Shown piece by piece: positions 1 through 64,000 of a DNA stretch of 64,000 nt. The position numbers and the translations under genes were made by a program. The stretch is from Candidatus Undinarchaeota archaeon (GTDB taxonomy: Archaea > Undinarchaeota > Undinarchaeia > Undinarchaeales > UBA543), in contig CAZMMZ010000007.1 in assembly GCA_964567575.1 (NCBI GenBank), positions 2,090 to 66,089 on the forward strand, in the 5' to 3' direction. Within the stretch, counting starts at the first letter, position 1; each line of letters starts with the position of its first letter. Below the pieces are notes generated by a model. The model did not search any database. It saw nothing but the letters and a program-made list of their open reading frames with translations, and was not told the DNA's origin.

Positions 1-795
1 TGATTTATTTTTTGTAAGTTCTTTTATTGCCATCAGTGTTTTCAATTTCCCAAATTCTTTTTCAACCCACCTGATTGAAAATGGAAGCTCTCCAAATTCG
101 TTTTTTGACATTTCCAAAAGTTTCCTTGCTTCCCGATTCCTTGTTGGCTTGTCTTGTAAATATTCATAAATGTAAACTTCTTTTGCATCAGTTACCATTC
201 CACCACCATTAGTTGCGAATGGTTCAATTGCAACTGCCATTCCATCTTCCAATGCAATATTCGATTCGTTTTTGATATTTGGAACTGATATTCCAGCATG
301 AAGTTTATTCTGCTCGAGCAAATGCCCAGTTAAATTTGCAATTGGCACAACATCGAATTCAGTAATTGCAGTTTCAATAGCAGTTCCCAATTCACCTAAT
401 GTAACTCCTGGCTTTGCAATTTCAAGAGCAGCATTCAATCCTGCTTCTGCAGCTTTAATCAAATTCTTATGCTCTGCACAATTGTTCATTGAATATGTAA
501 CTGCACTATCAGCAATATAACCGTCAACATGCACCCCAATATCAATCTTCACTAAATCCTCTTTTCCAAAAGTTAAACCACAATTCAAATCTGGAGTAAA
601 GTGTGCAGCGTTTTCATTAATAGAAACATTCAAAGGAAATCCAATTTTTCCACCATCTTTTATAATCTTGGCTTCAATTTTATCAGCAATCTCGCGAACA
701 CTAGCACCTGGTTTAACAAGGTCTTTCGCAAGCTCCTGAGCTTTCTTTAGGATTTCTCCAGCTTGTTTGTATTTTTGAATTATTTCTTCTTCCAT
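1..795 (-). CDS. map: Methionine aminopeptidase, archaeal type 2 (3' end runs off the window)
   Basis: Absent from the ORF track because no stop lies in the window. My minus-strand translation from ATG 795-793 gives MEEEIIQKYKQAGEILKKAQELAKDLVKPGASVREIADKIE..GFPLNVSINENAAHFTP..IDIGVHVDGYIADSA..AIEPFATNGGG, the pita-bread MetAP pattern. The start overlaps the stop of the upstream gene by 16 nt. Confidence 0.85.
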   Translation of the reverse strand, partial: MEEEIIQKYKQAGEILKKAQELAKDLVKPGASVREIADKIEAKIIKDGGKIGFPLNVSINENAAHFTPDLNCGLTFGKEDLVKIDIGVHVDGYIADSAVTYSMNNCAEHKNLIKAAEAGLNAALEIAKPGVTLGELGTAIETAITEFDVVPIANLTGHLLEQNKLHAGISVPNIKNESNIALEDGMAVAIEPFATNGGGMVTDAKEVYIYEYLQDKPTRNREARKLLEMSKNEFGELPFSIRWVEKEFGKLKTLMAIKELTKNKS

Positions 796-1337
796 GCTCC
801 TTCCCTCAAAATTTCAATACTATCAGTAACTTTAATCACAGTACTTCCTTCTTTATATTTTGTCGGTCCACTATCTATAATATAATCTACTTTGTCGCGG
901 ATGCTTTTTGGAATTTCTTCAACAGTGCTTGGAGATTTTCCTCCAGCTTTATTTGCACTTGTTGATGTTATTGGCCCGAATCTTGAAACCAAGTCATAAG
1001 CATCAGGGTGCTCCGGTACTCTCATCCCAACAAACTCAGTATCTGTAATCCAATCCGGCACATTCTTTTTCTTTGCAACAATTGTAATTGGTCCTGGTAA
1101 ACTTAATTCAAAATCTGCAAGTTGCGTATCTGAAACAACTGCATACTTATCCATATCCTCTCGTCTCATTGCAACTGAAAGCGGCTTGTCAAATTTCCTC
1201 CCTTTCAAAGCATAAACTTTCTTCACGGCTTCTTCATTGAAAATATTAGCACCCAATCCGTAAACAGTTTCCGTTGGGTAAATAATCACACCTCCTTCAC
1301 GGAGAACTTTGATTGCTTCGTATAATTTATCAACCAT
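780..1337 (-). CDS. tsaC: L-threonylcarbamoyladenylate synthase (YrdC/Sua5 family, YrdC domain only)
   Basis: 185 aa. GGVIIYPTETVYGLGANIFNEEAVKKVYALKGRKFDKPLSV is the YrdC/Sua5 signature. Confidence 0.85.
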   Translation of the reverse strand: MVDKLYEAIKVLREGGVIIYPTETVYGLGANIFNEEAVKKVYALKGRKFDKPLSVAMRREDMDKYAVVSDTQLADFELSLPGPITIVAKKKNVPDWITDTEFVGMRVPEHPDAYDLVSRFGPITSTSANKAGGKSPSTVEEIPKSIRDKVDYIIDSGPTKYKEGSTVIKVTDSIEILREGAWKKK

Positions 1338-3772
1338 TATCCAAAATATTCACTCAGCTTTCCTTGCTTCTTCCCAAGCAGTTCATCTTCTCCATAGCCA
1401 AGCGCCTCCATCACTCTTGAAACAGCAGGAACAATCTGATGCTCAATATAATATTTCTTATCATAATTTTTGATATTAAATCCTTCAAGTGGTTTTGCTC
1501 GGTCCGAAACCTTACCCCCACCTTCAGCAATAGCATATCCAATTGTTGAACCTGTGCGGATATCCTCTCCTTTACTTTTCAGAATTTTAGCAACAGCAAT
1601 ATGCGGTGCCGTCACTAAATATTTATCAAGTGGCCGCGTTAAGTCTGTGTAAACTGCAAGATCTTCAATTGTCACATCCCCTGCATTAATTTTTTTAATA
1701 ACTTCTCTAACAACTTTGAAAGCTTTTTCAACATCTCCTTCTTTCAAAAGAGTTTCAATTGTTTTCTTTTGTGTTTCTTTTGCAATTGGGGACCAATCCT
1801 TCCTAACAAATTCAAGTCCTTTGATTTTGAGTTCTCCTTTTTCATCAATCATTGCATAGCGTTTCTTTGAAACAAACACTCCGCGCGTGTATAAATCTTC
1901 GAATTCCAGTTCCATAACTCCTGGCAATTCTTTATTTGCACGAATTTGGAATTTCTTTCCAATTTCTTTTATTTTTTTATCTTCTGTTTTTGTTGTAACA
2001 AAAAGAGAATCAGTATCTCCATAAACTGCTTTCAAATCAAATTCTTTTTCTGCAATATCAACAATCTTTTTGATGTACTCTCTGCCAAGTGCAGTAACAC
2101 TACTTGCCCCCTCACGAGTGTACCACCGAGATCCGCGATATGCTAAATAACCATAAGATGAATTTGCAAGAATCTTGAGTGTGTATTGCATGTTGTTCAG
2201 TTTGGTATATTCATCAGAGTCTTTCTTGCATTTCTTCATATCCTCTTTTATTTTCACACGCTCTTCAAGAATATTTCTTAAAACTGCTGGCATTAATCCA
2301 ATACGCTTCTCGCAGAACCAGTGCCCACCTGCAACCACTTTTGCTTTGCCTTTGCAACAGTCGCAGTCGATTGTGCTTTGGTCGATGTTGTGAGAAATTA
2401 TAATTGTTGGATACAGTGATCTGAAATCGAAGAGTGCAATGTTCTCGTGCATTCCTTTGTCTGGTTCTAAAACAAAAGCACCTTCAAATGCTTCGAATTG
2501 CGCGCGAGCTTCTTTCTCTTCAGACATTGGACGATTTGGAATTAATTCATTTCTTTCAAGTGCATTCCACATCAAATACGCTTCAACAAGTTGGCCGTAA
2601 GTTGTTCTGCTTGCATCGAAAAGAGGAACGCGAACTTTTTTTGCAATTTCATATTCACGAGGAAGGAATAAATCTGAAAGTTTTTTTGTAACAACTGCAT
2701 CTATGAGAGAATATTCGTAAAGTTCATCAAGTTTTTTCTTGTCGCCTTTCCAATATATCGGTATCTTTTTCCAATCAAGATCTTTTTTCCCTTCACCTTC
2801 TTTTAGGAAGTGGCCTGCAACGCTTTTCAAAGTCCGTTTATTGACTTGCCCAAGTGCTCCGCGCAGAATAATATTAACATAATGGAAAAGATCAATGTGC
2901 TCTCGGCCAGTCATACCAGCAGAGTGGTACCGCCCTTTGCTTCTCTGTTTAATTCCTCTATCATCTCTCCCGAGTTTCAGTTTGTAATCAAACTTTTTCG
3001 CTCGTGTATTGATGAAAGGCATATCGAAATTATCAGAGTTGTAAGCTGTGAGTATGTCAATATCGTTTTCTTCAATGAATTTTTCAAATGCTTGAAGAAT
3101 TCCTTTTTCATCTTTCACAACTTCAACAAAGTCTGGGCCTTTTTTTGTTGAGAAAACTTTTTTTATTTTGTCAGTTGCAACACTGAGCATTATCATTGGG
3201 TCTGTTTCCGGTTGTGGAAGCCCACCTGGGCCATAAGCTTCAATATCAAAAGCAGCGACATTCATTTTTGGAATTTCATCATCAACTTGTTTTGGCTCGC
3301 CTTCCATTTCAATTGCAATTTCAACTTTGAGTGGTGAATCAAATGGAGCTCCTTTGACTTTTATCATAGTCATTGGCTCAAGCTTCTTATCCAAAATGTA
3401 TCTGCGCCCGAATAAAATATCTGCTTCAAAATAATTTTCAACACCTTTAATTCGCTTAACAGCTTCGCGCGCTTCGCGAACTTGTGTTGGATTTTTCGTA
3501 TAGACTTTTGCTAATTCTGTTTTTTTTGTTTTGTAATATCTCTCCACTTTTTCAACTTTTACAATTTCATATTCTGAAGTTTTCATTTCTAGTAATCGTT
3601 TCTTCACATCTTCAAAACCATCATCAAGCAGTGCATAGAAATACGGTTCAAAAGTCTTGTCAGTAACTAAGATACTTTTCCCCTCTTTAGTTCTGCCAAA
3701 CATTCGAATTACTGCTTTTCCATTCACAAGTTCGTAATCAATGTCCAGCAAACAGAAAGTGTATTCTGCCAT
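1337..3772 (-). CDS. polB: DNA polymerase, family B
   Basis: 811 aa. Exonuclease motifs (FDIE, YNSDNFDMPF) and polymerase motifs (SLYPTII, KILANSSYGY, YGDTDSLFV). No intein-sized insertion. Confidence 0.95.
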   Translation of the reverse strand: MAEYTFCLLDIDYELVNGKAVIRMFGRTKEGKSILVTDKTFEPYFYALLDDGFEDVKKRLLEMKTSEYEIVKVEKVERYYKTKKTELAKVYTKNPTQVREAREAVKRIKGVENYFEADILFGRRYILDKKLEPMTMIKVKGAPFDSPLKVEIAIEMEGEPKQVDDEIPKMNVAAFDIEAYGPGGLPQPETDPMIMLSVATDKIKKVFSTKKGPDFVEVVKDEKGILQAFEKFIEENDIDILTAYNSDNFDMPFINTRAKKFDYKLKLGRDDRGIKQRSKGRYHSAGMTGREHIDLFHYVNIILRGALGQVNKRTLKSVAGHFLKEGEGKKDLDWKKIPIYWKGDKKKLDELYEYSLIDAVVTKKLSDLFLPREYEIAKKVRVPLFDASRTTYGQLVEAYLMWNALERNELIPNRPMSEEKEARAQFEAFEGAFVLEPDKGMHENIALFDFRSLYPTIIISHNIDQSTIDCDCCKGKAKVVAGGHWFCEKRIGLMPAVLRNILEERVKIKEDMKKCKKDSDEYTKLNNMQYTLKILANSSYGYLAYRGSRWYTREGASSVTALGREYIKKIVDIAEKEFDLKAVYGDTDSLFVTTKTEDKKIKEIGKKFQIRANKELPGVMELEFEDLYTRGVFVSKKRYAMIDEKGELKIKGLEFVRKDWSPIAKETQKKTIETLLKEGDVEKAFKVVREVIKKINAGDVTIEDLAVYTDLTRPLDKYLVTAPHIAVAKILKSKGEDIRTGSTIGYAIAEGGGKVSDRAKPLEGFNIKNYDKKYYIEHQIVPAVSRVMEALGYGEDELLGKKQGKLSEYFG

Positions 3773-3874
3773 TCGTTTTATTAGGATGTGCGAATTTATA
3801 AAATAAGCGATTGAATCATAAAAAACTATATATTCCTATAACACACAAACATAATATGGAATTCAAATTTTCAA

Positions 3875-4636
3875 TTAGAATGGGATAATTAGGGTTCTAT
3901 CTATAATTCTTTTTATCTTTTCAAACTCACTATTCTTTTTACTGTATTCGTTTAGAAAAATATCGTGCATACTCACGTCTATTCTATAAAATATATCTAT
4001 TATTTCTTTGGCACACTTTTTTTCTTTCCCCCTTTTTGCACACTTTTTTAAATTATCTACATCAACAACAATAGGTATACCTGTTCTACCTTTTTTCATA
4101 AAAAAACAAATTCCCCATTGTTCATGTTCATTCACATATCCTGCTTGATGATACTTCCTTACTTCTGCTCCTAATTTTTTGTATGTTTCTTTATCAGTAA
4201 ATGGGAGCTTTTCTCCAACCCTCAAAGAAACAGGATCTACAAAATCTTCACCTTCTTCTCCAAAATATGAAAGAACAATTGCATTTTCTTCTTTTGCTCT
4301 TGCAACAATTGGTGGGAGTGTGCACTTTTCTTGTTGCAAGTTATTAAAAATCCTTAAACATCTGTTTGCTTCTTTTGCTTCCTTAAATTTTTTCACTACT
4401 AATTGTAGTGGTTTGTTTTCTAAAATTTCATATTTATCATTTATTTCCACTAGTTTTGAGAATTCATAATTACTACTCATCACTTTAGAAATAGTTGAAT
4501 CTAATTGTTCGTCGTCATCAGATTTTTTCTCCCCATCTCTCACACCTGAAATAATTTCATTTAATGGAATTCCTTTTTTGTAAATACGAATAATGTGCCC
4601 CTTCTCGCTTCGAATTTCTCTGTAGTCCTTTTTCAC
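3875..4636 (-). CDS. Hypothetical protein (weak protein-kinase-like pattern)
   Basis: 253-aa ORF, 4-nt overlap with tyrS. VVKKFK .. IVLSYFGE .. VVDVDNL loosely recalls a RIO/Kdo-type kinase fold. No firm family recognised. Confidence 0.5.
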   Translation of the reverse strand: MKKDYREIRSEKGHIIRIYKKGIPLNEIISGVRDGEKKSDDDEQLDSTISKVMSSNYEFSKLVEINDKYEILENKPLQLVVKKFKEAKEANRCLRIFNNLQQEKCTLPPIVARAKEENAIVLSYFGEEGEDFVDPVSLRVGEKLPFTDKETYKKLGAEVRKYHQAGYVNEHEQWGICFFMKKGRTGIPIVVDVDNLKKCAKRGKEKKCAKEIIDIFYRIDVSMHDIFLNEYSKKNSEFEKIKRIIDRTLIIPF

Positions 4637-5700
4637 AACTCTTTAGCTTTCTTTACTATTTCATATAACTCTTTCGCCTTTCCTTTCTCAAAATGTTTCC
4701 TAACTGGAGCTAAAATTTTATCCATAACTTCAGAAGTTGCGTTCTTCAAATCCATTGGATGCAGTTTCCCTGCAGAATATAGTTTCTCTAATTCAGCGTA
4801 ATTCTGAATTTCCAAATTGCCACCGAACTTCGCTGGTCTCTTGATTGTATAATCTTTAATTTTTCTGAAAATAATGTATCGCCACATTTCCATAACTGGG
4901 TTGTCGGCTGTCACTTTCTCTGGACAATGTGCCTTATTCAATTTTTCCTGAATTTCTTTTTTGGAATCGTGAATAAATATGCAAGAACCAACTTTTGATT
5001 TGCTCATTTTCAAATCAGCTTGCTCTTGTCCCATTCGTCCTTCTCCAGCGCCGTGCAAACCAGCAAGAAGATGGTGATGAATACAAACCTTTTTTCCATA
5101 ACCAAGTTTTGGTGCAACTTCTCTTGTCAATACTGTTGCACGCCTCTGGTCCATTCCCAATTGTAAAATATCAATATCAAGCCAGAACGGATCCCATGAT
5201 TGCATCATTGGGTAAAAGAGCTGAGAGGTGTATTGCATATCTGCTTCCTTTCGTCCCATTATTGTTCCAGCTCGAGTAGCTCTGTTTATAGTATTCTTTT
5301 TCGCAACTTCTAAAACACCTTTCCAATAATCTCCATTTTGAACTTCATCAGAAGCCCAACGGACTTCAACTTTCTTTGTGTCAACGCCACACGCTTTCCA
5401 GCCTTCTACAAGATACTCTCCACATTTTTTTATTAAATCAAGATCGCCGCCCATTTTGTTATTAATCCAACCGTGCCAATCAGCAACCCATAAAACAAAT
5501 TTCACTTTCGCTTCTTGAAGATCTTTGATTTTCTCAGCGCGCATCAACCCAGATGCCAAATGCAAAAGTCCAGATGGTTCAAAACCATCATAAGCTCGTG
5601 GTGAAGTTTTAGTTTCTAATAATTCTTTCAAATCCTCTTGAGTAATAACTTCTTCAATTGGTTCTCTTGTGATAAGCTCAATGCGCTTTTCTAAATCCAT
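4633..5700 (-). CDS. tyrS: Tyrosyl-tRNA synthetase (archaeal type)
   Basis: 355 aa. YDGFEPSGLLHLASG (HIGH-region equivalent), KMSKSK, and a C-terminal KRPAKFGGNLEIQNYAELEKLYSAGKLHPMDLKNA that closely resembles M. jannaschii TyrRS as I recall it. Confidence 0.9.
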   Translation of the reverse strand: MDLEKRIELITREPIEEVITQEDLKELLETKTSPRAYDGFEPSGLLHLASGLMRAEKIKDLQEAKVKFVLWVADWHGWINNKMGGDLDLIKKCGEYLVEGWKACGVDTKKVEVRWASDEVQNGDYWKGVLEVAKKNTINRATRAGTIMGRKEADMQYTSQLFYPMMQSWDPFWLDIDILQLGMDQRRATVLTREVAPKLGYGKKVCIHHHLLAGLHGAGEGRMGQEQADLKMSKSKVGSCIFIHDSKKEIQEKLNKAHCPEKVTADNPVMEMWRYIIFRKIKDYTIKRPAKFGGNLEIQNYAELEKLYSAGKLHPMDLKNATSEVMDKILAPVRKHFEKGKAKELYEIVKKAKEL

Positions 5701-5747
5701 GATTAAAATCTAGTAGCGTTTTTCTTATATATCTTATTATTGGTTTT

Positions 5748-6785
5748 TTATGGGAATAAAGCCTGTCTTAAGATTGTTTCCTCTAGTTTTTCTTTCAGCA
5801 TTTCTACTTTTTCTCTACCTGGATGATTTTTTGGTGTTAGTTCTAATGCTTTCGTCATACATGTGAGTGCTTCTTTGTATCTTCCTAAAGAGGCGAGTGT
5901 AACTGCTTTATTGTTCCAAACGCCTTCAAAATTTGGGTCTGCTTTTATTGCCTTATTATAAGATTCTAGTGCTTCCTCAGGTCTTTTAATATGATTGAGG
6001 AAATTTCCTCTGTTATACCATATTTCTGGAGCGGTTGGAATTAGTTTTGTTATTATGTTATAACATATTAAGGCTGCTTCATATCTTTCTAACTGGCGTA
6101 ACATGATTATTTGGTTTAGCCATATTGTTGCTGCTCTTTCTTTTTTTGTTTCTAGTTCTCCTTTGTGCTTTGTTCCTTCTTTTTCTAATGATACGTCATA
6201 CTGTTTGTTGTTTACTATTACATAAGCATGCCCGAATGCTCCCATCCCTTCAATTATTCCTCGTTCTTCTTTTGAAAACTTATCTAAATCCACTTGTTTG
6301 TAGCTACAGGTTTCAAATTGGATTTTGTAGTTAAGTGCTCGTGCTATTTCTCCAAAAACAGTTGACATTGCTAAACAATCTCCGTGCCGCGTTTGTCTGA
6401 AGTTTGATACTGTTTTTTCACCTGGAATTCTAAAGGACCGCATAAGTTGGTTTATTTGTCCTCCTAAATATTCTCTCAAATGCATCAGAATTTCATCATC
6501 ACTTATTTTCTTATTTTTCCGCACCCACGTTCCAAGCTCTTTAAGTGTTCCATCTATCCATTCTGGGAATTTTCCTGCTTTGGCGATTTTTAGCAGTCCT
6601 CTTGTTTTCTGTTGCCTTAGTTTTGGTTTTATTTTTTTGATTTTTTTCTCTAGGTCTGTTGGTAACACAGGAAACAGTTTTTTATTTTTGTAATAAAATT
6701 CTATTAAAAATAGTAATGTTGATGTTGGATTTATTGCTGCTTTAATGAATCTTTCCACTGGTATTTTATCTATATCTACAACCAT
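5748..6785 (-). CDS. Transglutaminase-like cysteine protease domain fused to TPR repeats
   Basis: 345 aa. Candidate Cys-His-Asp core (HGDCLAMSTVF .. FGHAYVIV .. YDVS), then three or more TPR-like repeats (AALICYN.., EALESYNKAIKADPN, EALTCMTKALELTP). Confidence 0.65.
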   Translation of the reverse strand: MVVDIDKIPVERFIKAAINPTSTLLFLIEFYYKNKKLFPVLPTDLEKKIKKIKPKLRQQKTRGLLKIAKAGKFPEWIDGTLKELGTWVRKNKKISDDEILMHLREYLGGQINQLMRSFRIPGEKTVSNFRQTRHGDCLAMSTVFGEIARALNYKIQFETCSYKQVDLDKFSKEERGIIEGMGAFGHAYVIVNNKQYDVSLEKEGTKHKGELETKKERAATIWLNQIIMLRQLERYEAALICYNIITKLIPTAPEIWYNRGNFLNHIKRPEEALESYNKAIKADPNFEGVWNNKAVTLASLGRYKEALTCMTKALELTPKNHPGREKVEMLKEKLEETILRQALFP

Positions 6786-6903
6786 ATCTGGGGTGTAGTT
6801 TGGAAAGTTAATAATGTTTACTATCCTATCTCTGCAAATATTTTACTAACATCTGCAACTTTTTCTTCCAGTTCGCAACCATTATTAAAACAAATTCCTG
6901 TGT

Positions 6904-7953
6904 TTGAGTATGAATGTGGGAATTGTTGGCTATGGTGCTTATGTTCCGTGCTATCGTATCTCTGTTGAGGAGATTGCGAAAGTGTGGGGCGGTTCAGCTG
7001 ACAGTATTAAGAATGGCTTAAATGTCCAAGAGAAGGCAGTTCCGGCTCCTGACGAGGATACAGCGACTATCTCAGTAGAGGCTAGCAGAAACGCAATGAA
7101 GCGGGCTCGGATTGAACCGGAAAAACTCGGAGCGATTTACGTTGGCTCTGAATCACATCCTTACGCTGTTAAACCCACAGCCACAATTCTCGCCGAAGCT
7201 CTTGAAGCAACACCGAACCTGACTGCAGCGGATTTCGAATTCGCATGCAAAGCAGGCACTGCTGCAATGCAAGCAATTACTGGTTTAGTAAAAAGTTGCA
7301 TGGTTGATTATGGTCTTGCATGCGGTGCAGACACATCACAAGGTGCACCTGGCAACGCACTTGAATACACTGCAGCTGCTGGTGGCGCGTCTTTTATTAT
7401 CGGCAGAGAAAACATTATTGCAAATCTTGATGAAACTCTTTCATTCACAACGGACACTCCAGATTTCTGGCGCAGGGAAAATCAAGAGTATCCACAACAC
7501 GGTGGTCGATTCACTGGCGAACCTGCATATTTCAAACACACAATTTCAGCAACTGAAAATATGCTGAAAAAAATTGGAAAATCCCCAAGCGATTTTACTT
7601 ATTTTATTCCTCATCAACCAAATGGAAAGTTTCCTATTCAAGTTTCAAAAAAACTCGGCTTTACAAAGGAACAAGTCGAGCCAGGACTTCTTTCTCCTCG
7701 AATTGGAAATACTTATTCAGGGTGTGTTCCGCTTGCGCTTTCTGCAGTTCTTGATGTGGCGCAACCAGGAGAGCAAATTCTTGTAACTTCATACGGCTCT
7801 GGCGCTGGTTCAGATTCTTTTGTTTTTACAATCACTGACAAAATCGATGAGGTTCGTGATCTCGCGCCTCGAACAATGTCTTACATTAACAAACGCAAAT
7901 ACATTGACTACGGCACATATGCAAAGTACAGGGGGAAGTTAAAACTCGAATGA
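6904..7953 (+). CDS. Hydroxymethylglutaryl-CoA synthase (archaeal)
   Basis: [24 protein letters not shown] and [12 protein letters not shown] are typical of archaeal HMGCS. The track start is TTG 6904; ATG 6910 (MNVGIVG) is more likely. The stop overlaps the thiolase start (ATGA at 7950). Confidence 0.9.
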
Positions 7954-9110
7954 AAAAAGAAGTTGCTGTAATCGGAATCGGAATTACACAGTTCGGAGAA
8001 CTTTGGGATGAATCGTTCCGAACCTTATTTGTCAAATCTGGTGCGGAAGCAATTCAAGATGCTGGAATCAAATCCGACGATATAGACGCGCTGTTCGGCG
8101 GTAACATGAGTGGCGGTCAATTCATTGGCCAAGAACATCTTGCTTCTTTAGCAATGGACCACACTGCTCTGCTTCCAAAACCAGCAATGCGAATTGAAGC
8201 TGCGTGCGCATCTGGTGGTATGGCGGTTGCTTCTGCTTACATGGCTGTGAAATCTGGAATGCATGATGTGGTTGTTGCAGGTGGAGTAGAGAAAATGACT
8301 GATGTTCTTACAAGTCACACAACCAGCGCACTTTCAACTGCAGCAGATCAGGAATGGGAAGCATTCCAAGGAGTAACTTTCCCAGCATTATATGCAATGA
8401 TTGCGCGCAGGCACATGTACGAGCACGGAACAACTGAGGAACAGCTTGCACAAATTGCTGTGAAGAATCACGACAATGGTGAGAAAAATCCTAAAGCACA
8501 TTTCCGTAAAAAAATAACAATTGATCATGTTCTTAATTCTGCGAAAATCGCAGATCCAATTAAATTACTGGATTGCTCGCCTGTAAGTGACGGCGCTGCT
8601 GTTGTAATTCTTGCAAGCGCAGAGAAAGCAAAAGAATTTTGCGATGATCCTATTTGGCTTGCTGGAACAGGCCAAGCAACTGGTTCAATTGCTCTGCACA
8701 ATCGAAAAGATATTTGCAGACTTGGTGCAACAGTTGAAGCATCACGCAAAGCTTATGAAATGGCAGGCATCACCCCAAAACAGGTAAGCTGCGCCGAAGT
8801 CCACGATTGTTTTACAATCGCTGAACTTTGTGCAATAGAAGATTTAGGATTTTGCGAGAAAGGACAAGGCGGAAGATTTGTTCAAGATGGAGAAACTGCA
8901 TTATCTGGTTCAATTCCTATTAACACATCCGGAGGATTGAAAGCAAAAGGTCATCCTGTTGGTGCAACCGGAGTTGCGCAAGTTGTTGAAGCAGTTCTTC
9001 AGCTCCGAAGCAAAGCAGGTCCTCGTCAAGTTTCTGGTGCGGAATATGTTCTTACTCATAATGTTGGTGGTAGTGGGGGTACTGCATCTGTTCATATCTT
9101 TTCACAATGA
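7950..9110 (+). CDS. Acetyl-CoA acetyltransferase (thiolase)
   Basis: 386 aa. Thiolase fold with catalytic Cys context ([10 protein letters not shown]) and C-terminal HPVGATG / NVGGSGG. ATGA overlaps at both ends. Confidence 0.9.
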
Positions 9111-9508
9111 ATAATGTACCACGCTTTTGGAGAGAAATACCGCAACGGTATAATTTCATTGGAAATAAATGCAAAGGTTGCGATTGGATTAATTTCCCTC
9201 CAAGAAGTATTTGCAAAAAATGCGGATCATCAGAATTTGAGCGATTTGATTTGAAAGGAGAAGGTAAGGTTATTACCTACTCTGTAATTAGGGCGGCGCC
9301 TCCTGGTTTCGATAACTTAGTTCCTTATGTTGTTGCTATAATTTGTCTTAATGATGGTCCACGAATCACTTCGCAAATTGTAGATTGCGATCCAGAAGAA
9401 ATTGAAATAGGAAAAAAAGTTAAAGTATGCTTCAGAAAGATTGTTGAGGACGGAAAAGCTGGTGCAATTTCGTATGGATATAAATTCAGGTTATTAGATG
9501 AACAGTGA
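9107..9508 (+). CDS. DUF35 OB-fold/zinc-ribbon protein (thiolase-HMGCS scaffold subunit)
   Basis: 133 aa. CxxC..CxxC rubredoxin-like ribbon (CKGCDW..CKKCGS) followed by an OB fold. The position between thiolase and HMGR matches the known archaeal thiolase/HMGCS/DUF35 complex. Confidence 0.85.
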   Translation: MNNVPRFWREIPQRYNFIGNKCKGCDWINFPPRSICKKCGSSEFERFDLKGEGKVITYSVIRAAPPGFDNLVPYVVAIICLNDGPRITSQIVDCDPEEIEIGKKVKVCFRKIVEDGKAGAISYGYKFRLLDEQ

Positions 9509-10697
9509 ACCAATTTCTAATCAGGGCTTCGCGAGTAAAACGAGCGAATGCCCTCGGCCATCGTCCGCGGCCAGGCGGACTTCACGAGTTTCCAAATTTT
9601 ATGAGCGCTCAATTGAAGAGCGACTTGAATTTGTTAAAGAATTCGCAGATTTATCTGATGAAGAAATCAATTTATTGAAATCTAGCCCTGATCAGAACAC
9701 ATCTGACAAAATAATTGAGAATGTTATAGGGAATTATTCACTTCCAATTGGAATTGCAGTGAATTTCCAAATTAATGATAAAGATTATTTGATTCCAATG
9801 GTTTTAGAGGAGCCATCAGTTGTTGCAGCTGCTTCAAATGCTGCGAAACTCGCTCGAGAGTGTGGTGGGTTCACTACATCAGCTGATGATCCAGTGATGA
9901 TTGGGCAGATTCACGTTTTCGATAGCAAGCACCCAAATGTAGTGCAACACATTTTAGCAAAAAAAGAAGAGTTACTTTCTGTTGCAAATTCAAAAGATCC
10001 AATGATGATTGAACGCGGAGGTGGTGCAAAAGATTTGGATGTGAAAATTATTAATGATAATCATATTCGCATACATCTTTATGTTGATTGTCGCGATGCA
10101 ATGGGTGCAAATGCAGTAAATACCATGGTTGAAGCAATTGCGCCATTAATTACTGATGAAATCGGGGGGAAAGCAGTTCTTAAGATTATTTCTAATATGG
10201 CAGATCGTAGACTTGTACGTGCAGAATGCACATTCAGTAGAGATCTTCTTGGAGATGATACAATTGATCTTATTCACAAGGGTCAATTAGCTGCTGAAGC
10301 AGATTCTTATCGCGCAGCAACACATAACAAAGGAATTATGAATGCAATCTCAGCAATTTGCGTAGCAACTGGAAATGATTGGCGCGCAGTTGAGGCAGGG
10401 GCTCACGCTTTTGCCGGGCGCGGCGAAGGATATAATCCTCTTACAAAATATCAAATATTAAATCATGGTGATTTACTTGCAAGCATTGAGCTTCCACTTG
10501 CTGTTGCAACTGTTGGCGGCTCAACAAAACTTCCACAGGCGCGAGTGAATCAAAAAATTATTGGTGCGCAAACTTCACAAGAACTTGCTCAGGTAATGGC
10601 TGCAGCAGGATTGGCGCAAAACTTCGCAGCTCTGAAAGCAATTACAACAGAAGGAATACAGAAAGGGCATATGCGATTGCACGAGCGGAAAAACTAA
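9498..10697 (+). CDS. hmgA: HMG-CoA reductase, class II, with an unusual about 30-aa N-terminal leader encoded by a GC-rich repeat element
   Basis: ENVIGNYSLPIGIAVNF, LEEPSVVAAASNAAKLAR and DAMGANAVNTMVEAIAPLI are class II (P. mevalonii / S. aureus type) motifs. The only ATG/GTG/TTG upstream of the conserved FYERSIEERL region is ATG 9498, so the ORF reads through element copy C. Confidence 0.9.
   Translation: MNSEPISNQGFASKTSECPRPSSAARRTSRVSKFYERSIEERLEFVKEFADLSDEEINLLKSSPDQNTSDKIIENVIGNYSLPIGIAVNFQINDKDYLIPMVLEEPSVVAAASNAAKLARECGGFTTSADDPVMIGQIHVFDSKHPNVVQHILAKKEELLSVANSKDPMMIERGGGAKDLDVKIINDNHIRIHLYVDCRDAMGANAVNTMVEAIAPLITDEIGGKAVLKIISNMADRRLVRAECTFSRDLLGDDTIDLIHKGQLAAEADSYRAATHNKGIMNAISAICVATGNDWRAVEAGAHAFAGRGEGYNPLTKYQILNHGDLLASIELPLAVATVGGSTKLPQARVNQKIIGAQTSQELAQVMAAAGLAQNFAALKAITTEGIQKGHMRLHERKN
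9506..9580 (+). repeat. GC-rich two-hairpin element, copy C (inside the hmgA 5' end)
   Basis: TGAACCAATTTCTAATC / AGGGC-TTCGC..GCGAA-T-GCCCT / CGGCCATC / GTCCGC-GGCCAG-GCGGAC. The core is near-identical to copies A and B. Its first 3 nt are the DUF35 stop codon. Confidence 0.8.
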
Positions 10698-10731
10698 AAC
10701 TATTTATTCTCTTTAAACAAATCACTATCTA

Positions 10732-11211
10732 ATGTCAAAAGATAAAATAATTTGTGAAAAAAAGGGTATGTTTCTTAAATTAGCTAATTCTCCTTCTTCT
10801 TATTCACGAATCTCTGATTTTTCAAGAGAATACACGCAGCTCATACAAACAGCTCCGCATTTAAGAAATACGCAGGCAAGTCCTGTTGGCATTCAATGTT
10901 TTATTGAAAATAAAGAAAAAGAGATTCTTGCAGTTGCAGTGCTTGCAGTTGATAATGACGAGTGTGGGGTTGAAATATCTTATTTTTTTGTCAAATCCAA
11001 AGAAAGAAGAAAAGGTGTCGGCTACTTTTTCCTTGAGAATTTAGTAAAATACTGTCAACACCAATATTCAAAGTTAGCTGTAATTAGTATAACTGTTATT
11101 GAAGGTAGTGATTGGATAAAAGAAGGTGGTTCTATTCGTCTCTTTACTAAATTTGGTTTTCATCCTATTCTTACTATGCATAATTATTACGAGCTTGTTT
11201 TAAGAGATTAA
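10732..11211 (+). CDS. GNAT-family N-acetyltransferase
   Basis: 159 aa. The acetyl-CoA binding motif A-like segment ERRKGVGYFFLENLVKY follows a beta-strand (EISYFFVKSK). Confidence 0.6.
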   Translation: MSKDKIICEKKGMFLKLANSPSSYSRISDFSREYTQLIQTAPHLRNTQASPVGIQCFIENKEKEILAVAVLAVDNDECGVEISYFFVKSKERRKGVGYFFLENLVKYCQHQYSKLAVISITVIEGSDWIKEGGSIRLFTKFGFHPILTMHNYYELVLRD

Positions 11212-11261
11212 TTTTTAATATGAAATTGCATGAGCGCAAGAATTAGCCAAAAATATTAACA

Positions 11262-11368
11262 GTTATGCTGCGGCATAGTGGTGTGAGGTTAACCTCACAC
11301 TCTGAAAGGATTCAGAGGCCATCCGCCCTGCATTCGCTTCGCGAAGCAGGTCAATTGAAATTTGGTAA
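11262..11368 (-). ncRNA. Candidate structured RNA / divergent enlarged member (copy D) of the GC-rich hairpin family
   Basis: Minus-strand reading: TTACCAAATTTCAATTGA / CCTGC-TTCGC-GAA-GCGAA-T-GCAGG, then GCGG..CCGC enclosing two perfect hairpins (CTCTGA/TCAGAG; TGTGAGG-TTAA-CCTCACA). It shares the leader and the hairpin-1 architecture with copies A-C, with compensatory changes. It lies between convergent genes. The strand is inferred only from similarity to A-C. Confidence 0.45.
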
Positions 11369-11371
11369 TAG

Positions 11372-11830
11372 TTATTTGTAAATAAAATTCAATGTCTGAC
11401 TTGTTGATGCAGTTAATCCAGATGTTTCACCTGTGCAAGTTATATCATATCTCACGGTGTTTGGTTTCAAAGCTGCTTCATATTCTGTGTTAAAACTCAG
11501 AATCAAATAATTTTCCCCATTGTCTTGGCAAGTTATTGAACGCAGTTGCGCATTATTAATTCCAATTGATTTCTCTCCATAAAATTCTTCAATATCACAA
11601 TTAACACTCTCTTCTTGCAGTTTCATATACACACCAATAGAAATTCCAGAATATATTCCAGCAATGTTTTTAGTTAATTCAAATGAAGTTCCTGGAACCT
11701 TCTTGCAAAAAGCGCTATCAGTTGTCATATCGTTCTCGCTCGCATAATTCTTTAATACAAAAGTTTCTCCAAGACAACCACTGCTAAGTATAATAGCTAA
11801 CAATATCAAAGTGATAATTATTTTTTTCAT
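11372..11830 (-). CDS. Secreted/lipoprotein-like hypothetical protein
   Basis: 152 aa. N-terminal signal peptide ending in SSGC (lipobox-like). No recognised domain. Confidence 0.55.
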   Translation of the reverse strand: MKKIIITLILLAIILSSGCLGETFVLKNYASENDMTTDSAFCKKVPGTSFELTKNIAGIYSGISIGVYMKLQEESVNCDIEEFYGEKSIGINNAQLRSITCQDNGENYLILSFNTEYEAALKPNTVRYDITCTGETSGLTASTSQTLNFIYK

Positions 11831-11860
11831 AAAATCTATTTGGTTTGGTTAGTTAAATAT

Positions 11861-12730
11861 CTAACCAAGTAATGTGATTATAACAACCCCAGCTAACATC
11901 AAACCAGCGCCAATCAGATGCTCAGTAATATGATCTTCTTTGAAAATAAAATAAGCCAGAACAGTTGAGAGCAGGATACTTGTTCTTTTAACAGAAATCA
12001 TGTATGCAGCATCAACCATACTAATTGCTGTGAAATGCAAAACTGCAGTTAAAGCAAGCAGCACGCCCATAATAACCAATAGTCCTGGCTTTTTGAAAAG
12101 TTTTTTTATATTACTGGATTTTTTTATTGCAATCGGGAACATCAGTAATGCAAGGAGCGGAATATAAAAACCTGCAAAGAATAATGGGCTTGATGCTACT
12201 ACAGCTTTTTTCCCAAGAACCGATGTTATTGAAAAAATCACAGCTACCCCTAAAAGATACACTGATCCAATTTCATCTTTAATTGCTTTGAATGGGGCAA
12301 GAATTCCTTTCCGCCAGTTTTTGATATTAAGAATGTATGTCCCCAAAACAATAAGCAGAATCCCGCTTATCCCATACAACGTAAGGGTTTCTCCAAGAAT
12401 AACAAATCCAGTAAGAATCATGAAAGCCGGAGTGAACGCGAGAAACGGCACAGTCAAAGCAATTGGGGATTTGGAAAGCCCTTTCATAAAAAGAATTGCT
12501 GCAAGAATTTCAAGTGGAGTAAGAATAATTAACGAACTCCAAAAACCTGGTCCAAATTTTGGAATTCCTGAAATCAAAAGTATTGGCAAAAGCAAAGGTG
12601 CTGCAAAAAGCATTCTGCCCAGAACAACAATATATGGGTCATCTTCTTTTAGAACATGCTTTGCTATAATATCCATAATCCCAATGCAAATCGCACTTCC
12701 AAGTGAAAGCAAGAACCAAAGCGGTATCAT
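11861..12730 (-). CDS. EamA/DMT-family transporter
   Basis: 289 aa, about 10 TM segments arranged as two EamA-like halves. Confidence 0.7.
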   Translation of the reverse strand: MIPLWFLLSLGSAICIGIMDIIAKHVLKEDDPYIVVLGRMLFAAPLLLPILLISGIPKFGPGFWSSLIILTPLEILAAILFMKGLSKSPIALTVPFLAFTPAFMILTGFVILGETLTLYGISGILLIVLGTYILNIKNWRKGILAPFKAIKDEIGSVYLLGVAVIFSITSVLGKKAVVASSPLFFAGFYIPLLALLMFPIAIKKSSNIKKLFKKPGLLVIMGVLLALTAVLHFTAISMVDAAYMISVKRTSILLSTVLAYFIFKEDHITEHLIGAGLMLAGVVIITLLG

Positions 12731-13238
12731 AACAAACCACCTTTCAATAGCAGTATCAGTGTCATAGCAAATACAAACACATCAAAAAGCAATTCATCAA
12801 TATATACAGGATAAAGTAATTTCCGCACTTCGAAAGTGAATGGTGGCAAATTTCCATAGAATTTCAATTTTGTTAAGTTGTCAGAAAGTATGTGACTGTA
12901 ATAACCAGCATAAGCAATTGCTGCAATATCCACGCGCCACCAGAAAAGCGGAGCGAAAAGAACTGAAATTATTATAATACCTGGCCAATAATGCACAAAC
13001 CGACTTTTGTAATGCGGATCTTCTTTGTGATCTTTGTAATGATCATTAAAACACCGCTTCCACATATTTGTAACATGCAAATCTTTTGTTTTGAAAATGT
13101 GGCAAGCAAAGTGGTCAAGATCAATAAGCACCGCCAGTACGCCAGCAGCAAGAACATGCAATAGTGTAATGTCTTGAACAAAAAGAGATACAACTGCTCC
13201 TGCTAAGAATCCAAACAGCAAATGAGATCTTGGCATCA

Positions 13239-13239
<1 letters not shown>
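12727..13239 (-). CDS. Membrane protein, possibly DUF457/YdjM-type metal-dependent hydrolase
   Basis: 170 aa, multi-TM, starts MMPRSHLLFGFLAG with later His-rich segments. The assignment is tentative. Confidence 0.45.
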
Positions 13240-14644
<1,405 letters not shown>

Positions 14645-14698
14645 TTAGAACTAGAAATAATAACAGATTTATGTTCCTTATATATTTTTGTTAAAAAT

Positions 14699-14941
14699 TT
14701 ATTTTGTGTAGTATCCAATCACAAGCGCCATAAGGCCAATGACTAAATACAATCCGCCTGAAATCATATCTTTTGCTATGAAACCGACATACGCCAAGGC
14801 AAAAGCACCAACTGCATAGATTACAAGAAAGCGAACATCAAAGGTCTTTTTCTTTTTTGAAGAGACCATGTAGAATTGTACTAACCATGCAATTGTTATG
14901 AATCCAAGTCCAAGAATTGGTAGTGCTGTCATATTAATCAA
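14699..14941 (-). CDS. Small membrane protein (3 TM), unknown function
   Basis: 80-aa hydrophobic ORF in its own intergenic slot. Confidence 0.45.
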   Translation of the reverse strand: MINMTALPILGLGFITIAWLVQFYMVSSKKKKTFDVRFLVIYAVGAFALAYVGFIAKDMISGGLYLVIGLMALVIGYYTK

Positions 14942-14970
14942 TTTTTATATGTTATTTAGAAGTTTTAAAC

Positions 14971-15774
14971 CTATCTTTCGTCAATAACTTTCTTCTTTCC
15001 GTCCTTGTCAATAATTACAAATCTAACAACATATTCCTTTTTTCCTTTCAACTTTTTGTATATATATTCTGCATGTGTTTTCCCAGTTATTACTACTGTC
15101 TTATTATCTAAAACTTTCATCAGGTTTTTGTAAATTGGATAATTGCGTTTTCTCGCAGATTTTGCAATAATCAAAAGCGTCTTTTTTCTATTTTCTAAAT
15201 CAGCCCTTATTCTTTTCTGCTTTCTGATCCTCCTCCATCTAAAAACACAATCTATAATGGTGATCTTTTTTTCTTTTTCAATTCTTTCTCGAAAGTAGTC
15301 ATCAATCTCAAAAAGAAAGCGAATGAATGAACCTGATGTATCAATAAATTCAAAATCCCTCACACGACAAAGGCCGACTATTTCTAAAATAATATAAGTT
15401 TTTTTGATAGCTAAACCTCGCTCTTCTCTTCCCTGTCTTATTCTTTGAACTACCCCAGCAACATACTCTCTTATCTTTTCTTTCTCTTCTTCTGTTACTT
15501 TTATAAAATATAATTTGTGATTTTTAAACTGTTCCAAATTTTTAACAATAGAGTTATCAAAATACTCTTTTAATTCCTTTTGAAGTTTGTCTGGGTTCCA
15601 CCCGGCTGTTTTAATACTTTCACATATCTTTATCCCATGTTCTGTTCTTGGCATTTCAAGACACACTTTTTTGCCATTAAATTCTTTTATTTCTGTAACA
15701 TAGTGATTACTAACTTTAGTAAAGTGTTCCCCTTTGGGATGACTCTCTCCAATCAACAATAAGTGCTTTTTCAT
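14971..15774 (-). CDS. Hypothetical protein (Lys/Arg-rich)
   Basis: 267-aa ORF. N-terminal LLLIGESH faintly resembles ChaN/Tiki-type GxxH motifs, but this is unsupported beyond that. Confidence 0.5.
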   Translation of the reverse strand: MKKHLLLIGESHPKGEHFTKVSNHYVTEIKEFNGKKVCLEMPRTEHGIKICESIKTAGWNPDKLQKELKEYFDNSIVKNLEQFKNHKLYFIKVTEEEKEKIREYVAGVVQRIRQGREERGLAIKKTYIILEIVGLCRVRDFEFIDTSGSFIRFLFEIDDYFRERIEKEKKITIIDCVFRWRRIRKQKRIRADLENRKKTLLIIAKSARKRNYPIYKNLMKVLDNKTVVITGKTHAEYIYKKLKGKKEYVVRFVIIDKDGKKKVIDER

Positions 15775-15831
15775 TACTAGAAATAATGTCGCCCTTTACC
15801 TTTAAATATTACTTATTCAGTATAAAGAGCC

Positions 15832-16716
15832 GTGGGAATTAAAGATTTTAAACTTACTAGGAAGAATCTTCGCAAGCTAATTGTTATTCCGCTCGCACTT
15901 TTAGCAATTGCCTTATTCTTTATTGGATCTTCATATGTTCAAGAAGGCCAATTCCTGAAACGAGGAATTGATTTGGAAGGTGGAGTTCAGATAACTGTGC
16001 ATCACTCCCAGAAAACCGATCTTGATTTAGTTAAATCAAAAATCTCAGAAGAACTCGGCACAACTGATCTTGATATTGTAACAACTACAAATCCAGCAAC
16101 GCGCCAGCAAGAAACAATTATAGTTTCTGTAGGTGGTGAGATTGCTGAAGAAAAAATCTCAACTGCAATTGAATCAGCACTTGGAATCACACTCTCTCCA
16201 CAAACATATTCAATCCGCGTACTCGGTCCTGCGCTTGCAAGCTCTTTCTGGAACCAAGCAAAATGGGCATTCATGTTCGCATTCCTTTTCATGGCTGGTG
16301 TTGTAGCATTCTACTTCCGCAAGCCACTTCCAACAGTTGCAATTCTTGTTTCAACAACTTACGACCTTTTGATAATCTTTGGATTCATGGCACTTACTGG
16401 CATGCATTTATCCCTTGCAACAATTGCAGCAGTTCTAATGATCATTGGTTACAGTGTTGACACAAACATCCTTCTTACTAATAAAATATTAAGAGAACGC
16501 GACGGCGATCTTTTCGAGCGCATTAACCGCGGTCTCAAAACTGGATTGACAATGAGTGCATCAACAATCTCTGTGCTTCTAGCACTATTCCTTGTTGGTG
16601 GAGCCTACTCAATTGTTCTAAGACAAATTTCAACAATCCTATTAGTAGGACTTCTAGCAGACATTCCTAACACATGGCTGCTCAACGCTAACATACTAAC
16701 ATGGCATCGAGAATAA
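15832..16716 (+). CDS. secF: Protein-export membrane protein SecF
   Basis: 294 aa, GTG start. GIDLEGGVQITV, and a C-terminal 6-TM RND-like domain (IGYSVDTNILL). Confidence 0.85.
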   Translation: MGIKDFKLTRKNLRKLIVIPLALLAIALFFIGSSYVQEGQFLKRGIDLEGGVQITVHHSQKTDLDLVKSKISEELGTTDLDIVTTTNPATRQQETIIVSVGGEIAEEKISTAIESALGITLSPQTYSIRVLGPALASSFWNQAKWAFMFAFLFMAGVVAFYFRKPLPTVAILVSTTYDLLIIFGFMALTGMHLSLATIAAVLMIIGYSVDTNILLTNKILRERDGDLFERINRGLKTGLTMSASTISVLLALFLVGGAYSIVLRQISTILLVGLLADIPNTWLLNANILTWHRE

Positions 16717-18281
16717 AACGCATCATAAAGCAACCAAGAGTAATGGTTCTTCTAATATTCCTAGTTATAGCTGTTTTAGCAATTCCAAGTTTCAAACCTG
16801 ACGGAGTTGCAGTAGCATATGTTGCACCAGATTCACAATTCTTTGAAACTCTTCAACCTGGTTCAATGATTAATTCAATCAACGGAGTTACTATAACAAC
16901 ACTTGATGAATATGCTGCAGAATTTTCAAAATTAAAAATCGGAGAAAATGTCACACTCGATATTGAAGGAATTCAATATAAAACCCCTGTTGAGCCAAAC
17001 CCACGCAATCAAGAGATGGGATATATTGGCATCAATGTAATGACAACAAAAAGCACAAAGCTTGAGCAAGGTCTTGACTTGCAAGGCGGTGCAAGAGTTG
17101 TGCTCCGACCCGTTCCTGCGAATGAATCAGCTATTGTTGATGACGAACTTATTGACACAACAACCAGTGTTCTTATGGCTCGTATGAATGCATACGGTTT
17201 GAAGAACGTTGTAATCAGAAAAATTCAGGATGTCAATGGACTCACATATGTTGAAGTTGAAATGGCAGGCGAAGGATCTGAAAATGTTGTTGATATTGTC
17301 AAAAGTGTTGGATTATTCGAACTCAAAGTTTTGAATGAAACCATAATCACTGGGGATTCCATTGTTCCTCCAATTGGAGAGCCACAACGAGATTCACGAT
17401 CAGGATTGTGGCAAATTGCATTTGCAATAAACAATGATGGTGCAAGAACACTTCGAGAATCTTATGTTGAAATGGCACCCCAAACTCCAACAGTTTGCAC
17501 AACCGATGAAGATTGCGAACCTTCATATGCATGCTCACGCGGTGCAGCAGCTGGATCATGTTTACCAAAAATTGAAATGTTCTTAGATGATGCTCTTCAA
17601 TATTCAGCTCCACCTGCACAAGCACTTTTCGAGACATGGAAATACGGAGAAGAGTCAAAGAACCTGCTTGTTCAAACAAATAAATTCGAAGATGCACAGA
17701 AAGTCAAGATTGTTTTAGAAGCTGGACGTTTACCAAAAGATGTAAAAGAACTCAGAGTATTTTCACAAGATTATGTTGATTCAAAACTCGGAGCAGGATT
17801 TGTTCGCGGTGCAATATACGCAGGACTTGCAGCAATTATTGCTGTCTTCCTTGTTGTTCTTATCCGTTACCGTAAAATGAAAGTTGTGCTTCCAATTATA
17901 TTTGTGGATGTTGCGGAATTAGTAATCATCATTGGATTCGCAGCAATGATTAAATGGTCAATTGATTTACCGGCAATTGCAGGAATGATTGCAGTTCTTG
18001 GAACAGCTGTCGATCAACAGATTGTCATTACTGATCAAATCCTGTCTGGCGAATATGAGCAGTCGTATAATCTAAAGAAGAGTGTTAAGACAGCTTTCAA
18101 AATCGTGATAATTGCAGCATCAACAACAATCGCAGCCATGATTCCTCTTGCATATCCTGGTTTCACCGGATTGTATGCGCTTCGAGGATTCGCAATTGTA
18201 ACAATTCTCGGTGTGCTTATTGGTCTTTTAATTACAAGACCTGCATTTGCGAGAATGATTGAGATTCTGCTAGGTGAGTAG
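16701..18281 (+). CDS. secD: Protein-export membrane protein SecD
   Basis: 526 aa. GLDLQGGARVVL, a large periplasmic-type domain, and a C-terminal TM bundle (LGTAVDQQIVITD). Overlaps secF by 16 nt. Confidence 0.85.
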   Translation: MASRIKRIIKQPRVMVLLIFLVIAVLAIPSFKPDGVAVAYVAPDSQFFETLQPGSMINSINGVTITTLDEYAAEFSKLKIGENVTLDIEGIQYKTPVEPNPRNQEMGYIGINVMTTKSTKLEQGLDLQGGARVVLRPVPANESAIVDDELIDTTTSVLMARMNAYGLKNVVIRKIQDVNGLTYVEVEMAGEGSENVVDIVKSVGLFELKVLNETIITGDSIVPPIGEPQRDSRSGLWQIAFAINNDGARTLRESYVEMAPQTPTVCTTDEDCEPSYACSRGAAAGSCLPKIEMFLDDALQYSAPPAQALFETWKYGEESKNLLVQTNKFEDAQKVKIVLEAGRLPKDVKELRVFSQDYVDSKLGAGFVRGAIYAGLAAIIAVFLVVLIRYRKMKVVLPIIFVDVAELVIIIGFAAMIKWSIDLPAIAGMIAVLGTAVDQQIVITDQILSGEYEQSYNLKKSVKTAFKIVIIAASTTIAAMIPLAYPGFTGLYALRGFAIVTILGVLIGLLITRPAFARMIEILLGE

Positions 18282-18852
18282 AATGACTAATTTAACAAAA
18301 ACTCAAGGCGATTTTCTTCTCAAATTAGCTCGCGATACTTTAACTGCGCATCTGTCTGGAAAGAAATCAGAAAAACTCAAAGAGCACGTTCCCCTTCTTG
18401 ATGAGAAGCGCGGAGTTTTTGTTACACTTCATACAAAAGACGGACATCTTCGCGGATGCATTGGCTACCCAGAACCAGTTGAGCCGCTTATCAAAGCAGT
18501 TTCAGAATGTGCAATTCACGCAGCAGCCAGTGATCCTCGATTTCCAAAAGTTACTGAACCTGAATTGAAAGATTTGAAAATTGAAATCACAGTTCTAACA
18601 GTTCCTGAATTCCTTGATGCAAAACATTATGCTCATTATAATTTTGATATTGTTCTTGGAGATGATGGATTGATTGTTGAGCAGGGGTCTCACAAGGGTC
18701 TCTTGCTTCCACAAGTTGCAACTGAATGGGGTTGGAACGAGAAACAATTCCTAGAACACACTTGCGAGAAAGCTGGATTACCAAAAGATGCTTGGAAAGA
18801 TGTTGAGAAGACTAAGATTTACAAATTCCAAGGACAGATTTTCAAAGAATGA
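18274..18852 (+). CDS. AMMECR1 domain protein
   Basis: 192 aa. LRGCIGYPEP and DPRFP motifs. Confidence 0.85.
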   Translation: MSRMTNLTKTQGDFLLKLARDTLTAHLSGKKSEKLKEHVPLLDEKRGVFVTLHTKDGHLRGCIGYPEPVEPLIKAVSECAIHAAASDPRFPKVTEPELKDLKIEITVLTVPEFLDAKHYAHYNFDIVLGDDGLIVEQGSHKGLLLPQVATEWGWNEKQFLEHTCEKAGLPKDAWKDVEKTKIYKFQGQIFKE

Positions 18853-18927
18853 GCTTTTTTTCATTATGCGTCGCCACAATAATAATCTATTTAACCTATG
18901 GCGCCACTTTTTATTTAGGGGAGATAA

Positions 18928-19854
18928 ATGGTTGATCAATTAGATCTTATTGCAGTTGGAAACATTTCTATCGATACTATTAAGATTGATAATATTGGTC
19001 AGAAAACTGTCCCTGGTGGTTCTGCAGCCGGAGTTTTAACAGCAGCTTCGTCTTTCGGTGTCAAAACTGGAGCAGTTTCAAGAATTGGAAATGATTACAA
19101 GAAGCGCTGGCTCATGGAATTGGATGAGCGCGGAATTGATTTGAGTGGTGTTTCCACTCAGAAAACATCGTGCCGGTTTGAATTGCAATATGACAAGGCA
19201 CATAATCTAAAACAATTCAGTGAAATTTTTACAGTTGATGATGCACTTGCAAAAAAAGATTTTCCCTCTCAATACAAAGGGGTTAAACACATTCACTTGT
19301 CTGCTGCACATCCTAGAAACCAAGTCAAATTCTTAAAATATCCAAATCCTGGATCAACTCTTTCTCTCACTCTCTGGCCAACATACGAATCTGAATATGA
19401 TCAAGAGTTCGCAAAGCTTCTCACAAAAGTCGATATCTTATTCTGCAATAACCACGAGGTCAAACTATTATCAAACAAAGAGAATGTCTACGATGGTGTC
19501 AAGGAAATCCATAAACTCGGTCCAAAAATCATTGTCTTGACAAAAGGAGCCAAAGGTTCAGCAGTTTATCATAAAGAGCGTTTCTATTTGTATCCAAGTC
19601 TTCGCACATCAAAGATTGATGCAACAGGATGTGGAGATGCTTTTGCTGGAGGATTCCTTGCAGAGTATTTAACAAATGGTGATCCAGAGAAAGCAGGATG
19701 GGCCGGCGCTGCTATGGCATCATTCACACTTTCAAAAATGGGATCGTGGTTCCCGCGCGAAATCACAAAGAAACAAATTGAAGAGCGAATCGAGCGTGCT
19801 AAAAAATATTCAGAGAAGAATGTAAAGAAAGGAACTCTTCTGGACTTTTTCTAA
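18928..19854 (+). CDS. PfkB-family carbohydrate/nucleoside kinase
   Basis: 308 aa. N-terminal GG (VPGGSAAG) and C-terminal DATGCGDAFAGGF signature. Confidence 0.8.
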   Translation: MVDQLDLIAVGNISIDTIKIDNIGQKTVPGGSAAGVLTAASSFGVKTGAVSRIGNDYKKRWLMELDERGIDLSGVSTQKTSCRFELQYDKAHNLKQFSEIFTVDDALAKKDFPSQYKGVKHIHLSAAHPRNQVKFLKYPNPGSTLSLTLWPTYESEYDQEFAKLLTKVDILFCNNHEVKLLSNKENVYDGVKEIHKLGPKIIVLTKGAKGSAVYHKERFYLYPSLRTSKIDATGCGDAFAGGFLAEYLTNGDPEKAGWAGAAMASFTLSKMGSWFPREITKKQIEERIERAKKYSEKNVKKGTLLDFF

Positions 19855-20081
19855 TGACAAAATTACTTGTTTTTACTGTTGGCATTCCATTGATTGTATT
19901 CGGTATTGTATATATTCTCTATCCTGAAAAAATGTTTAATTTTGATCGTGGAACTATTCATAAAAGAAATCGTGGAGAAACCCCTGAAATGGATTCAACA
20001 TGGATAGAAAATGCCAAAAAGAAAGGAATGATTTTTTCCGCTGTCGGCTTGTTGGTCTCTATATTTTTTTGGTTTTATTAA
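19854..20081 (+). CDS. Small 2-TM membrane protein
   Basis: 75-aa ORF. Its start abuts the pfkB-like stop. Confidence 0.4.
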   Translation: MTKLLVFTVGIPLIVFGIVYILYPEKMFNFDRGTIHKRNRGETPEMDSTWIENAKKKGMIFSAVGLLVSIFFWFY

Positions 20082-20094
20082 TAATAAATTTCTT

Positions 20095-20961
20095 CTAAAT
20101 TAAAATATTCATAAGCCAGAATGTTATATCCCCAAAGAACACACTTACCAAAATTGTTATTGGGAACACTGGAATCATTGGGATTCCCCATTTAACAACA
20201 ATCTTTTTCCTAATCCTTCCTTCTTTTGCAAGCTTTCTACATTTCCTCAACACGTTCAAATCAAATCCATTTGGATCTTTTGTGCCTTGCAAAATCTTAT
20301 CTCTATATTTCACATTCTTCACAGGCACATCAAATTCAACAACATCTTTCCAAGCCCGCGTTCGAACCAAACAAATTTTCTCAACACTTTTCATGTAACG
20401 CATTACAAGCCATAGTATTGAAAAGATTGGGAACAAGATGAATAAGGAATCATAGAACGTGCCAATACATCCTGCAAGGAAAACAATAATTGCGATTTTT
20501 TTCTCATGGTGTCTCATTGAGTTTTGAATATCAGCGTAAACTTTTTTGTTTCCAATTGAAATCACAAAACCATAACCCATCGAATAAATTGCTGTGATTA
20601 AAAGGAAATTAATGAACAATGTTAATCCAAATGGCCAACCTCCTTTGAAAGCAGGACTGAAGGGTCCAATCAGACTCCCAAAGCCAATTCCAAATGCTGT
20701 GAGGATTTTCAAATCCGCGCCACCCCATTGCCTGGAAAAGAACATCATAAATCCAAAGATTAAAAACAATCCTCCTGTCACAAAAGAGTAAACAAGCGTC
20801 ATCTGGTTTCGAGTTATGAAGTAATATATTAATCTAAAAAGAACCATTGATGCAATTAAAGAATATGATAACCAATTCGGAACTTCGCGAATTTTAATAT
20901 CTGTGTAACTACCGTAAATTGTTGCAGCTATTGCAACCACAAGGATTATTATTCCAATCAT
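20095..20961 (-). CDS. A24-family prepilin/preflagellin peptidase
   Basis: 288 aa. The two catalytic Asp contexts are YTDIKIREVPN and WGGADLKILTAFG. Confidence 0.75.
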   Translation of the reverse strand: MIGIIILVVAIAATIYGSYTDIKIREVPNWLSYSLIASMVLFRLIYYFITRNQMTLVYSFVTGGLFLIFGFMMFFSRQWGGADLKILTAFGIGFGSLIGPFSPAFKGGWPFGLTLFINFLLITAIYSMGYGFVISIGNKKVYADIQNSMRHHEKKIAIIVFLAGCIGTFYDSLFILFPIFSILWLVMRYMKSVEKICLVRTRAWKDVVEFDVPVKNVKYRDKILQGTKDPNGFDLNVLRKCRKLAKEGRIRKKIVVKWGIPMIPVFPITILVSVFFGDITFWLMNILI

Positions 20962-21014
20962 TAAATCACTTTAACATCTAACTCTTTTTATACTTAATCA
21001 ACTAACCACTTTTA

Positions 21015-21830
21015 ATGAAAGTTGAAATCTCAACCAATCACTGGCTTCGACCTAAGCAAACTCCTGCTGACATTGCAGTTGAGAAAGCAGTCCAGTTAGG
21101 TTTCAAACACATTCAAATTGGGACTCCACATTTCACTGGTGATTTGGACAGAATTGTTGAGCTTCGCAAAAAACACAAACTCACTTATTCTGTTCACTCT
21201 CCGTTCTTCGCAGAGAAAGGTTTCATTGCAACTCCTTCTTACAAAGATTCAAAAAATCTTGATAGGAGCAGAAAAATTTACATGGAATCTTTAAAGAATT
21301 CACATTTTGTTGGCGCAAAGAAAATGGTGATTCACGCATCAGAACCTCACCATCACGAAGGTGTGCCGCAGCTTATCGAATCTCTTGACATTCTTGCACC
21401 AAAAGCAGAGGAACTTGGAATTACATTATGTTTGGAAAATAAATTTCAACCATCAGAAGTTGGATACACTGAGCACGATCTTTGGGGGGTTTTGAAAACA
21501 GTTGAGCATCCTAATGTGAAAATGTGTTTTGACACAGCGCACGCAGCGGCGGCGCTTGGTTCAATTACACAAATGCTTGACTTCCTAAAAGACATGGCAC
21601 CATTCATTGCTGATGTTCATTTAGTTCCAGTCAGCACTTACAAGAGAACTGATGTTCACATGGCTCCTGATCCAGATGAATATTATTATGATAACGTCGT
21701 CAAGATTTTGAAAGATGCGAAATACAAAGGCGATTTAACTTTTGAATCTGTTTACGATACTGACCAGCATATTTTGAAAGGAATGAAATACATTCAGGGC
21801 TTATTAAAGAAATACGGAGTAGACAAATGA
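21015..21830 (+). CDS. Sugar phosphate isomerase/epimerase (xylose isomerase-like TIM barrel)
   Basis: 271 aa. LCLEN .. FDTAHA pattern of the AP-endonuclease-2/TIM-barrel family. Confidence 0.7.
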   Translation: MKVEISTNHWLRPKQTPADIAVEKAVQLGFKHIQIGTPHFTGDLDRIVELRKKHKLTYSVHSPFFAEKGFIATPSYKDSKNLDRSRKIYMESLKNSHFVGAKKMVIHASEPHHHEGVPQLIESLDILAPKAEELGITLCLENKFQPSEVGYTEHDLWGVLKTVEHPNVKMCFDTAHAAAALGSITQMLDFLKDMAPFIADVHLVPVSTYKRTDVHMAPDPDEYYYDNVVKILKDAKYKGDLTFESVYDTDQHILKGMKYIQGLLKKYGVDK

Positions 21831-22684
21831 GGGGCTATACTTCTGTTGTATTGGGTTCTATCTGTTTTGCATTTATTGGGATATTCACAAACTTGGTCGG
21901 CACTTCAGTGCATCCATTAACACTCAGTTTTTATCGAGTTTTTTTCGGAGTTATCTTTCTTGGGATTATTATGTTTCGTCTTGAACCAAAATTTCTTAAA
22001 GTAAAAATGAAAGACTTGAAACATTATATTGTTGTTGGATTTATCATGGCCATTGCTATTGGTTTTTTTGTTTCTGCATTCTTTTTCACCCCAATTGCAA
22101 ATGTGGTTCTTCTGGATTATTTGTATCCTGTTTTTATAATCCCCCTTTCAGTATTTTTCCTTAAAGAAAAAATTACAAGAAACGAAACTTTTGCTCTTCT
22201 CCTTGCTCTTCTGGCAGTTTTTATAATAAATCCACTTTCTTCTGGTTACATGTTTGGTAATATGCTTGCAGTACTTGGTGCTGTTTTTATGGCAATTTTA
22301 ATGGTTTATATGCGCTTTGAAGATCGCACACATTCTATTGGTTCTGTGTTTTGGTTTCTACTTTTCGCTACTGTTTTTTTGTCACCAGCTCCAATAATTT
22401 TCGGTCTTGGTAATTTTCTCCCTAAAATTCACTGGATTATTCTACTTGGTGTAGTATCAACTGGTCTTGCATATATTTTCATAAATTATGCTCTTGAAAA
22501 ATTAAATGCTGAAAGGGTTGCTGTTATTGATCTTACTCTTGTTCCACTATTTGCAATTATTATGGGTACTCTTTTTATCAAACAAATTCCAAGTTTAAAT
22601 GTTATTGTCGCTGGTGTTATTCTTATTGGTAGTTCTCTTATTATTAAAAAACATAAACATCACAGAATTTTAAAAAAAGGTTAA
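21827..22684 (+). CDS. EamA/DMT-family transporter (second copy)
   Basis: 285 aa, 10 predicted TM segments, two EamA-like halves. 4-nt overlap with the upstream gene. Confidence 0.7.
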   Translation: MRGYTSVVLGSICFAFIGIFTNLVGTSVHPLTLSFYRVFFGVIFLGIIMFRLEPKFLKVKMKDLKHYIVVGFIMAIAIGFFVSAFFFTPIANVVLLDYLYPVFIIPLSVFFLKEKITRNETFALLLALLAVFIINPLSSGYMFGNMLAVLGAVFMAILMVYMRFEDRTHSIGSVFWFLLFATVFLSPAPIIFGLGNFLPKIHWIILLGVVSTGLAYIFINYALEKLNAERVAVIDLTLVPLFAIIMGTLFIKQIPSLNVIVAGVILIGSSLIIKKHKHHRILKKG

Positions 22685-23184
22685 ACTACATTTCCGCCTT
22701 GATACCGACCATCATATTCTTTTCCCGCACTAGACATTCTTGAGAAAATTATTTGTCCAACTCGTGCTCCGCGTTGAAGTTTAAATGGATGCTCTCCGAA
22801 ATTCCTTAAACCGAAAGTGAGTGTGCCATTATAACCCGGATCAATCAATGCAGTAAGTAATCCCACTCCACTTCGTTGCAAAGTGCTACGGTGTCGCATC
22901 CAAGCTGCAATATCTGTTGGCATATTGACTTTCTCCATAGTTTCAATAAGAATGTATTCACTTGGTTTTACTGTAATCCAATCATCAGCAAGTTCTTCAA
23001 TTACTGGAAGCTCCCTTTCTGTAACTCCAAGTTTTGCCGGACTTTTGATTCTGTAATAACGTCCAACTCGCAAATCAACTCCGGCTCCACCAATATTTTT
23101 ATCTTCGTGATTCTCTAGAAGTGATTTCTCTTGCACTAGTTTTTTTATTTCTTCATTGGATAAAATCATTTTGTTTTCAATCAT
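22681..23184 (-). CDS. dcd: dCTP deaminase / dUTPase-fold protein
   Basis: 167 aa. GAGVDLRVG .. LIDPGYNGTLTFGLRN .. RVGQIIF. Confidence 0.75.
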   Translation of the reverse strand: MIENKMILSNEEIKKLVQEKSLLENHEDKNIGGAGVDLRVGRYYRIKSPAKLGVTERELPVIEELADDWITVKPSEYILIETMEKVNMPTDIAAWMRHRSTLQRSGVGLLTALIDPGYNGTLTFGLRNFGEHPFKLQRGARVGQIIFSRMSSAGKEYDGRYQGGNVV

Positions 23185-23635
23185 CTCCTAATACATTAAC
23201 TTCATTTTTATTTAACTTTCTTATAGAATCATTTTGAGAAAGGTCTCTTTCCATTATCGCTATCACTACTTTTTGTAATCCCCTTCCAACCCAACAAAAG
23301 TGATGTTTATAATTTTTATTCCAAGCCAGTAATGCACAATTTATAATACCTTTTGTAATAACCAGATAAGGGCCAAAAGTATGAAATATTAAGTCAGAAT
23401 ATCTTGTGCGAATTGCTCTTACTAATTTTAGAAGCCAAGTTTGATCATATCCTCCAAGAGCACAAACCTCATCAACCAGTCTTTGTTCGTCTATCTTCAT
23501 TTTTTTAAAGAAACCCACGCTCATCTTATATTCGATTAAACCAGGTATCTTCCTATTTATGGAAAGTCTTTGGATTTCCTCCTCACGCAAACTCTCATAC
23601 CATTCCACTAACAAATCAAGCTTTTCTCTATTCAT
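23177..23635 (-). CDS. Hypothetical protein
   Basis: 152-aa ORF overlapping both neighbours by 8 nt, which suggests an operon. No family recognised. Confidence 0.5.
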   Translation of the reverse strand: MNREKLDLLVEWYESLREEEIQRLSINRKIPGLIEYKMSVGFFKKMKIDEQRLVDEVCALGGYDQTWLLKLVRAIRTRYSDLIFHTFGPYLVITKGIINCALLAWNKNYKHHFCWVGRGLQKVVIAIMERDLSQNDSIRKLNKNEVNVLGDD

Positions 23636-25019
23636 TCTTCAATAACTCCTCTTCAAACTCAGCAATAAACTTTTCCTCTTTACCTTCTGGGATATTAGCT
23701 CCACATGCAACCATATGTCCGCCCCCAGTTCCTCCAACTGTTGTTGCAGCAGCGCGCATTGAAGTATTCAAATCAATTCCACTTAGAACAAGTAATCGAG
23801 AGCATCTTGCAGAAACTTTAGTTCCGAATGGCGTTCTCGCCATTCCAACCATAGGTTTGTACGGATCAGTTCCATCGCTTCCTAAAGTCATTCCAGTAAT
23901 TGTTCCAATAATTTTTGGACTGATTTCATTTTCAGCGTCAAAATATTGAACATGATTCTTTGGTCCAAGCGTCACACCTTTCTCTTCAGCAAAACCAATA
24001 GACTGCGCGATATTTCTTCTGTGCTTTGTGAGTATTCGCATTAGATCTGCATGATACTTTTCTTTATTTCCTTTTGCAATTTCCAATCCAATCTCTGGTC
24101 TGTCATTTCTTCCTGTTGCATTAAGGCAAGTTGAGAATTCTTGTGCGCCTCGATATTCTGTTTTTGGTTTTTCTTTTTCAAGAGTATATTGTTCACCAAT
24201 AACAATTCCAGGAATATATGAAAGCAATTCCTTTGGAACATCTTGCATAGCTCGATGAATTAATTCATCTGCAAGTGCCCGCTTTTCATCCTCATTCAAA
24301 TCACTTGGAGTTCTCCAAACTCCATTTTCTTTGAAAGGAATATTCAACATATCAAGAAGTCCAATTGCACCAGGTTCGCTATTTGATACACCAGGGACAT
24401 AAGGATCAGTAAAGTATTGCAGTGTTTTGAAAATCGGCCGAGTGTGTCTTCCAAAAAACAACAAATCTTTTTCCATTGACACAACTCCTGCTTCAATTGC
24501 ATCATCTAAAATCTCTGCATTCATCCCTTCAAGTTTCCCCCAGAAATTTTGAATATCTCCAACAGCTCCAACAATTGCAAGATAACTTAAATCAACATTC
24601 TCTGCACTCATTGCAATTGCAAAATGGTATGCAACCCCTGCTCCTGAAATTTCTCGTGAGCCATCCTTTCCAACTAAATGCGGATTAATTTGGGTGAGCT
24701 TGCTCCATGTTTGGCCAAATGGTTTGTGATGATCAAGAATCAGAACATTCTCATTATTGTAATGCTTGTGAAGAAGATCCATTTGTCCAGATCCTAAATC
24801 AGAAAAAATAGTCAAGTCAGCACTTGGTAAGTTTCCAGCATTTTCTTCATGAATTCCTGGTACTGCTAGAATCTCATAATCTTTCCCTACACGTTCAAGG
24901 GTTTGCGAAATAATTCCTCCAGCAGAAAGTCCATCAGCATCCAAATGAGTAATAACCTGTATGCTCTTTGCATTTTGAACAAGTTGTGTCGCTTCCCCAA
25001 GCTGTTTCTTCATAAACAT
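23628..25019 (-). CDS. RecJ-like DHH-family nuclease (archaeal GAN/Cdc45-like)
   Basis: 463 aa. ITHLDADGLSAGG, FSDLGSG, ILDHHKP (DHH), and C-terminal GGGHMVACG (DHHA1). Confidence 0.85.
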   Translation of the reverse strand: MFMKKQLGEATQLVQNAKSIQVITHLDADGLSAGGIISQTLERVGKDYEILAVPGIHEENAGNLPSADLTIFSDLGSGQMDLLHKHYNNENVLILDHHKPFGQTWSKLTQINPHLVGKDGSREISGAGVAYHFAIAMSAENVDLSYLAIVGAVGDIQNFWGKLEGMNAEILDDAIEAGVVSMEKDLLFFGRHTRPIFKTLQYFTDPYVPGVSNSEPGAIGLLDMLNIPFKENGVWRTPSDLNEDEKRALADELIHRAMQDVPKELLSYIPGIVIGEQYTLEKEKPKTEYRGAQEFSTCLNATGRNDRPEIGLEIAKGNKEKYHADLMRILTKHRRNIAQSIGFAEEKGVTLGPKNHVQYFDAENEISPKIIGTITGMTLGSDGTDPYKPMVGMARTPFGTKVSARCSRLLVLSGIDLNTSMRAAATTVGGTGGGHMVACGANIPEGKEEKFIAEFEEELLKNE

Positions 25020-25071
25020 TTTTGTAAATTGTTATCTCACTCCTTATTATAATTTTCTTAACTCTAGAACC

Positions 25072-25731
25072 TTATTTCTTTTTCCGATTAACCAGCGCAA
25101 CCCCACCAATTGCCAACATAACTGCAATTATTATCAATTTATATGATGTTGGGAAATGTGGCAGTGGCTTGAACAATCCCATTGCCCAATCCTCAAGCGC
25201 ATATACATACATCAAGTTTGTCAAATAAGCAAGAAGTAGTGATATGATTCCAAGCCGAACTTCTTCAAAAAATTCTCCTGTTGTTACAAATAAGGTCATA
25301 ATCCCATGACTTACAAAAAGAATTGCAGTGTATGCATATAATGTCCAAAGCAAATTCTGATTAAACACATTGAAATAGAAAATCGATGACAAACCAACTG
25401 CTATGAAGGTACTTATCCCAGCGAATATAGAGAAAGTTGGTTTCCACATTCTACTATAAAGTGGCATTATCCAACAGTGAATTGCTCCAAGCAATCCTCC
25501 TATAATACCACCAAAATGTATTGCTATCAAAACAAGGAAAAATTCCGATATGTTTATTTCATTCAGATTGATATTAATGAAACCAGGTATTTCACTCCAC
25601 ATTGAAATCAACATAATCCAGAAAACAAATGATAATGATTTGTTGAAAATTCCTGTTAACAGTCCAAGACAAACATAAACAACACTCCCATAAAATATTC
25701 TATCCCATGAGACAATTCCCTTCTCAGACAT
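25072..25731 (-). CDS. Multi-TM membrane protein (member P4 of a putative paralogous family)
   Basis: 219 aa, about 6 TM segments. Shares an xNEI..-x10-HFGG pattern with ORFs 30854-31423, 54535-55071 and 59833-60507. Confidence 0.55.
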   Translation of the reverse strand: MSEKGIVSWDRIFYGSVVYVCLGLLTGIFNKSLSFVFWIMLISMWSEIPGFININLNEINISEFFLVLIAIHFGGIIGGLLGAIHCWIMPLYSRMWKPTFSIFAGISTFIAVGLSSIFYFNVFNQNLLWTLYAYTAILFVSHGIMTLFVTTGEFFEEVRLGIISLLLAYLTNLMYVYALEDWAMGLFKPLPHFPTSYKLIIIAVMLAIGGVALVNRKKK

Positions 25732-25811
25732 AAGTTCTAGTAATATCTAGTACTTTAACAATTTTTCCGTTATCAAAAATTTTATTAATAGCAAGCTACA
25801 CGCATATTCCT

Positions 25812-26291
25812 ATGGCAATCGGATTATTCATTGGCAGGTTCCAGCCGTTTCATAATGGGCATTTGCATGTAGTAAAGCAAATGGTTAGTGAATGTTCTGA
25901 AATAATTATTGGAATTGGCTCAGCCAATTGCGAGCGCTCAGCAAAAAATCCATTCATAACTTCAGAACGTGAAGAAATGATTGAGCAAGTTTTAAATGAA
26001 GCAGGAATTGAAAATTATAATATTGTTTCTATAGAAGATCAAGAGACGCACAAGGATTGGGTTAAGGAAGTTAAGGACAAGGCATCTCCGTTTGATGTTG
26101 TTTATGTTTCAGGAGATAATATTCGATTAGATTTTATCAAAGCATGTGGGTTTAATGTAAAAATTGTTGATTTTGTTGATGGAATATCTGCAACAAAAGT
26201 TCGAGAGCTAATAAAGAACAACGAGCCATGGGAACAACTTGTTCCACCAGCAGTTGCTAATTACGCTCCTTCAAAACCTATTCTTTCTTAG
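25812..26291 (+). CDS. Nicotinamide-nucleotide adenylyltransferase (archaeal)
   Basis: 159 aa. GLFIGRFQPFHNGHL, and ISATKVR near the C-terminus. Confidence 0.9.
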   Translation: MAIGLFIGRFQPFHNGHLHVVKQMVSECSEIIIGIGSANCERSAKNPFITSEREEMIEQVLNEAGIENYNIVSIEDQETHKDWVKEVKDKASPFDVVYVSGDNIRLDFIKACGFNVKIVDFVDGISATKVRELIKNNEPWEQLVPPAVANYAPSKPILS

Positions 26292-26334
26292 ACAAAACTT
26301 TTTATACCTCAAAGACTATCCTTCTAATTGAGAG

Positions 26335-26901
26335 GTGGTTGATATGACAAATTCGAAATTACCAGTTAGAGATGTAATGGTTTCCCCAGTGATTACCATT
26401 GATGTTAATGAAAATGTAAAAAATGCAGCTACTATCATGCTAAAAAATGGTATTGGTGGTCTTGTTATTCTTGAGGATTCAGTTCCTGTAGGGATTATAA
26501 CTGAGCGAGATTTTGTTGGTCTTCTTGCGAAAAAAGAAAATCCTGCTGAGATTCCTATCAAGAGTGTGATGAGTAAGAAACTCATAACCATCTCCCCAAA
26601 TGAAGGTGTTCTTGATGCTGCTCAACTAATTGTAAAATCCGGCAAAAGAAAAATTCCAGTTATGGAAAACGACAAGCTTATTGGAATCATAACTGCAGAT
26701 GATATTGTCAGAGCTGCTCCAGGTGAAATTGAAACGCTACGCGAACTTACAAAAATAAAAAGTGAAGATATATTGTTCAACGAAGACGCTTCAACAGAAG
26801 GCGAGTGCGAGTCTTGTGGGAATTATGCAAAAACTCTCATCCAAGCCGGTGACCAATATGTTTGCGAAGAATGCAGAAGGGCATTAGAAGACGGGTCTTA
26901 A
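26335..26901 (+). CDS. CBS-pair protein with C-terminal zinc ribbon
   Basis: 188 aa. Two CBS motifs (GIGGLVILED.., KIPVMENDKLIGIIT) and CESCGN..CEEC. ATG 26344 is a likely alternative start. Confidence 0.75.
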   Translation: MVDMTNSKLPVRDVMVSPVITIDVNENVKNAATIMLKNGIGGLVILEDSVPVGIITERDFVGLLAKKENPAEIPIKSVMSKKLITISPNEGVLDAAQLIVKSGKRKIPVMENDKLIGIITADDIVRAAPGEIETLRELTKIKSEDILFNEDASTEGECESCGNYAKTLIQAGDQYVCEECRRALEDGS

Positions 26902-27051
26902 CCCCTAAAAACACCTACTACGCAAACCTTTTATACTCAAATTAAGCCATTATTATATGCTTTTATAGCCCGGTGCGAGGGTTACTCAGTGGAGTACGAC
27001 CTTGTCAATCTGTGAATCTGGGTGTTAGTACCGGTGCTTAAGAGCATTTCC

Positions 27052-27327
27052 ATGAAAATTACAGTCATTGCCAAACCAAACGCAGCTTCTCAAAAAGCTG
27101 AGGTTGTTGGCGATCACAAAATCAAGGTTTGGATAAAATCCAAGCCAATCAATGGAAAAGCAAACACGGAAATCATTCAGTTCCTGAAAAAACTCCTACG
27201 GAGCAAAACAGGAACAACTCACAAAATCGACATCATCCAAGGCACTACGTCAGCATCAAAAGTTGTTGAAGCGACGTGCACTTGGTCACAAATCAGGACA
27301 GCTTTAGAAGCTGTATCACAAAAGTAA
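27052..27327 (+). CDS. DUF167 (YggU/UPF0235) family protein
   Basis: MKITVIAKPNAASQKAEVVGDHKIKVWIKSKPINGKANTEIIQFLKKLL matches the DUF167 pattern. The track start at 27022 is an upstream TTG/GTG-type extension. Confidence 0.7.
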   Translation: MKITVIAKPNAASQKAEVVGDHKIKVWIKSKPINGKANTEIIQFLKKLLRSKTGTTHKIDIIQGTTSASKVVEATCTWSQIRTALEAVSQK

Positions 27328-27419
27328 AAACATACTCACAAACTGCAATAGTTTGAAAGACTTGTTTATTAAACAAGTTAGTGTAATGTCGATTTCTAAG
27401 TGATTTCCCGGAGGAAAAA

Positions 27420-28814
27420 ATGGGAAAAATTGGTATATCTGCCACAAAATACATAGTTAAAGCAAAAATAGAAACAACTGGAGTTGTTGAAAAACCAGAT
27501 GCTATCGGTGCGATTTTCGGCCAGACAGAAGGTTTGTTAGGCCGGGATTTAGAGCTCAGAGAACTTCAAAAGAGCGGACGCATCGGAAGAATCGAAGTTA
27601 AGGTTTCTTCAGCGAACGGAAAAAGCACAGGAACTATTGAAATTCCAACATCTCTAAGTAAAGAAGACACTGCTCTTATTGCAGCAGCACTTGAGACAAT
27701 CGAGCGGATTGGTCCATGCGATTCAAAAATTGAAATTATAGAAATCGAAGATGTAAGAACTGCAAAACGTGATTATGTTGTTGACCGTGCAAAATCTCTT
27801 CTTGAGAGACTTGGTCAGAAAACTCCTGGTACTGATGAATTGAGTTCTCAGATTAAAACTGATATTCGAGCCGGAGAATTAAAAGATTACGGCCCTGCAA
27901 AACTCGCAGGTGGTCCTAACATTGAAGCTAGCAAGGATTTGATTTTAGTTGAAGGTCGTGCTGATGTTATTAACATGCTAAAAATGAATATTCCAAATAT
28001 TCTTAGTGTTGGCGGAACAAATATTCCCGCTTCAATAAAGGATCTTTGTGCTGGAAAAGAAATCACAGTTTTCCTTGATGGAGACCGTGGTGGAGATCTT
28101 ATTCTAAAGAGCTTGATGCAATTTGTCAAAGTTGAATATGTTGCTCGTGCTCCTATGGGAATGGAAGTTGAAGAGCTTTCTCAAAAAGATTTAATTAAAG
28201 CACTTCGAAATAAAACAACAATTGAATCTGTTTTAAGAGGCCAACAAATTCGATCAGCTTCTCGTGCTCCACGCTATGAGAAGAAAACATATGATCGAAG
28301 GTCCACGCCACGCGGAAGAAGTGATAGGGATACTCGACCACGAAGAGATTCAAGATCTTCTCCCCGAGCGCGAACAGCTATTGTTCCACCAGAACTTACA
28401 TCAGGCACTGTAGAATTCAAAACTGATTTCAAAGTTCTTGGTAAAATCGCTTCAGGGATGGCAGGCAGTGGAACTGTTTGTATTCTGAAGAAATCTGGAA
28501 ATAGTTATCGTGAAATGGGTAAAGTTCCAAAAGCAGAGATTGCAAGTGTTATGCGAAATCTTCAGCAAGGCACAGCCCAAGCGATGATTGTCGATTCTGC
28601 TCTTGACCAGTCTTTAATTAATCTTGCAGTTAGCAAGGGAATTAAAATTTTGCTTGGTCATAATAAACCATACGGTTTGAAGAGAAGCGCTGGTATCAAT
28701 GTTCTTGCAGTAAAGGATATTGTTGATTCTACAGCTAAAAAAGCAAAGATTCCACCAGCACCAGCTCCTCCAAAACCTAAAAAGGTTGAGACAAAAAAAG
28801 AGGTGAAAAAATAA
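27420..28814 (+). CDS. dnaG: Archaeal DnaG primase (TOPRIM)
   Basis: 464 aa. N-terminal AIGAIFGQTEGLLG, TOPRIM LILVEGRADV..FLDGDRGGDLI, and an Arg/Ser-rich linker. Confidence 0.9.
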   Translation: MGKIGISATKYIVKAKIETTGVVEKPDAIGAIFGQTEGLLGRDLELRELQKSGRIGRIEVKVSSANGKSTGTIEIPTSLSKEDTALIAAALETIERIGPCDSKIEIIEIEDVRTAKRDYVVDRAKSLLERLGQKTPGTDELSSQIKTDIRAGELKDYGPAKLAGGPNIEASKDLILVEGRADVINMLKMNIPNILSVGGTNIPASIKDLCAGKEITVFLDGDRGGDLILKSLMQFVKVEYVARAPMGMEVEELSQKDLIKALRNKTTIESVLRGQQIRSASRAPRYEKKTYDRRSTPRGRSDRDTRPRRDSRSSPRARTAIVPPELTSGTVEFKTDFKVLGKIASGMAGSGTVCILKKSGNSYREMGKVPKAEIASVMRNLQQGTAQAMIVDSALDQSLINLAVSKGIKILLGHNKPYGLKRSAGINVLAVKDIVDSTAKKAKIPPAPAPPKPKKVETKKEVKK

Positions 28815-29155
28815 TGTTACCTGGAATGAATTTAAACCCAAAAAAGATGCAGAAAATGATGCAACAACTTGGTATGAGTGTCGATGATATCGATGCTTCT
28901 GAAGTTATCATTAAGAAAACTGATGGTTCTGAAATCCGAATTCAGAGCCCACAGGTTTCTAAGATGAATGTTCAGGGAAAAGAAATGTACCAAGTTTCTG
29001 GAAATGCTTCTGAAGGAGAAGCAGTTGAAACTAGTCCTGAAGATGTTGAAATGATTACATCTCAGACTGGTGTTTCAGAGGAAGATGCTAAAGCTGCACT
29101 TCAAGCAGCTAGCGGAGACCTTGCAAAAGCGATTCTAAATCTGCAAGAAGAATAA
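28814..29155 (+). CDS. nac: Nascent polypeptide-associated complex protein (NAC + UBA)
   Basis: 113 aa. NPKKMQKMMQQLGM, a NAC beta-barrel, and C-terminal EEDAKAALQAASGDLAKAI (UBA). Confidence 0.9.
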   Translation: MLPGMNLNPKKMQKMMQQLGMSVDDIDASEVIIKKTDGSEIRIQSPQVSKMNVQGKEMYQVSGNASEGEAVETSPEDVEMITSQTGVSEEDAKAALQAASGDLAKAILNLQEE

Positions 29156-29554
29156 TTACAAATTTTTGTAATGATCTACATCCCACATAGGGTGGACTCT
29201 AGTTTCTGGTTCAACAGGAGTTAGTTCAAGATTTTTCAAATACTCAACTTGCACTTCTTTCCCATGTCGTAGTTTTTCCAATTCTTTCTCCTGCTTATCT
29301 AGGAGTTTATTCATTGCTCTTTTCTGAGTCATTCCATGATACTCGCGAGGCTTTGCATAGTTGTATGTTACAAATCCTTTGTCTTCCAGACTTTTCAAAA
29401 CCTGGTAGATTTTTGTCTGCCGTATTCCTCCGTATTTGCAGATTTCTTTTGCTGTGGTTTCTCGCTTGCAGAACAGTACAATCATAACTCGTGATTGGTA
29501 TTCTGTAAGGCCAAGATTTTTGAGGTAGTTTACCATTTCTCTCATTTTAATCAC
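29156..29554 (-). CDS. TrmB-like winged-helix transcription regulator
   Basis: 132 aa. LGLTEYQSRVMIVLF..TAKEICKYGGIRQTKIYQVLKSLEDKGFV. Track start is GTG; internal ATGs lie 3 and 6 codons in. Confidence 0.7.
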   Translation of the reverse strand: MIKMREMVNYLKNLGLTEYQSRVMIVLFCKRETTAKEICKYGGIRQTKIYQVLKSLEDKGFVTYNYAKPREYHGMTQKRAMNKLLDKQEKELEKLRHGKEVQVEYLKNLELTPVEPETRVHPMWDVDHYKNL

Positions 29555-29778
29555 AGTACCTTATTTGTGCCGGGCAATTACTTAATACTTCACTGGGAAA
29601 ACACCGGGAAAACCAGTTCGCATGGTATTGGTTTTATTTTAGGCGTTTGCGTGAGTAAAAGGGGGTTTATATATTTTACTAATCAAAACCGGCACCTAGC
29701 GTTATAGATATACTTATATATGCTTAGAGCGTAGTGCTTTTAATTATATTTTACAATTCCAATGGAGGTGGATAAAAA

Positions 29779-30087
29779 ATGGCAAAGAAAAAAAGATCAC
29801 GAACAAAAAAGACATACGTTTTGAGGAACAAATCTGGTGACCTAGAACGCGTTTTCACCGGTTCATCCCCAAGACAAGCAGCACTTAAGGCAGCTACACG
29901 AGGCGTTACTGACATTAAACTCAGACAACGTGGCCGAAGAAACGCAGATGGAACTTATTCCATTCACGTTTTCAAAGGTTCAAAGAAGATCGTTAATGCA
30001 CCTGAGAACAGACCAGACTGGTTACCTGCTAAAGTCAAAAAACCTTTCGTGAGCAAAGTTCGCGTTGAGCGAATCAACAAGATCTAA
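29779..30087 (+). CDS. Chromosomal protein MC1
   Basis: 102 aa, basic. VLRNKSGDLERVFTGSSPRQAALKAATRG resembles the MC1 family N-terminus as I recall it. A strong GGAGGTGG Shine-Dalgarno sequence precedes the ATG. Confidence 0.75.
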   Translation: MAKKKRSRTKKTYVLRNKSGDLERVFTGSSPRQAALKAATRGVTDIKLRQRGRRNADGTYSIHVFKGSKKIVNAPENRPDWLPAKVKKPFVSKVRVERINKI

Positions 30088-30146
30088 GACTTACGAATGT
30101 GCTAGCACATTTACTGGGCGCTGCTGTAAAAAGCGCGACCCGCTCT

Positions 30147-30857
30147 TTATTTTTTTGTTTTAATCAGTTCTTCTGCAGCATATCTGAAAACCCAAATACT
30201 ATGATGTTCCATAAAAAGTTCATCAATCTCTTCTGGAGAACAGTTCTCATCTAATTTTTCAAGCAAATCCTTCACTTCTTCCAGCTTTTTTATTGTTTTT
30301 TCATTACCCTGATGATAAGCTATCTGTAACATTGTCTTAAACCGAGACCATTTGTCTTTCCTCATATCAACATCTGCGGCAAAAAACTCCCCTAATATTC
30401 TTTCATCAAAAGATTCTTGCAAAAACCCTCGTTGATCAGCATAAAGTTGATGTCTTTGTTCATGAATAGCACTTACCATTAAATCATGTTTATTTTTATT
30501 CTCTGGGACCATTCCAATTCCAAATTCCTTAAATAATTCAGTTTCTTCATCAATCCCACAAAAAAATCCTAAGTTTCCGTGCATGTTTACTTTCTTTTCA
30601 TACATTTCCCACGCTTTCCTCGTCAGCACCAACGCATATGGATTGTACCTGTTTTTCCAGTACTTTTTAGAATGCATTACATCCTTAATCTCAATTCTAA
30701 CATAACTACACCCGTCAAGATTTTCTTTATTAAATTTTGGCTTATACCACCCATGTGGATTTAATGACTCTGCCAATTTTTCTCTATATTTCGGCTTATC
30801 TAAATTATAAAAAACAATCCCTAATTCTTTTACTGCTTTTGCAACTTTCTTTTTCAT
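30147..30857 (-). CDS. Hypothetical protein with HExxH motif (possible zinc metallopeptidase)
   Basis: The track ORF (to 30950) overlaps the upstream gene by 97 nt. The internal start MKKKVAKAV at 30857 abuts that gene's stop. AIHEQRHQ is the only motif seen. Confidence 0.5.
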   Translation of the reverse strand: MKKKVAKAVKELGIVFYNLDKPKYREKLAESLNPHGWYKPKFNKENLDGCSYVRIEIKDVMHSKKYWKNRYNPYALVLTRKAWEMYEKKVNMHGNLGFFCGIDEETELFKEFGIGMVPENKNKHDLMVSAIHEQRHQLYADQRGFLQESFDERILGEFFAADVDMRKDKWSRFKTMLQIAYHQGNEKTIKKLEEVKDLLEKLDENCSPEEIDELFMEHHSIWVFRYAAEELIKTKK

Positions 30858-31423
30858 AGTAACATTCCTAACAACTTCGGCGCGAGCCAGATTATTATGA
30901 AATAATTTACTGGAATATGCACAGCTGAGAATCTTAAAGATCCAATCCAACTATGTCCTGACAACGCGTAGAAAATTCCTGTAAATAAATCATAAGCAAT
31001 TGTTAATCCAAGTGCGCAAGTTCCTAATCCAAAATTACTGTAGAGCCAAGGCGCGAATATTCCCATCATTGCAAATCCTAAACTCATTGCCATAATATCT
31101 TGTGGTCGTTCAATTGTGTAAAATCCAGAAAGTGCCGAAGCAGCAACTCCTACGAGCGCTCCAACAAGTCCGCCATATAAAATCGCAGAAACAATTGTAA
31201 CAAGGGAAACCAATTCAATACCAATTGAAACTGGTGCTAATCTTTGTGGAAGTCTTGATACAGCTCCAATCAGGATAAAACCGAGAAGCATCAATATAGC
31301 TTTGAAATTGATTTTCAAAAAGAAAATACCATACAGAACTAATATTACTAATCCGCAAAAAACTGCAATGTATTTGAAAAGGTCTTTCGGTAGTTGCGGT
31401 TTTATTTGATTTGTTTTGCTCAT
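30854..31423 (-). CDS. Multi-TM membrane protein (family member P1)
   Basis: 189 aa, 5-6 TM segments. The VSIGIELVS..ILYGG pattern is shared with three other ORFs in the window. Confidence 0.55.
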   Translation of the reverse strand: MSKTNQIKPQLPKDLFKYIAVFCGLVILVLYGIFFLKINFKAILMLLGFILIGAVSRLPQRLAPVSIGIELVSLVTIVSAILYGGLVGALVGVAASALSGFYTIERPQDIMAMSLGFAMMGIFAPWLYSNFGLGTCALGLTIAYDLFTGIFYALSGHSWIGSLRFSAVHIPVNYFIIIWLAPKLLGMLL

Positions 31424-31437
31424 AATAAACTGAAAGA

Positions 31438-31515
31438 TGGTAGCGGGGGGTGGACTTGAACCACCGACCTCCGGGTTATGAGCCCGACGGGCACTCCAGG
31501 CTGCCCTACCCCGCT
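31438..31515 (-). tRNA. tRNA-Met (CAU), initiator type, CCA encoded
   Basis: Hand-folded: AGCGGGG-TA-..-CGGG CTCATAA CCCG-..-GGTGG TTCAAGT CCACC-CCCCGCT-A-CCA. A1:U72 and three G:C pairs in the anticodon stem are archaeal initiator hallmarks. Confidence 0.9.
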
Positions 31516-31568
31516 ATAACAAATTTCTGAAAGCCCCGGTATTTAAGTTTTAGGTATACGATTTATTC

Positions 31569-33176
31569 TTAAACTTCAAGAGCTTCCATAATTCTATCAA
31601 TTTTTTCTTCAATTGTGTCTAACCGATCTTCAACATTATCTGTTGAAGGTGTTGTCACAGTTGAAGCTGGGGATGAAACTTCTTCTAATGGTTCTTCAGT
31701 TACTTTTCCTGAAAACATTTTTGCTAGAAGTGCTTCATGCGCTGCATCCAAATTATCATAGTCTGAAGTTTTAATTACATATGCTCGCTCTTCATCACTT
31801 AGAAGATTAACACCAGCAAGCGCCATGATTCTCTGACCGCTTCCAGCTCCACTTACAATTGAAGATAAAGCATACAAGTTTTGTCCATCTTGATAAATCT
31901 GAACTTGTTGAGGTATCCAGCCTTCAAAGTTCTGAACTTCTGCGCGTGCGAATCGCAGAATCTTGTTAACTCCTGGTAAATTTCTACCAAGTTTATCGAA
32001 CTTGAGCATTTTAATTTCACCAGCATTTGTATTATCTGCACCAATCAATAAAATCGAAGCGATTCTTGCACCGCTAATTTCTCCTCCAATTGGTTCGTAA
32101 ACAGTAACCCAGTAAGCGTTATTATTATAGACAGTTAGGAAAGGATATTTCTGCCAAGTGCCGTATGATCCCCCAATTTGTCCTCCTGGAATTTCATAAA
32201 GTGATTCTCCATCTCCAGATCTTCCGGTTACAAACTTCGCCCACCATCCGAATCTGTTTGATCCATAAATGTATGCTTGCTGAAGTGCAAGACTTTCTGG
32301 ATAAACTCTGGCGGTTTTTCCAAGGAATTCTTCAAGTTCACCCATCTGGGTTTCACTGTAATGTTTTGCTTCATCAGTTTCTGCGCTGACCAGTGTAACT
32401 CCTTTGAATTCTTTTTTGTAAGTGAATAAAGCCCATTTTATTGAAACTCTTGGATAAACCCACCAATAGTTTCCATCCTTTGCAAGTGTGATATAACCAT
32501 CCTCAACAAGCAACATTCTGTTTTCATACCAGGCTCGTCGCATTGAGAATTGTGTTAATAATTTTGCTTCTGTATATTTCAAATCTTTTTCTGTCACAAC
32601 TGGACTTGTTTCAACTTCTGCAGAAGTTTCTCCAACTCCTGGTGCGCTTTTTGTAATCTGATTAATCAAACCATGCGGTTCAATAACTGCGCGCCAAAGA
32701 AGTTCTCCATCTTCAAATACAGGATCTGTATCTAAAACATCTGCCCACCCAAAACGGTTAGCCCGCAACCTAATTTCTCCAGTGTTGTGTGGAACTTTTC
32801 TTATTATATCTGTCTGGAAATTTGTCATTGTATCAAAATCTGCAAGATTTACTTCATGCGCTTCAAAATTTTCACCTTCAGCTATACCATAAAATCCTGA
32901 TGACATTGTAATCCATGCAAAATTCCAAACAATTCCTATAGCTACTGCGATTGCAAAATAAAATGCAACTTTCTTAGAGAAGCCACTTAATTGGAATGGC
33001 ATTTTCCCTTTTCCGCGCCATGTGAATGCGTTCATAAACAAAAGCGCTGCCGGGAGCACAAAGAACAAGTTTGTGTAAACAACTTGAACATTAAGGGATT
33101 TCCACCAAGAGAAGTATGTGAAAATTGCTATTACAACAATTATTTGCACGTTTCGTACAATGTTTTTACTATCCAT
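31569..33176 (-). CDS. Membrane-anchored large hypothetical protein with C-terminal Thr/Ser-rich and coiled segment
   Basis: 535 aa. Three or so N-terminal TM segments, then a Trp/Tyr/Gly-rich extracytoplasmic domain. No family recognised with confidence. Confidence 0.6.
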   Translation of the reverse strand: MDSKNIVRNVQIIVVIAIFTYFSWWKSLNVQVVYTNLFFVLPAALLFMNAFTWRGKGKMPFQLSGFSKKVAFYFAIAVAIGIVWNFAWITMSSGFYGIAEGENFEAHEVNLADFDTMTNFQTDIIRKVPHNTGEIRLRANRFGWADVLDTDPVFEDGELLWRAVIEPHGLINQITKSAPGVGETSAEVETSPVVTEKDLKYTEAKLLTQFSMRRAWYENRMLLVEDGYITLAKDGNYWWVYPRVSIKWALFTYKKEFKGVTLVSAETDEAKHYSETQMGELEEFLGKTARVYPESLALQQAYIYGSNRFGWWAKFVTGRSGDGESLYEIPGGQIGGSYGTWQKYPFLTVYNNNAYWVTVYEPIGGEISGARIASILLIGADNTNAGEIKMLKFDKLGRNLPGVNKILRFARAEVQNFEGWIPQQVQIYQDGQNLYALSSIVSGAGSGQRIMALAGVNLLSDEERAYVIKTSDYDNLDAAHEALLAKMFSGKVTEEPLEEVSSPASTVTTPSTDNVEDRLDTIEEKIDRIMEALEV

Positions 33177-33339
33177 GTGCAGTGCTAATCAACAGGTTGT
33201 TAAATACTTTATGGGAATCATTGTTTTTTGTAACAACTCTTTGCTGAATTGTATATTGCTATATTTCCAGGAAGATTTTCAATATGATCATAAACATATT
33301 TTCCTTTGAACGGCAGGCCCTTCCCTCGTTTGAAAATTT

Positions 33340-33534
33340 TTATACAGCAAAACTCCGAATCCCAAACGGCCATTTTGATATTCCCTCATGAGTAAAACCG
33401 CTAGCATCATTGTAGCCGTCAACTCCAAGAACATCATGAACCCGGTTCCCCATACTTACCGTTATGTGACTGAGGATGTTCATTGCAACACCTGTTTCCA
33501 GGCTTTCATCTAAAATAGCTACGAATTTTTTCAT
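33340..33534 (-). pseudogene. Possible truncated DUF2000-family gene
   Basis: MKKFVAILDESLETGVAMNILSHITVSMGNRV..DASGFTHEGIS matches the N-terminal half of DUF2000 as I recall it, but the ORF stops at about 64 aa. A 40-codon open stretch in another frame follows (..NIAIYNSAKSCYKKQ). Confidence 0.35.
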
Positions 33535-33601
33535 TGTCCTATCTATTCTCATTAATACAAAACTAAATAAACACTTCTAATCACATTTATTCTGAGGGGA
33601 A

Positions 33602-34270
33602 ATGGCAAAGCTTATTCTCGGTATTGATGAAGCAGGGCGTGGCGCAGTAATTGGTCCACTAGTTATAGCCGGTGCTATGATTGATGAAGACAAATTAAAA
33701 GAAATAATCAAGCTCGGTGTTCGTGATTCAAAGAAACACACCCCATTGCAGAGAGCTGATCTTTATCACAGAATTCGCTCAAAAGTAAAATCTCGAATTA
33801 TTAAAATTTCAGCTGAAGAAATTGATGCTAATAAAAAAGCTGAAGGAAATCTTAATCTTCTTGAGCTTTCTCACATGGCTAAAATCATTAACGAGCTCAA
33901 ACCAGATGTAGTTTATCTGGATTCAATTGAGGCAAATACAATGGCTGTTGTTGCAAAACTTACTCCACAACTTAAAGTGGATTGTAAGATAGTTGCAGAA
34001 TGCGGTGCAGACGACACTTATCCTATTGTCTCTTCAGCTTCTATTCTCGCAAAAGTCGATCGCGATGATGCTGTTGCATCACTTAAGCATCTTTATGGGG
34101 AAATTGGTTCAGGATACCCTTCTGACCCACGTACACAAACCTTTTTAAAGAACTGGCTTAATGAACACAGTAAATTTCCGAAGATTGTGCGTAATTCATG
34201 GGAAACTGCGCAAAATCTATTGAGAAATGTTAAACAAAAACAACTTGGTGATTTTACAAATGAAATTTAA
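33602..34270 (+). CDS. rnhB: Ribonuclease HII
   Basis: 222 aa. GIDEAGRGAVIGPLV, DSKK, and the SASILAKV motif. Confidence 0.92.
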   Translation: MAKLILGIDEAGRGAVIGPLVIAGAMIDEDKLKEIIKLGVRDSKKHTPLQRADLYHRIRSKVKSRIIKISAEEIDANKKAEGNLNLLELSHMAKIINELKPDVVYLDSIEANTMAVVAKLTPQLKVDCKIVAECGADDTYPIVSSASILAKVDRDDAVASLKHLYGEIGSGYPSDPRTQTFLKNWLNEHSKFPKIVRNSWETAQNLLRNVKQKQLGDFTNEI

Positions 34271-34571
34271 TTGGGATTTTGATTTGAAATGGACTCCAGA
34301 GCTTAAGTCCACACTAACACACGCTTTTATGGGTGGTGTTATTGGTCTTGTTTCAAGCTTTGTTACTAGCGGTAAGGTAGCGCTTATAATGATGTTTGCA
34401 TTTGCATGGGTTACTGGTAAAGCTCTTCAACACTTCACAAAATGGCAGCCAAAAGTTACACAAGCTGACGGCACTGAAAAATACGAAATGAAATGGTGGC
34501 TCGGCAATGGACTTTATCCATTCTTTGTATTTTGGATTTTCGGATGGATTTTGTTCTATAATATCTTATAA
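34260..34571 (+). CDS. Small 3-TM membrane protein
   Basis: The track ORF starts at 34227 inside rnhB. ATG 34260 (MKFNWDF) gives an 11-nt overlap. Hydrophobic and Trp-rich. Confidence 0.45.
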   Translation: MKFNWDFDLKWTPELKSTLTHAFMGGVIGLVSSFVTSGKVALIMMFAFAWVTGKALQHFTKWQPKVTQADGTEKYEMKWWLGNGLYPFFVFWIFGWILFYNIL

Positions 34572-35881
34572 TGACTGACGCAATCTCTGACTGGAGCAAA
34601 ACGCACTTCACATCTGAAATAGTTCCAGCTCTAGACGGAAAGAAAGTAACACTTATGGGATGGGTTCGAGATGTTCGTCTACATGGCAATCTTGCGTTCA
34701 TAGTTCTTGCAGATCGTGAAGGAGATTCTCAAGTCACAGTTTTGAAAAAGAATTCTGAAAAAGCTTTCAAGAAACTCGGAGACATCACTCGTGAAAGTGC
34801 TATTGCAATTAAAGGAACAGTAAAAAAGACTGATAAAACAAATCGCGGTGTTGAAGTAATTCTTGAAGATATCAAACTCTTAAACAAATCTAAAACTCCA
34901 CTTCCACTTGAAGTGAATGAGAAAGTTCTTGCAGAACTTGACACTCGATTGGATGCGCGAGTTCTTGATTTGCGAAAACCAAGAATCAGCGCCATATTCA
35001 AAATCCGCGCGCAAGTTCTTCAAAGTGCTCGAAATTATTTAACAGAAAGCAAATTCGTAGAAGTTGAAACACCAAAGATGATTGCAACTGCAACTGAAGG
35101 TGGTGCAGAACTTTTCCCAATCAAATATTTCGAGAAGAAAGCGTTCCTCAGGCAGAGTCCACAAATCTACAAAGAATTAATGACTTCTTGCTTTGAGAAA
35201 GTTTTTGAAATTGGTCCTGTGTTCCGAGCTGAGCCAAGCGACACAACTCAGCATTTGTCTGAAGTTACACAACTTGATATTGAAATGGGATTCGCAACTG
35301 AAAAAGATACTTTGGATGTTTTTGACAAAATCCTAAAACGAATTTATTCTGATGTTGCAAAGAATTGCAAACGCGAGCTTGAAGTTTTAGATGTAAAACT
35401 CAAACAACCAAAAGATATTGTTATTAAAACTTACACTGAAATTTTAAAAGAATTAGGAAAGAAAGGTTTCAAATTAAAATGGGGTGATGATATCCCTCCA
35501 GAAGGAGAGCGCTTGATAACGGAAATATTCAAAGCACCAGTTATAATTTCTGAATATCCATATGCACTCAAACCATATTATATTCATCAACACGAGACAG
35601 ATAAGAAATTATCTTATGGATTTGATTTGATTCTTGAAGGAATGGAACTTGCTTCTGGCGGACGTCGTGTTCATGATCCAGATGATTATGTTGCTGGTTT
35701 GAAAGCAAAGGGAATGGATCCAAAGGGTTTCGAACCAATTACTGAATTCTATCGATATGGAATGCCACCACACGCTGGATGGGCTATTGGAGTTGACAGG
35801 CTTGTAATGGTTATGCTTGGTCTGCCAAATGTGCGTGAGGCTGTATTATTTCCAAGAGATGCTAAAAGATTGACACCTTAA
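34571..35881 (+). CDS. aspS: Aspartyl-tRNA synthetase (archaeal type)
   Basis: 436 aa. N-terminal OB anticodon-binding domain and class II motifs ([22 protein letters not shown]). Confidence 0.92.
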
Positions 35882-35939
35882 GTTTGACATAACTCTTAAA
35901 TATTCTACTATCCTACTGTTTCTAAGGTGAATTACAACA

Positions 35940-38678
35940 GTGATTAAGAGTTTAGAGATGCAGGGGTTCAAATCCTTCAATAAGAAGGTCGTTATCCCGC
36001 TTTCTGAGGGGCTGACAGCGTTTGTCGGACCAAACGGTTCTGGAAAGTCGAATGTTTGTGACGCCATTTGTTTTGTTCTTGGCCGATCCTCAGCTCGAAG
36101 TATGCGTGCAGAACGAATGTCACATCTCATATATAATGGTGGAAAAGGAAATGACCCAGCGCGAGTCATGGAAGTCACGTTAGTTTTAGATAATAAAAAA
36201 AGAGAACTTCCTTTTGAAACTGATGAAGTTCGCATCACTCGCCGCATCACACGAAACAGTACAATGTCCTATAAAGTCAATGGGAACAAATGTACAAAAC
36301 AGCAAATGGTTGACCTACTTTCTTCTCACATGTTCAAAGCCACAGGGCATAATATAGTTCTGCAAGGTGATGTTACAAACTTTATTGAAATGGATCCAAT
36401 TGGCAGAAGACAGGTTCTTGATGAAATCTGTGGAATTTCTGAGTATGATGAAAAACGAAATAGAGCTCAGAAAGATTTGGATGTTGTTGAAACGCGAATC
36501 AAAGAAGTTGTTATTGTTATGTCCGAGCGCAAGAAGCAACTCACTTCTCTGAGAAAAGAAAAAGATGATGCACAGAAATACAAAGCACTCAAAGACGAAG
36601 GTTCAGAAATTGAAGGGCGGCTTGCATTTACTAAATTAAAGAACGCAGAGAAAGAAGAGGATAAGTTTTTGGAAAAAATTTCTGCTCAAGAAAAAATTGA
36701 AACAGAGTTCGCTGCTGAACTTAAATCTTCTTCAACAAATCTTGACCAGAAACAATCCAGAAAAAAAGATATTGATACTAAACTTATCAAAGAAGGAAGC
36801 ACAGAACAAGTTGGAGTCAAATTCGAAGCTGAAAGAATAAAGGGACGCATATCGATTAACGAGAGCAAGATAGAAAATAAGCAATCTGAAATTTCTCAAA
36901 TCGATTCAATGATTGAAAAACTTCAGGAGCGAAGTTCAACTCCTGCTCGTTTTATTTCTAATTTAAAAAATGAAATTGAAGGAATTCACGGAACAATTTC
37001 AGAGCTTATGGAGCACGATACAAAATATGCAAGTGCACTTGAATATTCTCTTGGTCGCAGAAAAGATTTTGTTATTGTAGATTCTGATGAAACCGCAATC
37101 CAGTGTGTTAATTATCTTCGTGATAATGGAATGGGTCGCGCAACTTTCCTTCCACTTAATAAAATCAAACCACCAAAAGAAATCAATGAAGTTAATGGGC
37201 AAGGAATAATCGGTCTTGCACTTAATCTTGTAAAGTATGATAATAAATTTGATAAAGCATTTTCTTATGCTTTCGGAAATACTCACATTGTAGAATCTAT
37301 TGACAAGGTCAAGTCGCACATTGGAAAAATACGAATGGTTTCTCTTGTCGGAGATATTGCTGAGAGAGCCGGAGCCATCACTGGTGGTGTCCAGCGCAAG
37401 AAAGGTGGAAAAGGATCAACAGGTTCAGAAATTGAAGAGTTTATGAAAACTCGTGACCAGCGTTTGGATGAGATTGAAGATTTACAACTTGGCAATGAAG
37501 CGTTGAAAAAAGAACTTGAAGATTATCTCAAAAAGGATAAGGAAGTTGGGAACACAATGGAATCTATGCAAAGAGATAGTGAAGTTCTTGACTTGGAAAT
37601 CGAGAAGCTCCGAACCAAAGTTGATAATGTTAGGACACAACGTGATACTGCAACTCGGGCAATTGCAGATATCAGAATTCAAAAAGCTCAGATCGACGCA
37701 AAACTTACTGACATCCGATTGAACATGCAAAAGTATGTTGATATGGAATTTGAAGAAGGGGATGTTGATAAACTTGGAGAGCGCCTTCTAAAAATAAATC
37801 AAACTGTTATCAAACTCGAGCCTGTAAATATGAAAGCAATTAAACTTTATTGTGAGCATTACAAAGCGTATCATGTTTTTGAGCAGAAGTTTGATACTCT
37901 CAAAGGCGAGCGAAATTCTATTATTGGTTTTATTGAGGATATTGAAACTCGAAAGAAAGGTGTGTTCTTTGAAGTGTTCAATAAAGTTTCAAATGAATTT
38001 GGAGAAATCTTCCCACACCTTTCACCAAATGGTGAAGGTCGTTTAATTATTGAAGATCCTGAAGATCCTCTTGCTGGTGGTTTATTTGTTGAGGCAAAAC
38101 CAGCTGGGAAAAAAGTTCTTAGTATTGACTCACTTTCTGGTGGTGAAAAAACAATCACAGCTCTTGCATTTTTAATTGCTTTACAAAGTTACAAACCATC
38201 TCCTTTCTATGTTCTTGATGAAGTTGATGCTGCTCTTGATCAAGCCAACTCTATGCGGTTTGTCAAGTTAATGCAAGAACGTGCTATGAAGTCTCAGCTT
38301 CTAATTATCAGTCACAATAATTCTGTTGTTAAAAGTGCAGAAAGATTATTTGGTGTTTCCATGATGGCTGACGGCACTTCAAAAATTATTGGAATTGAAC
38401 TTGGAAAAGATGATTCAGTTAAAGAAAAAGAATTGGAAGAACCAAAAGAAGAAGAAATAATTGAGGAAGAAGTTGTGGAAGAATCAACTGAACCAATGCT
38501 TGAAGATGTTCCTCTAGAGCTTTCTAATGTAGGGCCAGAAAATCCAGCTGAGACACCAATTGAAGATCTTAATGTTCCTGATTTAGAAGAGATTGAAAAA
38601 CCACCAGAAGCAGTTCCACAGGATCCTAATGGAACTCTGGATTTAGGCGAGAGTCCTGAAGCGCCTAAGGGGGAGTGA
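35940..38678 (+). CDS. smc: SMC chromosome-segregation ATPase, short-armed, with acidic C-terminal tail
   Basis: 912 aa, GTG start. Walker A FVGPNGSGKSN, hinge GIHGTISEL..GRATFLPLNKI..GAITGG, signature LSGGEKT, Walker B FYVLDEVDAALD. About 100 aa of Glu/Pro-rich tail follow the head. Confidence 0.9.
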   Translation: MIKSLEMQGFKSFNKKVVIPLSEGLTAFVGPNGSGKSNVCDAICFVLGRSSARSMRAERMSHLIYNGGKGNDPARVMEVTLVLDNKKRELPFETDEVRITRRITRNSTMSYKVNGNKCTKQQMVDLLSSHMFKATGHNIVLQGDVTNFIEMDPIGRRQVLDEICGISEYDEKRNRAQKDLDVVETRIKEVVIVMSERKKQLTSLRKEKDDAQKYKALKDEGSEIEGRLAFTKLKNAEKEEDKFLEKISAQEKIETEFAAELKSSSTNLDQKQSRKKDIDTKLIKEGSTEQVGVKFEAERIKGRISINESKIENKQSEISQIDSMIEKLQERSSTPARFISNLKNEIEGIHGTISELMEHDTKYASALEYSLGRRKDFVIVDSDETAIQCVNYLRDNGMGRATFLPLNKIKPPKEINEVNGQGIIGLALNLVKYDNKFDKAFSYAFGNTHIVESIDKVKSHIGKIRMVSLVGDIAERAGAITGGVQRKKGGKGSTGSEIEEFMKTRDQRLDEIEDLQLGNEALKKELEDYLKKDKEVGNTMESMQRDSEVLDLEIEKLRTKVDNVRTQRDTATRAIADIRIQKAQIDAKLTDIRLNMQKYVDMEFEEGDVDKLGERLLKINQTVIKLEPVNMKAIKLYCEHYKAYHVFEQKFDTLKGERNSIIGFIEDIETRKKGVFFEVFNKVSNEFGEIFPHLSPNGEGRLIIEDPEDPLAGGLFVEAKPAGKKVLSIDSLSGGEKTITALAFLIALQSYKPSPFYVLDEVDAALDQANSMRFVKLMQERAMKSQLLIISHNNSVVKSAERLFGVSMMADGTSKIIGIELGKDDSVKEKELEEPKEEEIIEEEVVEESTEPMLEDVPLELSNVGPENPAETPIEDLNVPDLEEIEKPPEAVPQDPNGTLDLGESPEAPKGE

Positions 38679-38679
38679 T

Positions 38680-39444
38680 ATGTCAGACATTGAATCTAAT
38701 ATTGAGCAAATGCTTCAAAGCGAGCGCGCATGGGAATTTATTCTTCTTGATATTGTAAAGTCTGAGGATCTTGATCCTTGGAATATTGATATTACAAAAC
38801 TCACAGAGAAATATACTGAGAAGGTTAACAACATGAAGAAATTTGATCTTCGTGTTCCTGCTCGTCTTATCCTCACAGCCGCAATTCTTTTGAAAATGAA
38901 ATCAGATCGTTTGTTGTTTGAAGGAGACGCTCCTGGTTATGGTGAAGAAGAATTTGGTGAAGGTTTTGAAGATGACGATATGTTTGATCAGCCAGATACT
39001 GACAAAGAATTACTTGGTGATGTTCCTGATCTTAATATCAGCGTGCGCAGAAAACATATTCGAAAAATTACATTAGGTGATTTGATTGACAAGCTCAAGA
39101 AATCTATGGAGCCGCCCAAACCAAGAGGCCGCGCCTCTAAAAAATTCAGATTAGAATTGCCTGATGAAGATATAACTCAACAATTGGATGCGCTTTACAA
39201 AGAAATTATTGAACATAATATTGAGAAAGTTCCATTTTCAAAATTAACTAAGGAAAAAGATCGCCGTGGTGTAATTGAAACTTTCCTTCCTCTTCTTCAT
39301 CTTGCAAATGAGCACAAAGTTGATATTCATCAGGAAGAATTTTTCCAGGAAATGTTTATTCAAAAAGTTTCTGAAGATGAATTTAAAAGAAGAATGAGTC
39401 TTGGTAAGGAAAAGGAAGAAGAAACAAAAACTAAAGAGGATTAA
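38680..39444 (+). CDS. scpA: Segregation and condensation protein A (kleisin)
   Basis: 254 aa, immediately after smc. DPWNIDITKLTEKY.. N-terminal and winged-helix-like C-terminal (VIETFLPLLHL). Confidence 0.8.
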   Translation: MSDIESNIEQMLQSERAWEFILLDIVKSEDLDPWNIDITKLTEKYTEKVNNMKKFDLRVPARLILTAAILLKMKSDRLLFEGDAPGYGEEEFGEGFEDDDMFDQPDTDKELLGDVPDLNISVRRKHIRKITLGDLIDKLKKSMEPPKPRGRASKKFRLELPDEDITQQLDALYKEIIEHNIEKVPFSKLTKEKDRRGVIETFLPLLHLANEHKVDIHQEEFFQEMFIQKVSEDEFKRRMSLGKEKEEETKTKED

Positions 39445-40529
39445 GTTTTGTAATTCCTAAGTCGTTTGTATAATTTCTCGTTTGTTTTGTATCCAAGACA
39501 CATACATTTCGCAGTCACGCTGTTTTTATCCATACAAACAAGTATTGGCAAGTTTTTACCGTATTGCCTACGATTTATGAAGAATGTTTTGCTTCCTTTC
39601 ATTATTTCATCAATTTTTTCAAATTGTTTATTATCAAAGAACAGGAATTTTGGAATTGTTTTTTCAATATTGCATTTTGTTTTTAATTCATCTAGTTTTT
39701 TCTCTAATTGTTTTGCATTTAATTTTGTTTTCAGTTTTGTAGTATTCATTTTTTTCAAGATATCTTCTTTTTTCCATGAATGCTCAAGAAGTTCTGGCTC
39801 GTAATAATAAGTTCCCAAAAATTTATTTCTTAAATAAGGTATCTTCTTCCACCGGTTTTCTGTTAAACTTTTCCACACACCAGTTCTTGTAAAATTTACT
39901 AATTCTTTCTTCGCCATGCTAATTTTTTCTTTTGATAATTTTACACCATCTTTTTTCGACAAAAGCAAATGAATCGCAGTTCTGACATCCTTTTCTTTTG
40001 GCCCGTGAAGTGATATTTTTTGAAGCACATTTTTTAATTCAGTATCTTTCTTTTTTTCTTTTCCTCTTTTTTTTCTGTAAGGGCCTTTGAATTCATCAGG
40101 CAAAGTATCAAGATATTTATCCAAAACTATTCCAAGTTCTTTTGCAGGCAGTATTGCTTCAATTGTTATGTGGTTGTCCTTGCGGTCTCCGAAAAGAAAT
40201 CCGAATTTTGGTGTTTCATCTTGTATTACGCTTTTAAGAAAATTTTCAAAAACATCAGTTGGATCCCAGTCACTCACCTTCCTTGAAAATTCATAAGAAT
40301 ATTTCTGGTCATCTTTTCCTCTTCTCCATAATGGAATGTAATTATATTTATCATAAATATTCTTTTTCAAAATTTGACCAATTGTAATTAAAAAACCAGC
40401 AACACCTAACCAACCAATTACTCCTACTGCACCCGATTCATCTGTGCGAATATTTTTTGTATGTTCTTTACAAACACTTTGCCCTACTTGATTCTCAAGC
40501 CATACGTCCAAACTGTTCTCTACAATCAT
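39441..40529 (-). CDS. Hypothetical protein (Lys-rich, one predicted TM)
   Basis: 362-aa ORF. No recognisable domain. Confidence 0.5.
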   Translation of the reverse strand: MIVENSLDVWLENQVGQSVCKEHTKNIRTDESGAVGVIGWLGVAGFLITIGQILKKNIYDKYNYIPLWRRGKDDQKYSYEFSRKVSDWDPTDVFENFLKSVIQDETPKFGFLFGDRKDNHITIEAILPAKELGIVLDKYLDTLPDEFKGPYRKKRGKEKKKDTELKNVLQKISLHGPKEKDVRTAIHLLLSKKDGVKLSKEKISMAKKELVNFTRTGVWKSLTENRWKKIPYLRNKFLGTYYYEPELLEHSWKKEDILKKMNTTKLKTKLNAKQLEKKLDELKTKCNIEKTIPKFLFFDNKQFEKIDEIMKGSKTFFINRRQYGKNLPILVCMDKNSVTAKCMCLGYKTNEKLYKRLRNYKT

Positions 40530-40674
40530 TTTTATTATGGCGTCTTCATTTCCTTCTGCTTCTAACTTCTCTAGCTTATCAACATACTTCTCTAACCTAT
40601 CTAAAACATCTTGTGTATTCGCGTATCTTCCTGCTATACTTTTTTATGGTATTACAGCTTTAAACTGTTTTTGT

Positions 40675-41757
40675 TTATAGAATATCTACAATTTCAAGCT
40701 CACCTGTGTATTCATTTCCTACAAGCCCTTTTTTTATTCGATGCATACAAAGAGTATAATCTGGTTTTACAAAAGTGTCTGACCTTTCTCCCGTATCCGG
40801 ATTTATTCCAGATGGAACATCAATTGAAATTTTTGGAACTTCCATTGTGTTTAACCAGTTAATTACAGAAGTCATTGGCTCTCGCATTACACCTTTTAAT
40901 CCTGTGCCAATCATTGCATCAACAATTATATCAGCGCTGAAATTTCCTGCACTTTCTGGAGTTACTGTATAAAATCTAACTCCGGCTTCTTCAGCTTTCT
41001 TGAAATTCTTTTTGCTTAATTCAGTTTTTTGTTCAGTGAATCCAACAAGTTCTGTATGAATCCCAGCTTCCTGCAAATATCGCGCAGCAACGAATCCATC
41101 TCCGCCATTGTTTCCAGCTCCACAAACCACTAGCACGCTAGGGTCTTCTAATTTGAAATTATCTTTGATAAATTTGCCGATTCCTTTTCCAGCATTTTCC
41201 ATAAGTTCTTCAGTTGTTTTTCCAGAAGTTTTCTCAAGCTCTTTCATTTCTTTGCTAGTAATATAATTTTCAAGTTCTTCATGTTGGAGTTTCAATCGTT
41301 GGGCTTGTTTTGATTGTGGTCCCCATCGTTTTCTCCAGTTTTTTAATTCTTTTTCAAAAGGAATTATTTTATTATTGTCTGTGAGATTATCTGCGTAAGA
41401 AACTATTTTCTGTTCAATAGTTGTTGGCATAAAATCTTCTTCTGGCAATCCAAGTTTCTTTGTTTCTTCTTTTCTGATTCCTGAGCCAACGTGGTTCCGT
41501 GCAATTAATGCAATTTCTTCAGATAATCCAAATTCTTTGCACTTCTCATAGCTTACAATACCGTGTTGAATGTTGTGCTTCACACCACGTCCAATATCGT
41601 GAAGCAGCGATCCTTTATTCACAAGCTCTCTATCAACAGTAATACCATCAGAAATTAAATTGTCAGCAATCTCCAATGCTTTTGCATTCACAGTAAGGCA
41701 ATGCTTTCTGAGTTTTTCAGGATAATTTATTTTATCCCATATCTCGCCAACTTCCAT
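40675..41757 (-). CDS. Fusion protein: N-terminal HD(IG) phosphohydrolase domain + C-terminal NAD(P)H-hydrate epimerase (YjeF_N)
   Basis: 360 aa. LLHDIGRG..ARNHVG (HD) followed by VVCGAGNNGGDGFVAARYL..DAMIGTGL..SIDVPSG (YjeF N-terminal domain). Confidence 0.8.
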   Translation of the reverse strand: MEVGEIWDKINYPEKLRKHCLTVNAKALEIADNLISDGITVDRELVNKGSLLHDIGRGVKHNIQHGIVSYEKCKEFGLSEEIALIARNHVGSGIRKEETKKLGLPEEDFMPTTIEQKIVSYADNLTDNNKIIPFEKELKNWRKRWGPQSKQAQRLKLQHEELENYITSKEMKELEKTSGKTTEELMENAGKGIGKFIKDNFKLEDPSVLVVCGAGNNGGDGFVAARYLQEAGIHTELVGFTEQKTELSKKNFKKAEEAGVRFYTVTPESAGNFSADIIVDAMIGTGLKGVMREPMTSVINWLNTMEVPKISIDVPSGINPDTGERSDTFVKPDYTLCMHRIKKGLVGNEYTGELEIVDIL

Positions 41758-41842
41758 GTTTCTATTAATTCCGTAAAAATAAGCATTATAATAAGTTTGT
41801 GTTTATGGAAAAACCTTTAACTTCTTAAAACAATCTTTAATC

Positions 41843-42259
41843 ATGGATTGGGTTAAATTTGAACAAGAAATGTGGTCACTATCTGAACGAATAGATTTTG
41901 ATCCAGATGTAATTATCGGAATTTCAAGAGGTGGACTAGTTCCAGCTCTTTACCTTTCAAAACATTTGGGAGTTAACGAACTACACGGCATGTCTGTTAC
42001 AAAAGAAGGAAAGAAACGTCGTGTATTTACTGAAATAACTAAAAGTCTTAAACATAAACGAGTATTGTTGGTTGAAGATATGCTTGAAACGGGGGAGAGT
42101 TTGATTGTTGCAAAAAAACATTTGGAAGAAGATAAAGATGCAATTGTAAAAACTGCGTGTCTGTATACAATGCGTATTACTAAACCAAGTGTCCCAGATT
42201 ATTTTATTAAACAAGTCAAAAAAGTTGTTGACTTCCCTTGGGAAGATTGGAAAAAGTGA
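41843..42259 (+). CDS. Phosphoribosyltransferase (purine PRT-like)
   Basis: 138 aa. PRPP-binding loop VLLVEDMLETGESL. Confidence 0.75.
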   Translation: MDWVKFEQEMWSLSERIDFDPDVIIGISRGGLVPALYLSKHLGVNELHGMSVTKEGKKRRVFTEITKSLKHKRVLLVEDMLETGESLIVAKKHLEEDKDAIVKTACLYTMRITKPSVPDYFIKQVKKVVDFPWEDWKK

Positions 42260-42263
42260 TGAT

Positions 42264-42908
42264 TTATTTATTGCAAACTTCACTTAGTTTTTCGTAAGAT
42301 CTGTTTATACTATTCAAAGCATCTACTAAATGTGGCATGTACTTGAATCCTGGTGTTGCTCCGAAATCTGAATAAATCAAAATGTAATGAAGTTTAAGCA
42401 ATCTTTCTGTTTCTATTTCTTCAACAGCTTGTTCTAATGTTACTGGTGCTTTTATTTTCAGTCCGCCGCCTTCTAATCCTTTTGACAGGCGCGCTAAAAG
42501 ATCATGAGTTTCAGCTAGTTTTAGAATGTCATGTATTTCCTCTTCAGAATATCCCATTTTTTCAACATGCTTCTGTGCGAGTTCTGCTGATTTGAATCTG
42601 TGGTTCGTATCCAAAGCATCAATTCCTTTTCCTATATCATGATAAAGTGTACCGCATCTCAAGATTTCTTTATCGTGTTCATTCAAATCTCTTGTATCCA
42701 TAACTGCTCCTTTATCCTTTACTTCACCAAGCAGTCCCATAACATTAAAAGTGTGATCAAGCGGGTCTATATCTTCATGCGGTTCAGATTGTTTAATCCC
42801 TTTCATTACAAGCATTTCTTCAGGAAGATTCTCTTTAATCTTATCAAAATTATTTTTGAAAATTAATTCATTACCTTTCAAAAGTTCTCGTAATATTTTG
42901 TAATCCAT
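42264..42908 (-). CDS. HD-domain phosphohydrolase
   Basis: LYHDIGKG motif. I place the start at ATG 42908 (MDYKILREL). The track's longer ORF (to 42974) starts at an ATG inside hairpin 1 of repeat copy A. Confidence 0.7.
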   Translation of the reverse strand: MDYKILRELLKGNELIFKNNFDKIKENLPEEMLVMKGIKQSEPHEDIDPLDHTFNVMGLLGEVKDKGAVMDTRDLNEHDKEILRCGTLYHDIGKGIDALDTNHRFKSAELAQKHVEKMGYSEEEIHDILKLAETHDLLARLSKGLEGGGLKIKAPVTLEQAVEEIETERLLKLHYILIYSDFGATPGFKYMPHLVDALNSINRSYEKLSEVCNK

Positions 42909-42932
42909 TTTGAAATTAGTAGCCCCGAGCAG
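42909..42932 (-). repeat. Second copy of the tRNA-Gln 3' end (tRNA nt 61-73 plus trailer)
   Basis: 42915-42932 is an exact 18-nt copy of 43033-43050 (attagtagccccgagcag). Similarity extends to 24 nt with 2 mismatches. Confidence 0.9.
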
Positions 42933-43011
42933 TTCCGAACGTCCGCCTTGCCGCGGACAATGGCATGAGGGCATTCGCCTACGGGCGAAGCCCTGGTTTG
43001 AAATTGGTTCA
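42933..43011 (-). repeat. GC-rich two-hairpin element, copy A (downstream of tRNA-Gln)
   Basis: Minus strand: TGAACCAATTTCAAACC / AGGGC-TTCGCC-CGTA-GGCGAA-T-GCCCT / CATGCCATT / GTCCGC-GGCAAG-GCGGAC / GTTCGGAA. Confidence 0.85.
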
Positions 43012-43037
43012 GATCTGTCTAAGTTATTTGTGATTAG

Positions 43038-43110
43038 TAGCCCCGAGCAGATTCGAACTGCTGTCCCAAGCTCCAGGGGCTCGGATGATTGACCACTACA
43101 CCACGGGGCT
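43038..43110 (-). tRNA. tRNA-Gln (CUG), no encoded CCA, apparent C at position 33
   Basis: Hand-folded: AGCCCCG-TG-GTGT..-CGAGC CCCTGGA GCTTG-GGAC-AGCAG TTCGAAT CTGCT-CGGGGCT-A. The acceptor and D region match archaeal tRNA-Gln. Confidence 0.8.
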
Positions 43111-43151
43111 ATCGCTGGTTTTTGATAACTATATCTCTTTATAATTGTTTC

Positions 43152-43982
43152 TTAACCCAACTCCTTTGTCTTGCACCAGCTAATTCCTAACTCGTCCAAA
43201 ATTTCAACTGCTTTATTTCGTGGTTCAGAATTCATTCCATCCCAATCAAAAACAGCTTTCTTTGCAGTGCTTCCTGCAAGCATTTGTTGAATAATATCTT
43301 TAGTTACATTATCCTGTTGGTACTTTGGCAAAATATGGCCAATTGCAATATCTTCATTCTCAATAAGTTTCTTTGTAAAACTTGGAGCATAATGCGGTCC
43401 ACCGAAGCCGATGTAATTGGTTAAGGGTTTGGGGTTGGAGGTTGAAGGTTTGAGGTATTCAATAATTTCCTTCATTGCATTTGCAATAACTTTTCCAGCT
43501 TCTTCATTTCCCCATTCTTTTTCTGTTGAACCAATTTCAATAAACACTAATGGAGTTTTCAAAGTAGGACCATGGTGAGTAACTTCTAAACAAACTTCGT
43601 ATCGGGTATCGGGTATCAAGGATCGGGTATCAGGATTAGTGTAGGATCCCTGTTGCCTGTTGCCAGACACCTGCTTTGCCATACTACGAAGTCCAATTGC
43701 AATTGCTTCTGGATTTGTTGGATTTAATTTCTTTGGCTCTCCACCATAATCCGCATTCCCAAAATTTCCAGTAGCGTGAATTGTTAATGACTTTTTATTT
43801 GCAGCACTCTTGTGAGTACTTGGGATAATCAGCAAATCTGCTTCCGGCACATCTTCTTTTTCCAAATACAAAAAATCCTTCTCTGTTTCAAATACTGGCA
43901 CATCCATTCCCAGCTCATTGAATTGTTTCATAATATTCTGAGCTGCTGGGTTCTTAGTCCAGTAAAGAATTTTCGTGTTCAT
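43152..43982 (-). CDS. dtdA: D-aminoacyl-tRNA deacylase, archaeal type (DtdA/DTD2)
   Basis: 276 aa. HATGNFGNADYGG, EVTHHGPT, FIEIGSTEKEW, GGPHYAP and GHILPKY match the archaeal DTD2 family. Confidence 0.85.
   Translation of the reverse strand: MNTKILYWTKNPAAQNIMKQFNELGMDVPVFETEKDFLYLEKEDVPEADLLIIPSTHKSAANKKSLTIHATGNFGNADYGGEPKKLNPTNPEAIAIGLRSMAKQVSGNRQQGSYTNPDTRSLIPDTRYEVCLEVTHHGPTLKTPLVFIEIGSTEKEWGNEEAGKVIANAMKEIIEYLKPSTSNPKPLTNYIGFGGPHYAPSFTKKLIENEDIAIGHILPKYQQDNVTKDIIQQMLAGSTAKKAVFDWDGMNSEPRNKAVEILDELGISWCKTKELG
43419..43460. repeat. Six tandem heptamers GGTTNNN inside dtdA
   Basis: GGTTAAG GGTTTGG GGTTGGA GGTTGAA GGTTTGA GGTATTC on the + strand. Encodes EYLKPSTSNPKPLTNY on the minus strand. 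Confidence 0.8.
43599..43664. repeat. Degenerate heptamer tract (GTATCGG-type x7, then CCTGTTG-type) inside dtdA
   Basis: GTATCGG GTATCGG GTATCAA GGATCGG GTATCAG GATTAGT GTAGGAT, then CCCTGTT GCCTGTT GCC. Encodes ..NRQQGSYTNPDTRSLIPDTRYEV. Confidence 0.8.
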
Positions 43983-44003
43983 CTTAACTATTATATACTA
44001 TAA

Positions 44004-44636
44004 GTGCCACATAAAAACATTATGGGTTCAAAAGATCATACATATGTTGTAGTTCACCCGAATACGGGCTCTCCTAATCTGTCAAAGTCAGATTATAGTG
44101 ATCAGGTTCATAAATTAGAGGAGTTGATTAATTCTAACAACTCAACCTTTGTTTTGCTTAGTAGTAAAACAAAAGACTTCAAAAATATTAATGCTTACAA
44201 GTCTGTACTTCTTAAATTCTCAAAGAAAAATAGAGAACCAATTCTTCTAGATTACACCACACTCAGTAAAAATCGTGGCGCTATTCATTGTGAAAATAAA
44301 GGTAAAGAGGTAATGGTTAACATAGAAACTCGTGTTGCAGCTGAGAATCGGATTTATATTACTCATCCTACTGCCTTGGGCTATGGTGGTAGGGCTCAGT
44401 ATGAAGTTGTTGTTGATGCAATCAGAAAAAATAATGAACTCCTTCCACAAGATCATATTATCCACATTGTTGGGCGACAGTTCAGTGCTGGCGTTGCGCA
44501 GTATGCGTTCGAGTTTAATAAACAAAAATTTAATGTTGTTGTTGACTTGGAATATACAGACTTTAGTGAGGATTCTAATATTGACGCTCAAACGCTTGTT
44601 AAATTCAAGGAAAAAGGAATCGAAGTAAAGAAGTAA
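44004..44636 (+). CDS. Hypothetical protein
   Basis: 210-aa ORF (GTG in the track; ATG 44022 is likely). No recognised domain. Confidence 0.5.
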   Translation: MPHKNIMGSKDHTYVVVHPNTGSPNLSKSDYSDQVHKLEELINSNNSTFVLLSSKTKDFKNINAYKSVLLKFSKKNREPILLDYTTLSKNRGAIHCENKGKEVMVNIETRVAAENRIYITHPTALGYGGRAQYEVVVDAIRKNNELLPQDHIIHIVGRQFSAGVAQYAFEFNKQKFNVVVDLEYTDFSEDSNIDAQTLVKFKEKGIEVKK

Positions 44637-44672
44637 TTTTTTGTATTATTCCTAAAACTCTTTAAACCCAAT

Positions 44673-45728
44673 TCACTTTTTCAAGTGCACATCCATTTGC
44701 GGGAACGGTATCTCTATTCCTTCTTTGTTCAGTGCATTGTATATTCCTGTATTCACTTTGTCTTTTACCATAAACCGTTCTTTGTAATCATCAAGCCACA
44801 TATACGCCTTGAATTTCAGTGCTGATTCTCCCATTTCCAAGAAGCGGACATATGGTTCAGGGTCTTTCCTCAGTTCTTTTATTTTCTTCATCTCATCAAG
44901 AACAATTTTCTTGACCTGGTCAATTTTTGAACCGTAAGCAACTGAGAATGTCACTACCAAACGGGCTGAGAGGTCCGGTCTTGCGAAGTTTTTTATCCTC
45001 ATATCTGCGAGTTTTCCGTTCGGGAGTATTATGAGCTCGTTGTCAAAAGTTTTTATTTTCGTGCTTCTCACTCCAACATCAACAACTGTTCCCATGGTTT
45101 CCTGATCCAGTTGTATCACATCCCCGACGCGCAGTGAGCGGTCTATTATAAGCGACATTCCGCCGAAAATATTTCCAAGAGTTGTTTGGAGTGCGAATGC
45201 AACTGCAATACCTGCGACTCCCAAACTCGCGAGCAGTGGAGTTATGCTAACTCCCCAAACATCTAGCAGATACAAAATCCCCACAATCACTGTTATTAGT
45301 TTTGAAACTTTGTGCAGGAGAGTTACCAAATTGTCATCCACATGCGACTTTGTCTGTTTTGCCCAGTTTCTCCCCCAATTGTCTATAAATATTTCTATTA
45401 TTGATATCACAATCCACATTCCAATAATCACCGTTATGCTCGATAGGATATTAGCGAAAATACTTAGTGCGCTTCCTAGGATTGGTATTTGCCCGCCTGC
45501 AAGCCGGAATCCAATAAGAATGATTATCAACACTATTGGCTTCTTTGTTTTTTGTATTATCAAATCATCAACCTTTGTTTTTGTCTTCTTGGCAAATTTC
45601 ATCAGAACGCGTTCTATTACAAGAGCGACAAGCTCTGCTATTACAAAGTAGAATAGGAAAACCATACCTGCTCGCAAGTATCCATTATCTGGTAGTATTG
45701 AAAGAAGATTCAAAAGCGCGGTGTTCAT
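44673..45728 (-). CDS. Mechanosensitive ion channel, MscS family
   Basis: 351 aa. N-terminal TM helices, pore helix ..GVAGIAVAFALQTTLGNIFGG.., beta-domain VGDVIQL. Confidence 0.85.
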   Translation of the reverse strand: MNTALLNLLSILPDNGYLRAGMVFLFYFVIAELVALVIERVLMKFAKKTKTKVDDLIIQKTKKPIVLIIILIGFRLAGGQIPILGSALSIFANILSSITVIIGMWIVISIIEIFIDNWGRNWAKQTKSHVDDNLVTLLHKVSKLITVIVGILYLLDVWGVSITPLLASLGVAGIAVAFALQTTLGNIFGGMSLIIDRSLRVGDVIQLDQETMGTVVDVGVRSTKIKTFDNELIILPNGKLADMRIKNFARPDLSARLVVTFSVAYGSKIDQVKKIVLDEMKKIKELRKDPEPYVRFLEMGESALKFKAYMWLDDYKERFMVKDKVNTGIYNALNKEGIEIPFPQMDVHLKK

Positions 45729-45763
45729 AAAGATTTAAAACACAGTGTGCCTATTTAAATTTA

Positions 45764-46108
45764 ATGCCTATCAAATATCACCGCGCGCCAGATATTAAAT
45801 TGCGAATAATAGAATTAGCTAAACAATTTAATAATGTGAATTCGGATCGCGTTTTCTGCTTCCGCAGTACTGGCTCTGCAGCAGAGCGAGTGCTCGCACG
45901 CATCTGGTCTTTCCCGAAAATCTGGCAGCTTGCACTTTATATGGAACCACGATATGTGATTGAAGTTATTAGCGAGCGGTTTGACAATCTTCCAAAAGAA
46001 AAACAAGACGAAATTCTAGTCCACGAACTTCAACACATTCCAAAAAAATTCACAGGTGGTTTGAGAAAGCACGACAAGAAGAAACTTCCAAAGTACATAA
46101 AATTATAA
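45764..46108 (+). CDS. Small archaeal predicted metallopeptidase (HExxH; COG4900-like)
   Basis: 114 aa. LVHELQHIPKKFTGGLRKH. The family assignment is from memory and tentative. Confidence 0.5.
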   Translation: MPIKYHRAPDIKLRIIELAKQFNNVNSDRVFCFRSTGSAAERVLARIWSFPKIWQLALYMEPRYVIEVISERFDNLPKEKQDEILVHELQHIPKKFTGGLRKHDKKKLPKYIKL

Positions 46109-46179
46109 ACAACTTGAACTATCTTATAATATATGAGGCACGGAATATTTGCAATAACGCACGCTAAGAAAAAAATAAT

Positions 46180-48108
46180 TTAGTTCCCAGTGAACTTCGG
46201 TCTTTTAGAAAGTGAACGAGACATTGATAAGTTCTTAAATGGCATTCCTTCAGTTTTCTTTTTAATTTCCTTCACAAGATCATCCAAACTCATTTCTTCA
46301 ACTTTTCCAGATTCGCGAATTCTAACATTAATCTTTTTTGCTTTTGCTTCTTTGTCTCCAATAACTAAAGTATAAGGAATCCATTGCTTCTCAGATCCTG
46401 ATATTTTCTTTCCAACAGATTCACTCCTGTCATCAACATCAACTCGAACATTTTCTTTTTCAAGTTCATCAGCCATTTTCTCGCAAATTTTTATATGAGC
46501 ATCTGAAACTGCGCAAATCCGAATCTGTGTTGGTGAAAGCCAAAGCGGAAGTGTACCTTTCTTTCCTTGTTGTTGATCCATGTAAGCTTTCTCAAGCAGA
46601 GCATACATTGCTCGCTCTATTGCTCCACCAGGGGACATGTGAAGAATAACTGGTCTGTGTTCTTTACCATCTTCACCAATGTATTTCAAATCATAAGTCT
46701 CGCCATTTTCAACATCAATCTGATCAGTTGTGAGTGTTGCTGCTTTGTCTAAAGCATCAACGAAATTAATTTCATATTTCATTACAAAGTAGAAGAATCG
46801 TTTGTCCCAAACTTCTACAAGCATTGGGCGTCCCCACTTCTTTGCAATTTCTTTAATTACTTCTGGTTGCTCTTTTTCAAAGGAATCAACCCACCGTATA
46901 GCAAATTCAAGATCCTTTTTCTTGTCAAAACCGTAACCCTTCAACACTTTCTCAGCGAGGTTTAATCTATTCAATAATTCTTTGCTTGCACTTTTAACAT
47001 CAGCACATAATGCATGAACATCTGGCATTGTAAAAGCGCGCAATCTTCTAAGTCCTGCAAGTTCTCCTCGCTTCTCAGTTCTGAAACTGTAGCGAGTCAT
47101 TTCATAAATTTTGAGTGGAAGATTTTTGTAAGAAATTGTAGCGTCGTGTGCTATTAGGAATTGTCCGAAGCACGCGGAGAATCTCAAGAAGCAGTTTTTG
47201 TTTGGGGTGTTTACAATATATTGTCTGGATGGGAATCGATTCAAATATTTTTTCAGAACTGGCTGTTCATAATCATACATTACTGGAGTTTCAACTTCCA
47301 TTCCTCCATAATCAACAACTTCTTGTGTTGTGTAATCTTCAAGCAGTCCTTTCATCAAACGACCATTTGGATAGAATCGCAAATTACCAGGATCTGAACC
47401 AGGTTCATAATCAACAAGTTCCAGTTTTTTCATTAATTCAATATGCGGTGGCTGTTTGTCAACAACTCGGTTCTTTGCAAGTTCATACAAACACATTTTC
47501 TCAAGCTTCGGATATTTTGCAAAATTATAACCATTAATTTTTCCATTGTCGATTTTAATTTCGTGTTTCTTTCCAGTTGGTTCAAGAATATAGAATTTAG
47601 ATTTGAGCTGTTCCTCTTTCTTAACAGCATCTGAAACCTTTTGTTCTTCTGCACCTTTCTTTTCAAGTCCAGAATCTTCACCAGCGCGAATAATACGAGA
47701 CCACTCACTTAATGGATGGCCTTTACATTTCATTTCAAATTCTTTATACCAACCAAATGGTGAGAGCTTGACTTTGAACCCATTTTTCTTTAAGCCAGCT
47801 TCAACAAGGTTTTGAATTTCAATTGCCGTCTTTGGTTTTGATGGTTTTGCACCATAAAGCAAGTGAACATATGGATAGAACACAACATTCTTTGTTTTAA
47901 GTTGGTCTGAAATTTTTATAAGATCTTCAACTGTTTTCTTTGCAACTTCTTTCTCATGCCCCTCATCCTCAACTTCAGTAGCAAAGCGCGCGAATAAACA
48001 TTCTTCCATACGGCCTTTCTTTTGTTCGTCTTTCAGTTCCACAGCTAGCTTAGTCTTCTTCTTTGCCTGCCATTCCACGTAATCAACGTGTTGGATGAGT
48101 TCTTTCAT
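46180..48108 (-). CDS. thrS: Threonyl-tRNA synthetase (archaeal type with N-terminal editing domain)
   Basis: 642 aa. Archaeal editing-domain N-terminus, class II core (FRTEKRGELAGLRRLRAFTMPDVH), and a C-terminal anticodon-binding domain. Confidence 0.92.
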   Translation of the reverse strand: MKELIQHVDYVEWQAKKKTKLAVELKDEQKKGRMEECLFARFATEVEDEGHEKEVAKKTVEDLIKISDQLKTKNVVFYPYVHLLYGAKPSKPKTAIEIQNLVEAGLKKNGFKVKLSPFGWYKEFEMKCKGHPLSEWSRIIRAGEDSGLEKKGAEEQKVSDAVKKEEQLKSKFYILEPTGKKHEIKIDNGKINGYNFAKYPKLEKMCLYELAKNRVVDKQPPHIELMKKLELVDYEPGSDPGNLRFYPNGRLMKGLLEDYTTQEVVDYGGMEVETPVMYDYEQPVLKKYLNRFPSRQYIVNTPNKNCFLRFSACFGQFLIAHDATISYKNLPLKIYEMTRYSFRTEKRGELAGLRRLRAFTMPDVHALCADVKSASKELLNRLNLAEKVLKGYGFDKKKDLEFAIRWVDSFEKEQPEVIKEIAKKWGRPMLVEVWDKRFFYFVMKYEINFVDALDKAATLTTDQIDVENGETYDLKYIGEDGKEHRPVILHMSPGGAIERAMYALLEKAYMDQQQGKKGTLPLWLSPTQIRICAVSDAHIKICEKMADELEKENVRVDVDDRSESVGKKISGSEKQWIPYTLVIGDKEAKAKKINVRIRESGKVEEMSLDDLVKEIKKKTEGMPFKNLSMSRSLSKRPKFTGN

Positions 48109-48136
48109 TATGATTCCTTCTTTTTATTCGTCATAT

Positions 48137-48265
48137 TTAAATCATGGCATTTACTAGTGTAATTGCCACGCGTGTCATTACACATACTGCTACTATAATT
48201 ATGAGTGAAGTAACAACTCCAAGTTTAAGGGCTGCAGAATTTTCATCAATATCACCTAAGCTCAT
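48137..48265 (-). CDS. 42-aa single-TM peptide
   Basis: My translation: MSLGDIDENSAALKLGVVTSLIIIVAVCVMTRVAITLVNAMI. Its ATG overlaps the TGA of the upstream HTH reading frame (ATGA). It falls below the track's size cut-off. Confidence 0.35.
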   Translation of the reverse strand: MSLGDIDENSAALKLGVVTSLIIIVAVCVMTRVAITLVNAMI

Positions 48266-48532
48266 TTTAGGCACCTCATTATGCAGCTTCTTGATACATT
48301 GAAAATTTTTGCAAGTTGTCTGATTGAGTAGAACTCTCTAATCTTGAAAATTTCTTCCTTCTCTTGCGGACTAAGTTTTGATGGTCTTCCACTTCTGTTC
48401 TTAAAAATAGTACCCTCTCTACAACAGATGTTTCGGTGCTGTTTCGCACTCCCTTCTATCTTGACGAACAGGCCATTGGCTCTCCCCTCTTTCTTCGGGA
48501 TAAACCTGCCTCCTTGTAGAGTTATTGTTCAT
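48262..48532 (-). pseudogene. Small helix-turn-helix protein gene with disrupted or unconventional 5' end
   Basis: An 88-codon open frame ends ..NRSGRPSKLSPQEKEEIFKIREFYSIRQLAKIFNVSRSCIMRCLK (resolvase/IS630-type HTH) but contains no ATG, GTG or TTG. ATG 48532 opens a different frame that stops after 37 codons. Confidence 0.4.
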
Positions 48533-48587
48533 TGTAGACTATCCTAGTACTAAATAATATATAAATCTGGTGTCACGAAACACACAA

Positions 48588-48953
48588 CTATTTCCTTTCA
48601 ATAATATGCTTTACAAGTTCGTAAGGAATTCTAAAATCTATAGCTAACTGCTCCATGCTTTTGTGTCCCATGTCATACAGTTCCCTAATTTGTTTTTGCA
48701 AATAATCTGGAACATCATGTGAAATAACATCTCCTTGAATTGCTACATGAAAATTTTCTTGTAGATATTCTTTAACAGCTGGTTCAATTAGGGAATAAGC
48801 ATGCCCATCTATTACAAGCCGGTGAAGTTCTCTGCAACGTTTCACAAGTTCATGTGCGCCGTGCATTGAGATTTGATATTTCAAAGTAATAATCTGAGCA
48901 TCTGCTGGAACACGCCATAAATCCTCTTTGTATTCAAGAAGTATTTCTTTCAT
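48588..48953 (-). CDS. Hypothetical protein
   Basis: 121-aa ORF. No domain recognised. Confidence 0.5.
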   Translation of the reverse strand: MKEILLEYKEDLWRVPADAQIITLKYQISMHGAHELVKRCRELHRLVIDGHAYSLIEPAVKEYLQENFHVAIQGDVISHDVPDYLQKQIRELYDMGHKSMEQLAIDFRIPYELVKHIIERK

Positions 48954-48990
48954 AGCTACTGCTATTCTATACCTAATCTTAGTTTAAAAC

Positions 48991-49836
48991 TTATTTGATT
49001 CTCTCAAGCAATGTTTCCGCAGCAGCTGCAAGGTCTGTTTTCTCTTTCCCAACAAGTCCTTTCCCTAACTTCTCAACAATATTTGTGAGTTCCATTGGGA
49101 ACACAATCTTTGTTGCCCTTCCATTTGCCATATCTTTTAATGCTCTGATATAAAGATAATTTAAAGTAGGAGCTGTTAATTTTCCTGCAGCATCTTCAAT
49201 TGCATTGATTCTAATCTTTGTGGTTTCTGCTTCTTGAAGTTCTGCACGTTTGTATCGCTCTGCAATTTCCTCAGCTTGCATCGCATCAATCATTTCTTTT
49301 GGTGGTGTAACACTGATCAATTCGACATTGACAATCATAACGCCCCACTCAATTGCAAGTTTTTGAACATCTTCTCGAAGCTGATTATTAACTTGATCAA
49401 TTTTACCATAAAGGTCATCAATATCCATGCTACCGACTAAGTTACGAATACGACCTTTTACGTGCTCTTCAATAGCTTTTCTATAATCTTCTTCAACATA
49501 AAGTTCAGCTTTGACTGGATCGTCAACTCTGAGATAAATAATAGCATCAATTTTTAATTTAACTGCGTCTTTTGTGATGACTTCCTGTGGTGGAATATCA
49601 ATAGTTTCTGTACGCAAATCGTATTTTACAAAAGTTTCAATCACAGGGATAACGAATCGCCATCCAGGTTCTGCAACACGGTGGTATTTCCCGAAACGAT
49701 AAACAACGCCACGTTCATATTCCTTGAATTCGAACATAATTTTTCCAAGAATAAGATTCTTAGGAGACTTAACAATAAGCCCTAGACCCCCGAAGACGAG
49801 GATTACTGGAATTGCAACTAACATCCACATGACCAT
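48991..49836 (-). CDS. SPFH/band-7 (stomatin/prohibitin-like) membrane protein
   Basis: 281 aa. N-terminal TM, then VYRFGKYHRVAEPGWRFVIPVIE..TKDAVKLKIDAIIYLRV and a coiled-coil tail. Confidence 0.88.
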   Translation of the reverse strand: MVMWMLVAIPVILVFGGLGLIVKSPKNLILGKIMFEFKEYERGVVYRFGKYHRVAEPGWRFVIPVIETFVKYDLRTETIDIPPQEVITKDAVKLKIDAIIYLRVDDPVKAELYVEEDYRKAIEEHVKGRIRNLVGSMDIDDLYGKIDQVNNQLREDVQKLAIEWGVMIVNVELISVTPPKEMIDAMQAEEIAERYKRAELQEAETTKIRINAIEDAAGKLTAPTLNYLYIRALKDMANGRATKIVFPMELTNIVEKLGKGLVGKEKTDLAAAAETLLERIK

Positions 49837-49868
49837 TTGTTTTACCCTACATCAGTCAGTCTAAGTTT

Positions 49869-49879
49869 ACATATGTCAC
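49869..49879. promoter_or_regulatory. ACATATGTCAC motif, site 1
   Basis: 33-43 nt upstream of the SPFH start codon. Part of a 4-site intergenic motif family. Confidence 0.3.
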
Positions 49880-49934
49880 TGACCTTTGTCACTCCTTTCC
49901 AGTGGTATATTTGATATATAAGTGTTTTGCTACT

Positions 49935-50219
49935 CTACATCCCATCACATGCGTGATCCTCAGGCAACCGATGCTCATCACAATAAAGGCCTTTGCAGAA
50001 CTTGCATTTGAACGGCATTGTAACTTGTTTCCCACACATACCGCATATACCAGTAACGGGGGCTGCTTCCTTGCCACTTGGTTTTATTGGCTCAACAATA
50101 TGTGAAAGACTTGGATGTTTTGTAACTATTTTGAATGGATCTTTCTGGAAATAAATCACATAAGCTAGAACAGCAACTACTACTGCAATTCCTATAAAGA
50201 AAGCCAATCCCCAACTCAT
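49935..50219 (-). CDS. Membrane-anchored AN1-type zinc-finger protein
   Basis: 94 aa. N-terminal TM, then CGMCGKQVTMPFKCKFCKGLYCDEHRLPEDHAC (AN1 pattern). Confidence 0.75.
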   Translation of the reverse strand: MSWGLAFFIGIAVVVAVLAYVIYFQKDPFKIVTKHPSLSHIVEPIKPSGKEAAPVTGICGMCGKQVTMPFKCKFCKGLYCDEHRLPEDHACDGM

Positions 50220-50224
50220 TTAAA

Positions 50225-50986
50225 TCACTTCTTGAATACTTTAAAGAGGTTCTTAAACATATCTGTAAATGTTCCAGGCAGTTTTTGCGAGACATCTCTT
50301 ATTTTTGTGAGCCAAATACTTGGTCCAGTTCCTGTCCATTTTACTTCAATTGCATCAAGTTCTACTGAAGTAATATCAATACAAGAAACAGTTCCATCTG
50401 ATAATCCACACCCATTTGGTGAAGAAACAATCGCGCTTCCAGGTGGAAGAGTTAATTTATAATCAATTTCATTTACTGGTAAAACAGTTTCAGTAACTCC
50501 GGTAGTAACAATAGTTACTTTTGGATTTGAGCCAAGACCGTTTGGATTTACTGTGTAAACTTTTTGATTACTAGTTACAAGTCGTTCGCTCTGGAATTTC
50601 AAAATAAGTTTGTATCCTGTTGTGTTACTAGGTTCAAAAACAACAGCTTTTCTGAAGAAACTACCAACAGTTGAATCAATATCACTACTTGTTGCAGATG
50701 CATATGACGGGCCTTCAAACACTTTCATAACTCCAAGCCCATCTTCAGCTTCAACATTATAAATATCTGGATATGGAACTGTTACAACCATCTTATTCAT
50801 TTGACCAGCATATGCTGCTGCATCACACTCGAAAAAATAAGTCATCTTAGCTGTAGTTGTAGTTTCAGTTGCAATGGTTTCGATATCAAGTTTGTCAACT
50901 TCACAAAGATCAGCAGGTGATGCGCTAACAGTGCTGATTAATAGTATTGAAAAAATCGCAAATGCGATAAACGCCATACTTTTCAT
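50225..50986 (-). CDS. Secreted hypothetical protein
   Basis: 253 aa. Signal peptide (..ISTVSASPA), Thr/Val-rich and beta-rich. Confidence 0.55.
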   Translation of the reverse strand: MKSMAFIAFAIFSILLISTVSASPADLCEVDKLDIETIATETTTTAKMTYFFECDAAAYAGQMNKMVVTVPYPDIYNVEAEDGLGVMKVFEGPSYASATSSDIDSTVGSFFRKAVVFEPSNTTGYKLILKFQSERLVTSNQKVYTVNPNGLGSNPKVTIVTTGVTETVLPVNEIDYKLTLPPGSAIVSSPNGCGLSDGTVSCIDITSVELDAIEVKWTGTGPSIWLTKIRDVSQKLPGTFTDMFKNLFKVFKK

Positions 50987-51057
50987 GTTAAATTAAGTGT
51001 ATACTGGAGTATTTATATTTAGCCGATGTGTCAGAGTAAACTATTTAAGACTACCTA

Positions 51058-51068
51058 ACATATGTCAC
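51058..51068. promoter_or_regulatory. ACATATGTCAC motif, site 2
   Basis: 4-14 nt upstream of ATG 51072 and about 72 nt upstream of the divergent gene start at 50986. Confidence 0.3.
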
Positions 51069-51071
51069 GAC

Positions 51072-51302
51072 ATGGCAAAAAAGAAGTCCAAGATTTCGAA
51101 AGCAGAACGACGTATCATGTTCGCTGTTGAGGAGATTGTCCTCAGCTTCGTTGGTGCGCTTGTTATGGCTTTCGGAGTTATGGTGATAGCAAGCCCAGCT
51201 AACGGCTGGCTCGCAAATTTCGTTCTAGGCGTATTCATTGTCTGGCTCGGACTATTGCTATTCACTGTACCGTTAATCAGAAAAATAGAACAGCTTATGT
51301 AA
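51072..51302 (+). CDS. Small 2-TM membrane protein
   Basis: MAKKKSKISKAERR.. followed by two TM helices. The track start at 50997 is an unlikely upstream extension. Confidence 0.45.
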   Translation: MAKKKSKISKAERRIMFAVEEIVLSFVGALVMAFGVMVIASPANGWLANFVLGVFIVWLGLLLFTVPLIRKIEQLM

Positions 51303-51339
51303 GCATGTTTAACTGTTTCTCACTTAGGGTGGGGTCTCA

Positions 51340-51675
51340 ATGAAACCAGTAATTAATAGTAGTGAATATGAGTCAATTATAATTAACAGTAAAGAATTCA
51401 AGAATCATGTTGTTATCTATTCTTCTGGAGAAATTATTGAAGCTAATATTAGGCATGAGCTTCATCGCGATTTTGTTGAAAAATACTTGAAAGAAGATAT
51501 AGAACTTTTAATTATTGGCACTGGTACAAGTGGGTGTGTCAAAGTTTTTGAGGGTGTCAAACATTTGGCAGAAGAAAAAGGAATAGAATTAATTATAGAT
51601 GAAACTCCTGAAGCTTGTTACCAATTCAATAAATCTTCAAAGAGAGCTGTCGCTCTCATACACATAACTTGCTGA
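51340..51675 (+). CDS. Mth938-like domain protein (DUF498)
   Basis: 111 aa. LLIIGTGTSG .. IELIIDETPEACYQFN .. VALIH fits the Mth938/NDUFAF3 domain pattern. Confidence 0.65.
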   Translation: MKPVINSSEYESIIINSKEFKNHVVIYSSGEIIEANIRHELHRDFVEKYLKEDIELLIIGTGTSGCVKVFEGVKHLAEEKGIELIIDETPEACYQFNKSSKRAVALIHITC

Positions 51676-51676
51676 A

Positions 51677-53023
51677 TTATTCTTTCTTCACAAACTTTTC
51701 AATAAATTCATCAATGATTGTCTCGAGATTTGGTTCTCCTTTTTCTTCAAGTTCATAACCTACTCGCACAACTGGTTTGTTCACATTCAATAGTTTTCCA
51801 AGATCAATTGGAGTTCCACTCACAACAACATCAGCTTCAGTATTGTTAATTGCATCTTCTAATTCTTTCAACTGAGCATCGCTGTAACCCATCGCAGGAA
51901 TCATTTCACCAAGGTGTGGGAATTCCTCATAAACTTTCTTCAAATTCGCTCCACAATTTGGTCTTGGATCAACAATTGTTACATCCATATCTTTTACAGA
52001 AACTTTTCCAGCTCCGAAAGCCATATTCCCGTGAGTTAATGTTGGTCCATCTTCAACAATTATAACTCGCTTTCCTCTAACTGCTTCAGGATCTTCTAAT
52101 TTTACTGTAGAATTTGCATGAACAATTTTTGCATCAGGATTTATGTCTTTAATGTTCTTTTCAACAGTGGCGATGCCTTCTGGTTCTGCAGAGTCTTCTT
52201 TGTTTATAATAACATAATCTGCAAGTTTTGCATTTGTTTCTCCAGGGTAATAAGCAATTTCATGTCCTGGTCTAAGTGGATCAGCAACTACAAGGTGCAT
52301 GTCTGTTTGATAGAATGCAACTTCATTGTTCCCCCCATCCCATACAATAATGTCTGCTTCTTCCTCAGCTTTTTTAATGATGGTGCCATAATCAACACCA
52401 GAATAAATTACAAGACCGCGTTCAATATAAGGTTCGTATTCTTCGCGTTCTTCAATTGTAGATTTGTATTTTACAAGATCATCATAATCTGCAAAGCGCA
52501 TACATTCTTGTTGGACAAGATCGCCGTATGGCATTGGCTCTCTAATTGCAACAACTTTGTATCCGCGCTTCTTTAGAATCTCAACAACTTTTCTTGATGT
52601 CTGACTTTTTCCACAACCTGTTCGAACAGCATCAATTCCAATAACTGGTTTGTTAGATTTGATTTGGGTTTGCCGTGGACTTAGTAATTTGAATTCAGCA
52701 CCAGCAGCCTGCGCCCGTGCACACTTTCTCATAACTGTATTATAGGAAGAATCAGAATACGCCATTAAAACTTGATCAACTTGATTTTCTTTTACAAACT
52801 TTTCAAGATCTGCTTCTGGAATTGTTTGTATTCCATTTGGATAAAGATTGCCTGCAAGTTCAGGTGGATATTTTCGTATTTCTCCTTCAACAGTTCCAAG
52901 ATTCTGCTCTCCAGCCATTGTGAAAGCAAGAACGTCATAATTTTCGTTGTCACGATAATATGTGTTGAACGCGTGGTAATCAAACCCAGCGGCTCCAATA
53001 ATTACTACTTTTTTCTTTGCCAT
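51677..53023 (-). CDS. Predicted P-loop GTPase, COG2403 family
   Basis: 448 aa. KKVVIIGAAGFDYHAFNTYYRDNENYDVLAFT and the P-loop VRTGCGKSQTS. The family is recalled from archaeal homologues and its function is unknown. Confidence 0.6.
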   Translation of the reverse strand: MAKKKVVIIGAAGFDYHAFNTYYRDNENYDVLAFTMAGEQNLGTVEGEIRKYPPELAGNLYPNGIQTIPEADLEKFVKENQVDQVLMAYSDSSYNTVMRKCARAQAAGAEFKLLSPRQTQIKSNKPVIGIDAVRTGCGKSQTSRKVVEILKKRGYKVVAIREPMPYGDLVQQECMRFADYDDLVKYKSTIEEREEYEPYIERGLVIYSGVDYGTIIKKAEEEADIIVWDGGNNEVAFYQTDMHLVVADPLRPGHEIAYYPGETNAKLADYVIINKEDSAEPEGIATVEKNIKDINPDAKIVHANSTVKLEDPEAVRGKRVIIVEDGPTLTHGNMAFGAGKVSVKDMDVTIVDPRPNCGANLKKVYEEFPHLGEMIPAMGYSDAQLKELEDAINNTEADVVVSGTPIDLGKLLNVNKPVVRVGYELEEKGEPNLETIIDEFIEKFVKKE

Positions 53024-53137
53024 TTTATCCCTTAAATTGCATCTCTGTTTATTCTTTAAGTGTTTTTCGGGAAATGTGACATTTGTACAGTAAAATTATT
53101 TAAACAAGAACGAATTAGTGTTCCTGAGGGATTAAAA

Positions 53138-54067
53138 ATGGTAAGACACTTATTGAAAGTTAGCGATTTTTCTAAAGAAGAATGCCTTAGCATCATTGAC
53201 AAGTCAATTGAAATCAAGGCGAACATTTCATCGCATACTAGCGATTTAAAAGACAAAACTCTTTTGATGCTTTTTGAAAAACCATCGCTTCGAACAAGAA
53301 CTTCTTTTGAAGTTGGTATGACACAACTTGGTGGTCATGCGATTTTCTATTCAATTAAAGATTCACCTCTTGGAAAAAAAGAAAATATTGAAGACACTGC
53401 AGGATGCCTTTCAAGATATTGTGATATTATAATGGCTCGCGTTTTCAAGAAAGAAGATTTACAAAAACTTTCAGAGAATTCTACAATCCCTGTGATAAAT
53501 GCGCTTGATGATTTCGCACATCCTTGCCAGATTCTCGGAGACTTCCAAACAATCAAAGAACATAAAGGAGATTTGAATCCACGCAAGATGTCTTACTTCG
53601 GTGATTGTCACAACAATGTCACTTATGATTTAATGCGGATGTGTGCAATACTCGGTTGGGAAATGATGGTTGCTTGTCCGGAAGGAACTGAGTATGAACC
53701 AGAACAATCAGTGCTTGACGAAGTTGCAAAACTTTCTGAAGGAACTGGTGCAAAAATTTCTGTGACCCACGATGCACAAGAAGCTGCAAAAGATTCTGAT
53801 GTAATTTACACAGATTCTTGGATGAGTTATGGAATTCCTGAAGATGAGGAACAGAAACGCGTTGACACATTCAAACCTTATCAAGTTACAACTGAACTTT
53901 TGAATGTTGCAAAGCCGGATGTTATTTTCATGAACTGTTTGCCTGCTAAACGCGGATATGAGCAAACTGCTGAAGTTATTGACGGTGATAAAAGCATTGT
54001 CTTTGATGAAGCCGAAAATCGTTTGCACATCCAAAAATCTATAATGTTATTCCTATTAGAAAAATGA
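53138..54067 (+). CDS. argF: Ornithine carbamoyltransferase
   Basis: 309 aa from ATG 53138. FEKPSLRTRTSFE, HPCQILGD, DSWMSYG, NCLPAKRG. The track start at 53060 is an upstream extension. A putrescine carbamoyltransferase cannot be excluded. Confidence 0.85.
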   Translation: MVRHLLKVSDFSKEECLSIIDKSIEIKANISSHTSDLKDKTLLMLFEKPSLRTRTSFEVGMTQLGGHAIFYSIKDSPLGKKENIEDTAGCLSRYCDIIMARVFKKEDLQKLSENSTIPVINALDDFAHPCQILGDFQTIKEHKGDLNPRKMSYFGDCHNNVTYDLMRMCAILGWEMMVACPEGTEYEPEQSVLDEVAKLSEGTGAKISVTHDAQEAAKDSDVIYTDSWMSYGIPEDEEQKRVDTFKPYQVTTELLNVAKPDVIFMNCLPAKRGYEQTAEVIDGDKSIVFDEAENRLHIQKSIMLFLLEK

Positions 54068-54200
54068 CCTATCATCACTTCAAAGGAGACAACTTGTCCC
54101 GCTCTGAAAAAATTGAACAACTTGTTGTAACTCGGATTCTTATTCTAAATGACGGTGATTCAGTTGAAGTTAATGCAAATCTCGGATTTGTGAAAAAGAT

Positions 54201-54359
54201 TTAACCTGAAATTAATTTCACAACACCAACAACAATTAGATAAACTGCAATTAATGTTGTTAAAAGATTTGGCCAAATTAAAATTGTTACACCAACAGCT
54301 ATCATTAGAATAGCGCTGATTGTTTCACTTATTCCGAATCGTTTTAGGAAATTTACCAT
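54201..54359 (-). CDS. DUF3096-like small membrane protein
   Basis: My translation (52 aa): MVNFLKRFGISETISAILMIAVGVTILIWPNLLTTLIAVYLIVVGVVKLISG. The ILIWP..AVYLIVVG pattern is typical of DUF3096. Confidence 0.5.
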   Translation of the reverse strand: MVNFLKRFGISETISAILMIAVGVTILIWPNLLTTLIAVYLIVVGVVKLISG

Positions 54360-54412
54360 TGTTATCGTTTTTGATAGTTATCTGCCTATTAAAAATTTTT
54401 CCTTTTTGAGAG

Positions 54413-54489
54413 TGGCAGGCCCGCCGAGATTTGAACTCGGGACTGCGGCTCCGCAAGCCACCATGATATCCAAGCTACACCACGGGCCT
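54413..54489 (-). tRNA. tRNA-Arg (GCG), CCA encoded
   Basis: Hand-folded: AGGCCCG-TG-GTGT..-GTGGC TTGCGGA GCCGC-AGTC-CCGAG TTCAAAT CTCGG-CGGGCCT-G-CCA. Confidence 0.88.
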
Positions 54490-54534
54490 AATTTAGCTTT
54501 AGAATTCTAATTCTATGTCTTTATATTATTACCG

Positions 54535-55071
54535 TTATACTACCCTAAGCCAGTTTATGAAAAGGTATGGGAATTTGCTAAGTGCAAACCATGCGAGAGT
54601 CATGTAAAATGTTCCCATTATAATATACTTTATTGGATTTTCATGAAATGTGAAAAATCTGCTGATTTCCCTGAAAACTTCTGCTAATATAAATATGACA
54701 ATTCCCCAAACCAAGAAATTACTAAGTGTTAAAAAACTGGCAAAAATCGCTATAAAGATCATGTGAATCATATCCATCCCAACTAAAATCGGGTTGTAGA
54801 TTCCTATTTTTGCACTTAATATCTTTGATGGCCATGTTGATAATATTGCTACTAATATTGCTATCCACGGTCCATAAATTATTGCCAAGAATAATATCAA
54901 AATGCTGTGTACTTCAAGATTCACTGTGTGATATACTAAATTTGATCTGCTGAGAATACAAAGAACTATTGTCCAAATTAGCATCCTTGAAGCGCCTGGA
55001 AGAACAATTGGTGCGAGAACGAGAATTAAGACTAGCGACATCACTCCCATGAAATATTTTTTTATATCCAC
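54535..55071 (-). CDS. Multi-TM membrane protein (family member P3)
   Basis: 178 aa, 5-6 TM segments. VNLEVHS..IIYGP pattern. Confidence 0.55.
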   Translation of the reverse strand: MDIKKYFMGVMSLVLILVLAPIVLPGASRMLIWTIVLCILSRSNLVYHTVNLEVHSILILFLAIIYGPWIAILVAILSTWPSKILSAKIGIYNPILVGMDMIHMIFIAIFASFLTLSNFLVWGIVIFILAEVFREISRFFTFHENPIKYIIMGTFYMTLAWFALSKFPYLFINWLRVV

Positions 55072-55138
55072 ACTAATCCCCTCTCTTGTTTGCTATTACT
55101 ACATTTAGCCGTTTATTAATTTTTGTATTAAAGTAAAA

Positions 55139-55154
55139 AAGCACCACCGGAGAG
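55139..55154 (-). repeat. Second copy of the tRNA-Arg(CCU) 3' end (tRNA nt 61-73 plus trailer)
   Basis: A 16-nt exact copy of 55229-55244 (aagcaccaccggagag). The adjoining AT-rich 15-17 nt (55126-55140 vs 55214-55230) are also similar. Confidence 0.9.
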
Positions 55155-55214
55155 TTCCGAACGTCCGCCTGGCCGCGGACAATGGCCAAGGGCATTCGAC
55201 TTCGTCGAAGCCCT
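55155..55214 (-). repeat. GC-rich two-hairpin element, copy B (downstream of tRNA-Arg CCU)
   Basis: Minus strand: AGGGC-TTCGAC-GAA-GTCGAA-T-GCCCT / TGGCCATT / GTCCGC-GGCCAG-GCGGAC / GTTCGGAA. Confidence 0.85.
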
Positions 55215-55231
55215 ATTAAAAATGTAAGAAG

Positions 55232-55306
55232 CACCACCGGAGAGATTTGAACTCTCGACTTTTTCCTTAGGAGGGAAACGCCTTATCCAGACTAGGCTAC
55301 GGTGGT
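55232..55306 (-). tRNA. tRNA-Arg (CCU), no encoded CCA
   Basis: Hand-folded: ACCACCG-TA-GCCT AGTCTGGATA AGGC-G-TTTCC CTCCTAA GGAAA-AAGTC-GAGAG TTCAAAT CTCTC-CGGTGGT-G. Confidence 0.88.
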
Positions 55307-55316
55307 ATTTTGAAAT

Positions 55317-57059
55317 TTACATCCTGTCCGGGACTTCGATTCCAAGAAGATACAAGCATTTCTTTAATGTTTTAAATGTTGCGTTAACCAATCCCAACCG
55401 AGCGTCTCTTACTTCAGTGTCTTCAGCATCTAAAACAGGATTTGTGGTGTAAAATGAGCTAAACTTGTCTGCCAATGCGTAAGCATAATTAGCAATAATA
55501 TGTGGTTGATAAGTTTCTGCGGATTCTGCTATAACACTTGGAAGTTTTCCAATTTGTTTTATTAATCTCTGTTCATCTTTATTATTCAAATGTTTGAATT
55601 TAATACTAGCAAGTGCTGGTTTCTTTTTTGCTTTTTCCAAAATTCTTTTTGCCCTAACTGCAGCGTATTGAATGTAAGGTCCAGTTTCTCCTTCAAATTC
55701 CAATGCAGTATCCCAGTCAAAGAAAATTGTTTTATTATTTCCAACATTTAGCATACTAAATTTCATAGCTGCAATTGTTATTTTCATTGCAAGAGCTCTC
55801 TGTGTTTTTTGATCAAGTTCTGGATTTCTTTGAATAATTTCACCCATTGCTTTTTTTAGCATTTCATTTTTTAATTCTGAATAAAGAATTGCAGTTCCTT
55901 CACGCGAAGACATTTTTCCACCTTTCAAACTTACGAGAGCATAAGCCAAATGATAACATTTCTTTGCTTGTTTGAAGCCCATTAATTCAAGGGTTTTGAA
56001 TAATTGCTGAAAGTGAAGTCTTTGTTCAGATCCAACAACATAAACTGAGCGATTAATTTTGTATTTCTTAAATTTCTCTTCAGCTAGTGCAAGATCTTGT
56101 GTTGAATATAAAGTTGTTCCATCAGTTTTCAATAAGAGCCAAACCGGTAGCCCGTGCTTCTTTAGATCAACAATTAATGCTCCTTTACTTTTCTTTGCTA
56201 GTTTCTTTTTTCTAAGTTCTTCAGTTAATTCTCTTCCTCTATCAAGTAAATCACTTTCATAAAAATCAACATCAAAATTTGCACCAAGTTCTTTGTAAAT
56301 TTCTTTAAATTCATCAATACTCCATTTTCTAAATTGTTTCCAAAGATCAACAAGCTCTTTATCGTCTTGAGCTTCAAGGTGTTTCAGAATTTCAGTTACT
56401 TCTTCTTTTTTGTCAGGAGTTTCATTTAGTTTTTGTACAGCTTCTGTGTAAATGCTTCCTATCCAATTTGAAAGATTTCCTTTTGGTTTTTCTCCGTCAT
56501 GGAAATTCTTGTAAGCCCAAATTGTTTTTGCAACATGCATTCCTACATCATTAAATAGATTTGCCTGAACAACATCGTATCCTGCTTCTTTAATAATTCT
56601 TGACAAACTTTCTCCAAGTGTTGTGTTTCTCAAATGTCCAATATGAAAAGCCTTGAGTGGATTAGGTTGACTGTACTCAATCATTATCTTGTCTTTCTTT
56701 TTCTCACCTTTTCCAAATGAATCAGTATTCGCTTCAGTTACAACAGCTTTTGCGAATTCTCCGAATTTGAGGAAGAAATTAACATAAGCTCCTGCAAGTT
56801 TGATTAGAAAAACACTTCGCGGCCTTTTGATTTTTTCAATAATTTCTTCAGCAATTTTGCGAGGACTTACTTTTTTGATTTTGCCAAGTGGGAAAGAAAT
56901 ACTACAAGCCAAATCTCCCATTTTGTAACTTGGGGGTTCGTCAATATGATTTTTTAATTTTATTTTTCCTAGTGGAGTTTTTGCGATTCCTAATTTTGGT
57001 AGAACCTCAGCTATTGCTTTTGTTACATCTTCTTTTGCTTTAATCCATGGATCTTTCAT
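55317..57059 (-). CDS. argS: Arginyl-tRNA synthetase
   Basis: 580 aa. Class I HIGH region (NPLKAFHIGHLRN), KMSSREG, and a C-terminal DALR anticodon-binding domain. Confidence 0.93.
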   Translation of the reverse strand: MKDPWIKAKEDVTKAIAEVLPKLGIAKTPLGKIKLKNHIDEPPSYKMGDLACSISFPLGKIKKVSPRKIAEEIIEKIKRPRSVFLIKLAGAYVNFFLKFGEFAKAVVTEANTDSFGKGEKKKDKIMIEYSQPNPLKAFHIGHLRNTTLGESLSRIIKEAGYDVVQANLFNDVGMHVAKTIWAYKNFHDGEKPKGNLSNWIGSIYTEAVQKLNETPDKKEEVTEILKHLEAQDDKELVDLWKQFRKWSIDEFKEIYKELGANFDVDFYESDLLDRGRELTEELRKKKLAKKSKGALIVDLKKHGLPVWLLLKTDGTTLYSTQDLALAEEKFKKYKINRSVYVVGSEQRLHFQQLFKTLELMGFKQAKKCYHLAYALVSLKGGKMSSREGTAILYSELKNEMLKKAMGEIIQRNPELDQKTQRALAMKITIAAMKFSMLNVGNNKTIFFDWDTALEFEGETGPYIQYAAVRAKRILEKAKKKPALASIKFKHLNNKDEQRLIKQIGKLPSVIAESAETYQPHIIANYAYALADKFSSFYTTNPVLDAEDTEVRDARLGLVNATFKTLKKCLYLLGIEVPDRM

Positions 57060-57096
57060 TGTTCACCTGTATGTTTCTGCGGTTTTTAAATGTAAG

Positions 57097-57170
57097 TGGG
57101 CCCGCAGGGATTTGAACCCCAGTTTGGAGGTCCGAAGCCTCCCGTGATATCCAAGCTACACCACGGGCCC
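57097..57170 (-). tRNA. tRNA-Arg (UCG), no encoded CCA
   Basis: Hand-folded: GGGCCCG-TG-GTGT..-GGAGG CTTCGGA CCTCC-AAAC-TGGGG TTCAAAT CCCTG-CGGGCCC-A. Confidence 0.85.
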
Positions 57171-57212
57171 ATTTTAACCTTAAATGTAGGGTATTAGCTT
57201 ATTTAATAATAT

Positions 57213-57225
57213 TGTCATATGTCAC
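57213..57225. promoter_or_regulatory. TGTCATATGTCAC motif, site 3
   Basis: 43-55 nt upstream of the tRNA-Arg(UCG) 5' end, just past the alaX stop. Confidence 0.3.
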
Positions 57226-57228
57226 TTT

Positions 57229-57867
57229 TTAGTGGTCTAGCATAATTTCAATACGTTCTTTGCCTGCACCAATATTTTTCCTCTTAAGCCGGATTTTTCC
57301 AATTTCTCCGGTCCGCTTGACGTGTGTTCCCCCGCAAGGCATTTTCCATTCTCCTAATTCCCACCATCTTTTTCCAGGTTCTTCAGAATCTTCATAAACT
57401 TTTATTTCTAAATCTTGTGCAATTATTTCATCAACTTTTTTTTGTATTTCGTCAAAATAATTTACAACTGATTCTTCCATTTCATAATCAATTCGAGCTT
57501 TTTCTGGATGCATATTGGAACCAATTAGTTTTGACTGTCCACTAATGTCTTTGAAAATGTAATAAATAATATGCGCTGAACTGTGAAGACGCATTAATCT
57601 AAATCTGTTTTCCCAATCCAATTCTACTTTGACAGTGTCGTCTTCTTTAAAATCCGGCGCGCTTTCCAAAGTGTAAACAATATCATCTCCTGTTTTCAAA
57701 GCCTCAGTAATTTGGATTCCAGTAATAGTTCCTTTATCTGATGCCTGTCCACCAGAAAATGCAAACAAAACAGTCTTATCTAAAACAACATTGTTTCCAT
57801 CCAGTTTCTGAACCACAGCATCACATTCTTTCAAATATGGATCTTGCCAAAATAATTTTTCTGTCAT
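57229..57867 (-). CDS. alaX: Alanyl-tRNA editing protein AlaX (SAD-type)
   Basis: 212 aa. HSSAHIIYY (HxxxH) and CGGTHV (CxxxH) zinc motifs of the Ala/Thr-RS second additional domain. Confidence 0.85.
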   Translation of the reverse strand: MTEKLFWQDPYLKECDAVVQKLDGNNVVLDKTVLFAFSGGQASDKGTITGIQITEALKTGDDIVYTLESAPDFKEDDTVKVELDWENRFRLMRLHSSAHIIYYIFKDISGQSKLIGSNMHPEKARIDYEMEESVVNYFDEIQKKVDEIIAQDLEIKVYEDSEEPGKRWWELGEWKMPCGGTHVKRTGEIGKIRLKRKNIGAGKERIEIMLDH

Positions 57868-57874
57868 ATGAATA

Positions 57875-57952
57875 TGGTGGGCCTGAAGGGATTTGAACCC
57901 TTGATCTACAGCTTAGAAGGCTGTCGCCTTATCCAGACTAGGCTACAGGCCC
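57875..57952 (-). tRNA. tRNA-Arg (UCU), CCA encoded
   Basis: Hand-folded: GGGCCTG-TA-GCCT AGTCTGGATA AGGC-G-ACAGC CTTCTAA GCTGT-AGATC-AAGGG TTCAAAT CCCTT-CAGGCCC-A-CCA. Confidence 0.9.
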
Positions 57953-57996
57953 ATAGCTAAATATCCTAAAACTACTCGCTTTTATTTGTTTTGTTT

Positions 57997-58506
57997 TTAC
58001 TTGAAAGCTTCTGGTGGCTTGTTATAGTCCATGCTGAATCTTTTGCTAAATTGTTTGTGTATAACAAACTGCACCAAACTCATTGCAATGAACAAAATAA
58101 GTATGTTCATCAATGCTTTTGAGAATGGATAATAATACAACATGAATCCCATTAATCCGATTGGGACTATTGTCACAATCGCCACTGCTATTTTTGCAAT
58201 AATTCGGGCATATGGATCTTTACAATTTCCTGTTCTGTAAATCTCTGCTGCTACAATTCCCCAAGCACTTGAATATCTTTTTCCAAAGCAGAATACTTTA
58301 GAATTCTTATGTAACCAGGTAAGAGTCAGCACTAAAACAATAGCACAGGACACATAAACAATCGATGCAATGGGCGATCCTTTATATCTGAGACTTGATA
58401 TTCCGTAAGCTCCAAGCCCAAGATAAAAAAGAATGAAAATATTTTCAATATCGACCCACAAATCAGCCATATGTTTATACCGTTCTTTTATCTTTTTCAT
58501 TTCCAA
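57997..58506 (-). CDS. Membrane protein, unknown function
   Basis: 169 aa, about 4 TM segments. Confidence 0.5.
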   Translation of the reverse strand: MEMKKIKERYKHMADLWVDIENIFILFYLGLGAYGISSLRYKGSPIASIVYVSCAIVLVLTLTWLHKNSKVFCFGKRYSSAWGIVAAEIYRTGNCKDPYARIIAKIAVAIVTIVPIGLMGFMLYYYPFSKALMNILILFIAMSLVQFVIHKQFSKRFSMDYNKPPEAFK

Positions 58507-58606
58507 AAAATTAGATTTTGATGGTTTATAAATCCTCTGTTTATCACCCCTTTAGAATTATTTTTAGTAATCCTTTATAACCCCCGATTAGAGTTCTCTT
58601 TCACTA

Positions 58607-59836
58607 ATGAAGATTACAAAAGCGTTAATCCTTGCTGCCGGGGATGGCAAGAGAATGAGGCCGCTTACAGATACACGGAACAAATGTTTACTTCCTGTAG
58701 CTAACAAGCCAATTATTCTTCGCAGTTTAGAAGCATTACGCGAAGCAGGAATTACAGAAGTCGTCGTCGTTGTCAGCAAGGAAAGTACTATTCCTGGTTT
58801 TCTTGAAGTGAATAATGAAGAGCTTGCAATCTCTTTTACAATTCAGGAAGAGCATTTAGGAACTGCTAATGCAATTGCAACTGCTCGCGAAAAATTGCCT
58901 GAAGATTTTATTGTTTTAAATGGAGATGATTTCTGCACTTCCGATCACCTTGAAAATATTATTTCAAATCACAATTCAAAAGCTACAATGTCTGTTATAA
59001 AAAAAGAAAATCCTGTTGGTCTCGGTGTTGTTGAAGTTGAAGGAAATAAAGTTCGAAAAATTGTTGAAAAACCTCCAAATGTTCAAGGAGAAGTTTTTGT
59101 TAATATTGGAATCTATGCATTCTCCCCAGACATTTTTGACATAATTGATAATCTCAAACTATCAGAACGCGGAGAATATGAAATCACAGATGCAATTCAA
59201 ACTCTTGTTGATTCTGGTGAACAAGTATCCTCAGTTGAAGCTGAGATGTGGATGCCTGTAAATTATCCGTGGGATCTTCTTACTGCAAATAAAAAATTCA
59301 TCAACGAGGAACCTGAAGAAATCAAAACAGAATTTGATCATGGAGTTACTGTAAAAGGAAAACTAATAGCAGGCGAAGGTACTTTTATCAAGGCCGGAGT
59401 TTATATTGAAGGTCCTGTTATGATTGGGAAGAATTGCATTATTGGTCCTAATGCTTTCTTACGTCCTTACACTTGCATTGGAGACAATTGCAAAATTGGT
59501 CAAGGTGTTGAAGTTAAAAATTCTGTTATCATGGATGGGACTTGTATTCCTCATCTTTCTTACATGGGCGATTCAGTTGTCGGTCGGAATGTAAATTTCG
59601 GGGCTGGTGCAATAATGACAAACTTACGTCATGATAATAAAAACATTCTTGTAAATATGAAAGGAAAGCAAGTTGATTCTGGGTTAAGAAAACTCGGCGG
59701 TCTTGTTGGCGACGATGTCAAATTCGGATCAAATGTTGTTGTCAATCCTGGAAAAAAGATTGGTTCAAAAGCAAGAATCTGGCCAGGTGTTGTTGTTAAT
59801 AATGATGTTGAATCTGGTGAAGAATACAAAGGTTAA
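58607..59836 (+). CDS. Bifunctional sugar-1-phosphate nucleotidyltransferase / left-handed beta-helix acetyltransferase (GlmU-like)
   Basis: 409 aa. ALILAAGDGKRMRPLTDTRNKCLLPV (NTP-transferase), then hexapeptide repeats (IGPNAFL..IGDNCKIG..VGRNVNFG..). Confidence 0.85.
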   Translation: MKITKALILAAGDGKRMRPLTDTRNKCLLPVANKPIILRSLEALREAGITEVVVVVSKESTIPGFLEVNNEELAISFTIQEEHLGTANAIATAREKLPEDFIVLNGDDFCTSDHLENIISNHNSKATMSVIKKENPVGLGVVEVEGNKVRKIVEKPPNVQGEVFVNIGIYAFSPDIFDIIDNLKLSERGEYEITDAIQTLVDSGEQVSSVEAEMWMPVNYPWDLLTANKKFINEEPEEIKTEFDHGVTVKGKLIAGEGTFIKAGVYIEGPVMIGKNCIIGPNAFLRPYTCIGDNCKIGQGVEVKNSVIMDGTCIPHLSYMGDSVVGRNVNFGAGAIMTNLRHDNKNILVNMKGKQVDSGLRKLGGLVGDDVKFGSNVVVNPGKKIGSKARIWPGVVVNNDVESGEEYKG

Positions 59837-60507
59837 CTCAGTGTCATTAAATATCTAAGAATTTGGTATCCAATTAATTTTGCAACATATATGTTTATTA
59901 TAACATCTAAAGAGTGAAGTATGAAAATTTTCATTGGAGCCGATGGGCAAAACATTTTTGAAAGTATTCCATCTGTTACTTGAACAAATACGATTGCTAT
60001 CACAAATGCAAGGAAAAATTGACTTGCAGTTATTGCAGGTCCATAGACGAATTTCATTATTTGCGCCACACCAATCATTAAACACATTGTTACAGATTGA
60101 ATCATAATCCCTGTTCCTTCATCTGGTCTGACTTTCCAAACTCCTCCAAAACCAATTATGAAAAGTGAGAATGCAAACAGTGGACCTAAGGTATAACTCA
60201 CATAAAACATCAAAGGAAAATGGATTTCAATTCCCATTTTCCACAAATCTGTTTTTCTTGTGAAGAAAATTGCCATTGCTACAATAAGCCAATAGAAAAG
60301 AATGGTGTATTTTCCCCAAAGAACCATAAAAAGTACTGATAAAACAAAAATTGCAATTATAATACCACTTACGAAAATCCAAGTTTCTTTTTGCAGTATT
60401 ATATTTTTCCCACTTTTTTTCGCAGGTTTTGTGTGAGGGTATAATTTTGAGTGAGAATAGTCTGCCTTGTGTTCTTTCTTTTTATTTCCTTCAGCTTTCT
60501 TCTCCAA
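59833..60507 (-). CDS. Multi-TM membrane protein (family member P2) with basic N-terminal tail
   Basis: 224 aa. KMGIEIHFP..YTLGP pattern. 4-nt overlap with the convergent glmU-like gene end. Confidence 0.55.
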   Translation of the reverse strand: MEKKAEGNKKKEHKADYSHSKLYPHTKPAKKSGKNIILQKETWIFVSGIIIAIFVLSVLFMVLWGKYTILFYWLIVAMAIFFTRKTDLWKMGIEIHFPLMFYVSYTLGPLFAFSLFIIGFGGVWKVRPDEGTGIMIQSVTMCLMIGVAQIMKFVYGPAITASQFFLAFVIAIVFVQVTDGILSKMFCPSAPMKIFILHSLDVIINIYVAKLIGYQILRYLMTLS

Positions 60508-60622
60508 TGTATTTTCCTAATCTAGCTATAATAAGCTCAAAGATTTAATTTCTCTCTGGTTATAAGTTTTTCCTGGATTTTTTCCCTAAAGTTTATAACT
60601 AACTTCTCCCTAGCTTTGAATT

Positions 60623-61246
60623 ATGGGAGAAAAACGTGGTAAATTTATAGCTATTGAAGGGATTGACGGCTGTGGTAAGTCGGGGCATGCCGGTTTTATT
60701 ACTGATTATCTACGTCGTCGTGGTTATACTGTTCATTATACAGAAGAACCATCTCGTGGAAGAATCGGTCGTCTTCTTAGAGAATATTTGAAAGATGAAT
60801 CTACACTCTCACTTGCTGATGCATTTCTCTTTGCTGCAGACAGAGCAGAACATTTACAATTTGAAATTGAGCCAGCACTTAAAGACGGGAAAATTGTAGT
60901 TTGTGAGCGATACAAATATTCCAGTTTCGCTTATCAATCTGCGCAAGGTCAGGATTTGCAAATGCTAAAAGACATTCACTTCTTTGCTCCTGATCCAGAT
61001 CTTACTATTTATCTTGATGTAACTCCAGAAGAAGGATTAAGTCGGTGTGACCGTGGAGAAAAATTTGAGAATATTGAATTTTTAACAAAAGTTAGAGATG
61101 TTTATGAAAAGCTCGCACATGATGAAGCAAACAATTTCAAACGAATCGATGCAATGCCAGATAAAATGGCTGTAAAAGATTCTGTAATTAAAGCAGTGCA
61201 AGATTTTTTAAATGGTAATGGCCATCCAATTCCTGAGAAAGAATGA
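60623..61246 (+). CDS. tmk: Thymidylate kinase
   Basis: 207 aa. FIAIEGIDGCGKS P-loop, and DRYKYSSFAYQ (DR-Y motif variant ERYKYS). Confidence 0.88.
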   Translation: MGEKRGKFIAIEGIDGCGKSGHAGFITDYLRRRGYTVHYTEEPSRGRIGRLLREYLKDESTLSLADAFLFAADRAEHLQFEIEPALKDGKIVVCERYKYSSFAYQSAQGQDLQMLKDIHFFAPDPDLTIYLDVTPEEGLSRCDRGEKFENIEFLTKVRDVYEKLAHDEANNFKRIDAMPDKMAVKDSVIKAVQDFLNGNGHPIPEKE

Positions 61247-61317
61247 TAATTCTTCACCAGTTTCTCATTATTATCTAAATAACAAAATTTAAAAACCACA
61301 GGGCTAACTCTAAACCT

Positions 61318-61488
61318 ATGTCAAAAAAGAACACAGTTAACATTCCAAATGCAGGAGGCGGAATCTTCCACGTTGCTAGTGAGGAGAGTAAAGGTTTCCA
61401 TTTTAAACCAATGCACATCATTGGATTTACAGCAGCTGTTGTTGTAATAGAAATCATTCTGCATCTGTATGGCGGCGCGATTTTCTAA
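61318..61488 (+). CDS. secG: Preprotein translocase subunit Sec61-beta (SecG, archaeal)
   Basis: My translation (56 aa): MSKKNTVNIPNAGGGIFHVASEESKGFHFKPMHIIGFTAAVVVIEIILHLYGGAIF. This is the tail-anchored pattern of archaeal Sec61-beta. It falls below the track's size cut-off. Confidence 0.6.
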   Translation: MSKKNTVNIPNAGGGIFHVASEESKGFHFKPMHIIGFTAAVVVIEIILHLYGGAIF

Positions 61489-61495
61489 AACCATC

Positions 61496-61572
61496 GGGGG
61501 TGTAGTCTAGCTTGGTATGATACTTGCTTTGGGAGCAAGTGGTCCCCAGTTCGAATCTGGGCACCCCCACCA
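61496..61572 (+). tRNA. tRNA-Pro (UGG), CCA encoded
   Basis: Hand-folded: GGGGGTG-TA-GTCT..-CTTGC TTTGGGA GCAAG-TGGTC-CCCAG TTCGAAT CTGGG-CACCCCC-A-CCA. Confidence 0.9.
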
Positions 61573-61637
61573 CTTTCTATATTTTTTTCAATAAACTTTA
61601 AATAAGTTCAATTTATCCTACTCTTTAGTGAACTATT

Positions 61638-62882
61638 ATGGCAGACAATCCATTTGAAAATCAATTACAACAACTTGAAAAAGCGCAGAAGATTGCGCAG
61701 ATTGACAAGAATATTTACGAAGTTTTGAAAACTCCGCAAAGAGTTACAGAAGTCTCTTTTCCAATTGAGATGGACAACGGTGAAACAAGAACCTTTGATG
61801 GTTTTCGCGTATTGCACAGCGATGTCCGCGGTCCAGGAAAAGGTGGCATTCGTTTCCACCAAAATGTTTCAATTGAAGAAGTCAAAGCTCTAGCTGCATG
61901 GATGACTTGGAAAACTGCAGTTGTTGGAATTCCAATGGGTGGGGCAAAAGGTGGTGTTGTTTTTAATCCAAAAGAAATTTCACAGCACGAACTTGAACTA
62001 ATTTCTCGTGGTTTTATTCGTGAAATTGCTGAGTTTGTTGGAGTGGATAAGGATGTTCCTGCTCCTGATGTTTATACAACTCCTCAAGTAATGGCTTGGA
62101 TGCTTGATGAATTTGAAAAATTGAAAGACAGGAAAGAACCTGGAATGATTACTGGAAAGCCAATTGAAATTGGGGGTTCTCAAGGACGTGGAACTGCAAC
62201 TGCGAAAGGTGGTGTATTCACTGTTTTAGAAGCAGTCAAACACGTTGGTATAAAACCAAAAGGTGCAACTGTGGCTATTCAAGGTTATGGGAATGCTGGT
62301 CACAATATGGCTATTCTTCTTCATGAACTTGGTTTCAAAATTATTGCTGCAAGTGATTCCAAAGGCGGAATTTATTCAAAAGCTGGATTTGATCCTGAAA
62401 AAGTTTTCGAACATAAACAAAAAACAAAATCCGTTTCCGGCTTTGCAGGCACTGAACCAATTACAAATGAAGCTCTACTTGAGCTTGAATGTGATATTCT
62501 TGTTCCAGCAGCTCTTGAGAATCAAATCACTGCTGAAAACGCAGGAAATGTTAAGGCAAAAATAATTGCTGAGCTTGCAAATGGTCCAACTACACCTGAA
62601 GCAGATGAAATCTTGAACAAGAATAAAGTTTTCATTATTCCAGATATTCTTTGTAATGCTGGTGGAGTAACTGTGAGTTACTTTGAGTGGATTCAGAACC
62701 GCACAGGCGATTATTGGACAGAAGATGTTGTGTTCGAACGACTTGAGAAGCGAATGATAACTGCCTTTGATGATGTGTTCTCTATTTGCAAGGAAAAGAC
62801 ATGTAATATGCGTACTGCAGCGTTCGTGCTGGCTATGCAGAGGGTCTCAAAAGCAATAGAACTGCGTAGTTGCCATCGCTAG
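61638..62882 (+). CDS. gdhA: Glutamate dehydrogenase
   Basis: 414 aa. GPGKGGIRFH, GGAKGG, and the Rossmann motif GYGNAGH. Confidence 0.93.
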   Translation: MADNPFENQLQQLEKAQKIAQIDKNIYEVLKTPQRVTEVSFPIEMDNGETRTFDGFRVLHSDVRGPGKGGIRFHQNVSIEEVKALAAWMTWKTAVVGIPMGGAKGGVVFNPKEISQHELELISRGFIREIAEFVGVDKDVPAPDVYTTPQVMAWMLDEFEKLKDRKEPGMITGKPIEIGGSQGRGTATAKGGVFTVLEAVKHVGIKPKGATVAIQGYGNAGHNMAILLHELGFKIIAASDSKGGIYSKAGFDPEKVFEHKQKTKSVSGFAGTEPITNEALLELECDILVPAALENQITAENAGNVKAKIIAELANGPTTPEADEILNKNKVFIIPDILCNAGGVTVSYFEWIQNRTGDYWTEDVVFERLEKRMITAFDDVFSICKEKTCNMRTAAFVLAMQRVSKAIELRSCHR

Positions 62883-62965
62883 AATCAGTTAAAAATTTCA
62901 ATGTGGAGTGGCGGTTTAAGCCACACCACGTGTATTATTATATTTTGTATGTAATGTAAATTTAT

Positions 62966-63121
62966 TTATGCGTCTGCTTTCATAAATCTGCAAACAGTTG
63001 TTTTACAGTTAGGGCATGGACCTTTTGCGATGTTTCTTCCATTCTTTGTTTTAGACATTTTGCCACCTGTTACTTTAACTGGTTTTTTGCATTTCATACA
63101 TCTTGCTTCATAATCTACCAT
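62966..63121 (-). CDS. Small zinc-ribbon protein (DUF5679-like)
   Basis: MVDYEARCMKCKKPVKVTGGKMSKTKNGRNIAKGPCPNCKTTVCRF. CxxC..CxxC. A GGAGG Shine-Dalgarno sequence lies 9 nt before ATG 63121. The track start at 63151 is probably too long. Confidence 0.5.
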   Translation of the reverse strand: MVDYEARCMKCKKPVKVTGGKMSKTKNGRNIAKGPCPNCKTTVCRFMKADA

Positions 63122-63179
63122 TGTAATAAGCCTCCTAGTTATCTCATACATAAAAAGAGTATTTATGTGTTATCTCTGC

Positions 63180-63191
63180 TGACATATGTCA
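63180..63191. promoter_or_regulatory. Perfect 12-bp palindrome TGACATATGTCA, site 4
   Basis: Lies between the trxB stop and the zinc-ribbon gene, upstream of AT-rich TATA-like sequence on the minus strand. Confidence 0.3.
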
Positions 63192-63193
63192 TT

Positions 63194-64000
63194 TTACCAA
63201 TCTATAATATCAACTTTCTTTCCTTCTTGTGCGCGAACGTACTTGTAAGCCATTAAACCAGCCGTAGCACCGTCTCCACATGCTGTAACAATCTGTCGCA
63301 CGCCACCGGTTATGTCCCCAGCTGCGAACACTCCTGGCACATTCGTTTGCATGTTCCTATTCACGTTCACATACTTATCTTCACTTAATTCAACTCCAAT
63401 ACTCATTGCAACTGCACTTGTTGGAGCAACTCCAATACGGATAAAAACACCATCAACAGTCAAATCCTTACTTTCTTTTGTATTCACATTCTGTATAGTT
63501 AATCCAGTTACAACCTTGTCTCCTTTCACTTCAACACCAACACTGTCAAGAACTTTCTCAACACCTTTTGCATCAATTTTCTTAACAAGTGCTTCTGAGC
63601 CTCGGAATTCTGCTCGTCTATGAATAATATATACTTTCTTTGCTAAAGCTGATAAAAATTCTGCAGCTGATAAAGCGCTGTTTCCACCACCAATCACAGC
63701 AACTGTTTTACCTTTGAAGAAAGGGCCATCGCAAGTTGTGCAGTATGAAACTCCACGTCCTACAAATTCAGTTTCTCCTGGAATTCCTAAATTCTTATAC
63801 TTTGATCCAGTTGCAATAATCACTGCTTTTGATTTGTAATCAGTACCTTTCCCTGTTATAACATCAATTACGCCTTTTCCTTGTACAAGTTTGACAACAT
63901 CACAGGTTTTAATTTCTGCTCCGTGTTTTTTAGCCTGATTTGCCATGTTTGTGATAAGCTCTGGACCATTGATTGTTTCAAAACCAGGATAATTCTCAAT
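63194..64000 (-). CDS. trxB: Thioredoxin reductase (5' end outside the window)
   Basis: CTTCDGPFF redox centre, GGGNSA NADPH motif, GDITGG. The frame stays open upstream of the track's Met to position 64000 (..IENYPGFETINGPELITNMANQ..). Confidence 0.9.
   Translation of the reverse strand: MENYPGFETINGPELITNMANQAKKHGAEIKTCDVVKLVQGKGVIDVITGKGTDYKSKAVIIATGSKYKNLGIPGETEFVGRGVSYCTTCDGPFFKGKTVAVIGGGNSALSAAEFLSALAKKVYIIHRRAEFRGSEALVKKIDAKGVEKVLDSVGVEVKGDKVVTGLTIQNVNTKESKDLTVDGVFIRIGVAPTSAVAMSIGVELSEDKYVNVNRNMQTNVPGVFAAGDITGGVRQIVTACGDGATAGLMAYKYVRAQEGKKVDIIDW

Follow-up and report, generated by a model that had tools for sequence, protein, structure and literature searches.

What are the four GC-rich, hairpin-rich segments (copies A to D, Table 1) in the 64,000-nt stretch of DNA analyzed here (the window), whose host is an Undinarchaeales archaeon (DPANN-related)? 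All four lie where a sequence-only reading had placed them. The hairpin 1 pattern GCTTCG..CGAATGC occurs four times in the window versus 0.01 expected from shuffles, and the hairpin 2 sequence GTCCGCGGCNAGGCGGAC three times, again versus 0.01 expected. A covariance model, the check proposed by that reading, was built on seven type 1 copies and run on the whole window; it recovered A, B, and C (E values of 1e-23 to 1e-25) and D (E = 0.005), with no other match. Further copies, also predicted, were found in related genomes and metagenomes, so that 12 are known in total, i.e., A to D and the copies in related loci. Among the sequences searched, with only about 270 kb of related sequence compared, the family is confined to low-GC Undinarchaeales contigs (UBA543, Tara, and other JGI contigs), and none of the viral contigs searched carries a copy. 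With a probability of roughly 0.72, we consider the segments to be copies of a lineage-specific family of small non-autonomous mobile elements (about 75–150 nt) of Undinarchaeales archaea. The features that define this family had been overlooked in the sequence-only reading: its link to tRNA genes, the duplication of tRNA 3' ends, and the variation in presence between genomes that shows mobility.

Table 1. Coordinates of copies A to D, their parts, and their target genes in the window
Feature	Position	Strand	Description
Copy C, 75-nt element	9506..9580	+	5' motif, hairpin 1, hairpin 2; no tail, no duplication
Copy C hairpin 1	9523-9554	+	
Copy C hairpin 2	9563-9580	+	
Copy D	11247..11368	-	covariance model E = 0.005; fold z = -4.8
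Copy D 5' motif TTACCAAATTTCAATTGA	11351-11368	-	
Copy D hairpin 1	11327-11350	-	outer helix CCTGC/GCAGG
Copy D 3' module	11247-11326	-	three hairpins closed by a long-range helix, unlike other copies
tRNA-Gln(ctg), intact	43037..43110	-	target gene of copy A; ARAGORN; Rfam tRNA, 49 bits
Direct repeat 1 of copy A, CTGCTCGGGGCTACTAAT	43033..43050	-	18 nt: tRNA positions 61-73 and 5 trailer bases
Variable left arm of copy A, CACAAATAACTTAGACAGATC	43012..43032	-	homologous to type 2 left arms (L088, L097)
Copy A core	42941..43011	-	5' motif, hairpin 1, linker, hairpin 2; covariance model
Copy A 5' motif TGAACCAATTTCAAACC	42995-43011	-	
Copy A hairpin 1	42968-42994	-	
Copy A linker	42959-42967	-	
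Copy A hairpin 2	42941-42958	-	
Copy A T-loop-like tail GTTCGGAA	42933..42940	-	
Direct repeat 2 of copy A	42915..42932	-	then ancestral tRNA trailer TTCAAAAT, as at the L085 empty site
tRNA-Arg(cct), intact	55231..55306	-	target gene of copy B; ARAGORN, Rfam
Direct repeat 1 of copy B, CTCTCCGGTGGTGCTT	55229..55244	-	16 nt: tRNA position 61 to 2 bases beyond ARAGORN gene end (55231)
Copy B insert	55155..55228	-	left arm, hairpin 1, linker, hairpin 2, tail; covariance model
Copy B short left arm CTTACATTTTTAAT	55215-55228	-	
Copy B hairpin 1	55189-55214	-	
Copy B hairpin 2	55163-55180	-	
Copy B tail GTTCGGAA	55155-55162	-	
Direct repeat 2 of copy B	55139..55154	-	then trailer homologous to the L097 empty-site trailer

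Every copy carries the 5' motif (G)AACCAAYTTCA, followed by hairpin 1, in which the inner helix (TTCGC/GCGAA) is invariant, a single pyrimidine is bulged, and the outer helix is free. The 3' module is variable: hairpin 2 defines type 1 (A, B, and C), and other hairpins are found in type 2 and in copy D. Type 2 has the same 5' motif and hairpin 1 core as type 1 and different outer-helix sequences, and this divergence around a common core indicates real compensatory changes in hairpin 1. In an alignment of 11 copies, 88.6% of the hairpin 1 cells are paired and five pairs are changed on both sides (none of 500 shuffles was as good), these double changes coming from only three or four lineages, i.e., from few independent events; the twelfth copy (L097) adds another one, AAGCCCT/AGGGCTT. 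The earlier proposal of a true repeat family with helices held by double substitutions is therefore borne out, and more firmly with the added copies. The unpaired T, described as invariant, is a T in nine copies and a C in two type 2 copies. Folding relative to shuffled sequence gives z = -2.2 to -4.8 across the copies tested, and the hairpin mismatches point to no consistent strand (L007 and L088 have A.C when read on one strand, L099 when read on the opposite one). Hairpin 1 is most likely a recognition handle for the protein that moves the element. On its 5' side, the left arms across copies are nested truncations of one common sequence. On the 3' side, the 8-nt flank noted earlier does exist, as GTTCGGAA, only it is restricted to tRNA-linked copies, where the repeat of the tRNA 3' end follows. 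This T-loop-like tail, common to A, B, U1, and U2, looks element-borne since it is identical at three different tRNAs; the L007 tail, resembling a mutated T-loop of its own tRNA, is at odds with this.

The genes for tRNA-Gln(ctg) and tRNA-Arg(cct) are closely followed on their 3' side by copies A and B, respectively, and behind each copy is a repeat of the same tRNA's 3' end, starting exactly from position 61. This arrangement recurs in six more tRNA-linked copies from related genomes, whose repeats measure 14–24 nt; all eight duplications begin at position 61 and end 0–10 nt beyond the tRNA, the duplicated 3' end being typically about 16 bases. The favored target is the T-loop/T-stem 3' strand boundary of the tRNA gene (position 60/61). 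Because insertion there is accompanied by duplication, the upstream repeat makes the tRNA whole again, and a 3' fragment of that tRNA stays behind the element. Each duplication matches its own local target, with five tRNAs used (Gln-ctg, Gln-ttg, Leu-taa, Arg-cct, and Ser-cga). Elements occupy the tRNA-Gln(ctg) site in the window, L088, and L092, with L085 and L091 showing the empty site; at tRNA-Arg(cct), the window has a type 1 copy and L101 a type 2 copy, and the site is empty in L097 (orthologous) and L095. At both sites, the trailer behind the second repeat matches that of the empty sites. Other, tolerated landing sites are an intergenic region, a tRNA intron, and the start of an HMG-CoA reductase gene. 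Duplications are also seen away from tRNA gene ends, at one intergenic site (L097, 25–30 nt) and one intron (L099). Overall, 14–30 bp of target is duplicated around 9 of the 12 copies, and no duplication was found at C, D, and L010, which may reflect two insertion modes or a separate history. All 12 copies are codirectional with their flanking genes. The 3' junction of the element is precise and the 5' side is variable, both in the duplication end and in the left-arm extent.

These sites bear on whether the copies are instead structured non-coding RNA genes or cis-acting RNA elements kept for function (processing, stability, or termination, in tRNA trailers or 3' UTRs), in which case the repeat of the tRNA 3' end would have its role in the RNA, e.g., in base-pairing to the gene or to the 5' strand of the tRNA. 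We regard this as unlikely. The compensatory changes around an invariant core with a bulge, the codirectionality with neighboring genes, the folds more stable than shuffled sequence, and the positions in tRNA trailers and 3' UTR-like places would all suit a functional RNA; however, the orthologous sites of close relatives are empty, one copy lies within coding sequence, the same tRNA holds two element types in different genomes, and duplications flank non-tRNA copies too. Rfam searched with the elements returned no family, in line with the earlier failure to recognize a known RNA. Nor does compensatory pairing, previously taken as the sign of selection on a folded nucleic acid, separate a functional RNA from mobile DNA with recognized or self-generated hairpins. 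The two readings can be compatible, as a mobile element can be transcribed.

An intact tRNA, an insert, and a partial tRNA 3' copy are also the classic archaeal integration layout, and for Caldiarchaeum, integration, tRNA fragments, and intron gain have been proposed as linked (PMC3293823). The inserts could then be attL/attR footprints of integrative elements (plasmids or viruses) that an integrase had inserted into tRNA genes and of which nearly everything was later deleted. This is the least probable of the alternatives: near-identical inserts of about 75 nt stand at five tRNAs and at non-tRNA sites, and their repeats match the local target only, so that a single attP core cannot match all of them. 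Besides, the repeats differ in length, it is implausible that the inserts all decayed independently to the same 75–150 nt, and no integrase gene or remnant was seen.

Copy C is an in-frame insertion after codon 2 of a class II HMG-CoA reductase (ORF 9498-10697), in real coding sequence. L103 (ATGAAAAC|TTCACGAG) and all homologues have the gene without interruption, and the window carries exactly 75 extra nt at this point; copy C is the only such case, and without duplication. Copy A, in contrast to an earlier remark on the reading phase through it, is intergenic, and the ORF beginning inside it is an artifact; the HD gene starts downstream of copy A in gene calls on identical contigs. Copy D sits between convergent genes, 3 nt past the stop of ORF 11372-11830, and comparison of its flanks gave no duplication. 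That excising exactly 9506-9580 would restore the ancestral reductase N terminus raises the idea of introns, with splicing at 60/61 by the archaeal endonuclease onto the second 3' exon copy and C being spliced from the reductase mRNA; the upstream tRNA would then be complete in appearance only. True introns at 60/61 and hairpin-1-like hairpins within two tRNA-Arg introns in L099 speak for it. We find it very improbable all the same: by inspection, none of the junctions of A, B, and C allows a bulge-helix-bulge; the 7+7-nt geometry of L099 (TTCG/AGAA, bulges AAC and TAT) is missing there; the upstream tRNA copy is already complete; and D, L010, and L097, being intergenic, cannot be introns.

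Hairpin 1, which is imperfect and has a single extrahelical T, the defined flank of about 17 nt on its 5' side, and the duplication-free C, D, and L010 recall the ends of IS200/IS605 (PATE) or REP/RAYT single-stranded DNA elements, which would be moved by an HUH Y1 transposase encoded elsewhere. This lead of the sequence-only reading is improbable, since 9 of the 12 copies have duplications of 14–30 bp, which such elements do not produce, the left hairpin is unrelated to the right one, and no constant tetra- or pentanucleotide precedes the left end. The suggested search for TnpA, TnpB, or RAYT found none near the copies, in the window or in related loci. IS200/IS605, PATEs, and REP/BIME are like the family in imperfect hairpins, an extrahelical base, and defined flanks; their lack of duplication, fixed short target, and related hairpins are all three absent from most copies. 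For each of the IS200/IS605, classic MITE, att-site, and intron classes, the family fails one or more membership tests.

No transposase, integrase, reverse transcriptase, or Cas1 domain was found among 30 previously unannotated window ORFs or in the gene calls of flanking loci. With no enzyme encoded in the element or nearby, it would have to be mobilized in trans, by an enzyme encoded away from it. The precise 3' end, the variable 5' extent, the variable duplications, and the constant transcription-wise orientation seem to be best fitted by a target-primed step in which an RNA or another single-stranded intermediate is copied. In a rough split within the mobile-element explanation, SINE-like target-primed insertion is tentatively placed first, a casposase/Cas1-like integrase taking the T-arm palindrome as a "leader" is slightly more doubtful, polymerase template switching at hairpins is more doubtful again, and some other mechanism takes the remainder. 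SINE/non-LTR retroposons (target-primed reverse transcription) share with the family a precise 3' junction with variable 5' extent, variable target duplications (roughly 7–30 bp), and small non-coding structured units moved in trans, whereas the family is without an A-rich tail or known reverse transcriptase partner and has three duplication-free copies. We know of no member of this class in archaea.

Casposons and mini-casposons (Cas1-type casposase, e.g., Aciduliprofundum boonei) likewise insert at tRNA 3' ends with a duplication of about 15 bp; to our knowledge, they have not been reported from Undinarchaeota. Tandem re-insertion would be expected for both. However, the casposon duplication has a fixed length of 14–15 bp, of which only 5 bp falls within the tRNA, as opposed to 14–30 bp from position 61 here, which counts against a casposase, and casposons have terminal inverted repeats and Cas1 and PolB genes, neither of which the family has; no casposase was seen. 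For casposons, the adjacent T-psi-C arm serves as the positioning "leader" (PMC5137440), and the same arm, which lies next to the site in our family, would take this role there too.

Prokaryotic MITEs and Rickettsia palindromic elements are also small, non-autonomous, structured, intergenic repeats of one lineage, and the latter are found in frame within protein-coding genes as copy C is. MITEs differ in their terminal inverted repeats and short fixed duplications set by a parent IS; the family has subterminal complementarity only, long variable duplications, no known parent IS, and no sequence relation to either group. Neither the SINE nor the MITE model suits the family fully, as an A-rich 3' tail and terminal inverted repeats are both lacking. 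Mobile archaeal tRNA introns (intron transposition in Thermoproteales) and the disruption of tRNA genes by integrating elements, as in the Caldiarchaeum model (PMC3293823), are similar in placing related sequences at several tRNA genes and tRNA fragments beside intact genes, at a common hot spot. Unlike these introns, the copies in the window are external to the functional tRNA and have no bulge-helix-bulge motif, and the Caldiarchaeum element differs from the copies in being 1.8 kb and recombinase-encoding (PMC3293823). Position 60/61, used by the family insertions, is itself an intron site in the sister Undinarchaeales lineage L099, where true introns occupy it in tRNA-Arg(tcg) and tRNA-Arg(cct), and the hairpin-1-like hairpins lie inside the introns of tRNA-Arg(tct) and tRNA-Arg(tcg).

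We put at roughly 70 to 80% the probability that the four GC-rich hairpin elements of the window (copies A, B, C and D) belong to a lineage-specific, structured, non-autonomous mobile DNA that inserts at the T-arm junction of tRNA genes, the gene being rebuilt by a long target duplication. All four segments were located where the sequence-only reading had placed them and, at a window GC content of about 37%, they are the main GC-rich islands once tRNA genes and some coding regions are set aside. The window has four occurrences of the hairpin 1 core GCTTCG..CGAATGC and three of the hairpin 2 sequence GTCCGCGGCNAGGCGGAC, against 0.01 expected of each from shuffles. Briefly, a covariance model was trained on seven type-1 copies (hairpin 1 followed by hairpin 2, as in A, B and C) and used to scan the window and about 200 kb of related DNA (271 kb in all). 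This search, proposed in the sequence-only reading, recovers A, B and C at E values of 1e-23 to 1e-25 and D at E = 0.005, and it adds no further type-1 copy anywhere in the 271 kb. In an Rfam scan of the whole window at gathering scores tRNAs pass and no other family does, and permissive Rfam scans over A, C and D give chance-level matches only (E > 0.05); the view that the elements are not a recognised RNA therefore holds. C/D box, H/ACA, K-turn and tRNA-like folds were also rejected, their motifs being absent on inspection. The tRNA-Gln(ctg) gene next to copy A was missed in the whole-window gathering scan and scores 49 bits when a short region is scanned alone, an apparent effect of filtering.

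A 5' motif, (G)AACCAAYTTCA, and hairpin 1 are common to all copies. In hairpin 1 the inner helix (TTCGC/GCGAA) is invariant, a single base is bulged on the 3' side, and a C-G pair lies next to it; the single bulge had been described as an invariant T, and it is kept, but as a pyrimidine across copies. Towards its apex the inner helix is variable (CC/GG, AC/GT or longer), and the outer helix is AGGGC/GCCCT in type 1, CCTGC/GCAGG in copy D, and AAGCCCC/GGGGCTT and AAGCCCT/AGGGCTT in type 2, the copies with other 3' hairpins. Over 11 copies, 88.6% of the hairpin 1 cells are paired and five pairs are changed on both sides, and no shuffle and no slid register approaches the observed pairing. The compensatory changes reported earlier thus do maintain pairing, and they trace to three or four lineages; they do not tell an RNA fold from a DNA fold. 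The few mismatches are G.T on one strand in the related contigs L007 and L088 and on the opposite strand in L099, an inconsistency that picks no strand. Mimicry of the host tRNA was rejected for the type-2 outer helix AAGCCCC/GGGGCTT, which equals acceptor pairs 1-6 of tRNA-Gln, because the same helix is found at tRNA-Arg(cct) of the related contig L101 and is thus not fitted to its host tRNA. Beyond hairpin 1, type 1 has a linker of 8-9 nt and hairpin 2; type 2 has two other hairpins and a second AACCAATTCAAAAC motif, which pairs back to GTTGAATTG near the left end; and copy D has three hairpins closed by a long-range helix. The 3' end is much better defined than the left: type 1 ends in GCGGAC, with the tail (the bases between hairpin 2 and the second flanking repeat) present or absent, and type 2 ends in ..CAGCGGAG, with extra bases in L088 and L101. 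The left arm, which runs from the first repeat to the 5' motif, extends from 33 nt down to none and is homologous in A, L088 and L097 (..TAACT..CARACAR..GAACC).

The linkage to tRNA genes and the duplicated tRNA 3' ends, both present at A and B, had been left out of the sequence-only reading. Copy A lies 21 nt 3' of a first repeat that ends tRNA-Gln(ctg), copy B lies 14 nt 3' of one that ends tRNA-Arg(cct), and in both hairpin 2 is followed by the tail GTTCGGAA and then by a second copy of the 3' end of the adjacent tRNA, in direct orientation (CTGCTCGGGGCTACTAAT at A, CTCTCCGGTGGTGCTT at B). Six tRNA-linked copies were found in relatives, i.e., at tRNA-Gln(ttg) and tRNA-Leu(taa) of UBA543, at tRNA-Ser(cga) of L007, at tRNA-Gln(ctg) of L088 and of L092, and at tRNA-Arg(cct) of L101. 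The repeat starts at position 61, the first base of the T-stem 3' strand, in all eight tRNA-linked copies and ends 0-10 nt past the tRNA in every one of them, with lengths of 14, 16, 16, 16, 16, 18, 21 and 24 nt. Duplications are present at nine of 12 copies overall, and all 12 are parallel to their flanking genes. The T-loop/T-stem junction is the preferred insertion site, and most insertions duplicate their target. Since any duplication reaching the tRNA end keeps the gene intact, the position-61 start is not a survival filter and reflects target recognition. The repeats differ at every site, each matching its own local target, whereas an integrase att core travels with its element and is the same at each insertion; an att-site footprint was rejected on this ground.

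Empty sites, the same tRNA genes without the element, were found in relatives: tRNA-Gln(ctg) lacks the insert in L091 and in L085, the closest relative (DtdA 80% identical), and tRNA-Arg(cct) lacks it in L097 and L095. The sequence past the second repeat is homologous to the empty-site trailer (TTTTTTACTTTAATACAAAAATTAATAAA in the window, TTTTTATTTTCCACTATACAAAACTTAATAAA in L097), indicating that the insert sits between two copies of one ancestral sequence. One tRNA also carries differing element types by genome, the window having type 1 and L101, L088 and L092 having type 2. A single ancient orthologous insertion at A, L088 and L092 was rejected, as their shared "spacer" recurs at the intergenic L097 copy and so belongs to the element's left arm. 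All nine same-population contigs carry copy A, and no strain-level empty site for it was found among them. The intergenic L097 copy, of type 2, has a flanking repeat of about 27 nt with 2-3 mismatches, and a reversed element within a tRNA intron of L099 has one of about 18-20 nt; copy D and the L010 copy, both between convergent genes, have none.

Copy C lies in the gene for HMG-CoA reductase. The homologues of this enzyme all begin MK(S/T)SRVSGFYK, and the window protein has 25 additional residues between codon 2 and SRVS. The DNA of the related locus L103 is uninterrupted here (ATGAAAAC followed directly by TTCACGAG), and that of the window reads ATGAACAG, the 75 nt of copy C and TTCACGAG, with no duplication. 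Copy C is open in the reading frame used by the reductase and no alternative start codon occurs from the element to the conserved SRVS motif, so that copy C is most likely translated as part of the reductase. The elements inflate ORF calls; the deposited reductase P0001 (399 aa; NCBI among its sources) holds 25 element-encoded residues. In reductase homologues of related genomes (P0003, P0004, P0005 and the L103 locus), in-frame inserts of another kind, with many G, A, P and R residues, are found at differing positions; the one insert read as DNA showed no hairpin 1 motif.

Coordinates of the elements, tRNA genes and neighbouring features in the window and in related loci
Sequence	Position	Feature	Observation
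Window	9107-9508	DUF35 gene	Separate from the reductase gene, overlapping it
Window	9498-10697	HMG-CoA reductase gene	
Window	9506-9580	Copy C	
Window	42264-42974 (noted at 42909-42974)	Mechanical ORF	Begins inside element A; in gene calls of identical contigs the HD-domain gene (214 aa) has its start further downstream
Window	43037-43110	tRNA-Gln(ctg)	
Window	54413-61572	tRNA-Pro and four genes for tRNA-Arg (gcg, cct, tcg, tct)	Clustered about the gene for arginyl-tRNA synthetase
Window	55317-57059	Arginyl-tRNA synthetase gene	
L085	10126-10180	GC-rich tandem repeat, GGGGCGCA x3	In the D-aminoacyl-tRNA deacylase gene; missing from the window orthologue
L099	9330-9885, 11770-12070	Four tRNA-Arg genes	D-loop, canonical and T-loop (60/61) introns
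L099	9523-9654	Two exact 66-nt tandem units	Upstream of tRNA-Arg(tcg)
L103	about 6845-6905	Insert, read as DNA	No hairpin 1 motif seen
L104	3408-4916	DUF35 (OB-fold/zinc-ribbon) and HMG-CoA reductase genes	Fused, one 502-aa ORF

The window genes include an archaeal mevalonate cluster (HMG-CoA synthase, thiolase, DUF35 protein and class II HMG-CoA reductase) and other housekeeping genes, and the reductase is identical to an NCBI protein of 'Candidatus Undinarchaeales archaeon'. In exact-pattern scans the element is confined to low-GC archaeal contigs, i.e., UBA543 (two copies), Tara contigs identical to UBA543, the JGI contigs L007 and L010, and a contig identical to the window; the remaining matches are GC-rich bacterial coding sequences. 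A viral origin was rejected, two scans of viral contigs giving only chance matches in GC-rich phages. The element is mentioned neither in the genome paper on Undinarchaeota nor in a 2026 survey of archaeal insertion sequences, and our other literature searches found nothing equivalent described.

The element fits no established prokaryotic class, and its insertion signature is closest to that of retroposons. Terminal inverted repeats of the MITE type are absent, an AT-rich variable left arm standing opposite GCGGAC or the tail, and complementarity is subterminal only (CYGAAC/GTTCGG or GTTGAATTG/CAATTCAA). MITEs have a short duplication of fixed length, whereas the values here are 0, 14, 16, 16, 16, 16, 18, 21, 24 and about 27 nt; a classic MITE was rejected on these two points. 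Neither the 64 kb of the window nor about 200 kb of related loci showed a parent insertion sequence with the same ends. The likeness to IS200/IS605 or REP ends raised in the sequence-only reading did not survive the comparison either: IS200/IS605-PATE/REP elements make no target duplication, insert 3' of a constant tetra- or pentanucleotide and have related hairpins at both ends, whereas here nine of the 12 copies are duplicated, the left flanks share no constant sequence, and hairpins 1 and 2 are unrelated. No HUH domain was found among the window ORFs. In A. boonei, casposon insertion at the end of tRNA-Pro duplicates 15 bp and requires the adjacent T-psi-C-arm sequence (PMC5137440). Casposons duplicate 14-15 bp beside a recognised upstream sequence (PMC5137440); in the tRNA-linked copies here the duplication starts at a point fixed relative to the T-arm (8/8), but its length varies from 14 to 24 nt. 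With no terminal inverted repeats, no Cas1 domain in the window ORFs or the gene tables of the loci, and a variable duplication length, a casposon was rejected. With SINE-like retroposons the elements share a precise 3' end, variable 5' truncation, which could also be mimicked by later deletions, and target duplications of variable length; such retroposons have an RNA intermediate, a partner reverse transcriptase and an A-rich or otherwise defined 3' tail, and no A-rich tail is present here. To our knowledge, retroposons are not known in archaea. In-frame insertion into genes is tolerated here, as it is for Rickettsia palindromic elements.

The element encodes nothing, and no transposase, integrase, reverse transcriptase or Cas1 was found in 30 unannotated window ORFs or among the genes tabulated for the flanking loci. 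We infer the enzymology; three candidate mechanisms each agree with part of the data, and each of them, taken singly, we consider less likely than not. SINE-like target-primed copying starting at the element's 3' end would account for how precise the 3' junction is, for the nesting of the 5' ends, for duplications of varying length and for an orientation parallel to transcription, but it requires a reverse transcriptase. A casposase or Cas1-like integrase would have its precedent in A. boonei, at tRNA-Pro with the T-psi-C-arm requirement (PMC5137440), although casposons have a fixed duplication length and terminal inverted repeats. Polymerase template switching at stable hairpins would make a dedicated enzyme unnecessary and would agree with the frequent likeness of the 5-9 nt ahead of the second repeat to the target's own loop (GTTCGGAA vs GTTCRAAY, GGGGCAAGT vs GGTTCAAAT, and TTATG vs TTATA); the tail may be element-borne or target-derived. 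The tail was also considered as a mark of reverse transcription, with A57/A58 changed to G where the T-loop is modified; A, B, U1, U2 and L088 agree with this whereas L007 and L101 do not, and the idea was dropped because an element-borne tail is the simpler account. DGR-like adenine mutagenesis between the repeat copies was rejected, the changes not being adenine-specific, and a guide RNA was set aside (a scaffold with the tRNA 3' end as its 3' guide and the T-loop as adjacent motif), given the duplications at non-tRNA sites and no associated nuclease gene. We regard as quite improbable a new archaeal transposition system in which hairpin 1 would be the handle, stem-loops and chiefly the tRNA T-arm would be the targets, and target-primed or T-arm-guided integration would produce duplications of 14-30 bp. 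Its cut at exactly position 60/61 would give rise to the tRNA 3' fragments of this clade and, once the first repeat was lost, would seed the T-loop introns; if true, it would explain concretely how DPANN-like archaea gain non-canonical tRNA introns and how their tRNA genes become fragmented.

Position 60/61 is both the junction of the element and an intron site in this clade. L099 (arginyl-tRNA synthetase 66% identical) has four tRNA-Arg genes undetected by ARAGORN because of their introns; the intron-rich tRNA genes of this sister lineage thus escape standard tRNA finders. An intron of about 110 nt splits its tRNA-Arg(tcg) precisely where the T-loop meets the T-stem 3' strand, with a junction near the canonical bulge-helix-bulge (TTCG/AGAA, bulges AAC and TAT), and one of 22 nt occupies the same 60/61 place in its tRNA-Arg(cct). 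A reversed, hairpin-1-like hairpin lies within the large T-loop intron and within the canonical intron of tRNA-Arg(tct), where it is followed by a linker and a 6-bp hairpin, as in type 1; the match of the covariance model to these reversed elements is weak (E = 0.23). By inspection, no bulge-helix-bulge (4-bp helix, two 3-nt bulges) is present at the A, B and C junctions; the window copies were rejected as introns, as none can be drawn and the tRNA lying upstream is already complete. If the first repeat were lost, the insertion would become a T-loop insert, which makes the element a candidate source of non-canonical introns. A model for intron gain in Caldiarchaeum is comparable in spirit (PMC3293823).

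Undinarchaeales have tiny genomes with single-copy tRNA genes. The mobile element proposed here would aim at such single-copy genes and persist by rebuilding the tRNA via the long target duplication. Its cut site being the tRNA intron position of an intron-rich sister lineage, it opens a testable path by which insertion could lead to non-canonical introns and tRNA fragments, the origin of which is a long-standing question of archaeal tRNA evolution.

In L099, tRNA-Arg(cct) and tRNA-Arg(gcg) have nearly identical D-loop introns, which suggests intron transposition. Each 66-nt unit upstream of the L099 tRNA-Arg(tcg) consists of the first 12 nt of that gene and a 54-nt hairpin element with a reversed AACCAATTTCAAGG motif, a 5'-end counterpart of the 3'-end duplications in the window. 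In the window's genome the 3' CCA is encoded in some tRNA genes and not in others.

Follow-up and report, generated by a model that had tools for sequence, protein, structure and literature searches.

In the 64,000-nt window that was analysed (a stretch of contig CAZMMZ010000007.1 of a Candidatus Undinarchaeota archaeon), a GC-rich repeat element lies between the start codon of hmgA, the gene for HMG-CoA reductase (HMGR), and the region that hmgA shares with other HMGR genes. This arrangement raises the question of whether the element is read as the N-terminus of the enzyme and, if so, whether it is a passenger or has acquired a role.

The insertion at the DUF35/hmgA junction and its family

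The features of the junction are the following.

9107 to 9508, forward strand: DUF35 gene (ChsH2-like zinc-ribbon plus OB; PF12172 and PF01796; from the ORF translation)
9498 to 10697, forward strand: hmgA, class II HMG-CoA reductase, 399 aa, beginning MNSEPISNQGFASKTSECPRPSSAARRTSRVS (PF00368, E = 1.7e-109)
9506 to 9580, forward strand: inserted repeat element, copy C, 75 nt, TGAACCAATTTC...GGCGGAC

Copy C, with 65% GC against a background of about 35%, interrupts hmgA between codons 3 and 4 and encodes residues 4-28 of the product. The first-pass annotation had placed the element exactly at the gene junction, with the TGA that opens TGAACCAATTTC as the DUF35 stop codon and the same word present in copy A. 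The ORF list and the translation agree with this (the stop, 9506-9508, is made of the first three bases of copy C), and the word was indeed seen in copy A. That the segment is the insertion of a member of a repeat family was also confirmed, since the empty-site check showed that three syntenic relatives (L010, L012 and L013, with HMGRs 67-71% identical) do not contain the 75 nt. Their empty site reads ATGAAA(A/T)CTTC(A/C)... and gives the N-terminus MK(T/S)SRVSGFY; relatives begin M-K/T-S/T-S-R-V/I-S-G-F-Y, and the hairpin-1 motif of the element was found at the loci of none of five relatives. The borders of copy C were set by these three empty sites and by the match to an intergenic copy in L016, and are uncertain by 2 nt, 9504-9578 being equally good. 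With either border choice, the in-silico empty site of hmgA restores MN(S/T)SRVSKFY. When the element is removed in silico, the DUF35 frame continues to a TGA at 9602-9604 and gains FTSFQIL; the insertion that split hmgA also provided DUF35 with its present stop. The DUF35 stop and the hmgA start overlap by 11 nt.

Other members of the family lie in the same window.

11262 to 11368, reverse strand: copy D, a related element, directly after the stop of a 152-aa gene
42913 to 43011, reverse strand: copy A, after tRNA-Gln(CTG), with the tRNA 3' end duplicated behind it
55135 to 55214, reverse strand: copy B, after tRNA-Arg(CCT), with the tRNA 3' end duplicated behind it

Copy D has the AT-rich head and a variant of hairpin 1 in common with the family, and differs in its downstream hairpins. 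The hairpin-1 pattern GCTTCG-N3-15-CGAATGC occurs four times in the window, as compared to 0 expected from 100 shuffles. Further copies were found in archaeon UBA543 (the sole match among genome contigs of a pattern with a 4-N spacer, which suits the copy-A type only) and in metagenome contigs, where a scan for the family gave five loci; in metagenomes carrying the hmgA locus, the family was present in four to five further genomic contexts. About six or more copies are present in the genome; most lie immediately 3' of a tRNA gene, one fills the space between two convergent genes, and copy C is the one known intragenic copy. A viral origin was considered and rejected: in IMG/VR, the hairpin-2 pattern gave no matches and a loose hairpin-1 pattern gave 50, about the number estimated by chance.

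No target-site duplication was found at copy C, whose flanks (AACAG and TTCAC) are not duplicated. A faint similarity between the left and the right flank was considered as a trace of one and rejected, because it is also present in the element-free relatives and is therefore ancestral. Terminal inverted repeats of meaningful length are likewise absent from copy C, its ends being complementary (GAAC/GTTC type) over 4-6 nt only; it thus carries neither of the two hallmarks of a MITE in the strict sense.

The filled allele has gone to fixation and hardly varies in contigs from many independent marine metagenomes. In fact, the identical 399-aa protein is encoded on 10 contigs from JGI, NCBI and ENA assemblies, which differ by 0-2 SNPs per 1200 nt, with none in the element itself; upwards of 15 DNA runs, belonging to many studies, contained the hmgA-junction stretch, and the full-length contigs differ at 0 positions. 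No empty-site allele was seen in contigs of 8 runs searched at 80-85% likeness, contigs being prone to lose rare variants. Because this population is near-clonal, an intact reading frame tells little of long-term selection, and neither a dN/dS nor a covariation test is possible at copy C.

Start codon, leader and enzyme

An in-frame TAG (9495-9497) stands immediately 5' of ATG 9498, and the next in-frame ATG, GTG or TTG is the TTG of codon 60 (position 9675), a start at which would remove the invariant residues S29, F34 and R42. Homology to HMGRs begins at S29 (position 9582): solved class II enzymes (PDB 1QAX and 6DIO, E about 1e-98) match the query from residue 29 onwards, beginning at residue 3-5 of their own chains, which places S29 2-4 residues after the N-terminus of the solved proteins. 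By every sequence criterion, full-length HMGR translation would thus have to begin at 9498 and cross both hairpins of the element. The earlier annotation had argued the same, from a conserved region starting near 9584 and from the lack of any in-frame ATG, GTG or TTG between it and 9498; both observations hold, and its conclusion is borne out as far as sequence criteria go, by the single start codon and by the PDB alignment.

The Pfam match spans residues 39-395, and the invariant columns of 66 HMGRs are all kept in the product, including E105, K278, D294 and H395. The hmgA product therefore has the HMG-CoA_red domain and the catalytic Glu, Lys, Asp and His of a class II HMG-CoA reductase; in the Pseudomonas mevalonii enzyme the catalytic residues are Glu83, Lys267, Asp283 and His381.

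The element-encoded addition consists of 25 residues, EPISNQGFASKTSECPRPSSAARRT, and the tryptic peptides of the leader include NSEPISNQGFASK and TSECPRPSSAAR. In the AlphaFold model residues 1-25 have a pLDDT below 50 and the rest is confidently folded, so that the leader is predicted to be disordered. A word search of other proteins with residues 1-40 matched the hmgA product alone, and an exhaustive phmmer search with the leader, covering 1.84 billion representatives, yielded a single match, spurious and of low complexity, to the Ser/Gly-rich repeat protein P0126. The leader was not encountered as ordinary conserved protein sequence either in relatives or in other proteins; had close relatives carried it as such, the reading put forward by the first-pass annotation would have been refuted. 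A Tat-like "RR" motif in the leader was considered and dropped, since the sequence after it contains no hydrophobic stretch.

The insert is 75 nt long, a multiple of three, and free of stops in the hmgA frame, which is one of two forward frames, out of three, that are open in it. This length is due to an 8-nt expansion of the hairpin-1 loop (GTAAAACG, at about 9535-9542), which converts a 67-nt element into one of 75 nt; in the copy alignment it is present in copy C and absent from all other copies, which leave out 8 nt at 9535 when aligned on copy C. An expansion confined to copy C is the pattern to be expected if only a frame-keeping version could persist, that is, if the frame is read.

The leader might nevertheless lie outside the working enzyme, either because translation starts downstream at a non-canonical codon, leaving the element as 5' UTR, or because the gene was inactivated recently and has not yet decayed. 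In a near-clonal population a recent knock-out would still appear intact, and Undinarchaeales are thought to rely on external lipids, according to the account in PMC7414124, which could relax selection. Moreover, the chance that a random insertion of the element is both in frame and open is about 1/3 x 2/3 (roughly 0.2), which is not small. Candidate near-cognate starts inside the leader are ACG (codon 15) and AGG (codon 26); near-cognate Ile codons, however, are limited to ATT at codon 6, within the element, and ATT at codon 39, beyond invariant residues. Against this explanation also stand the retention of all catalytic and invariant residues and the position of the ATG relative to the end of DUF35, which is the same as in the relatives; the restoration of a multiple of three by the 8-nt expansion would have to be a coincidence if the frame were unread. 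Overall, we regard a leader outside the enzyme as improbable.

That the N-terminus of HMGR would tolerate additions is suggested by the position of the N-termini in the solved structures, by the predicted disorder of the leader and by the closest relative. In L009 (protein P0003) the DUF35 and HMGR genes form a natural fusion, whose junction has neither stop nor start and which is seen on a single contig. It joins the two genes at the junction where copy C lies, within the corresponding operon, and demonstrates that extra polypeptide is tolerated at the N-terminus of HMGR, but it arose by loss of the stop and the start, with no repeat element involved.

This fusion has a conceivable non-covalent analogue in a domesticated insertion, in which the element peptide would tether HMGR to a complex of thiolase, HMG-CoA synthase and DUF35; alternatively, the stop/start overlap and the closing stem would make HMGR synthesis strictly dependent on DUF35 translation, fixing the stoichiometry. 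Domestication of this kind seems to us a poor prospect; if true, it would mean that a selfish, tRNA-targeting mini-element was recruited to the assembly or control of the mevalonate pathway in a genome-reduced archaeon. The suggestion of the first-pass annotation that the insertion was exapted as a coding leader is not sustained either: the leader is species-specific and predicted to be disordered, and there is no sequence variation that could reveal selection.

Fold of the element and possible roles in the mRNA

The region of copy C folds into two hairpins and a closing stem, with a minimum free energy (MFE) of -33.2 kcal/mol.

9500 to 9509, forward strand: closing stem, 5' strand, GAAC.GUGAA, which takes in the G of the start codon (MFE and centroid fold)
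9523 to 9554, forward strand: hairpin 1, GGGCTTCGC / GCGAA(T)GCCC, with an 11-nt loop (fold and copy alignment)
9563 to 9580, forward strand: hairpin 2, GTCCGC-GGCCAG-GCGGAC (fold)
9581 to 9591, forward strand: closing stem, 3' strand, UUCAC..GUUU, pairing with 9500-9509 (fold)

Hairpin 2 is the best-conserved part of the family, invariant in 9 aligned copies except for one loop base. The apical stem pair of hairpin 1 covaries among copies (GCC/GGC, GAC/GTC and GC/GC), with weak statistics since only about seven copies are distinct. On its 3' side the closing stem consists of hmgA sequence that predates the insertion (codons S29-V31) and that the element-free L010 has as well. Copy A folds a comparable closing stem, UCUGAAC/GUUCGGA.

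The earlier annotation had offered, as the other possibility, that the two hairpins act as a control point on the last gene of the mevalonate operon. Several observations are in keeping with an exapted control element, whose hairpins or closing stem would throttle HMGR translation, couple it to that of DUF35, or serve as a site of RNase processing or mRNA stability; such a role is compatible with translation of the leader. The fold is more stable than that of shuffled sequences (z = -2.66), the closing stem, G9500-A9509 with 9581-9591, touches the start codon, the compensatory pair change in hairpin 1 indicates that structure matters to the family, and the allele is fixed. In addition, the hairpins of Correia/NEMIS and ERIC MITEs regulate neighbouring mRNAs, as related in PMC2229807. 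However, opening the region from -15 to +15 costs 7.3 kcal/mol, as compared to 6.1-7.7 in the element-free relatives and 9.1 in the in-silico empty site, so that the initiation region is no harder to open than where the element is absent, and the hairpins, at +26 to +83, lie beyond the initiation footprint. Conservation of structure within the family is explained equally well by the needs of transposition, and the insertion is limited to one near-clonal species. Rfam identified tRNAs alone across the window at the gathering threshold, with no match to the element; at E <= 10, the region 9440-9640 gave just two sub-threshold CRISPR-repeat matches. We consider a control function unlikely, and the opening cost does not favour the hairpins as a translational control point. 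Nor need hmgA be the last cistron, since a same-strand GNAT gene lies 35 nt downstream of the operon.

The fold bears also on the possibility that the element is spliced out of the mRNA and the ancestral MNSSRVS... frame restored, one conceivable agent being the archaeal tRNA-splicing endonuclease acting on a bulge-helix-bulge (BHB) motif. The two ends of the element base-pair, both mutually and with the adjoining exon sequence (GUGAA/UUCAC), elsewhere the family occurs in association with tRNA genes, and exact removal of 9506-9580 leaves a relative-like ORF. On the other hand, the closing stem does not have two 3-nt bulges 4 bp apart, and no BHB motif was present in the MFE or centroid structure of 9490-9600, where a 1-nt bulge stands opposite a 2-nt bulge between short helices. 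Excision would moreover leave the multiple of three, the stop-free frame and the 8-nt frame correction unexplained, and appears very improbable indeed. No RNA run contained the hmgA/DUF35 locus, and three polyA metatranscriptomes from one of the studies whose runs contain the locus had zero coverage.

We hold it to be probable that copy C is a tolerated, co-translated selfish insertion, similar to a Rickettsia palindromic element (RPE). According to this mechanism, a small, gene-less, GC-rich repeat with two hairpins would have inserted between codons 3 and 4 of hmgA, which would have survived because the insert is 75 nt long and open in its frame. Ribosomes would begin at ATG 9498, the original start codon, and read across both hairpins, and the 11-nt overlap might allow termination-reinitiation coupling, as at other operon junctions, to bring them to this ATG; ribosomes arriving by coupling would melt the closing stem. 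The product would be an HMG-CoA reductase with the 25 additional N-terminal residues, which are predicted to be disordered. We infer that the insertion is a passenger, neutral or mildly harmful, rather than a demonstrated adaptation.

Related repeat systems

In-frame, translated insertions of palindromic elements are established for RPEs, the gmk product being translated and active, and in-frame insertions are also on record for ERIC, YPAL and Correia elements and for archaeal repeats, in the accounts given by PMC2229807 and PMC10969869. RPEs (Ogata et al. 2000), as described in the same two sources, resemble copy C in being short hairpin repeats of a reduced genome, inserted in frame and without stops in conserved housekeeping enzymes, with the host ORF intact, the extra peptide at the surface or unstructured, and orthologues with empty sites. 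The corresponding features found here are a dispersed family, a hairpin structure conserved among copies, orthologues with empty sites, and a stop-free insert in frame with an intact host protein. The two systems differ in that RPEs are described as about 100-150 nt long (copy C being half this size), with 19-44 intragenic copies versus one here, and with one long stem instead of two separate hairpins. Furthermore, the present family stands out by its high GC content against an AT-rich archaeal genome, the copies other than copy C are linked to tRNA 3' ends, and translation of the insert is deduced from the sequence.

ERIC, YPAL/RU-2 and the 107-bp Correia elements are, in the description of PMC2229807, non-autonomous repeats whose open frames come to be incorporated in ORFs and whose RNA hairpins can affect neighbouring mRNAs; unlike copy C, they display terminal inverted repeats as well as TA target duplications. 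The palindromic repeats of Methanocaldococcus jannaschii (Suyama et al. 2005, compared through the description in the review PMC2229807) are likewise archaeal hairpin repeats fused into protein genes, but belong to another organism and to an unrelated sequence family. An IS200/IS605-type hairpin element (PATE/REP-like) would agree with the hairpins and with the absence of terminal inverted repeats and target-site duplications at copy C and at the L016 copy, whereas the duplication of tRNA ends seen at other copies is out of keeping with it.

For annotation, the 399-aa call from 9498 is right, and the odd N-terminus derives from the element and is not a targeting signal. RPE-type in-frame insertion is already well known, and the conceptual gain would be small unless translation or an acquired function were demonstrated. 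Most likely, the insertion just adds 25 residues, predicted to be disordered, to the HMGR of an uncultured marine DPANN archaeon. The locus offers a clean archaeal case of a selfish hairpin repeat taken into an enzyme of an essential pathway, with the exact empty site preserved in relatives, and indicates that very small symbiont genomes also carry active mini-elements. Such elements remodel gene junctions, a single event having created here both the present stop of DUF35 and the altered N-terminus encoded by hmgA.

The DUF35-hmgA junction with and without the element

The hmgA gene belongs to a same-strand operon composed as follows:

6904-7953, same strand as hmgA, HMG-CoA synthase (HMGS)
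7950-9110, same strand as hmgA, thiolase
9107-9508, same strand as hmgA, DUF35 protein (zinc ribbon and OB fold)
9498-10697, hmgA, class II HMG-CoA reductase (HMGR) of 399 aa
35 nt beyond hmgA, same-strand operon, GNAT gene

DUF35 terminates at TGA 9506-9508, an in-frame TAG (9495-9497) immediately precedes the hmgA ATG at 9498, and the product begins with MNSEPISNQGFASKTSECPRPSSAARRTSRVSKFYERS. The GC content of 9500-9590 is 52-65%, on a background of about 35%.

The closest HMGRs, which are 67-71% identical to that of the window, all lack the N-terminal leader, of which residues 4-28 are encoded by the 75-nt repeat called copy C. The contigs of these relatives are syntenic (HMGS, thiolase, DUF35, HMGR, then EamA/YdjM/PyrI), and the element motif was absent from every relative's locus examined. 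Three of their junctions, TGAAAATGAAAACTTCACGAGTC (L010), TGAAAATGAAATCTTCACGCGTT (L013) and GTATGAAAACTTCCAGAGTT (L012), encode MK(T/S)SRVSGFY, and the window reads ATGAACAG-(75 nt)-TTCACGAGTTTCC. In-silico removal of 9506-9580, the exact family unit TGAACC...GGCGGAC, leaves MNSSRVSKFY, and removal of 9504-9578 leaves MNTSRVSKFY. Since both the S and the T form are found among relatives, the boundary of copy C is certain to within 2 nt. Judged from these sequence comparisons, copy C is an insertion. No target duplication was observed when the in-silico empty sites and the relatives' junctions were compared; a strict MITE was rejected, as both TIR and TSD are absent at this copy. In the absence of the element, the DUF35 frame would be 10 codons longer and end at TGA 9602-9604; therefore, the present stop was created by the element, whose first three nucleotides the first-pass annotation had already read as the DUF35 stop codon.

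Independent JGI, NCBI and ENA assemblies contribute 10 contigs that encode the same 399-aa protein; one HMGR variant carries a single substitution, outside the leader. Eight loci differ by 0-2 SNPs per 1200 nt, none of which falls in the element or in the 150 nt upstream. Many studies of seawater and hydrothermal vents, with more than 15 DNA runs in all, contain the stretch, full-length contigs from those metagenomes are identical to the window at every base, and none of the metagenome contigs examined skips the element. Because these independent contigs and runs all carry it, the filled allele is fixed, and an assembly artefact is excluded as its source. Over 9300-10700 the population is nearly clonal across these metagenomes (more than 10 studies).

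Downstream of hmgA, the stretch up to the convergent EamA gene differs among loci: GNAT and a 152-aa gene in the window (10732-11830), two other small genes in L009 (4913-5971), nothing in L010 (4156-5019).

The repeat family and its insertion sites

Four occurrences of the hairpin-1 word GCTTCG-N3-15-CGAATGC were counted in the window, as compared to none in 100 shuffles:

9526-9551, copy C
11330-11347, minus strand, copy D
42971-42991, minus strand, copy A
55192-55211, minus strand, copy B

The apical pair of hairpin 1 is compensatory across copies (GCC...GGC, GAC...GTC, GC...GC), and copies A, B and C share hairpin 2, GTCCGCGGC(C/A)AGGCGGAC. Contigs of metagenomes that contain the window show 4-5 additional flank contexts, and therefore the family numbers about six or more copies per genome. 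No Rfam family matches the element, and hairpin 2 gave zero matches in IMG/VR. Hairpin 2 (9559-9580 and other copies) has (C/T)GTC directly before it as the foot of the stem (CGTCCGC...GCGGACG); in this it seems reminiscent of REP palindromes described as 'CGTC-tagged', to which RAYT/Y1 transposases bind by recognition (PMC3733652).

Copy D (11262-11368, minus strand) begins directly after the stop codon of the 152-aa gene. The family's AT-rich head (ACCAAATTTCAATTGA) recurs in it, as does hairpin 1 in a variant form (CCTGCTTCGCGAAGCGAATGCAGG), but the hairpins that follow, CTCTGAATCCTTTCAGAG and TGTGAGGTTAACCTCACA, are of another kind. Copies C and D flank hmgA and GNAT in inverted orientation. 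In one metagenome copy hairpin 2 is fused to a TGTGAGGTTAA... module similar to that of copy D, which suggests a modular shuffling of the hairpins.

Copies A and B are found just 3' of tRNA-Gln(CTG) and tRNA-Arg(CCT), respectively, and are followed by GTTCGGAAC and a duplicate of the respective tRNA 3' end. The same layout is found after tRNA-Gln(TTG) and tRNA-Leu(TAA) in archaeon UBA543 and two Tara contigs, and after tRNA-Ser(CGA) in contig L015, so that five different tRNAs carry copies (window 42913-43110 and 55135-55306; L014:4535-4951; L015:3600-3765). In the tRNA-linked copies GTTCGGA(A/G)C follows hairpin 2 irrespective of the tRNA's own T-loop (TTCGAAT or TTCAAAT); past it, a 15-21 nt duplicate takes in the tRNA's own T-stem 3' strand, its acceptor strand and a few bases of the trailer. 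Between tRNA and element head there are about 0 to 33 nt. A simple target duplication of fixed length fails to account for this architecture.

In contig L016 a copy not linked to a tRNA (1197-1266) exactly fills the 70-nt gap between two convergent stop codons, where it could serve as a bidirectional 3'-end structure:

789-1196, plus strand, gene before the element
1267-2910, minus strand, gene after the element

The element abuts TTACAT in L016 and TTCACGA plus GTTTC at copy C (9579-9593). The hmgA target, (G)AAC-TTCACGA-GTTT(C), bears a faint likeness to a T-arm, with a short stem and a 7-nt loop that starts with TTCA; speculatively, such a likeness might have drawn a tRNA-seeking element to this site.

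Probable translation through the element

Past 9498, the first in-frame ATG, GTG or TTG of hmgA is the TTG at codon 60, in agreement with the first-pass annotation, whose observation of an in-frame repeat at 9498-9600 is confirmed. Family homology extends from S29 on, and the Pfam domain spans residues 39-395; S29, F34 and R42 do not vary among 66 HMGR sequences. A downstream start would lose conserved structure. Five solved class II HMGRs pair residue 29 of the window protein with residue 3-5 of their own chain, or with residue 25 where the chain is tagged, and solved HMGRs begin 2-4 residues ahead of the S29 position.

The AlphaFold2 model (66-sequence alignment; mean pLDDT 87, pTM 0.87, residues 1-25 below 50) predicts a normal HMGR fold to which these first residues are attached as a disordered tail. 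In the closest relative (L009, 3408-4916, HMGR 70% identical, a single metagenome contig) DUF35 and HMGR form one 502-aa polypeptide, joined by the linker DQPKNNQNL with neither stop nor start at the junction. The HMGR of this lineage thus tolerates, as this one contig indicates, a much larger N-terminal addition. At the other end, the window HMGR (10680-10697), the fusion protein P0003 and the relatives' P0004-P0008, P0011 and P0014 end about 4 residues past the catalytic His (..GHMRLHERKN); these are short DPANN-type class II HMGRs without the 35-40 or so C-terminal residues (remainder of the 'flap') present in the solved enzymes 1QAX and 6DIO and in many archaeal homologues.

Read forward, the element is open in frames 0 and 1, and three stops interrupt frame 2. 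Copy C alone carries 8 extra nt in the hairpin-1 loop (GA-GTAAAACG-A vs. GAA in every other copy), so its unit is 75 nt instead of 67; other copies from metagenome contigs, aligned on C, lack exactly 8 nt at 9535. A 67-nt insert shifts the frame and a 75-nt insert keeps it. The expansion would have been either present already in the donor or acquired later. Either way, the sole version that persists in the one intragenic copy is a frame-preserving one, as selection on a translated frame would predict. A translated leader is the best-supported reading, and we consider it probable.

The first-pass annotation had also offered exaptation as a coding leader or a control point formed by the hairpins, and both roles are unsupported. 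No relative of the leader was found: a word search with residues 1-40 retrieved no protein besides the window HMGR itself, and the single match of a full phmmer scan against 1.84 billion representatives was of low complexity and spurious. Selection on the leader is unmeasurable because diversity is absent. As to control, the 111-nt region is predicted to adopt a Y-shaped fold (-33.2 kcal/mol, z = -2.66):

9500-9503 and 9505-9509 paired with 9581-9585 and 9588-9591, closing stem
9523-9554, hairpin 1
9563-9580, hairpin 2

The ensemble cost of unpairing -15 to +15 at the hmgA ATG is 7.3 kcal/mol, which is near that of relatives without the element (6.1-7.7) and below that of the in-silico empty site (9.1; other operon starts, 4.2-10.1), so the modelled initiation is not occluded. 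The predicted fold has no bulge-helix-bulge motif, and endonuclease splicing of the element is therefore unlikely.

A ribosome ending at UGA 9506-9508 would rest on the closing stem, 8 nt beyond the AUG. A stop just past the AUG is the usual geometry of termination-reinitiation, and for this reason DUF35-hmgA coupling has probably been kept.

In-frame palindromic repeats in conserved genes

It is established that short palindromic repeats can insert in frame into conserved genes (PMC2229807, PMC10969869). In Rickettsia, 19-44 genes contain RPEs, and gmk with its RPE yields a translated and active product; in-frame cases are likewise described for ERIC, YPAL and the 107-bp Correia element, and Suyama 2005 is cited for an archaeal one (PMC2229807, PMC10969869). 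At the sequence level copy C agrees with the RPE-type class, and the in-frame repeat in hmgA joins an already known phenomenon. Undinarchaeales are reported to keep the mevalonate pathway and to lack complete lipid synthesis (PMC7414124), and therefore some room exists for relaxed selection on hmgA. The most instructive details are the 8-nt loop expansion that fits the frame and the DUF35 stop created at once by the insertion.

Follow-up and report, generated by a model that had tools for sequence, protein, structure and literature searches.

On the minus strand of the window, that is, the whole 64 kb stretch of DNA analysed here (GC content 37%), an intact tRNA-Gln(CTG) gene is followed by AT-rich sequence, a small GC-rich element and then a second copy of the tRNA's own 3′ end, beyond which lies an HD gene. 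A first-pass annotation had described this order as tRNA-Gln, AT-rich trailer, element and re-duplicated 3′ end, and all the details that it gave of the layout hold. Positions 61-73 of the tRNA together with 5 nt of trailer form an exact 18-nt repeat, CTGCTCGGGGCTACTAAT, which occurs exactly twice in 64 kb (43050->43033 and 42932->42915); for a 14-mer of this repeat, 2 mismatches allowed, the expectation in the window is 0.07 matches, and 2 were obtained in no shuffle. The similarity extends to 24 nt with 2 mismatches, a score reached by 0/500 shuffles, and the duplicate indeed stops 6 nt before the ATG of the HD gene at 42908. The Rfam scan of the whole window did not call this tRNA-Gln gene, which a local search and ARAGORN both recognise. 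Table 1 gives the positions of these features and of the other copies of the element in the window.

Table 1. The tRNA genes, element copies and direct repeats of the window
Feature	Position	Strand	Basis and remarks
tRNA-Gln(CTG), intact putative target gene of copy A	43037..43110	-	ARAGORN; Rfam tRNA 49.2 bits (local search); its last 14 nt (43037-43050) and 4 nt of trailer (43033-43036) make up direct repeat 1
Direct repeat 1, copy A: CTGCTCGGGGCTACTAAT	43033..43050	-	tRNA positions 61-73 + trailer CTAAT; part of the functional tRNA
Left arm, copy A: CACAAATAACTTAGACAGATCTGAACCAATTTCAAACC	42995..43032	-	AT-rich, 38 nt; alignment to other left arms
Core, copy A: two GC-rich hairpins	42941..42994	-	Covariance model R1 74.9 bits, E=4e-16; stem tables; fold
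T-loop-like octamer GTTCGGAA, copy A	42933..42940	-	Between right end and direct repeat 2
Direct repeat 2, copy A	42909..42932	-	18 nt exact at 42915-42932; 24 nt with 2 mismatches
tRNA-Arg(CCT), putative target of copy B	55231..55306	-	ARAGORN; Rfam; directly 3′ of the ArgRS gene (ArgRS domains)
Direct repeat 1, copy B: CTCTCCGGTGGTGCTTCTTACATTTTTAAT	55215..55244	-	tRNA position 61 through ~16 nt of trailer
Element copy B	55155..55214	-	Core 55163-55214 + octamer GTTCGGAA 55155-55162; R1 75.2 bits
Direct repeat 2, copy B: CTCTCCGGTGGTGCTTTTTTACTTTAAT	55127..55154	-	Native 3′ end + trailer; 0/500 shuffles
Copy C, without adjoining tRNA	9507..9580	+	Partial left arm GAACCAATTTCTAATC + 58-nt core 9523-9580; R1 74.3 bits
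Divergent member D	11283..11366	-	Left-arm motif ACCAAATTTCAATTGA; weak nhmmer hit; between convergent genes

By fold and stem tables, hairpin 1 of copy A is AGGGC-TTCGCC-CGTA-GGCGAA-T-GCCCT, which is followed by a linker, CATGCCATT, and by hairpin 2, GTCCGC-GGCAAG-GCGGAC, the 3′ strand of which is the conserved right end, ...GCGGAC. Attention had also been drawn to the motif AATTTCAAA, which is present on both sides, at 42997-43005 and 42909-42917, but its 46 matches in the window, against ~39 expected, amount to no enrichment, and the motif by itself is therefore insignificant. As a target signature it was dropped, and it fits better as a piece of the element's left arm. The locus is identical in five contigs of the same population, which for that reason are uninformative on polymorphism.

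Copy B came from a repeat search, in which a second core turned up behind tRNA-Arg(CCT), with GTTCGGAA and then that tRNA's own 3′ end, CTCTCCGGTGGTGCTT, after it; tRNA-Arg(CCT), element and repeat together occupy 55127-55306. Since its first direct repeat abuts hairpin 1, copy B has no left arm, and its hairpin 1 is identical to that of the copy beside tRNA-Leu in the MAG 'archaeon UBA543' (UBA543-Leu, below). Copy C lies at the start of an HMG-CoA reductase gene whose ORF runs through the element; it has no octamer, and no direct repeat was detectable around it, the repeat test not reaching significance. In the divergent member D, for which the same test likewise gave no direct repeat, hairpin 1 has the outer stem CCTGC/GCAGG and two other hairpins are present. 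Neither the other five tRNAs of the window nor three empty tRNA-Gln genes have a 3′-end repeat.

These copies belong to a family of GC-rich two-hairpin repeats with a short type, that of the window, built on a 58-nt core, and a longer type of ~120-230 nt, here called the TARA type. In the ~260 kb of sequence, from some ten genomes, on which the copy counts are based, a covariance model of the core (R1) finds 7 copies of the window type, and an nhmmer profile finds 5 copies of the TARA type together with a solo right-end remnant. The element is small, non-coding and multi-copy, with presence/absence polymorphism in the form of empty sites. The inner stem of hairpin 1, TTCG(N)C/G(N)CGAA, is invariant, with one compensatory CC/GG -> AC/GT swap; the hairpin has a single bulged pyrimidine (T in 11/12 copies), its outer stem exists in five versions, complementary in every one, and the closing pair of hairpin 2 has been swapped from G-C to C-G. 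The right end is invariably ...GCGGAC or ...GCGGAG. No terminal inverted repeats were found, the complementarity of the termini being no greater than in shuffles in 7/7 copies. No Rfam family matches the element, the only hits in the window being to tRNAs, and the best non-tRNA match, to the CRISPR-DR28 model, scored 19.5 bits against a threshold of 35 and is taken as chance. Inspection by eye for C/D-box, H/ACA and ribozyme motifs gave none, with Rfam also without a hit.

The AT-rich left arm is the variable side, shortened to a different degree from copy to copy. That of copy A aligns with the arms of the tRNA-Gln-linked copies in UBA543 and L014 and with those of two copies that have no tRNA beside them, C and one in L034, and homologous arms of nested lengths occur in tRNA-linked and non-tRNA copies of both subtypes. 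The left arm is therefore the element's own and not host trailer, although some arms look internally deleted rather than simply truncated. On the other side, the resemblance to a T-loop that the first-pass annotation saw at the end of the element is a real regularity: the octamer GTTCGGAR or a variant of it (GTTTGGAG, GTTCGCCAA) stands in 7/9 tRNA-linked copies and 0/5 others, and is the same irrespective of the T-loop sequence of the host. One possibility is that, in a sublineage that targets tRNAs, the right end has been extended by a T-loop mimic; another is that the duplication begins at G53, with the downstream T-loop systematically altered.

So far the element is known from a small number of genomes of uncultured, Undinarchaeales-like DPANN archaea, to which the organism of the window belongs by the source name of its HMG-CoA reductase. 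Two copies lie in the MAG 'archaeon UBA543', where tRNA-Gln(TTG) and tRNA-Leu(TAA) are neighbours: behind each gene come a near-identical core, GTTCGGA(A/G) and a repeat of that gene's own positions 61-76, 21 nt exact for Gln and 15/16 for Leu, where one C is missing from a C-run. Further relatives were reached via the neighbouring D-aminoacyl-tRNA deacylase gene, and all have tRNA-Gln(CTG) beside it; four of them (L014, L017, L018 and L020) carry a tRNA-Gln-linked element. In L014/L015 and L017 this is the longer TARA type, ending GGAG and followed by the tRNA 3′ end (repeat of 13/14 in L014; 16 nt exact, CCA included, in L017). L020, the most distant (52% deacylase identity), has a tandem pair of elements; behind the first lies a 20-nt copy of the tRNA end, behind the second one of 10-13 nt, and the second element (E2) is of the window type. 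The L018 copy lies at a contig end and reads ...CAGCGGAG-GTTCGGAG-CTGCTCGGGGCTAC, then an L016-like trailer. Among the tRNA calls in these relatives, an ARAGORN 'tmRNA' in L019 is spurious and an ARAGORN 'tRNA-Pro' in L020 is an intron-containing tRNA-Gln.

Other copies adjoin no tRNA: C, D, one in L030, two in L018 and one in L034. Behind the ThrRS gene of L018 stands a TARA-type element, and beyond it the final 27 nt of the ThrRS coding sequence, with the stop codon, occur again. This downstream copy matches the empty orthologue in L016 at 26/27 positions, and its complement encodes the C-terminus (SFRQ*) of a convergent gene; on these grounds it is the native DNA. The L034 copy, also of the TARA type, lies in plain intergenic DNA, with a flanking repeat of 30 nt. 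A scan of a genome collection gave 3 real archaeal loci, the other 7 matches being bacterial and due to chance, and a scan of metagenome contigs that required the GTTCGGAA tail gave only 6 chance matches, in GC-rich coding sequence.

How general are the repeats? A uniform test, comparing the 90 nt left of hairpin 1 with the 45 nt right of the conserved right end of each copy against 500 shuffles, gave significant direct repeats of 13-31 nt in 10/13 copies (0-3 of 500 shuffles) and none detectable in the remaining three, C, D and L030. The right-hand repeat begins 0-1 nt past the right end in 9/10, and 5 nt past it in L020-E2, while the left-hand repeat lies 0-54 nt from hairpin 1. Each tRNA-linked copy repeats the 3′ end of the very tRNA that it follows, from position 61 on, which is where the duplication of copy A had been said to begin. 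The sources of the repeats are the genes of three tRNAs, the end of the ThrRS coding sequence and, in L034, DNA between genes; for the window the repeats measure 18 nt (Gln) and 16-30 nt (Arg), for UBA543 21 (Gln) and 15/16 (Leu), and over the whole set the lengths cluster near 14-18 and 27-31 nt. The ThrRS repeat begins just 3′ of a TCGAA pentamer, and at ThrRS as at the tRNAs the repeat has a TCRAA-like motif ahead of it, which is absent at the intergenic site of L034. The window repeats carry genomic trailer (CTAAT, CTT) and not CCA, and so were copied from DNA or a precursor rather than from mature tRNA. Five copies keep the tRNA part of the downstream repeat free of mismatches beside a diverged trailer part, which could reflect gene conversion or selection. 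Downstream repeats decay, by substitution (L014), by loss of a C (UBA543-Leu) or to as little as 10 nt (L020-E2).

Orthologous sites that lack the element are available for several copies. The tRNA-Gln locus, for which a check in relatives had been suggested, is empty in L012/L013, L016 and L019. The tRNA-Arg(CCT) site is empty in L034 and L033; L034 shares with the window the context of ArgRS, tRNA-Arg(CCT) and membrane protein, without the element, and the downstream repeat and flank of copy B are colinear with it. By that comparison the repeat runs from position 61 through ~15 nt of trailer and the insert is 60 nt, core plus octamer. The ThrRS site is empty in L016, L012 and the window, and the HMG-CoA reductase start is empty in L031 and L032, against which native coding sequence is seen to resume in copy C immediately 3′ of hairpin 2, with no repeat. 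The original start codon of that gene is gone, and the annotated protein, when orthologue N-termini are compared, reads through from an upstream ATG. At the level of sequence comparison, the empty sites demonstrate that the downstream copy of the repeat is the native one. For copy A, its second direct repeat is inferred to be the displaced native tRNA 3′ end and trailer, and its trailer part resembles that of the empty site in L012 (ACTCTTTCAAAAT versus ACTAATTTCAAAAT).

Taken together, these observations suggest with good confidence that a small, gene-less, non-autonomous mobile element gave rise to the second tRNA 3′ end by duplicating its target site. Of the proposals of the first-pass annotation, the insertion with an unusually long target duplication is the one that site-derived repeats and empty sites support; the analogy with casposon-type events does not hold, there being no inverted repeats and no fixed 14-15 bp. 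The miniature integrative element mobilised in trans survives in part: its non-autonomous and mobile character stands, but with one core family at so many unrelated targets, site-specific integration of the attL/attR, CIME-like form is unlikely. The upstream repeat starts at position 61, behind the T-loop box, and the upstream copy therefore completes a working tRNA, with the original tRNA 3′ end and trailer pushed downstream. Through duplication of the 3′ end the gene that is hit stays intact, which explains how the element can sit inside single-copy essential genes.

As to mechanism, integration would begin with a nick at the boundary of T-loop and T-stem; the element would be copied or joined in, starting from its fixed right end; the other strand would be opened 13-31 nt further downstream; and fill-in would duplicate the interval. 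Target duplication by an element mobilised in trans, combined with copying primed at a nick, is on the whole the best explanation, and we favour it with modest confidence. Because the right end is fixed, the left variably truncated, inverted repeats lacking and the duplications long and variable, the copying is tentatively proposed to be target-primed and SINE-like, possibly passing through RNA. A more specific version would have an archaeal SINE-like retroposon whose structured RNA, ending ...GCGGAG, is copied at the nick behind the T-loop box, its T-loop-like tail GUUCGGAA perhaps pairing with the antisense T-loop strand, with G-T wobble covering the GTTCGAAT and GTTCAAAT variants; as a complete scheme this is speculative and rather improbable.

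The enzyme would be supplied in trans. Among the 45 window ORFs scanned there is no reverse transcriptase, transposase, integrase or Cas1. The first-pass annotation had proposed a search for larger elements bounded by the same hairpins, and the contig and viral scans run gave none: four patterns scanned against viral contigs returned nothing or one chance match, blastn against phages gave no match, and no larger autonomous relative turned up in these scans. Three other ways of accounting for the second tRNA end were tried and set aside. For an intron or bulge-helix-bulge arrangement, with splicing of the 5′ part of the tRNA to the distal 3′ copy, no canonical motif can be drawn and the distal copies decay (L014, UBA543-Leu); for a split or permuted tRNA, or a second tRNA-like gene, the sequence 5′ of the repeat is unable to form a T-stem with it; and priming by, or copying of, mature tRNA in the manner of a retroplasmid does not accord with the genomic trailer that takes the place of CCA in the window repeats.

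Could the same duplications have been made by a DNA transposase? Cut-and-paste or copy-out-paste-in movement by a transposase or Cas1-like integrase, with cuts staggered by ~16 or ~30 bp and the element as a MITE-like derivative, is unlikely, though it has points in its favour. The tandem array at a single target in L020 is of a kind that casposons form. The two clusters of repeat length recall the ISTde1 (15-17 bp) and IS1202 (27-28 bp) classes of target duplication (bioRxiv 10.1101/2022.12.17.520857). However, IS1202 elements are bacterial, are ~1.5 kb long and have a DDE transposase and inverted repeats that start with TGT (bioRxiv 10.1101/2022.12.17.520857), whereas terminal inverted repeats are absent from every copy tested, the left end varies while the right is fixed, and the window holds neither a transposase nor Cas1.

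It is improbable that the repeats are attL and attR of a miniature integrative element that brought its own copy of the target 3′ end and entered, CIME-like, by site-specific or short-homology (Campbell-type) recombination. A direct repeat of the 3′ part of a tRNA is the classic footprint of integration (PMC9897764), and the left arm is common to Gln-linked copies in three genomes. At ThrRS, where the L018 and empty L016 sequences are 87% identical, the two repeat copies in L018 differ at 6/27 positions, the upstream one as if foreign to the native downstream one, and this difference fits an element-borne copy better than a young duplication. Yet the same core is present at Gln, Arg and Leu tRNAs, at ThrRS and at an intergenic site, with the repeat matching each, and a new att copy would be needed for every target. 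The copy B repeat, moreover, includes 14-16 nt of locus-specific trailer, no integrase is found in the 45 window ORFs scanned, and a circle of 60-230 bp is implausible as a replicon.

More doubtful again is single-strand, HUH-type (IS200/IS605-like) transposition to a position 3′ of a T-loop-like motif, with the repeat arising from flank capture and re-insertion instead of staggered cuts. Subterminal hairpins, the conserved bulged T of hairpin 1 and the lack of terminal inverted repeats agree with it, as do the insertion of copy C without a repeat and a resemblance of the targets (TTCGAAT, TTCAAAT and ATCGAAAC, each read up to the junction) to the right ends (GCGGAG and TCGGAA, read likewise). 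Against this, 10/13 copies have repeats, and the lack of target duplication expected of IS200/IS605 derivatives (PATE- or REP-like) is not what is seen. The window has no TnpA or TnpB, and the two-step capture model is contrived. Finally, the hairpins at the two ends of IS200/IS605 elements are similar to each other, whereas hairpins 1 and 2 are dissimilar.

The remaining proposal of the first-pass annotation, a functional RNA module co-transcribed with the tRNA as an alternative 3′ end, processing signal or decoy for which the 3′-end copy is needed, draws on the compensatory changes in conserved hairpins, on the pairing of the tRNA 5′ strand with either 3′ copy in predicted folds and on a downstream tRNA part better conserved than the trailer part, but can be given very little credence: the element is dispensable in close relatives, the downstream copies decay (L014, UBA543-Leu, L020-E2), which with the relatives that lack the element makes a required RNA function of the repeat unlikely, repeats of the same kind flank the ThrRS and intergenic copies, C, D and L030 have no tRNA context, and Rfam gives no match.

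No described prokaryotic transposition system explains together the absence of inverted repeats, the one fixed and one truncated end, the duplications of 13-31 nt and the insertion exactly behind the tRNA T-loop, by which the gene that is hit keeps working. The element is rated a miniature non-autonomous mobile element, with a minority chance that it represents a mechanism new in archaea. If the enzyme were found, it could reveal a new mechanism of integration, possibly RNA-mediated, and a natural means of safe insertion into essential genes, and active mobile DNA would be seen to persist in the tiny genomes of DPANN archaea. Whatever the mechanism, there are consequences for annotation: the elements generate tRNA fragments, and gene callers extend ORFs through them, as with the HMG-CoA reductase and HD genes of the window and HD-YjeF_N in L020.

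No published description of the element was found in the literature on archaeal tRNA integration, casposons, IS1202 or hairpin elements, and each of the systems known to us shares only some of its traits. Virus, plasmid and ICE elements integrated in tRNA genes, and CIMEs, likewise leave an intact tRNA, foreign DNA and a partial 3′ copy, and show tandem accretion at a variable hot spot (PMC9897764). The known archaeal ones carry an integrase, span 9-23 kb and have a single att specificity, with repeats of ~44 bp (PMC9897764), whereas the present insert is gene-less and of 60-230 nt, with the same core at three tRNAs, the 3′ end of a protein gene and an intergenic site. By the marks of a tyrosine-integrase element, the direct repeat of a tRNA 3′ part around the insert is there; an integrase gene is absent both from the 60-230-nt inserts and from the 45 window ORFs scanned; and in place of one attachment site per lineage there are near-identical cores at Gln, Arg and Leu and related cores at ThrRS and between genes.

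The DNA transposons come near in other respects. MITEs, like the present element, are small, non-coding, multi-copy and polymorphic, but they would have terminal inverted repeats and a fixed short duplication of 2-10 bp, where here the repeats are variable at 13-31 nt. Casposons are archaeal, prefer the 3′ ends of tRNA or protein genes, keep the gene whole by duplication and occur in tandem arrays, and the 3′-end targets, gene-preserving duplication and tandem arrays are shared; their fixed 14-15-bp duplication, terminal inverted repeats, size of several kb, Cas1 and PolB are not. The resemblance to IS1202 stops at the duplication lengths. As for the marks of IS200/IS605 derivatives, namely subterminal hairpins, no inverted repeats and insertion 3′ of a short motif, the copies have hairpins and no inverted repeats, and the TCRAA-like motif stands at the tRNA and ThrRS sites and is missing at the intergenic site of L034. 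The mitochondrial GC-rich hairpin clusters and double-hairpin elements are also small GC-rich hairpins in AT-rich compact genomes, with modules shuffled between subtypes, a mechanism that is possibly RNA-mediated and flanking repeats of 2-3 nt, AG or ACT (PMC4478555); here the repeats are 13-31 nt, tRNA T-loops are targeted and there is no sequence similarity to them.

Genes for tRNAs have been described as safe targets for retrotransposons in compact genomes (PMC5006619). Compared with retroposons that target tRNA genes, the present element sits within the 3′ portion of the gene rather than upstream. SINEs and 5′-truncated non-LTR retroposons lack inverted repeats, have a fixed, precise 3′ junction and a variable, truncated 5′ part, make target duplications of variable length and rely on an enzyme supplied in trans; in each of these they resemble the element, the last being what is proposed for it. 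They differ in that the element has no A-rich or partner-derived tail, and the window ORFs include no reverse transcriptase or endonuclease. Copy C has a counterpart in the palindromic elements of Rickettsia, which are likewise read through as coding sequence. We know of no such retroposon in archaea and, if the SINE-like reading is true, the element would be, to our knowledge, the first non-intron retrotransposon with target duplications in a prokaryote.

Copy C of the element, the small gene-less repeat with two GC-rich hairpins, lies right where the HMG-CoA reductase gene begins. Its orthologues have the N-terminus MK(T/S)SRVSGFY; in the window the native start codon is gone and the sole in-frame ATG is that at 9498, with the consequence that the protein as annotated (399 aa) includes some 27 residues encoded by copy C (…QGFASKTSECPRPSSAARR…). 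ORF finders also read through elements in other genes, lengthening what is called: the window HD gene is called at 236 aa rather than 214 aa, and the called start of the HD-YjeF_N gene at L020, a related locus with two elements in tandem, is a GTG upstream of both.

Some other family members are divergent, reduced or rearranged. In member D the outer stem of hairpin 1 differs, yet is complementary (CCTGC/GCAGG), and two unrelated hairpins follow, CTCTGA…TCAGAG and GTGAGG…CCTCAC. The solo remnant in L014, a contig of a related genome, occupies the site at which L018, another such contig, carries a full TARA-type copy. A further copy, at the contig end of L018, has the 5' half of hairpin 1 replaced by a unit resembling hairpin 2 of the window type (TCCGC-GAGCAG-GCGGA), and this replacement suggests either a nested insertion or the shuffling of modules between subtypes.

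Coordinates of the features considered
Feature	Sequence	Positions	Strand	Context
HMG-CoA reductase start, copy C	window	9498-9610	+	
Divergent member D	window	11283-11366	-	between convergent genes, without flanking repeat
Solo right-end remnant, TARA type (AAATTTAACCAATTCAAATATCCGCGGAG)	L014	6363-6395	+	immediately behind ThrRS stop codon
Copy with interrupted hairpin 1	L018	12627-12782	-	
HD gene	window	42264-42974	-	
HD-YjeF_N gene	L020	11964-13250	+	
Four tRNA-Arg genes (GCG, CCT, TCG, TCT)	window	54413-57952	-	around ArgRS and AlaX-like genes
tRNA-Arg(TCT) with ~33-nt insertion	L034	5685-5795	+	insertion between D-arm and anticodon stem
tRNA-Gln(CTG) anticodon loop	window	43074-43080	-	
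Variable interval	window	40675-43982		
Variable interval	L012, L014, L016, L017, L019, L020	around 10800-12500		

The arrangement of the tRNA-Arg cluster is largely conserved in two related loci, L033 and L034. The insertion in the L034 tRNA-Arg(TCT), a gene missed by ARAGORN, is probably a non-canonical intron. An ORF with a faint LAGLIDADG match adjoins this tRNA gene.

Between the gene for D-aminoacyl-tRNA deacylase and that for HD-YjeF_N is a variable hot spot, whose small genes differ genome by genome. There tRNA-Gln and the deacylase gene are co-oriented in the window, L014, L017 and L020, all four element-bearing, and tRNA-Gln is inverted in L012, L016 and L019, all empty; in L018, which is filled, it is apparently inverted. 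The anticodon loop of the window tRNA-Gln reads CCCTGGA, with C at position 33, as also in L014 and L016; L012 and L017 have the U that is near-universal at this position of tRNAs.

Follow-up and report, generated by a model that had tools for sequence, protein, structure and literature searches.

This study describes a short, structured repeat in the genome of a member of the Candidatus Undinarchaeota that is probably a non-autonomous, structure-dependent mobile repeat making long and variable target duplications, a reading in which our confidence is considerably higher than in any particular enzymology. New copies of the element appear at loci that are empty in relatives, copies usually insert in sense right at the point where a transcription unit ends, and insertion is often accompanied by a target duplication of variable length. 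The element is a new variant among the small hairpin repeats and is not a member of any named family. A more far-reaching description is offered tentatively: the element could be an archaeal mobile element of an undescribed kind, a pseudoknotted RNA-like module that spreads without a recognisable transposase, integrase or reverse transcriptase, homes to the T-loops of tRNAs and the last codons of protein genes via short similarity at its ends, protects the host gene by duplicating its 3′ end and may serve as an RNA structure at the 3′ ends of transcripts. The window, by which is meant the whole stretch of 64,000 nucleotides that was analysed, belongs to a 745-kb assembly of 18 contigs with a GC content of 34–38% and about 91% coding sequence (G000).

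At the locus from which the analysis set out, here called locus A, the order on the minus strand is an intact, full-length tRNA-Gln(CTG) (43038..43110; ARAGORN; Rfam tRNA, 49.2 bits), its AT-rich trailer of 26 nt (43037→43012), a 79-nt copy of the element (copy A, 43011→42933) ending in GTTCGGAA, an exact repeat of 18 nt, a further 6 nt and the ATG (42908) of an HD-domain gene (42264..42908; Pfam HD, E = 5e-8). The exact repeat, 42932→42915, is identical to 43050→43033 and consists of tRNA positions 61–73 followed by five nucleotides of the trailer (CTAAT). The left, functional copy of this direct repeat (43033..43050; minus strand) is separated from the element by an AT-rich spacer (43012..43032); in an alignment of this genome with the relatives G001 and G002, this spacer proves homologous to its counterpart at the G002 locus. 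The right copy (42909..42932; minus strand) can be followed over 24 nt with two mismatches, or over 26 nt with two mismatches, starting from G53, if GTTCGGAA is aligned to the T-loop. The sequence AATTTCAAA occurs twice at this locus, at 43005–42997 and at 42917–42909. On re-reading of the sequence, supplemented by a repeat search, the coordinates and the order of parts given in the initial annotation proved correct to the base, and the exact copy of 18 nt with its imperfect extension to 24 nt, as claimed there, lies far above chance, with a score of 20 against a 99th percentile of 11 for mismatched pairs of flanks. A repeat derived from a mature tRNA was considered and rejected, as the repeat at copy A continues into the genomic trailer (CTAAT) and not into CCA. 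The HD gene is probably co-transcribed from the tRNA-Gln promoter, because a TATA-like box is absent between the tRNA and the HD gene. When positions 42850–43150 were searched against Rfam with E values up to 10, the tRNA was the sole match and the element was assigned to no family; over the whole window, likewise, the element had no Rfam match at the gathering score.

The fold of the element is conserved among its copies. In copy A (minus strand), alignments of the copies define a conserved single-stranded 5′ motif beginning with GAACCAATTTCAAA (42995..43011), and the consensus fold places after it hairpin 1 (42968..42994), whose stem of 11 bp contains a single bulged base and whose apical loop is variable, a linker (42959..42967), hairpin 2 (42941..42958), with a 6-bp stem, and the T-loop-like tail GTTCGGAA (42933..42940), again defined from the alignments. 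Covariation indicates that TGCC in the linker (42965–42962) pairs as a pseudoknot with GGCA in the loop of hairpin 2 (42952–42949). In 29 copies aligned to the covariance model, standard pairs occupy 96.8% of cells, compared with 37–49% when the partners are slid by one to three columns, and changes on both sides are found in 16 of the 21 pairs overall and in 8 of the 11 pairs of hairpin 1. The hairpins were fitted to the search model, so that their counts lean towards it; the pseudoknot was spotted by eye and, because it is absent from the search model, its covariation is an independent check. All four of its pairs covary, 98.9% of its cells are paired, and the pairings across copies include TGCC/GGCA, GGCC/GGCC, CGCC/GGCG and GCTC/GAGC. 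This covarying pseudoknot, which is absent from Rfam, is a candidate new RNA motif. The tail GTTCGGAA is able to pair with 5′ TCTGAAC, and in the tRNA-linked subfamily the 5′ sequence (C/T)(C/T)GAAC can pair with 3′ GTTCGG; the score of such a closing helix reaches at least 5 in 43% of 23 copies versus 24% in the null, a marginal excess. Clear terminal inverted repeats were not found among the copies examined, and the 75 nt upstream of 28 copies share just a weak ‘cagatc/aaacc’ signal. An extra upstream hairpin is present in three copies.

The element noted in the initial annotation is one copy of a dispersed family and not a one-off. A covariance model built from five copies was run on this genome and on its relatives, which are incomplete metagenome bins, and detected 12–13 copies in G000, eight and 13 in two genomes of the same genus (G001 and G002) and 28 in a genome from another family of the same order (G004); these four carriers are 78–82% complete. 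The search of a further 36 relatives with the same model gave no convincing copy; a single weak match was recorded in G037 (E = 6e-4). All 13 genomes of the order were searched, and the element is present in these four and absent from the other nine. The repeat family occurs only in a single genus and a neighbouring family of marine archaea with small genomes. With a GC content of 48–62%, the element stands out from its genomic surroundings of 34–38%. Scans of genome and metagenome collections for an exact pattern (hairpin 2 followed by GTTCGG) returned almost only chance matches in GC-rich bacteria, the true matches being restricted to the G002-type locus (archaeon UBA543 and two metagenome contigs), and two pattern scans followed by the covariance model detected no copy in viral contigs. 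The stretch, or part of it, is contained in 20 marine, seawater or vent DNA sequencing runs, and the listing of runs that contain it includes no RNA run.

Other copies lie in the same window. The second tRNA-linked case follows tRNA-Arg(CCT) (55232..55306, minus strand; ARAGORN, Rfam and sequence), from which copy B is separated by a trailer of 18 nt. Copy B (55155..55214, minus strand; covariance model, 75.1 bits) consists of hairpin 1, linker, hairpin 2 and the tail GTTCGGAA; it is without the 5′ motif, the place of which is occupied by the trailer of the tRNA-Arg. It is followed directly by a right copy of tRNA-Arg positions 61–73 plus 3 nt, exact over 16 nt (55139..55154, minus strand; repeat search and sequence), similarity to the trailer goes on for ~31 nt with indels, and a T-run comes after it. 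A third full copy (9507..9588, plus strand; covariance model) occupies part of the 5′ end of the HMG-CoA reductase gene, whose reading frame continues through it, and a weak, divergent copy (11292..11367, minus strand; covariance model, 21.6 bits, E = 0.016) directly follows a co-oriented gene.

Of the 12 clear copies in this genome, 10 come directly after a gene on their own strand: they begin no more than 7 nt past its stop codon or lie just downstream of a tRNA. Altogether 61 copies from the four genomes were read in context; the copies are related to one another and some of them are orthologous, so that the counts overstate independence. Same-strand tRNAs, about 15 different ones, lie within 100 nt upstream of 16 of the 61 copies, and an antisense tRNA adjoins only three; as tRNAs make up ~5% of gene ends, the binomial probability of at least 16 of 61 is 4e-8, a value to be read with the incomplete independence of the copies in mind. 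Copies are also found in frame inside coding regions, namely those of HMG-CoA reductase in G000 and FtsY in G004. The evidence on orientation rests on own-genome gene calls together with tRNA calls; a crude test based on open frames of at least 60 codons in small loci did not discriminate. The sense orientation is strict even for copies that lie 2 kb apart on opposite strands, which argues against an effect of the replication strand and points to transcription or RNA. A larger element bounded by the same hairpins, for which the initial annotation had proposed a search, was not seen: the genes flanked by pairs of copies are housekeeping genes (ABCE1, HMG-CoA reductase and ArgRS), ABCE1 being the gene flanked by the inverted pair on contig C5.

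Comparison of orthologous loci, also proposed in the initial annotation, yielded both empty and filled sites. In G002, tRNA-Gln(TTG) is followed by the element and a 21-nt repeat, and then tRNA-Leu(TAA) by the element and a repeat, whereas only 7 nt separate these two tRNAs in G000, where the interval is empty. In the same way, the 5′ end of hmgA is filled in G000 and empty in G001 and G002. The HD protein, used as a probe, did not lead to the orthologous locus in G001, G002 or G004, and the tRNA-Gln(CTG) locus was located instead via the upstream Dtd gene. In G001, tRNA-Gln(CTG) has an ordinary trailer with neither element nor repeat, at a locus that is rearranged. In G002 the locus is filled; its element is degenerate and falls below the model threshold, and the right repeat has drifted to 15 of 18 identical positions. 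Since the spacers of G000 and G002 are homologous here, the insertion predates the split of the two species. The repeat after tRNA-Leu in G001 has also drifted, and such drift leads us to read the downstream tRNA fragment as a footprint and not as a working part; the fragment at 42932–42909 is thus, judged by comparison of the sequences, likely to be the inert right half of a duplication. A split or permuted tRNA, or one with a bulge-helix-bulge intron, is improbable, as a complete tRNA-Gln lies upstream and the fragment has no 5′ partner and drifts in relatives. Within the population, contigs from three sequencing runs span locus A unchanged, and the empty sites that the initial annotation suggested seeking in metagenomes were not seen at this locus, nor was an excision joint, in marine metagenome contigs, in which rare variants are invisible.

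Duplication of gene ends was evaluated for each copy by aligning the 45 nt from the end of hairpin 2 to the 170 nt upstream of the element, with a null in which upstream and downstream flanks were drawn from different copies. By this test, 25 of the 61 copies score above the 99th percentile (0.6 expected), and in all 25 the right repeat starts 0–9 nt after hairpin 2; in more than half of the 61 copies the duplication remains below that percentile. Duplications measured in this way span about 9 to 45 nt, and inspection by eye gives greater lengths. A copy of the tRNA 3′ end follows the element in 15 of the 16 tRNA-linked cases, the tRNAs concerned being Gln-CTG, Arg-CCT and Ser-CGA in G000, Leu-GAG in G001, Gln-TTG, Leu-TAA, Trp, Lys and one more in G002, and Glu, Pro (two), Val, Ile and Tyr in G004. 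The tRNA repeats begin either within the T-loop or among the first bases of the T-stem 3′ strand and end at variable distances past the tRNA. The right junction lies within the T-loop or immediately behind it and the left one a few bases beyond the end of the tRNA, so that the whole 3′ strands of the T-stem and the acceptor stem are duplicated and the tRNA stays intact. At protein-gene targets, the last 13–45 nt or more are repeated after the element, as in the diphthine-synthase-like gene of G004 (about 40 nt), in a gene ending in GGMPGMM and in one with its last 28 codons repeated, and at each duplicated target the upstream copy leaves the gene complete. Many copies at protein genes lack a detectable duplication, a finding that goes half way towards the uncoupling of element and duplication which the initial annotation had envisaged: the two are associated, not obligatorily coupled.

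The alternative that survives best is that the repeats arose by local tandem duplication, with the hairpins stalling replication or blocking flap removal, a unit of gene end, spacer and element being doubled and the second element then being deleted. We regard this as unlikely, even though tandem arrays of flank plus element do exist at several loci in three of the genomes: at C5:23887 in G000, where the second unit is internally deleted, at tRNA-Lys in G002, where a partial second element comes after a perfect repeat of 46 nt, and at L019, L024, L154 and L161 in G004. From these arrays it follows that local duplication and subsequent deletion could mimic a target duplication at some sites, and at copy A the right repeat is indeed followed by AATTTCAAA, the start of the 5′ motif of the element. 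The empty site in G001, however, already has TTTCAAAAT after the tRNA, so this motif is native trailer; copy B, moreover, lies clean between its repeats with no trace of a second unit. A local process cannot create copies at new loci, as found at tRNA-Gln(TTG) and tRNA-Leu(TAA) in G002 and at hmgA in G000.

The two ends of the element bear on how it may reach its sites. Five copies within the genus end in GTTCGGAA or GTTCGGAG, the T-loops of the adjoining tRNAs read TTCGAAT, TTCAAAT or TTCGAAC, and the repeats that come after these tails are perfect over 16–21 nt (16–46 nt with tRNA-Lys of G002). At tRNA-Lys in G002, the perfect repeat of 46 nt is preceded by a tail in which five of the seven positions do not match the T-loop; neutral decay therefore cannot explain the tail, as it would have had to alter only those bases. 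The tail GTTCGGAA thus appears to travel with the element, or to be homogenised between copies by conversion, rather than to be a decayed local T-loop, and the true right junction in young copies is at tRNA position 60/61. In copies that are not linked to tRNAs, the repeat includes the eight bases that follow hairpin 2, and its mismatches cluster there. At the other end, the 5′ motif (A)ACCAATTTC resembles the NCCA end of a tRNA plus trailer, and in five tRNA-linked copies the tRNA's own CCA aligns with it in exact register. The two ends of the element hence both resemble generic features of the tRNA 3′ region, but in permuted order, as would be expected if short similarity guides both junctions, and such guidance is what these resemblances suggest.

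A constant 3′ end combined with a variable 5′ start, together with duplications that vary in length, is also seen in non-LTR and SINE-type retroelements, a likeness that is a resemblance only. In a corresponding RNA route, a read-through transcript ending at hairpin 2 plus tail would be copied into a nick in the T-loop region, and a second, staggered nick would give the variable duplication. This route would accommodate the tail that comes with the element and the sharp boundary of the repeat at position 61 in the youngest copies, the strict sense orientation of copies inside transcription units, a pseudoknot of RNA type that is under selection and the few copies that are truncated at the 5′ end (B, L156 and L161). 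Against it, 5′ truncation is rare, an A-tail is not consistently present, the repeat at copy A contains the genomic trailer CTAAT in place of a post-transcriptional CCA and no reverse transcriptase was found in the four genomes at 78–82% completeness; on balance, the route is improbable.

An equally small probability is given to the explanation that the element, possibly with the duplicated tRNA 3′ end, is a functional RNA module of the host, serving in termination or processing or as an exonuclease barrier and co-transcribed with the tRNA and the HD gene. The covarying hairpins and pseudoknot, the sense orientation directly after stop codons and tRNAs, the likelihood of co-transcription in the absence of a TATA-like promoter between tRNA and HD gene, and the T-run after the repeat of copy B are all in keeping with it. 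A working module of this kind is, however, difficult to reconcile with the degenerate, sub-threshold element and drifted repeat at tRNA-Gln(CTG) in G002, with the lack of the element at the same tRNA in G001 and of the whole family in nine other genomes of the order, or with copies in frame inside coding regions; the duplicated 3′ strand, furthermore, has no pairing partner inside the element, and no Rfam family matches.

Enzymes that might mobilise the element were searched for in the four carrier genomes (78–82% complete), with control genomes for each family. No match was obtained in these four for RVT_1 (reverse transcriptase; three control genomes matched), for Phage_integrase (14 of 14 control genomes matched) or for Y1_Tnp, Cas1 and DDE_Tnp_1 (controls matched), and for TnpB there were only sub-threshold zinc-ribbon matches, with controls matched; Y2_Tnp gave no match in the four genomes, nor in its own control genomes. 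A direct repeat that runs from the T-loop past the tRNA end, as here, is the classic geometry of tRNA-targeting integrases, yet a remnant of an integrase- or casposon-type event, whether attL and attR left behind by the loss of an island or a duplication made by Cas1 where the tRNA ends, is very improbable: the integrase form is excluded because the targets are many (about 15 tRNAs as well as protein-gene ends, each with its own repeat around the same ~75-nt element, and no single att specificity) and no Phage_integrase was found in the four genomes at this completeness, the casposon form because Cas1 was not found there and the repeat length varies widely rather than being 14–15 bp, and no pair of copies was seen to enclose a larger element.

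The three readings set out in the initial annotation have accordingly fared differently in their parts. A miniature element mobilised in trans agrees with the dispersed family and the empty orthologous sites, whereas its attL/attR, CIME-like form does not agree with about 15 tRNAs and protein-gene ends as targets and no tyrosine recombinase in the four genomes. An insertion with an unusually long target duplication is the best description, at about 9 to 45 nt by the test, although its link to casposons fails in the absence of Cas1 and of a fixed duplication of 14–15 bp. A functional RNA module could still apply to the element itself, with its covarying pseudoknot and its placement in sense at the 3′ ends of genes; the duplicated end of the tRNA, which decays in relatives, looks like a footprint.

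For the mobile repeat with variable target duplications that we favour, the conserved fold would be needed for propagation and may also act as an RNA structure in 3′ untranslated regions. Movement may be brought about by an enzyme encoded outside these bins, or by host replication and repair, with staggered nicks and fill-in or microhomology-guided template switching as candidate routes. If this reading holds, one genus shows active turnover of a structured repeat from species to species, with copies even in essential genes, in small symbiotic archaea of a kind thought to carry few mobile elements. The long duplications keep genes intact, and such gene-sparing duplications would explain stray tRNA 3′ fragments, which could otherwise be misread as integration scars or split tRNAs. 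The system could bring to light a novel mobilising activity, or else a pathway of host repair by which structured DNA or RNA is copied into the ends of genes.

Among known systems, tRNA-targeting integrative elements and casposons likewise produce a tRNA 3′ repeat that starts near the T-loop and keep the tRNA gene intact; integrative elements carry the repeat themselves (attP), however, and casposons make a fixed Cas1 duplication of 14–15 bp, whereas the element described here is ~75 nt long, has many targets and is accompanied by neither enzyme in the four genomes (78–82% complete). Bacterial REP/BIME sequences and MITEs are similar in being small, structured, non-autonomous, mostly intergenic and co-transcribed, with dozens of copies per genome. 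For the present element, neither a Y1 (RAYT) transposase nor a partner insertion sequence of the searched families was found in the four genomes at 78–82% completeness. MITEs also have terminal inverted repeats, which here are not clear beyond the marginal closing helix, and a fixed-length duplication, whereas the duplication here ranges from undetectable to 45 nt or longer. The Rickettsia palindromic elements resemble the present element in being small and structured, in having no known transposase and in occurring in frame inside genes, but they have no sequence relationship to it and belong to a different domain of life; to our knowledge, neither long target duplications nor a preference for tRNA 3′ ends is known for them.

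The mitochondrial GC-rich hairpin repeats, comprising the GC clusters of yeast, the double-hairpin elements of Allomyces and the RHEs of sponges, have no dedicated transposase that is known, and both DNA and RNA routes have been debated for them (PMC2800124, PMC4478555). Like the element, they are short, non-coding and GC-rich, are scattered through a compact AT-rich genome in intergenic positions and sometimes in genes, and differ in their copy pattern between close relatives. Their flanks show repeats of 2–3 nt (AG, ACT) or none, whereas those seen here are long and variable, and the element differs from them further in its covarying pseudoknot, its strong sense bias and its preference for tRNA T-loops. 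As these repeats are organellar and the host of the element is an archaeon, the comparison is one of analogy and not of homology. The closest analogues of the element are the mitochondrial GC-rich hairpin repeats, the REP elements and MITEs of bacteria and the Rickettsia palindromic elements.

In the present genome (G000), a copy of the double-hairpin element (window 9507-9588, plus strand) lies within the 5' end of the HMG-CoA reductase gene (9498-10697, plus strand; Pfam E-value 2e-109). The orthologues of the two congeneric genomes, G001 and G002, are element-free and have the N-terminus MKTSRVSKFY; in G000 this native start has been lost, and the sole open frame runs from an upstream ATG through the entire element, a read-through that lengthens the protein by about 27 residues. 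In G004, from another family of the same order, an FtsY-like gene (L015:574-2073, minus strand) contains an in-frame copy (L015:1501-1571), which is located in the acidic, lysine-rich N-terminal domain and the translation of which reads ...ETKIEASPGANASALPPRAGGEPKK... A second G004 copy, 1 kb from this one, likewise sits within lysine- and glutamate-rich sequence.

At the HD-domain gene, an ATG within hairpin 1 (window 42974, minus strand) is in the same frame as the ATG at 42908, and a 22-codon N-terminal extension (42909-42974, minus strand) spanning hairpin 2, the tail and the duplicated tRNA 3' end is therefore open. This would be an alternative start only, and nothing suggests that it is used. 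The upstream tRNA-Gln (43038-43110) was missed by the Rfam scan of the full window at the gathering threshold, which listed six tRNAs. A defective tRNA can be rejected as the cause, as the gene scored 49.2 bits when a 300-nt region was scanned alone; the omission is a filter effect. Elsewhere in the window, four tRNA-Arg genes (GCG, CCT, TCG and TCT) lie within 3.6 kb (54413-57952, minus strand); in their midst is the arginyl-tRNA synthetase gene (55317-57059, minus strand), whose immediate downstream neighbour is tRNA-Arg(CCT).

Judged by its predicted hairpins, the element family includes modular variants. A third, perfectly palindromic hairpin, GTGAGGTTAACCTCAC, is found just 3' of two G000 copies (window 11292-11367 and contig C5:55282-55355), in the regions 11283-11300 and C5:55240-55290, respectively, whereas three copies from G001 and G002 (L023, L028 and L148) have an additional hairpin on the upstream side instead. 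At another G004 locus (L163:1400-1700), the final 28 codons of a gene recur downstream of the element with many synonymous differences, and this downstream copy may thus belong to a paralogue or to a repeat within the protein instead of representing a decaying footprint.

No Phage_integrase-family tyrosine recombinase was found in the whole genomes of G000, G001, G002 and G004; because these bins are around 80% complete, this may reflect a gap. The family takes in Xer-type enzymes, and all 14 control genomes gave a match; if real, its lack in all four genomes would be unusual.
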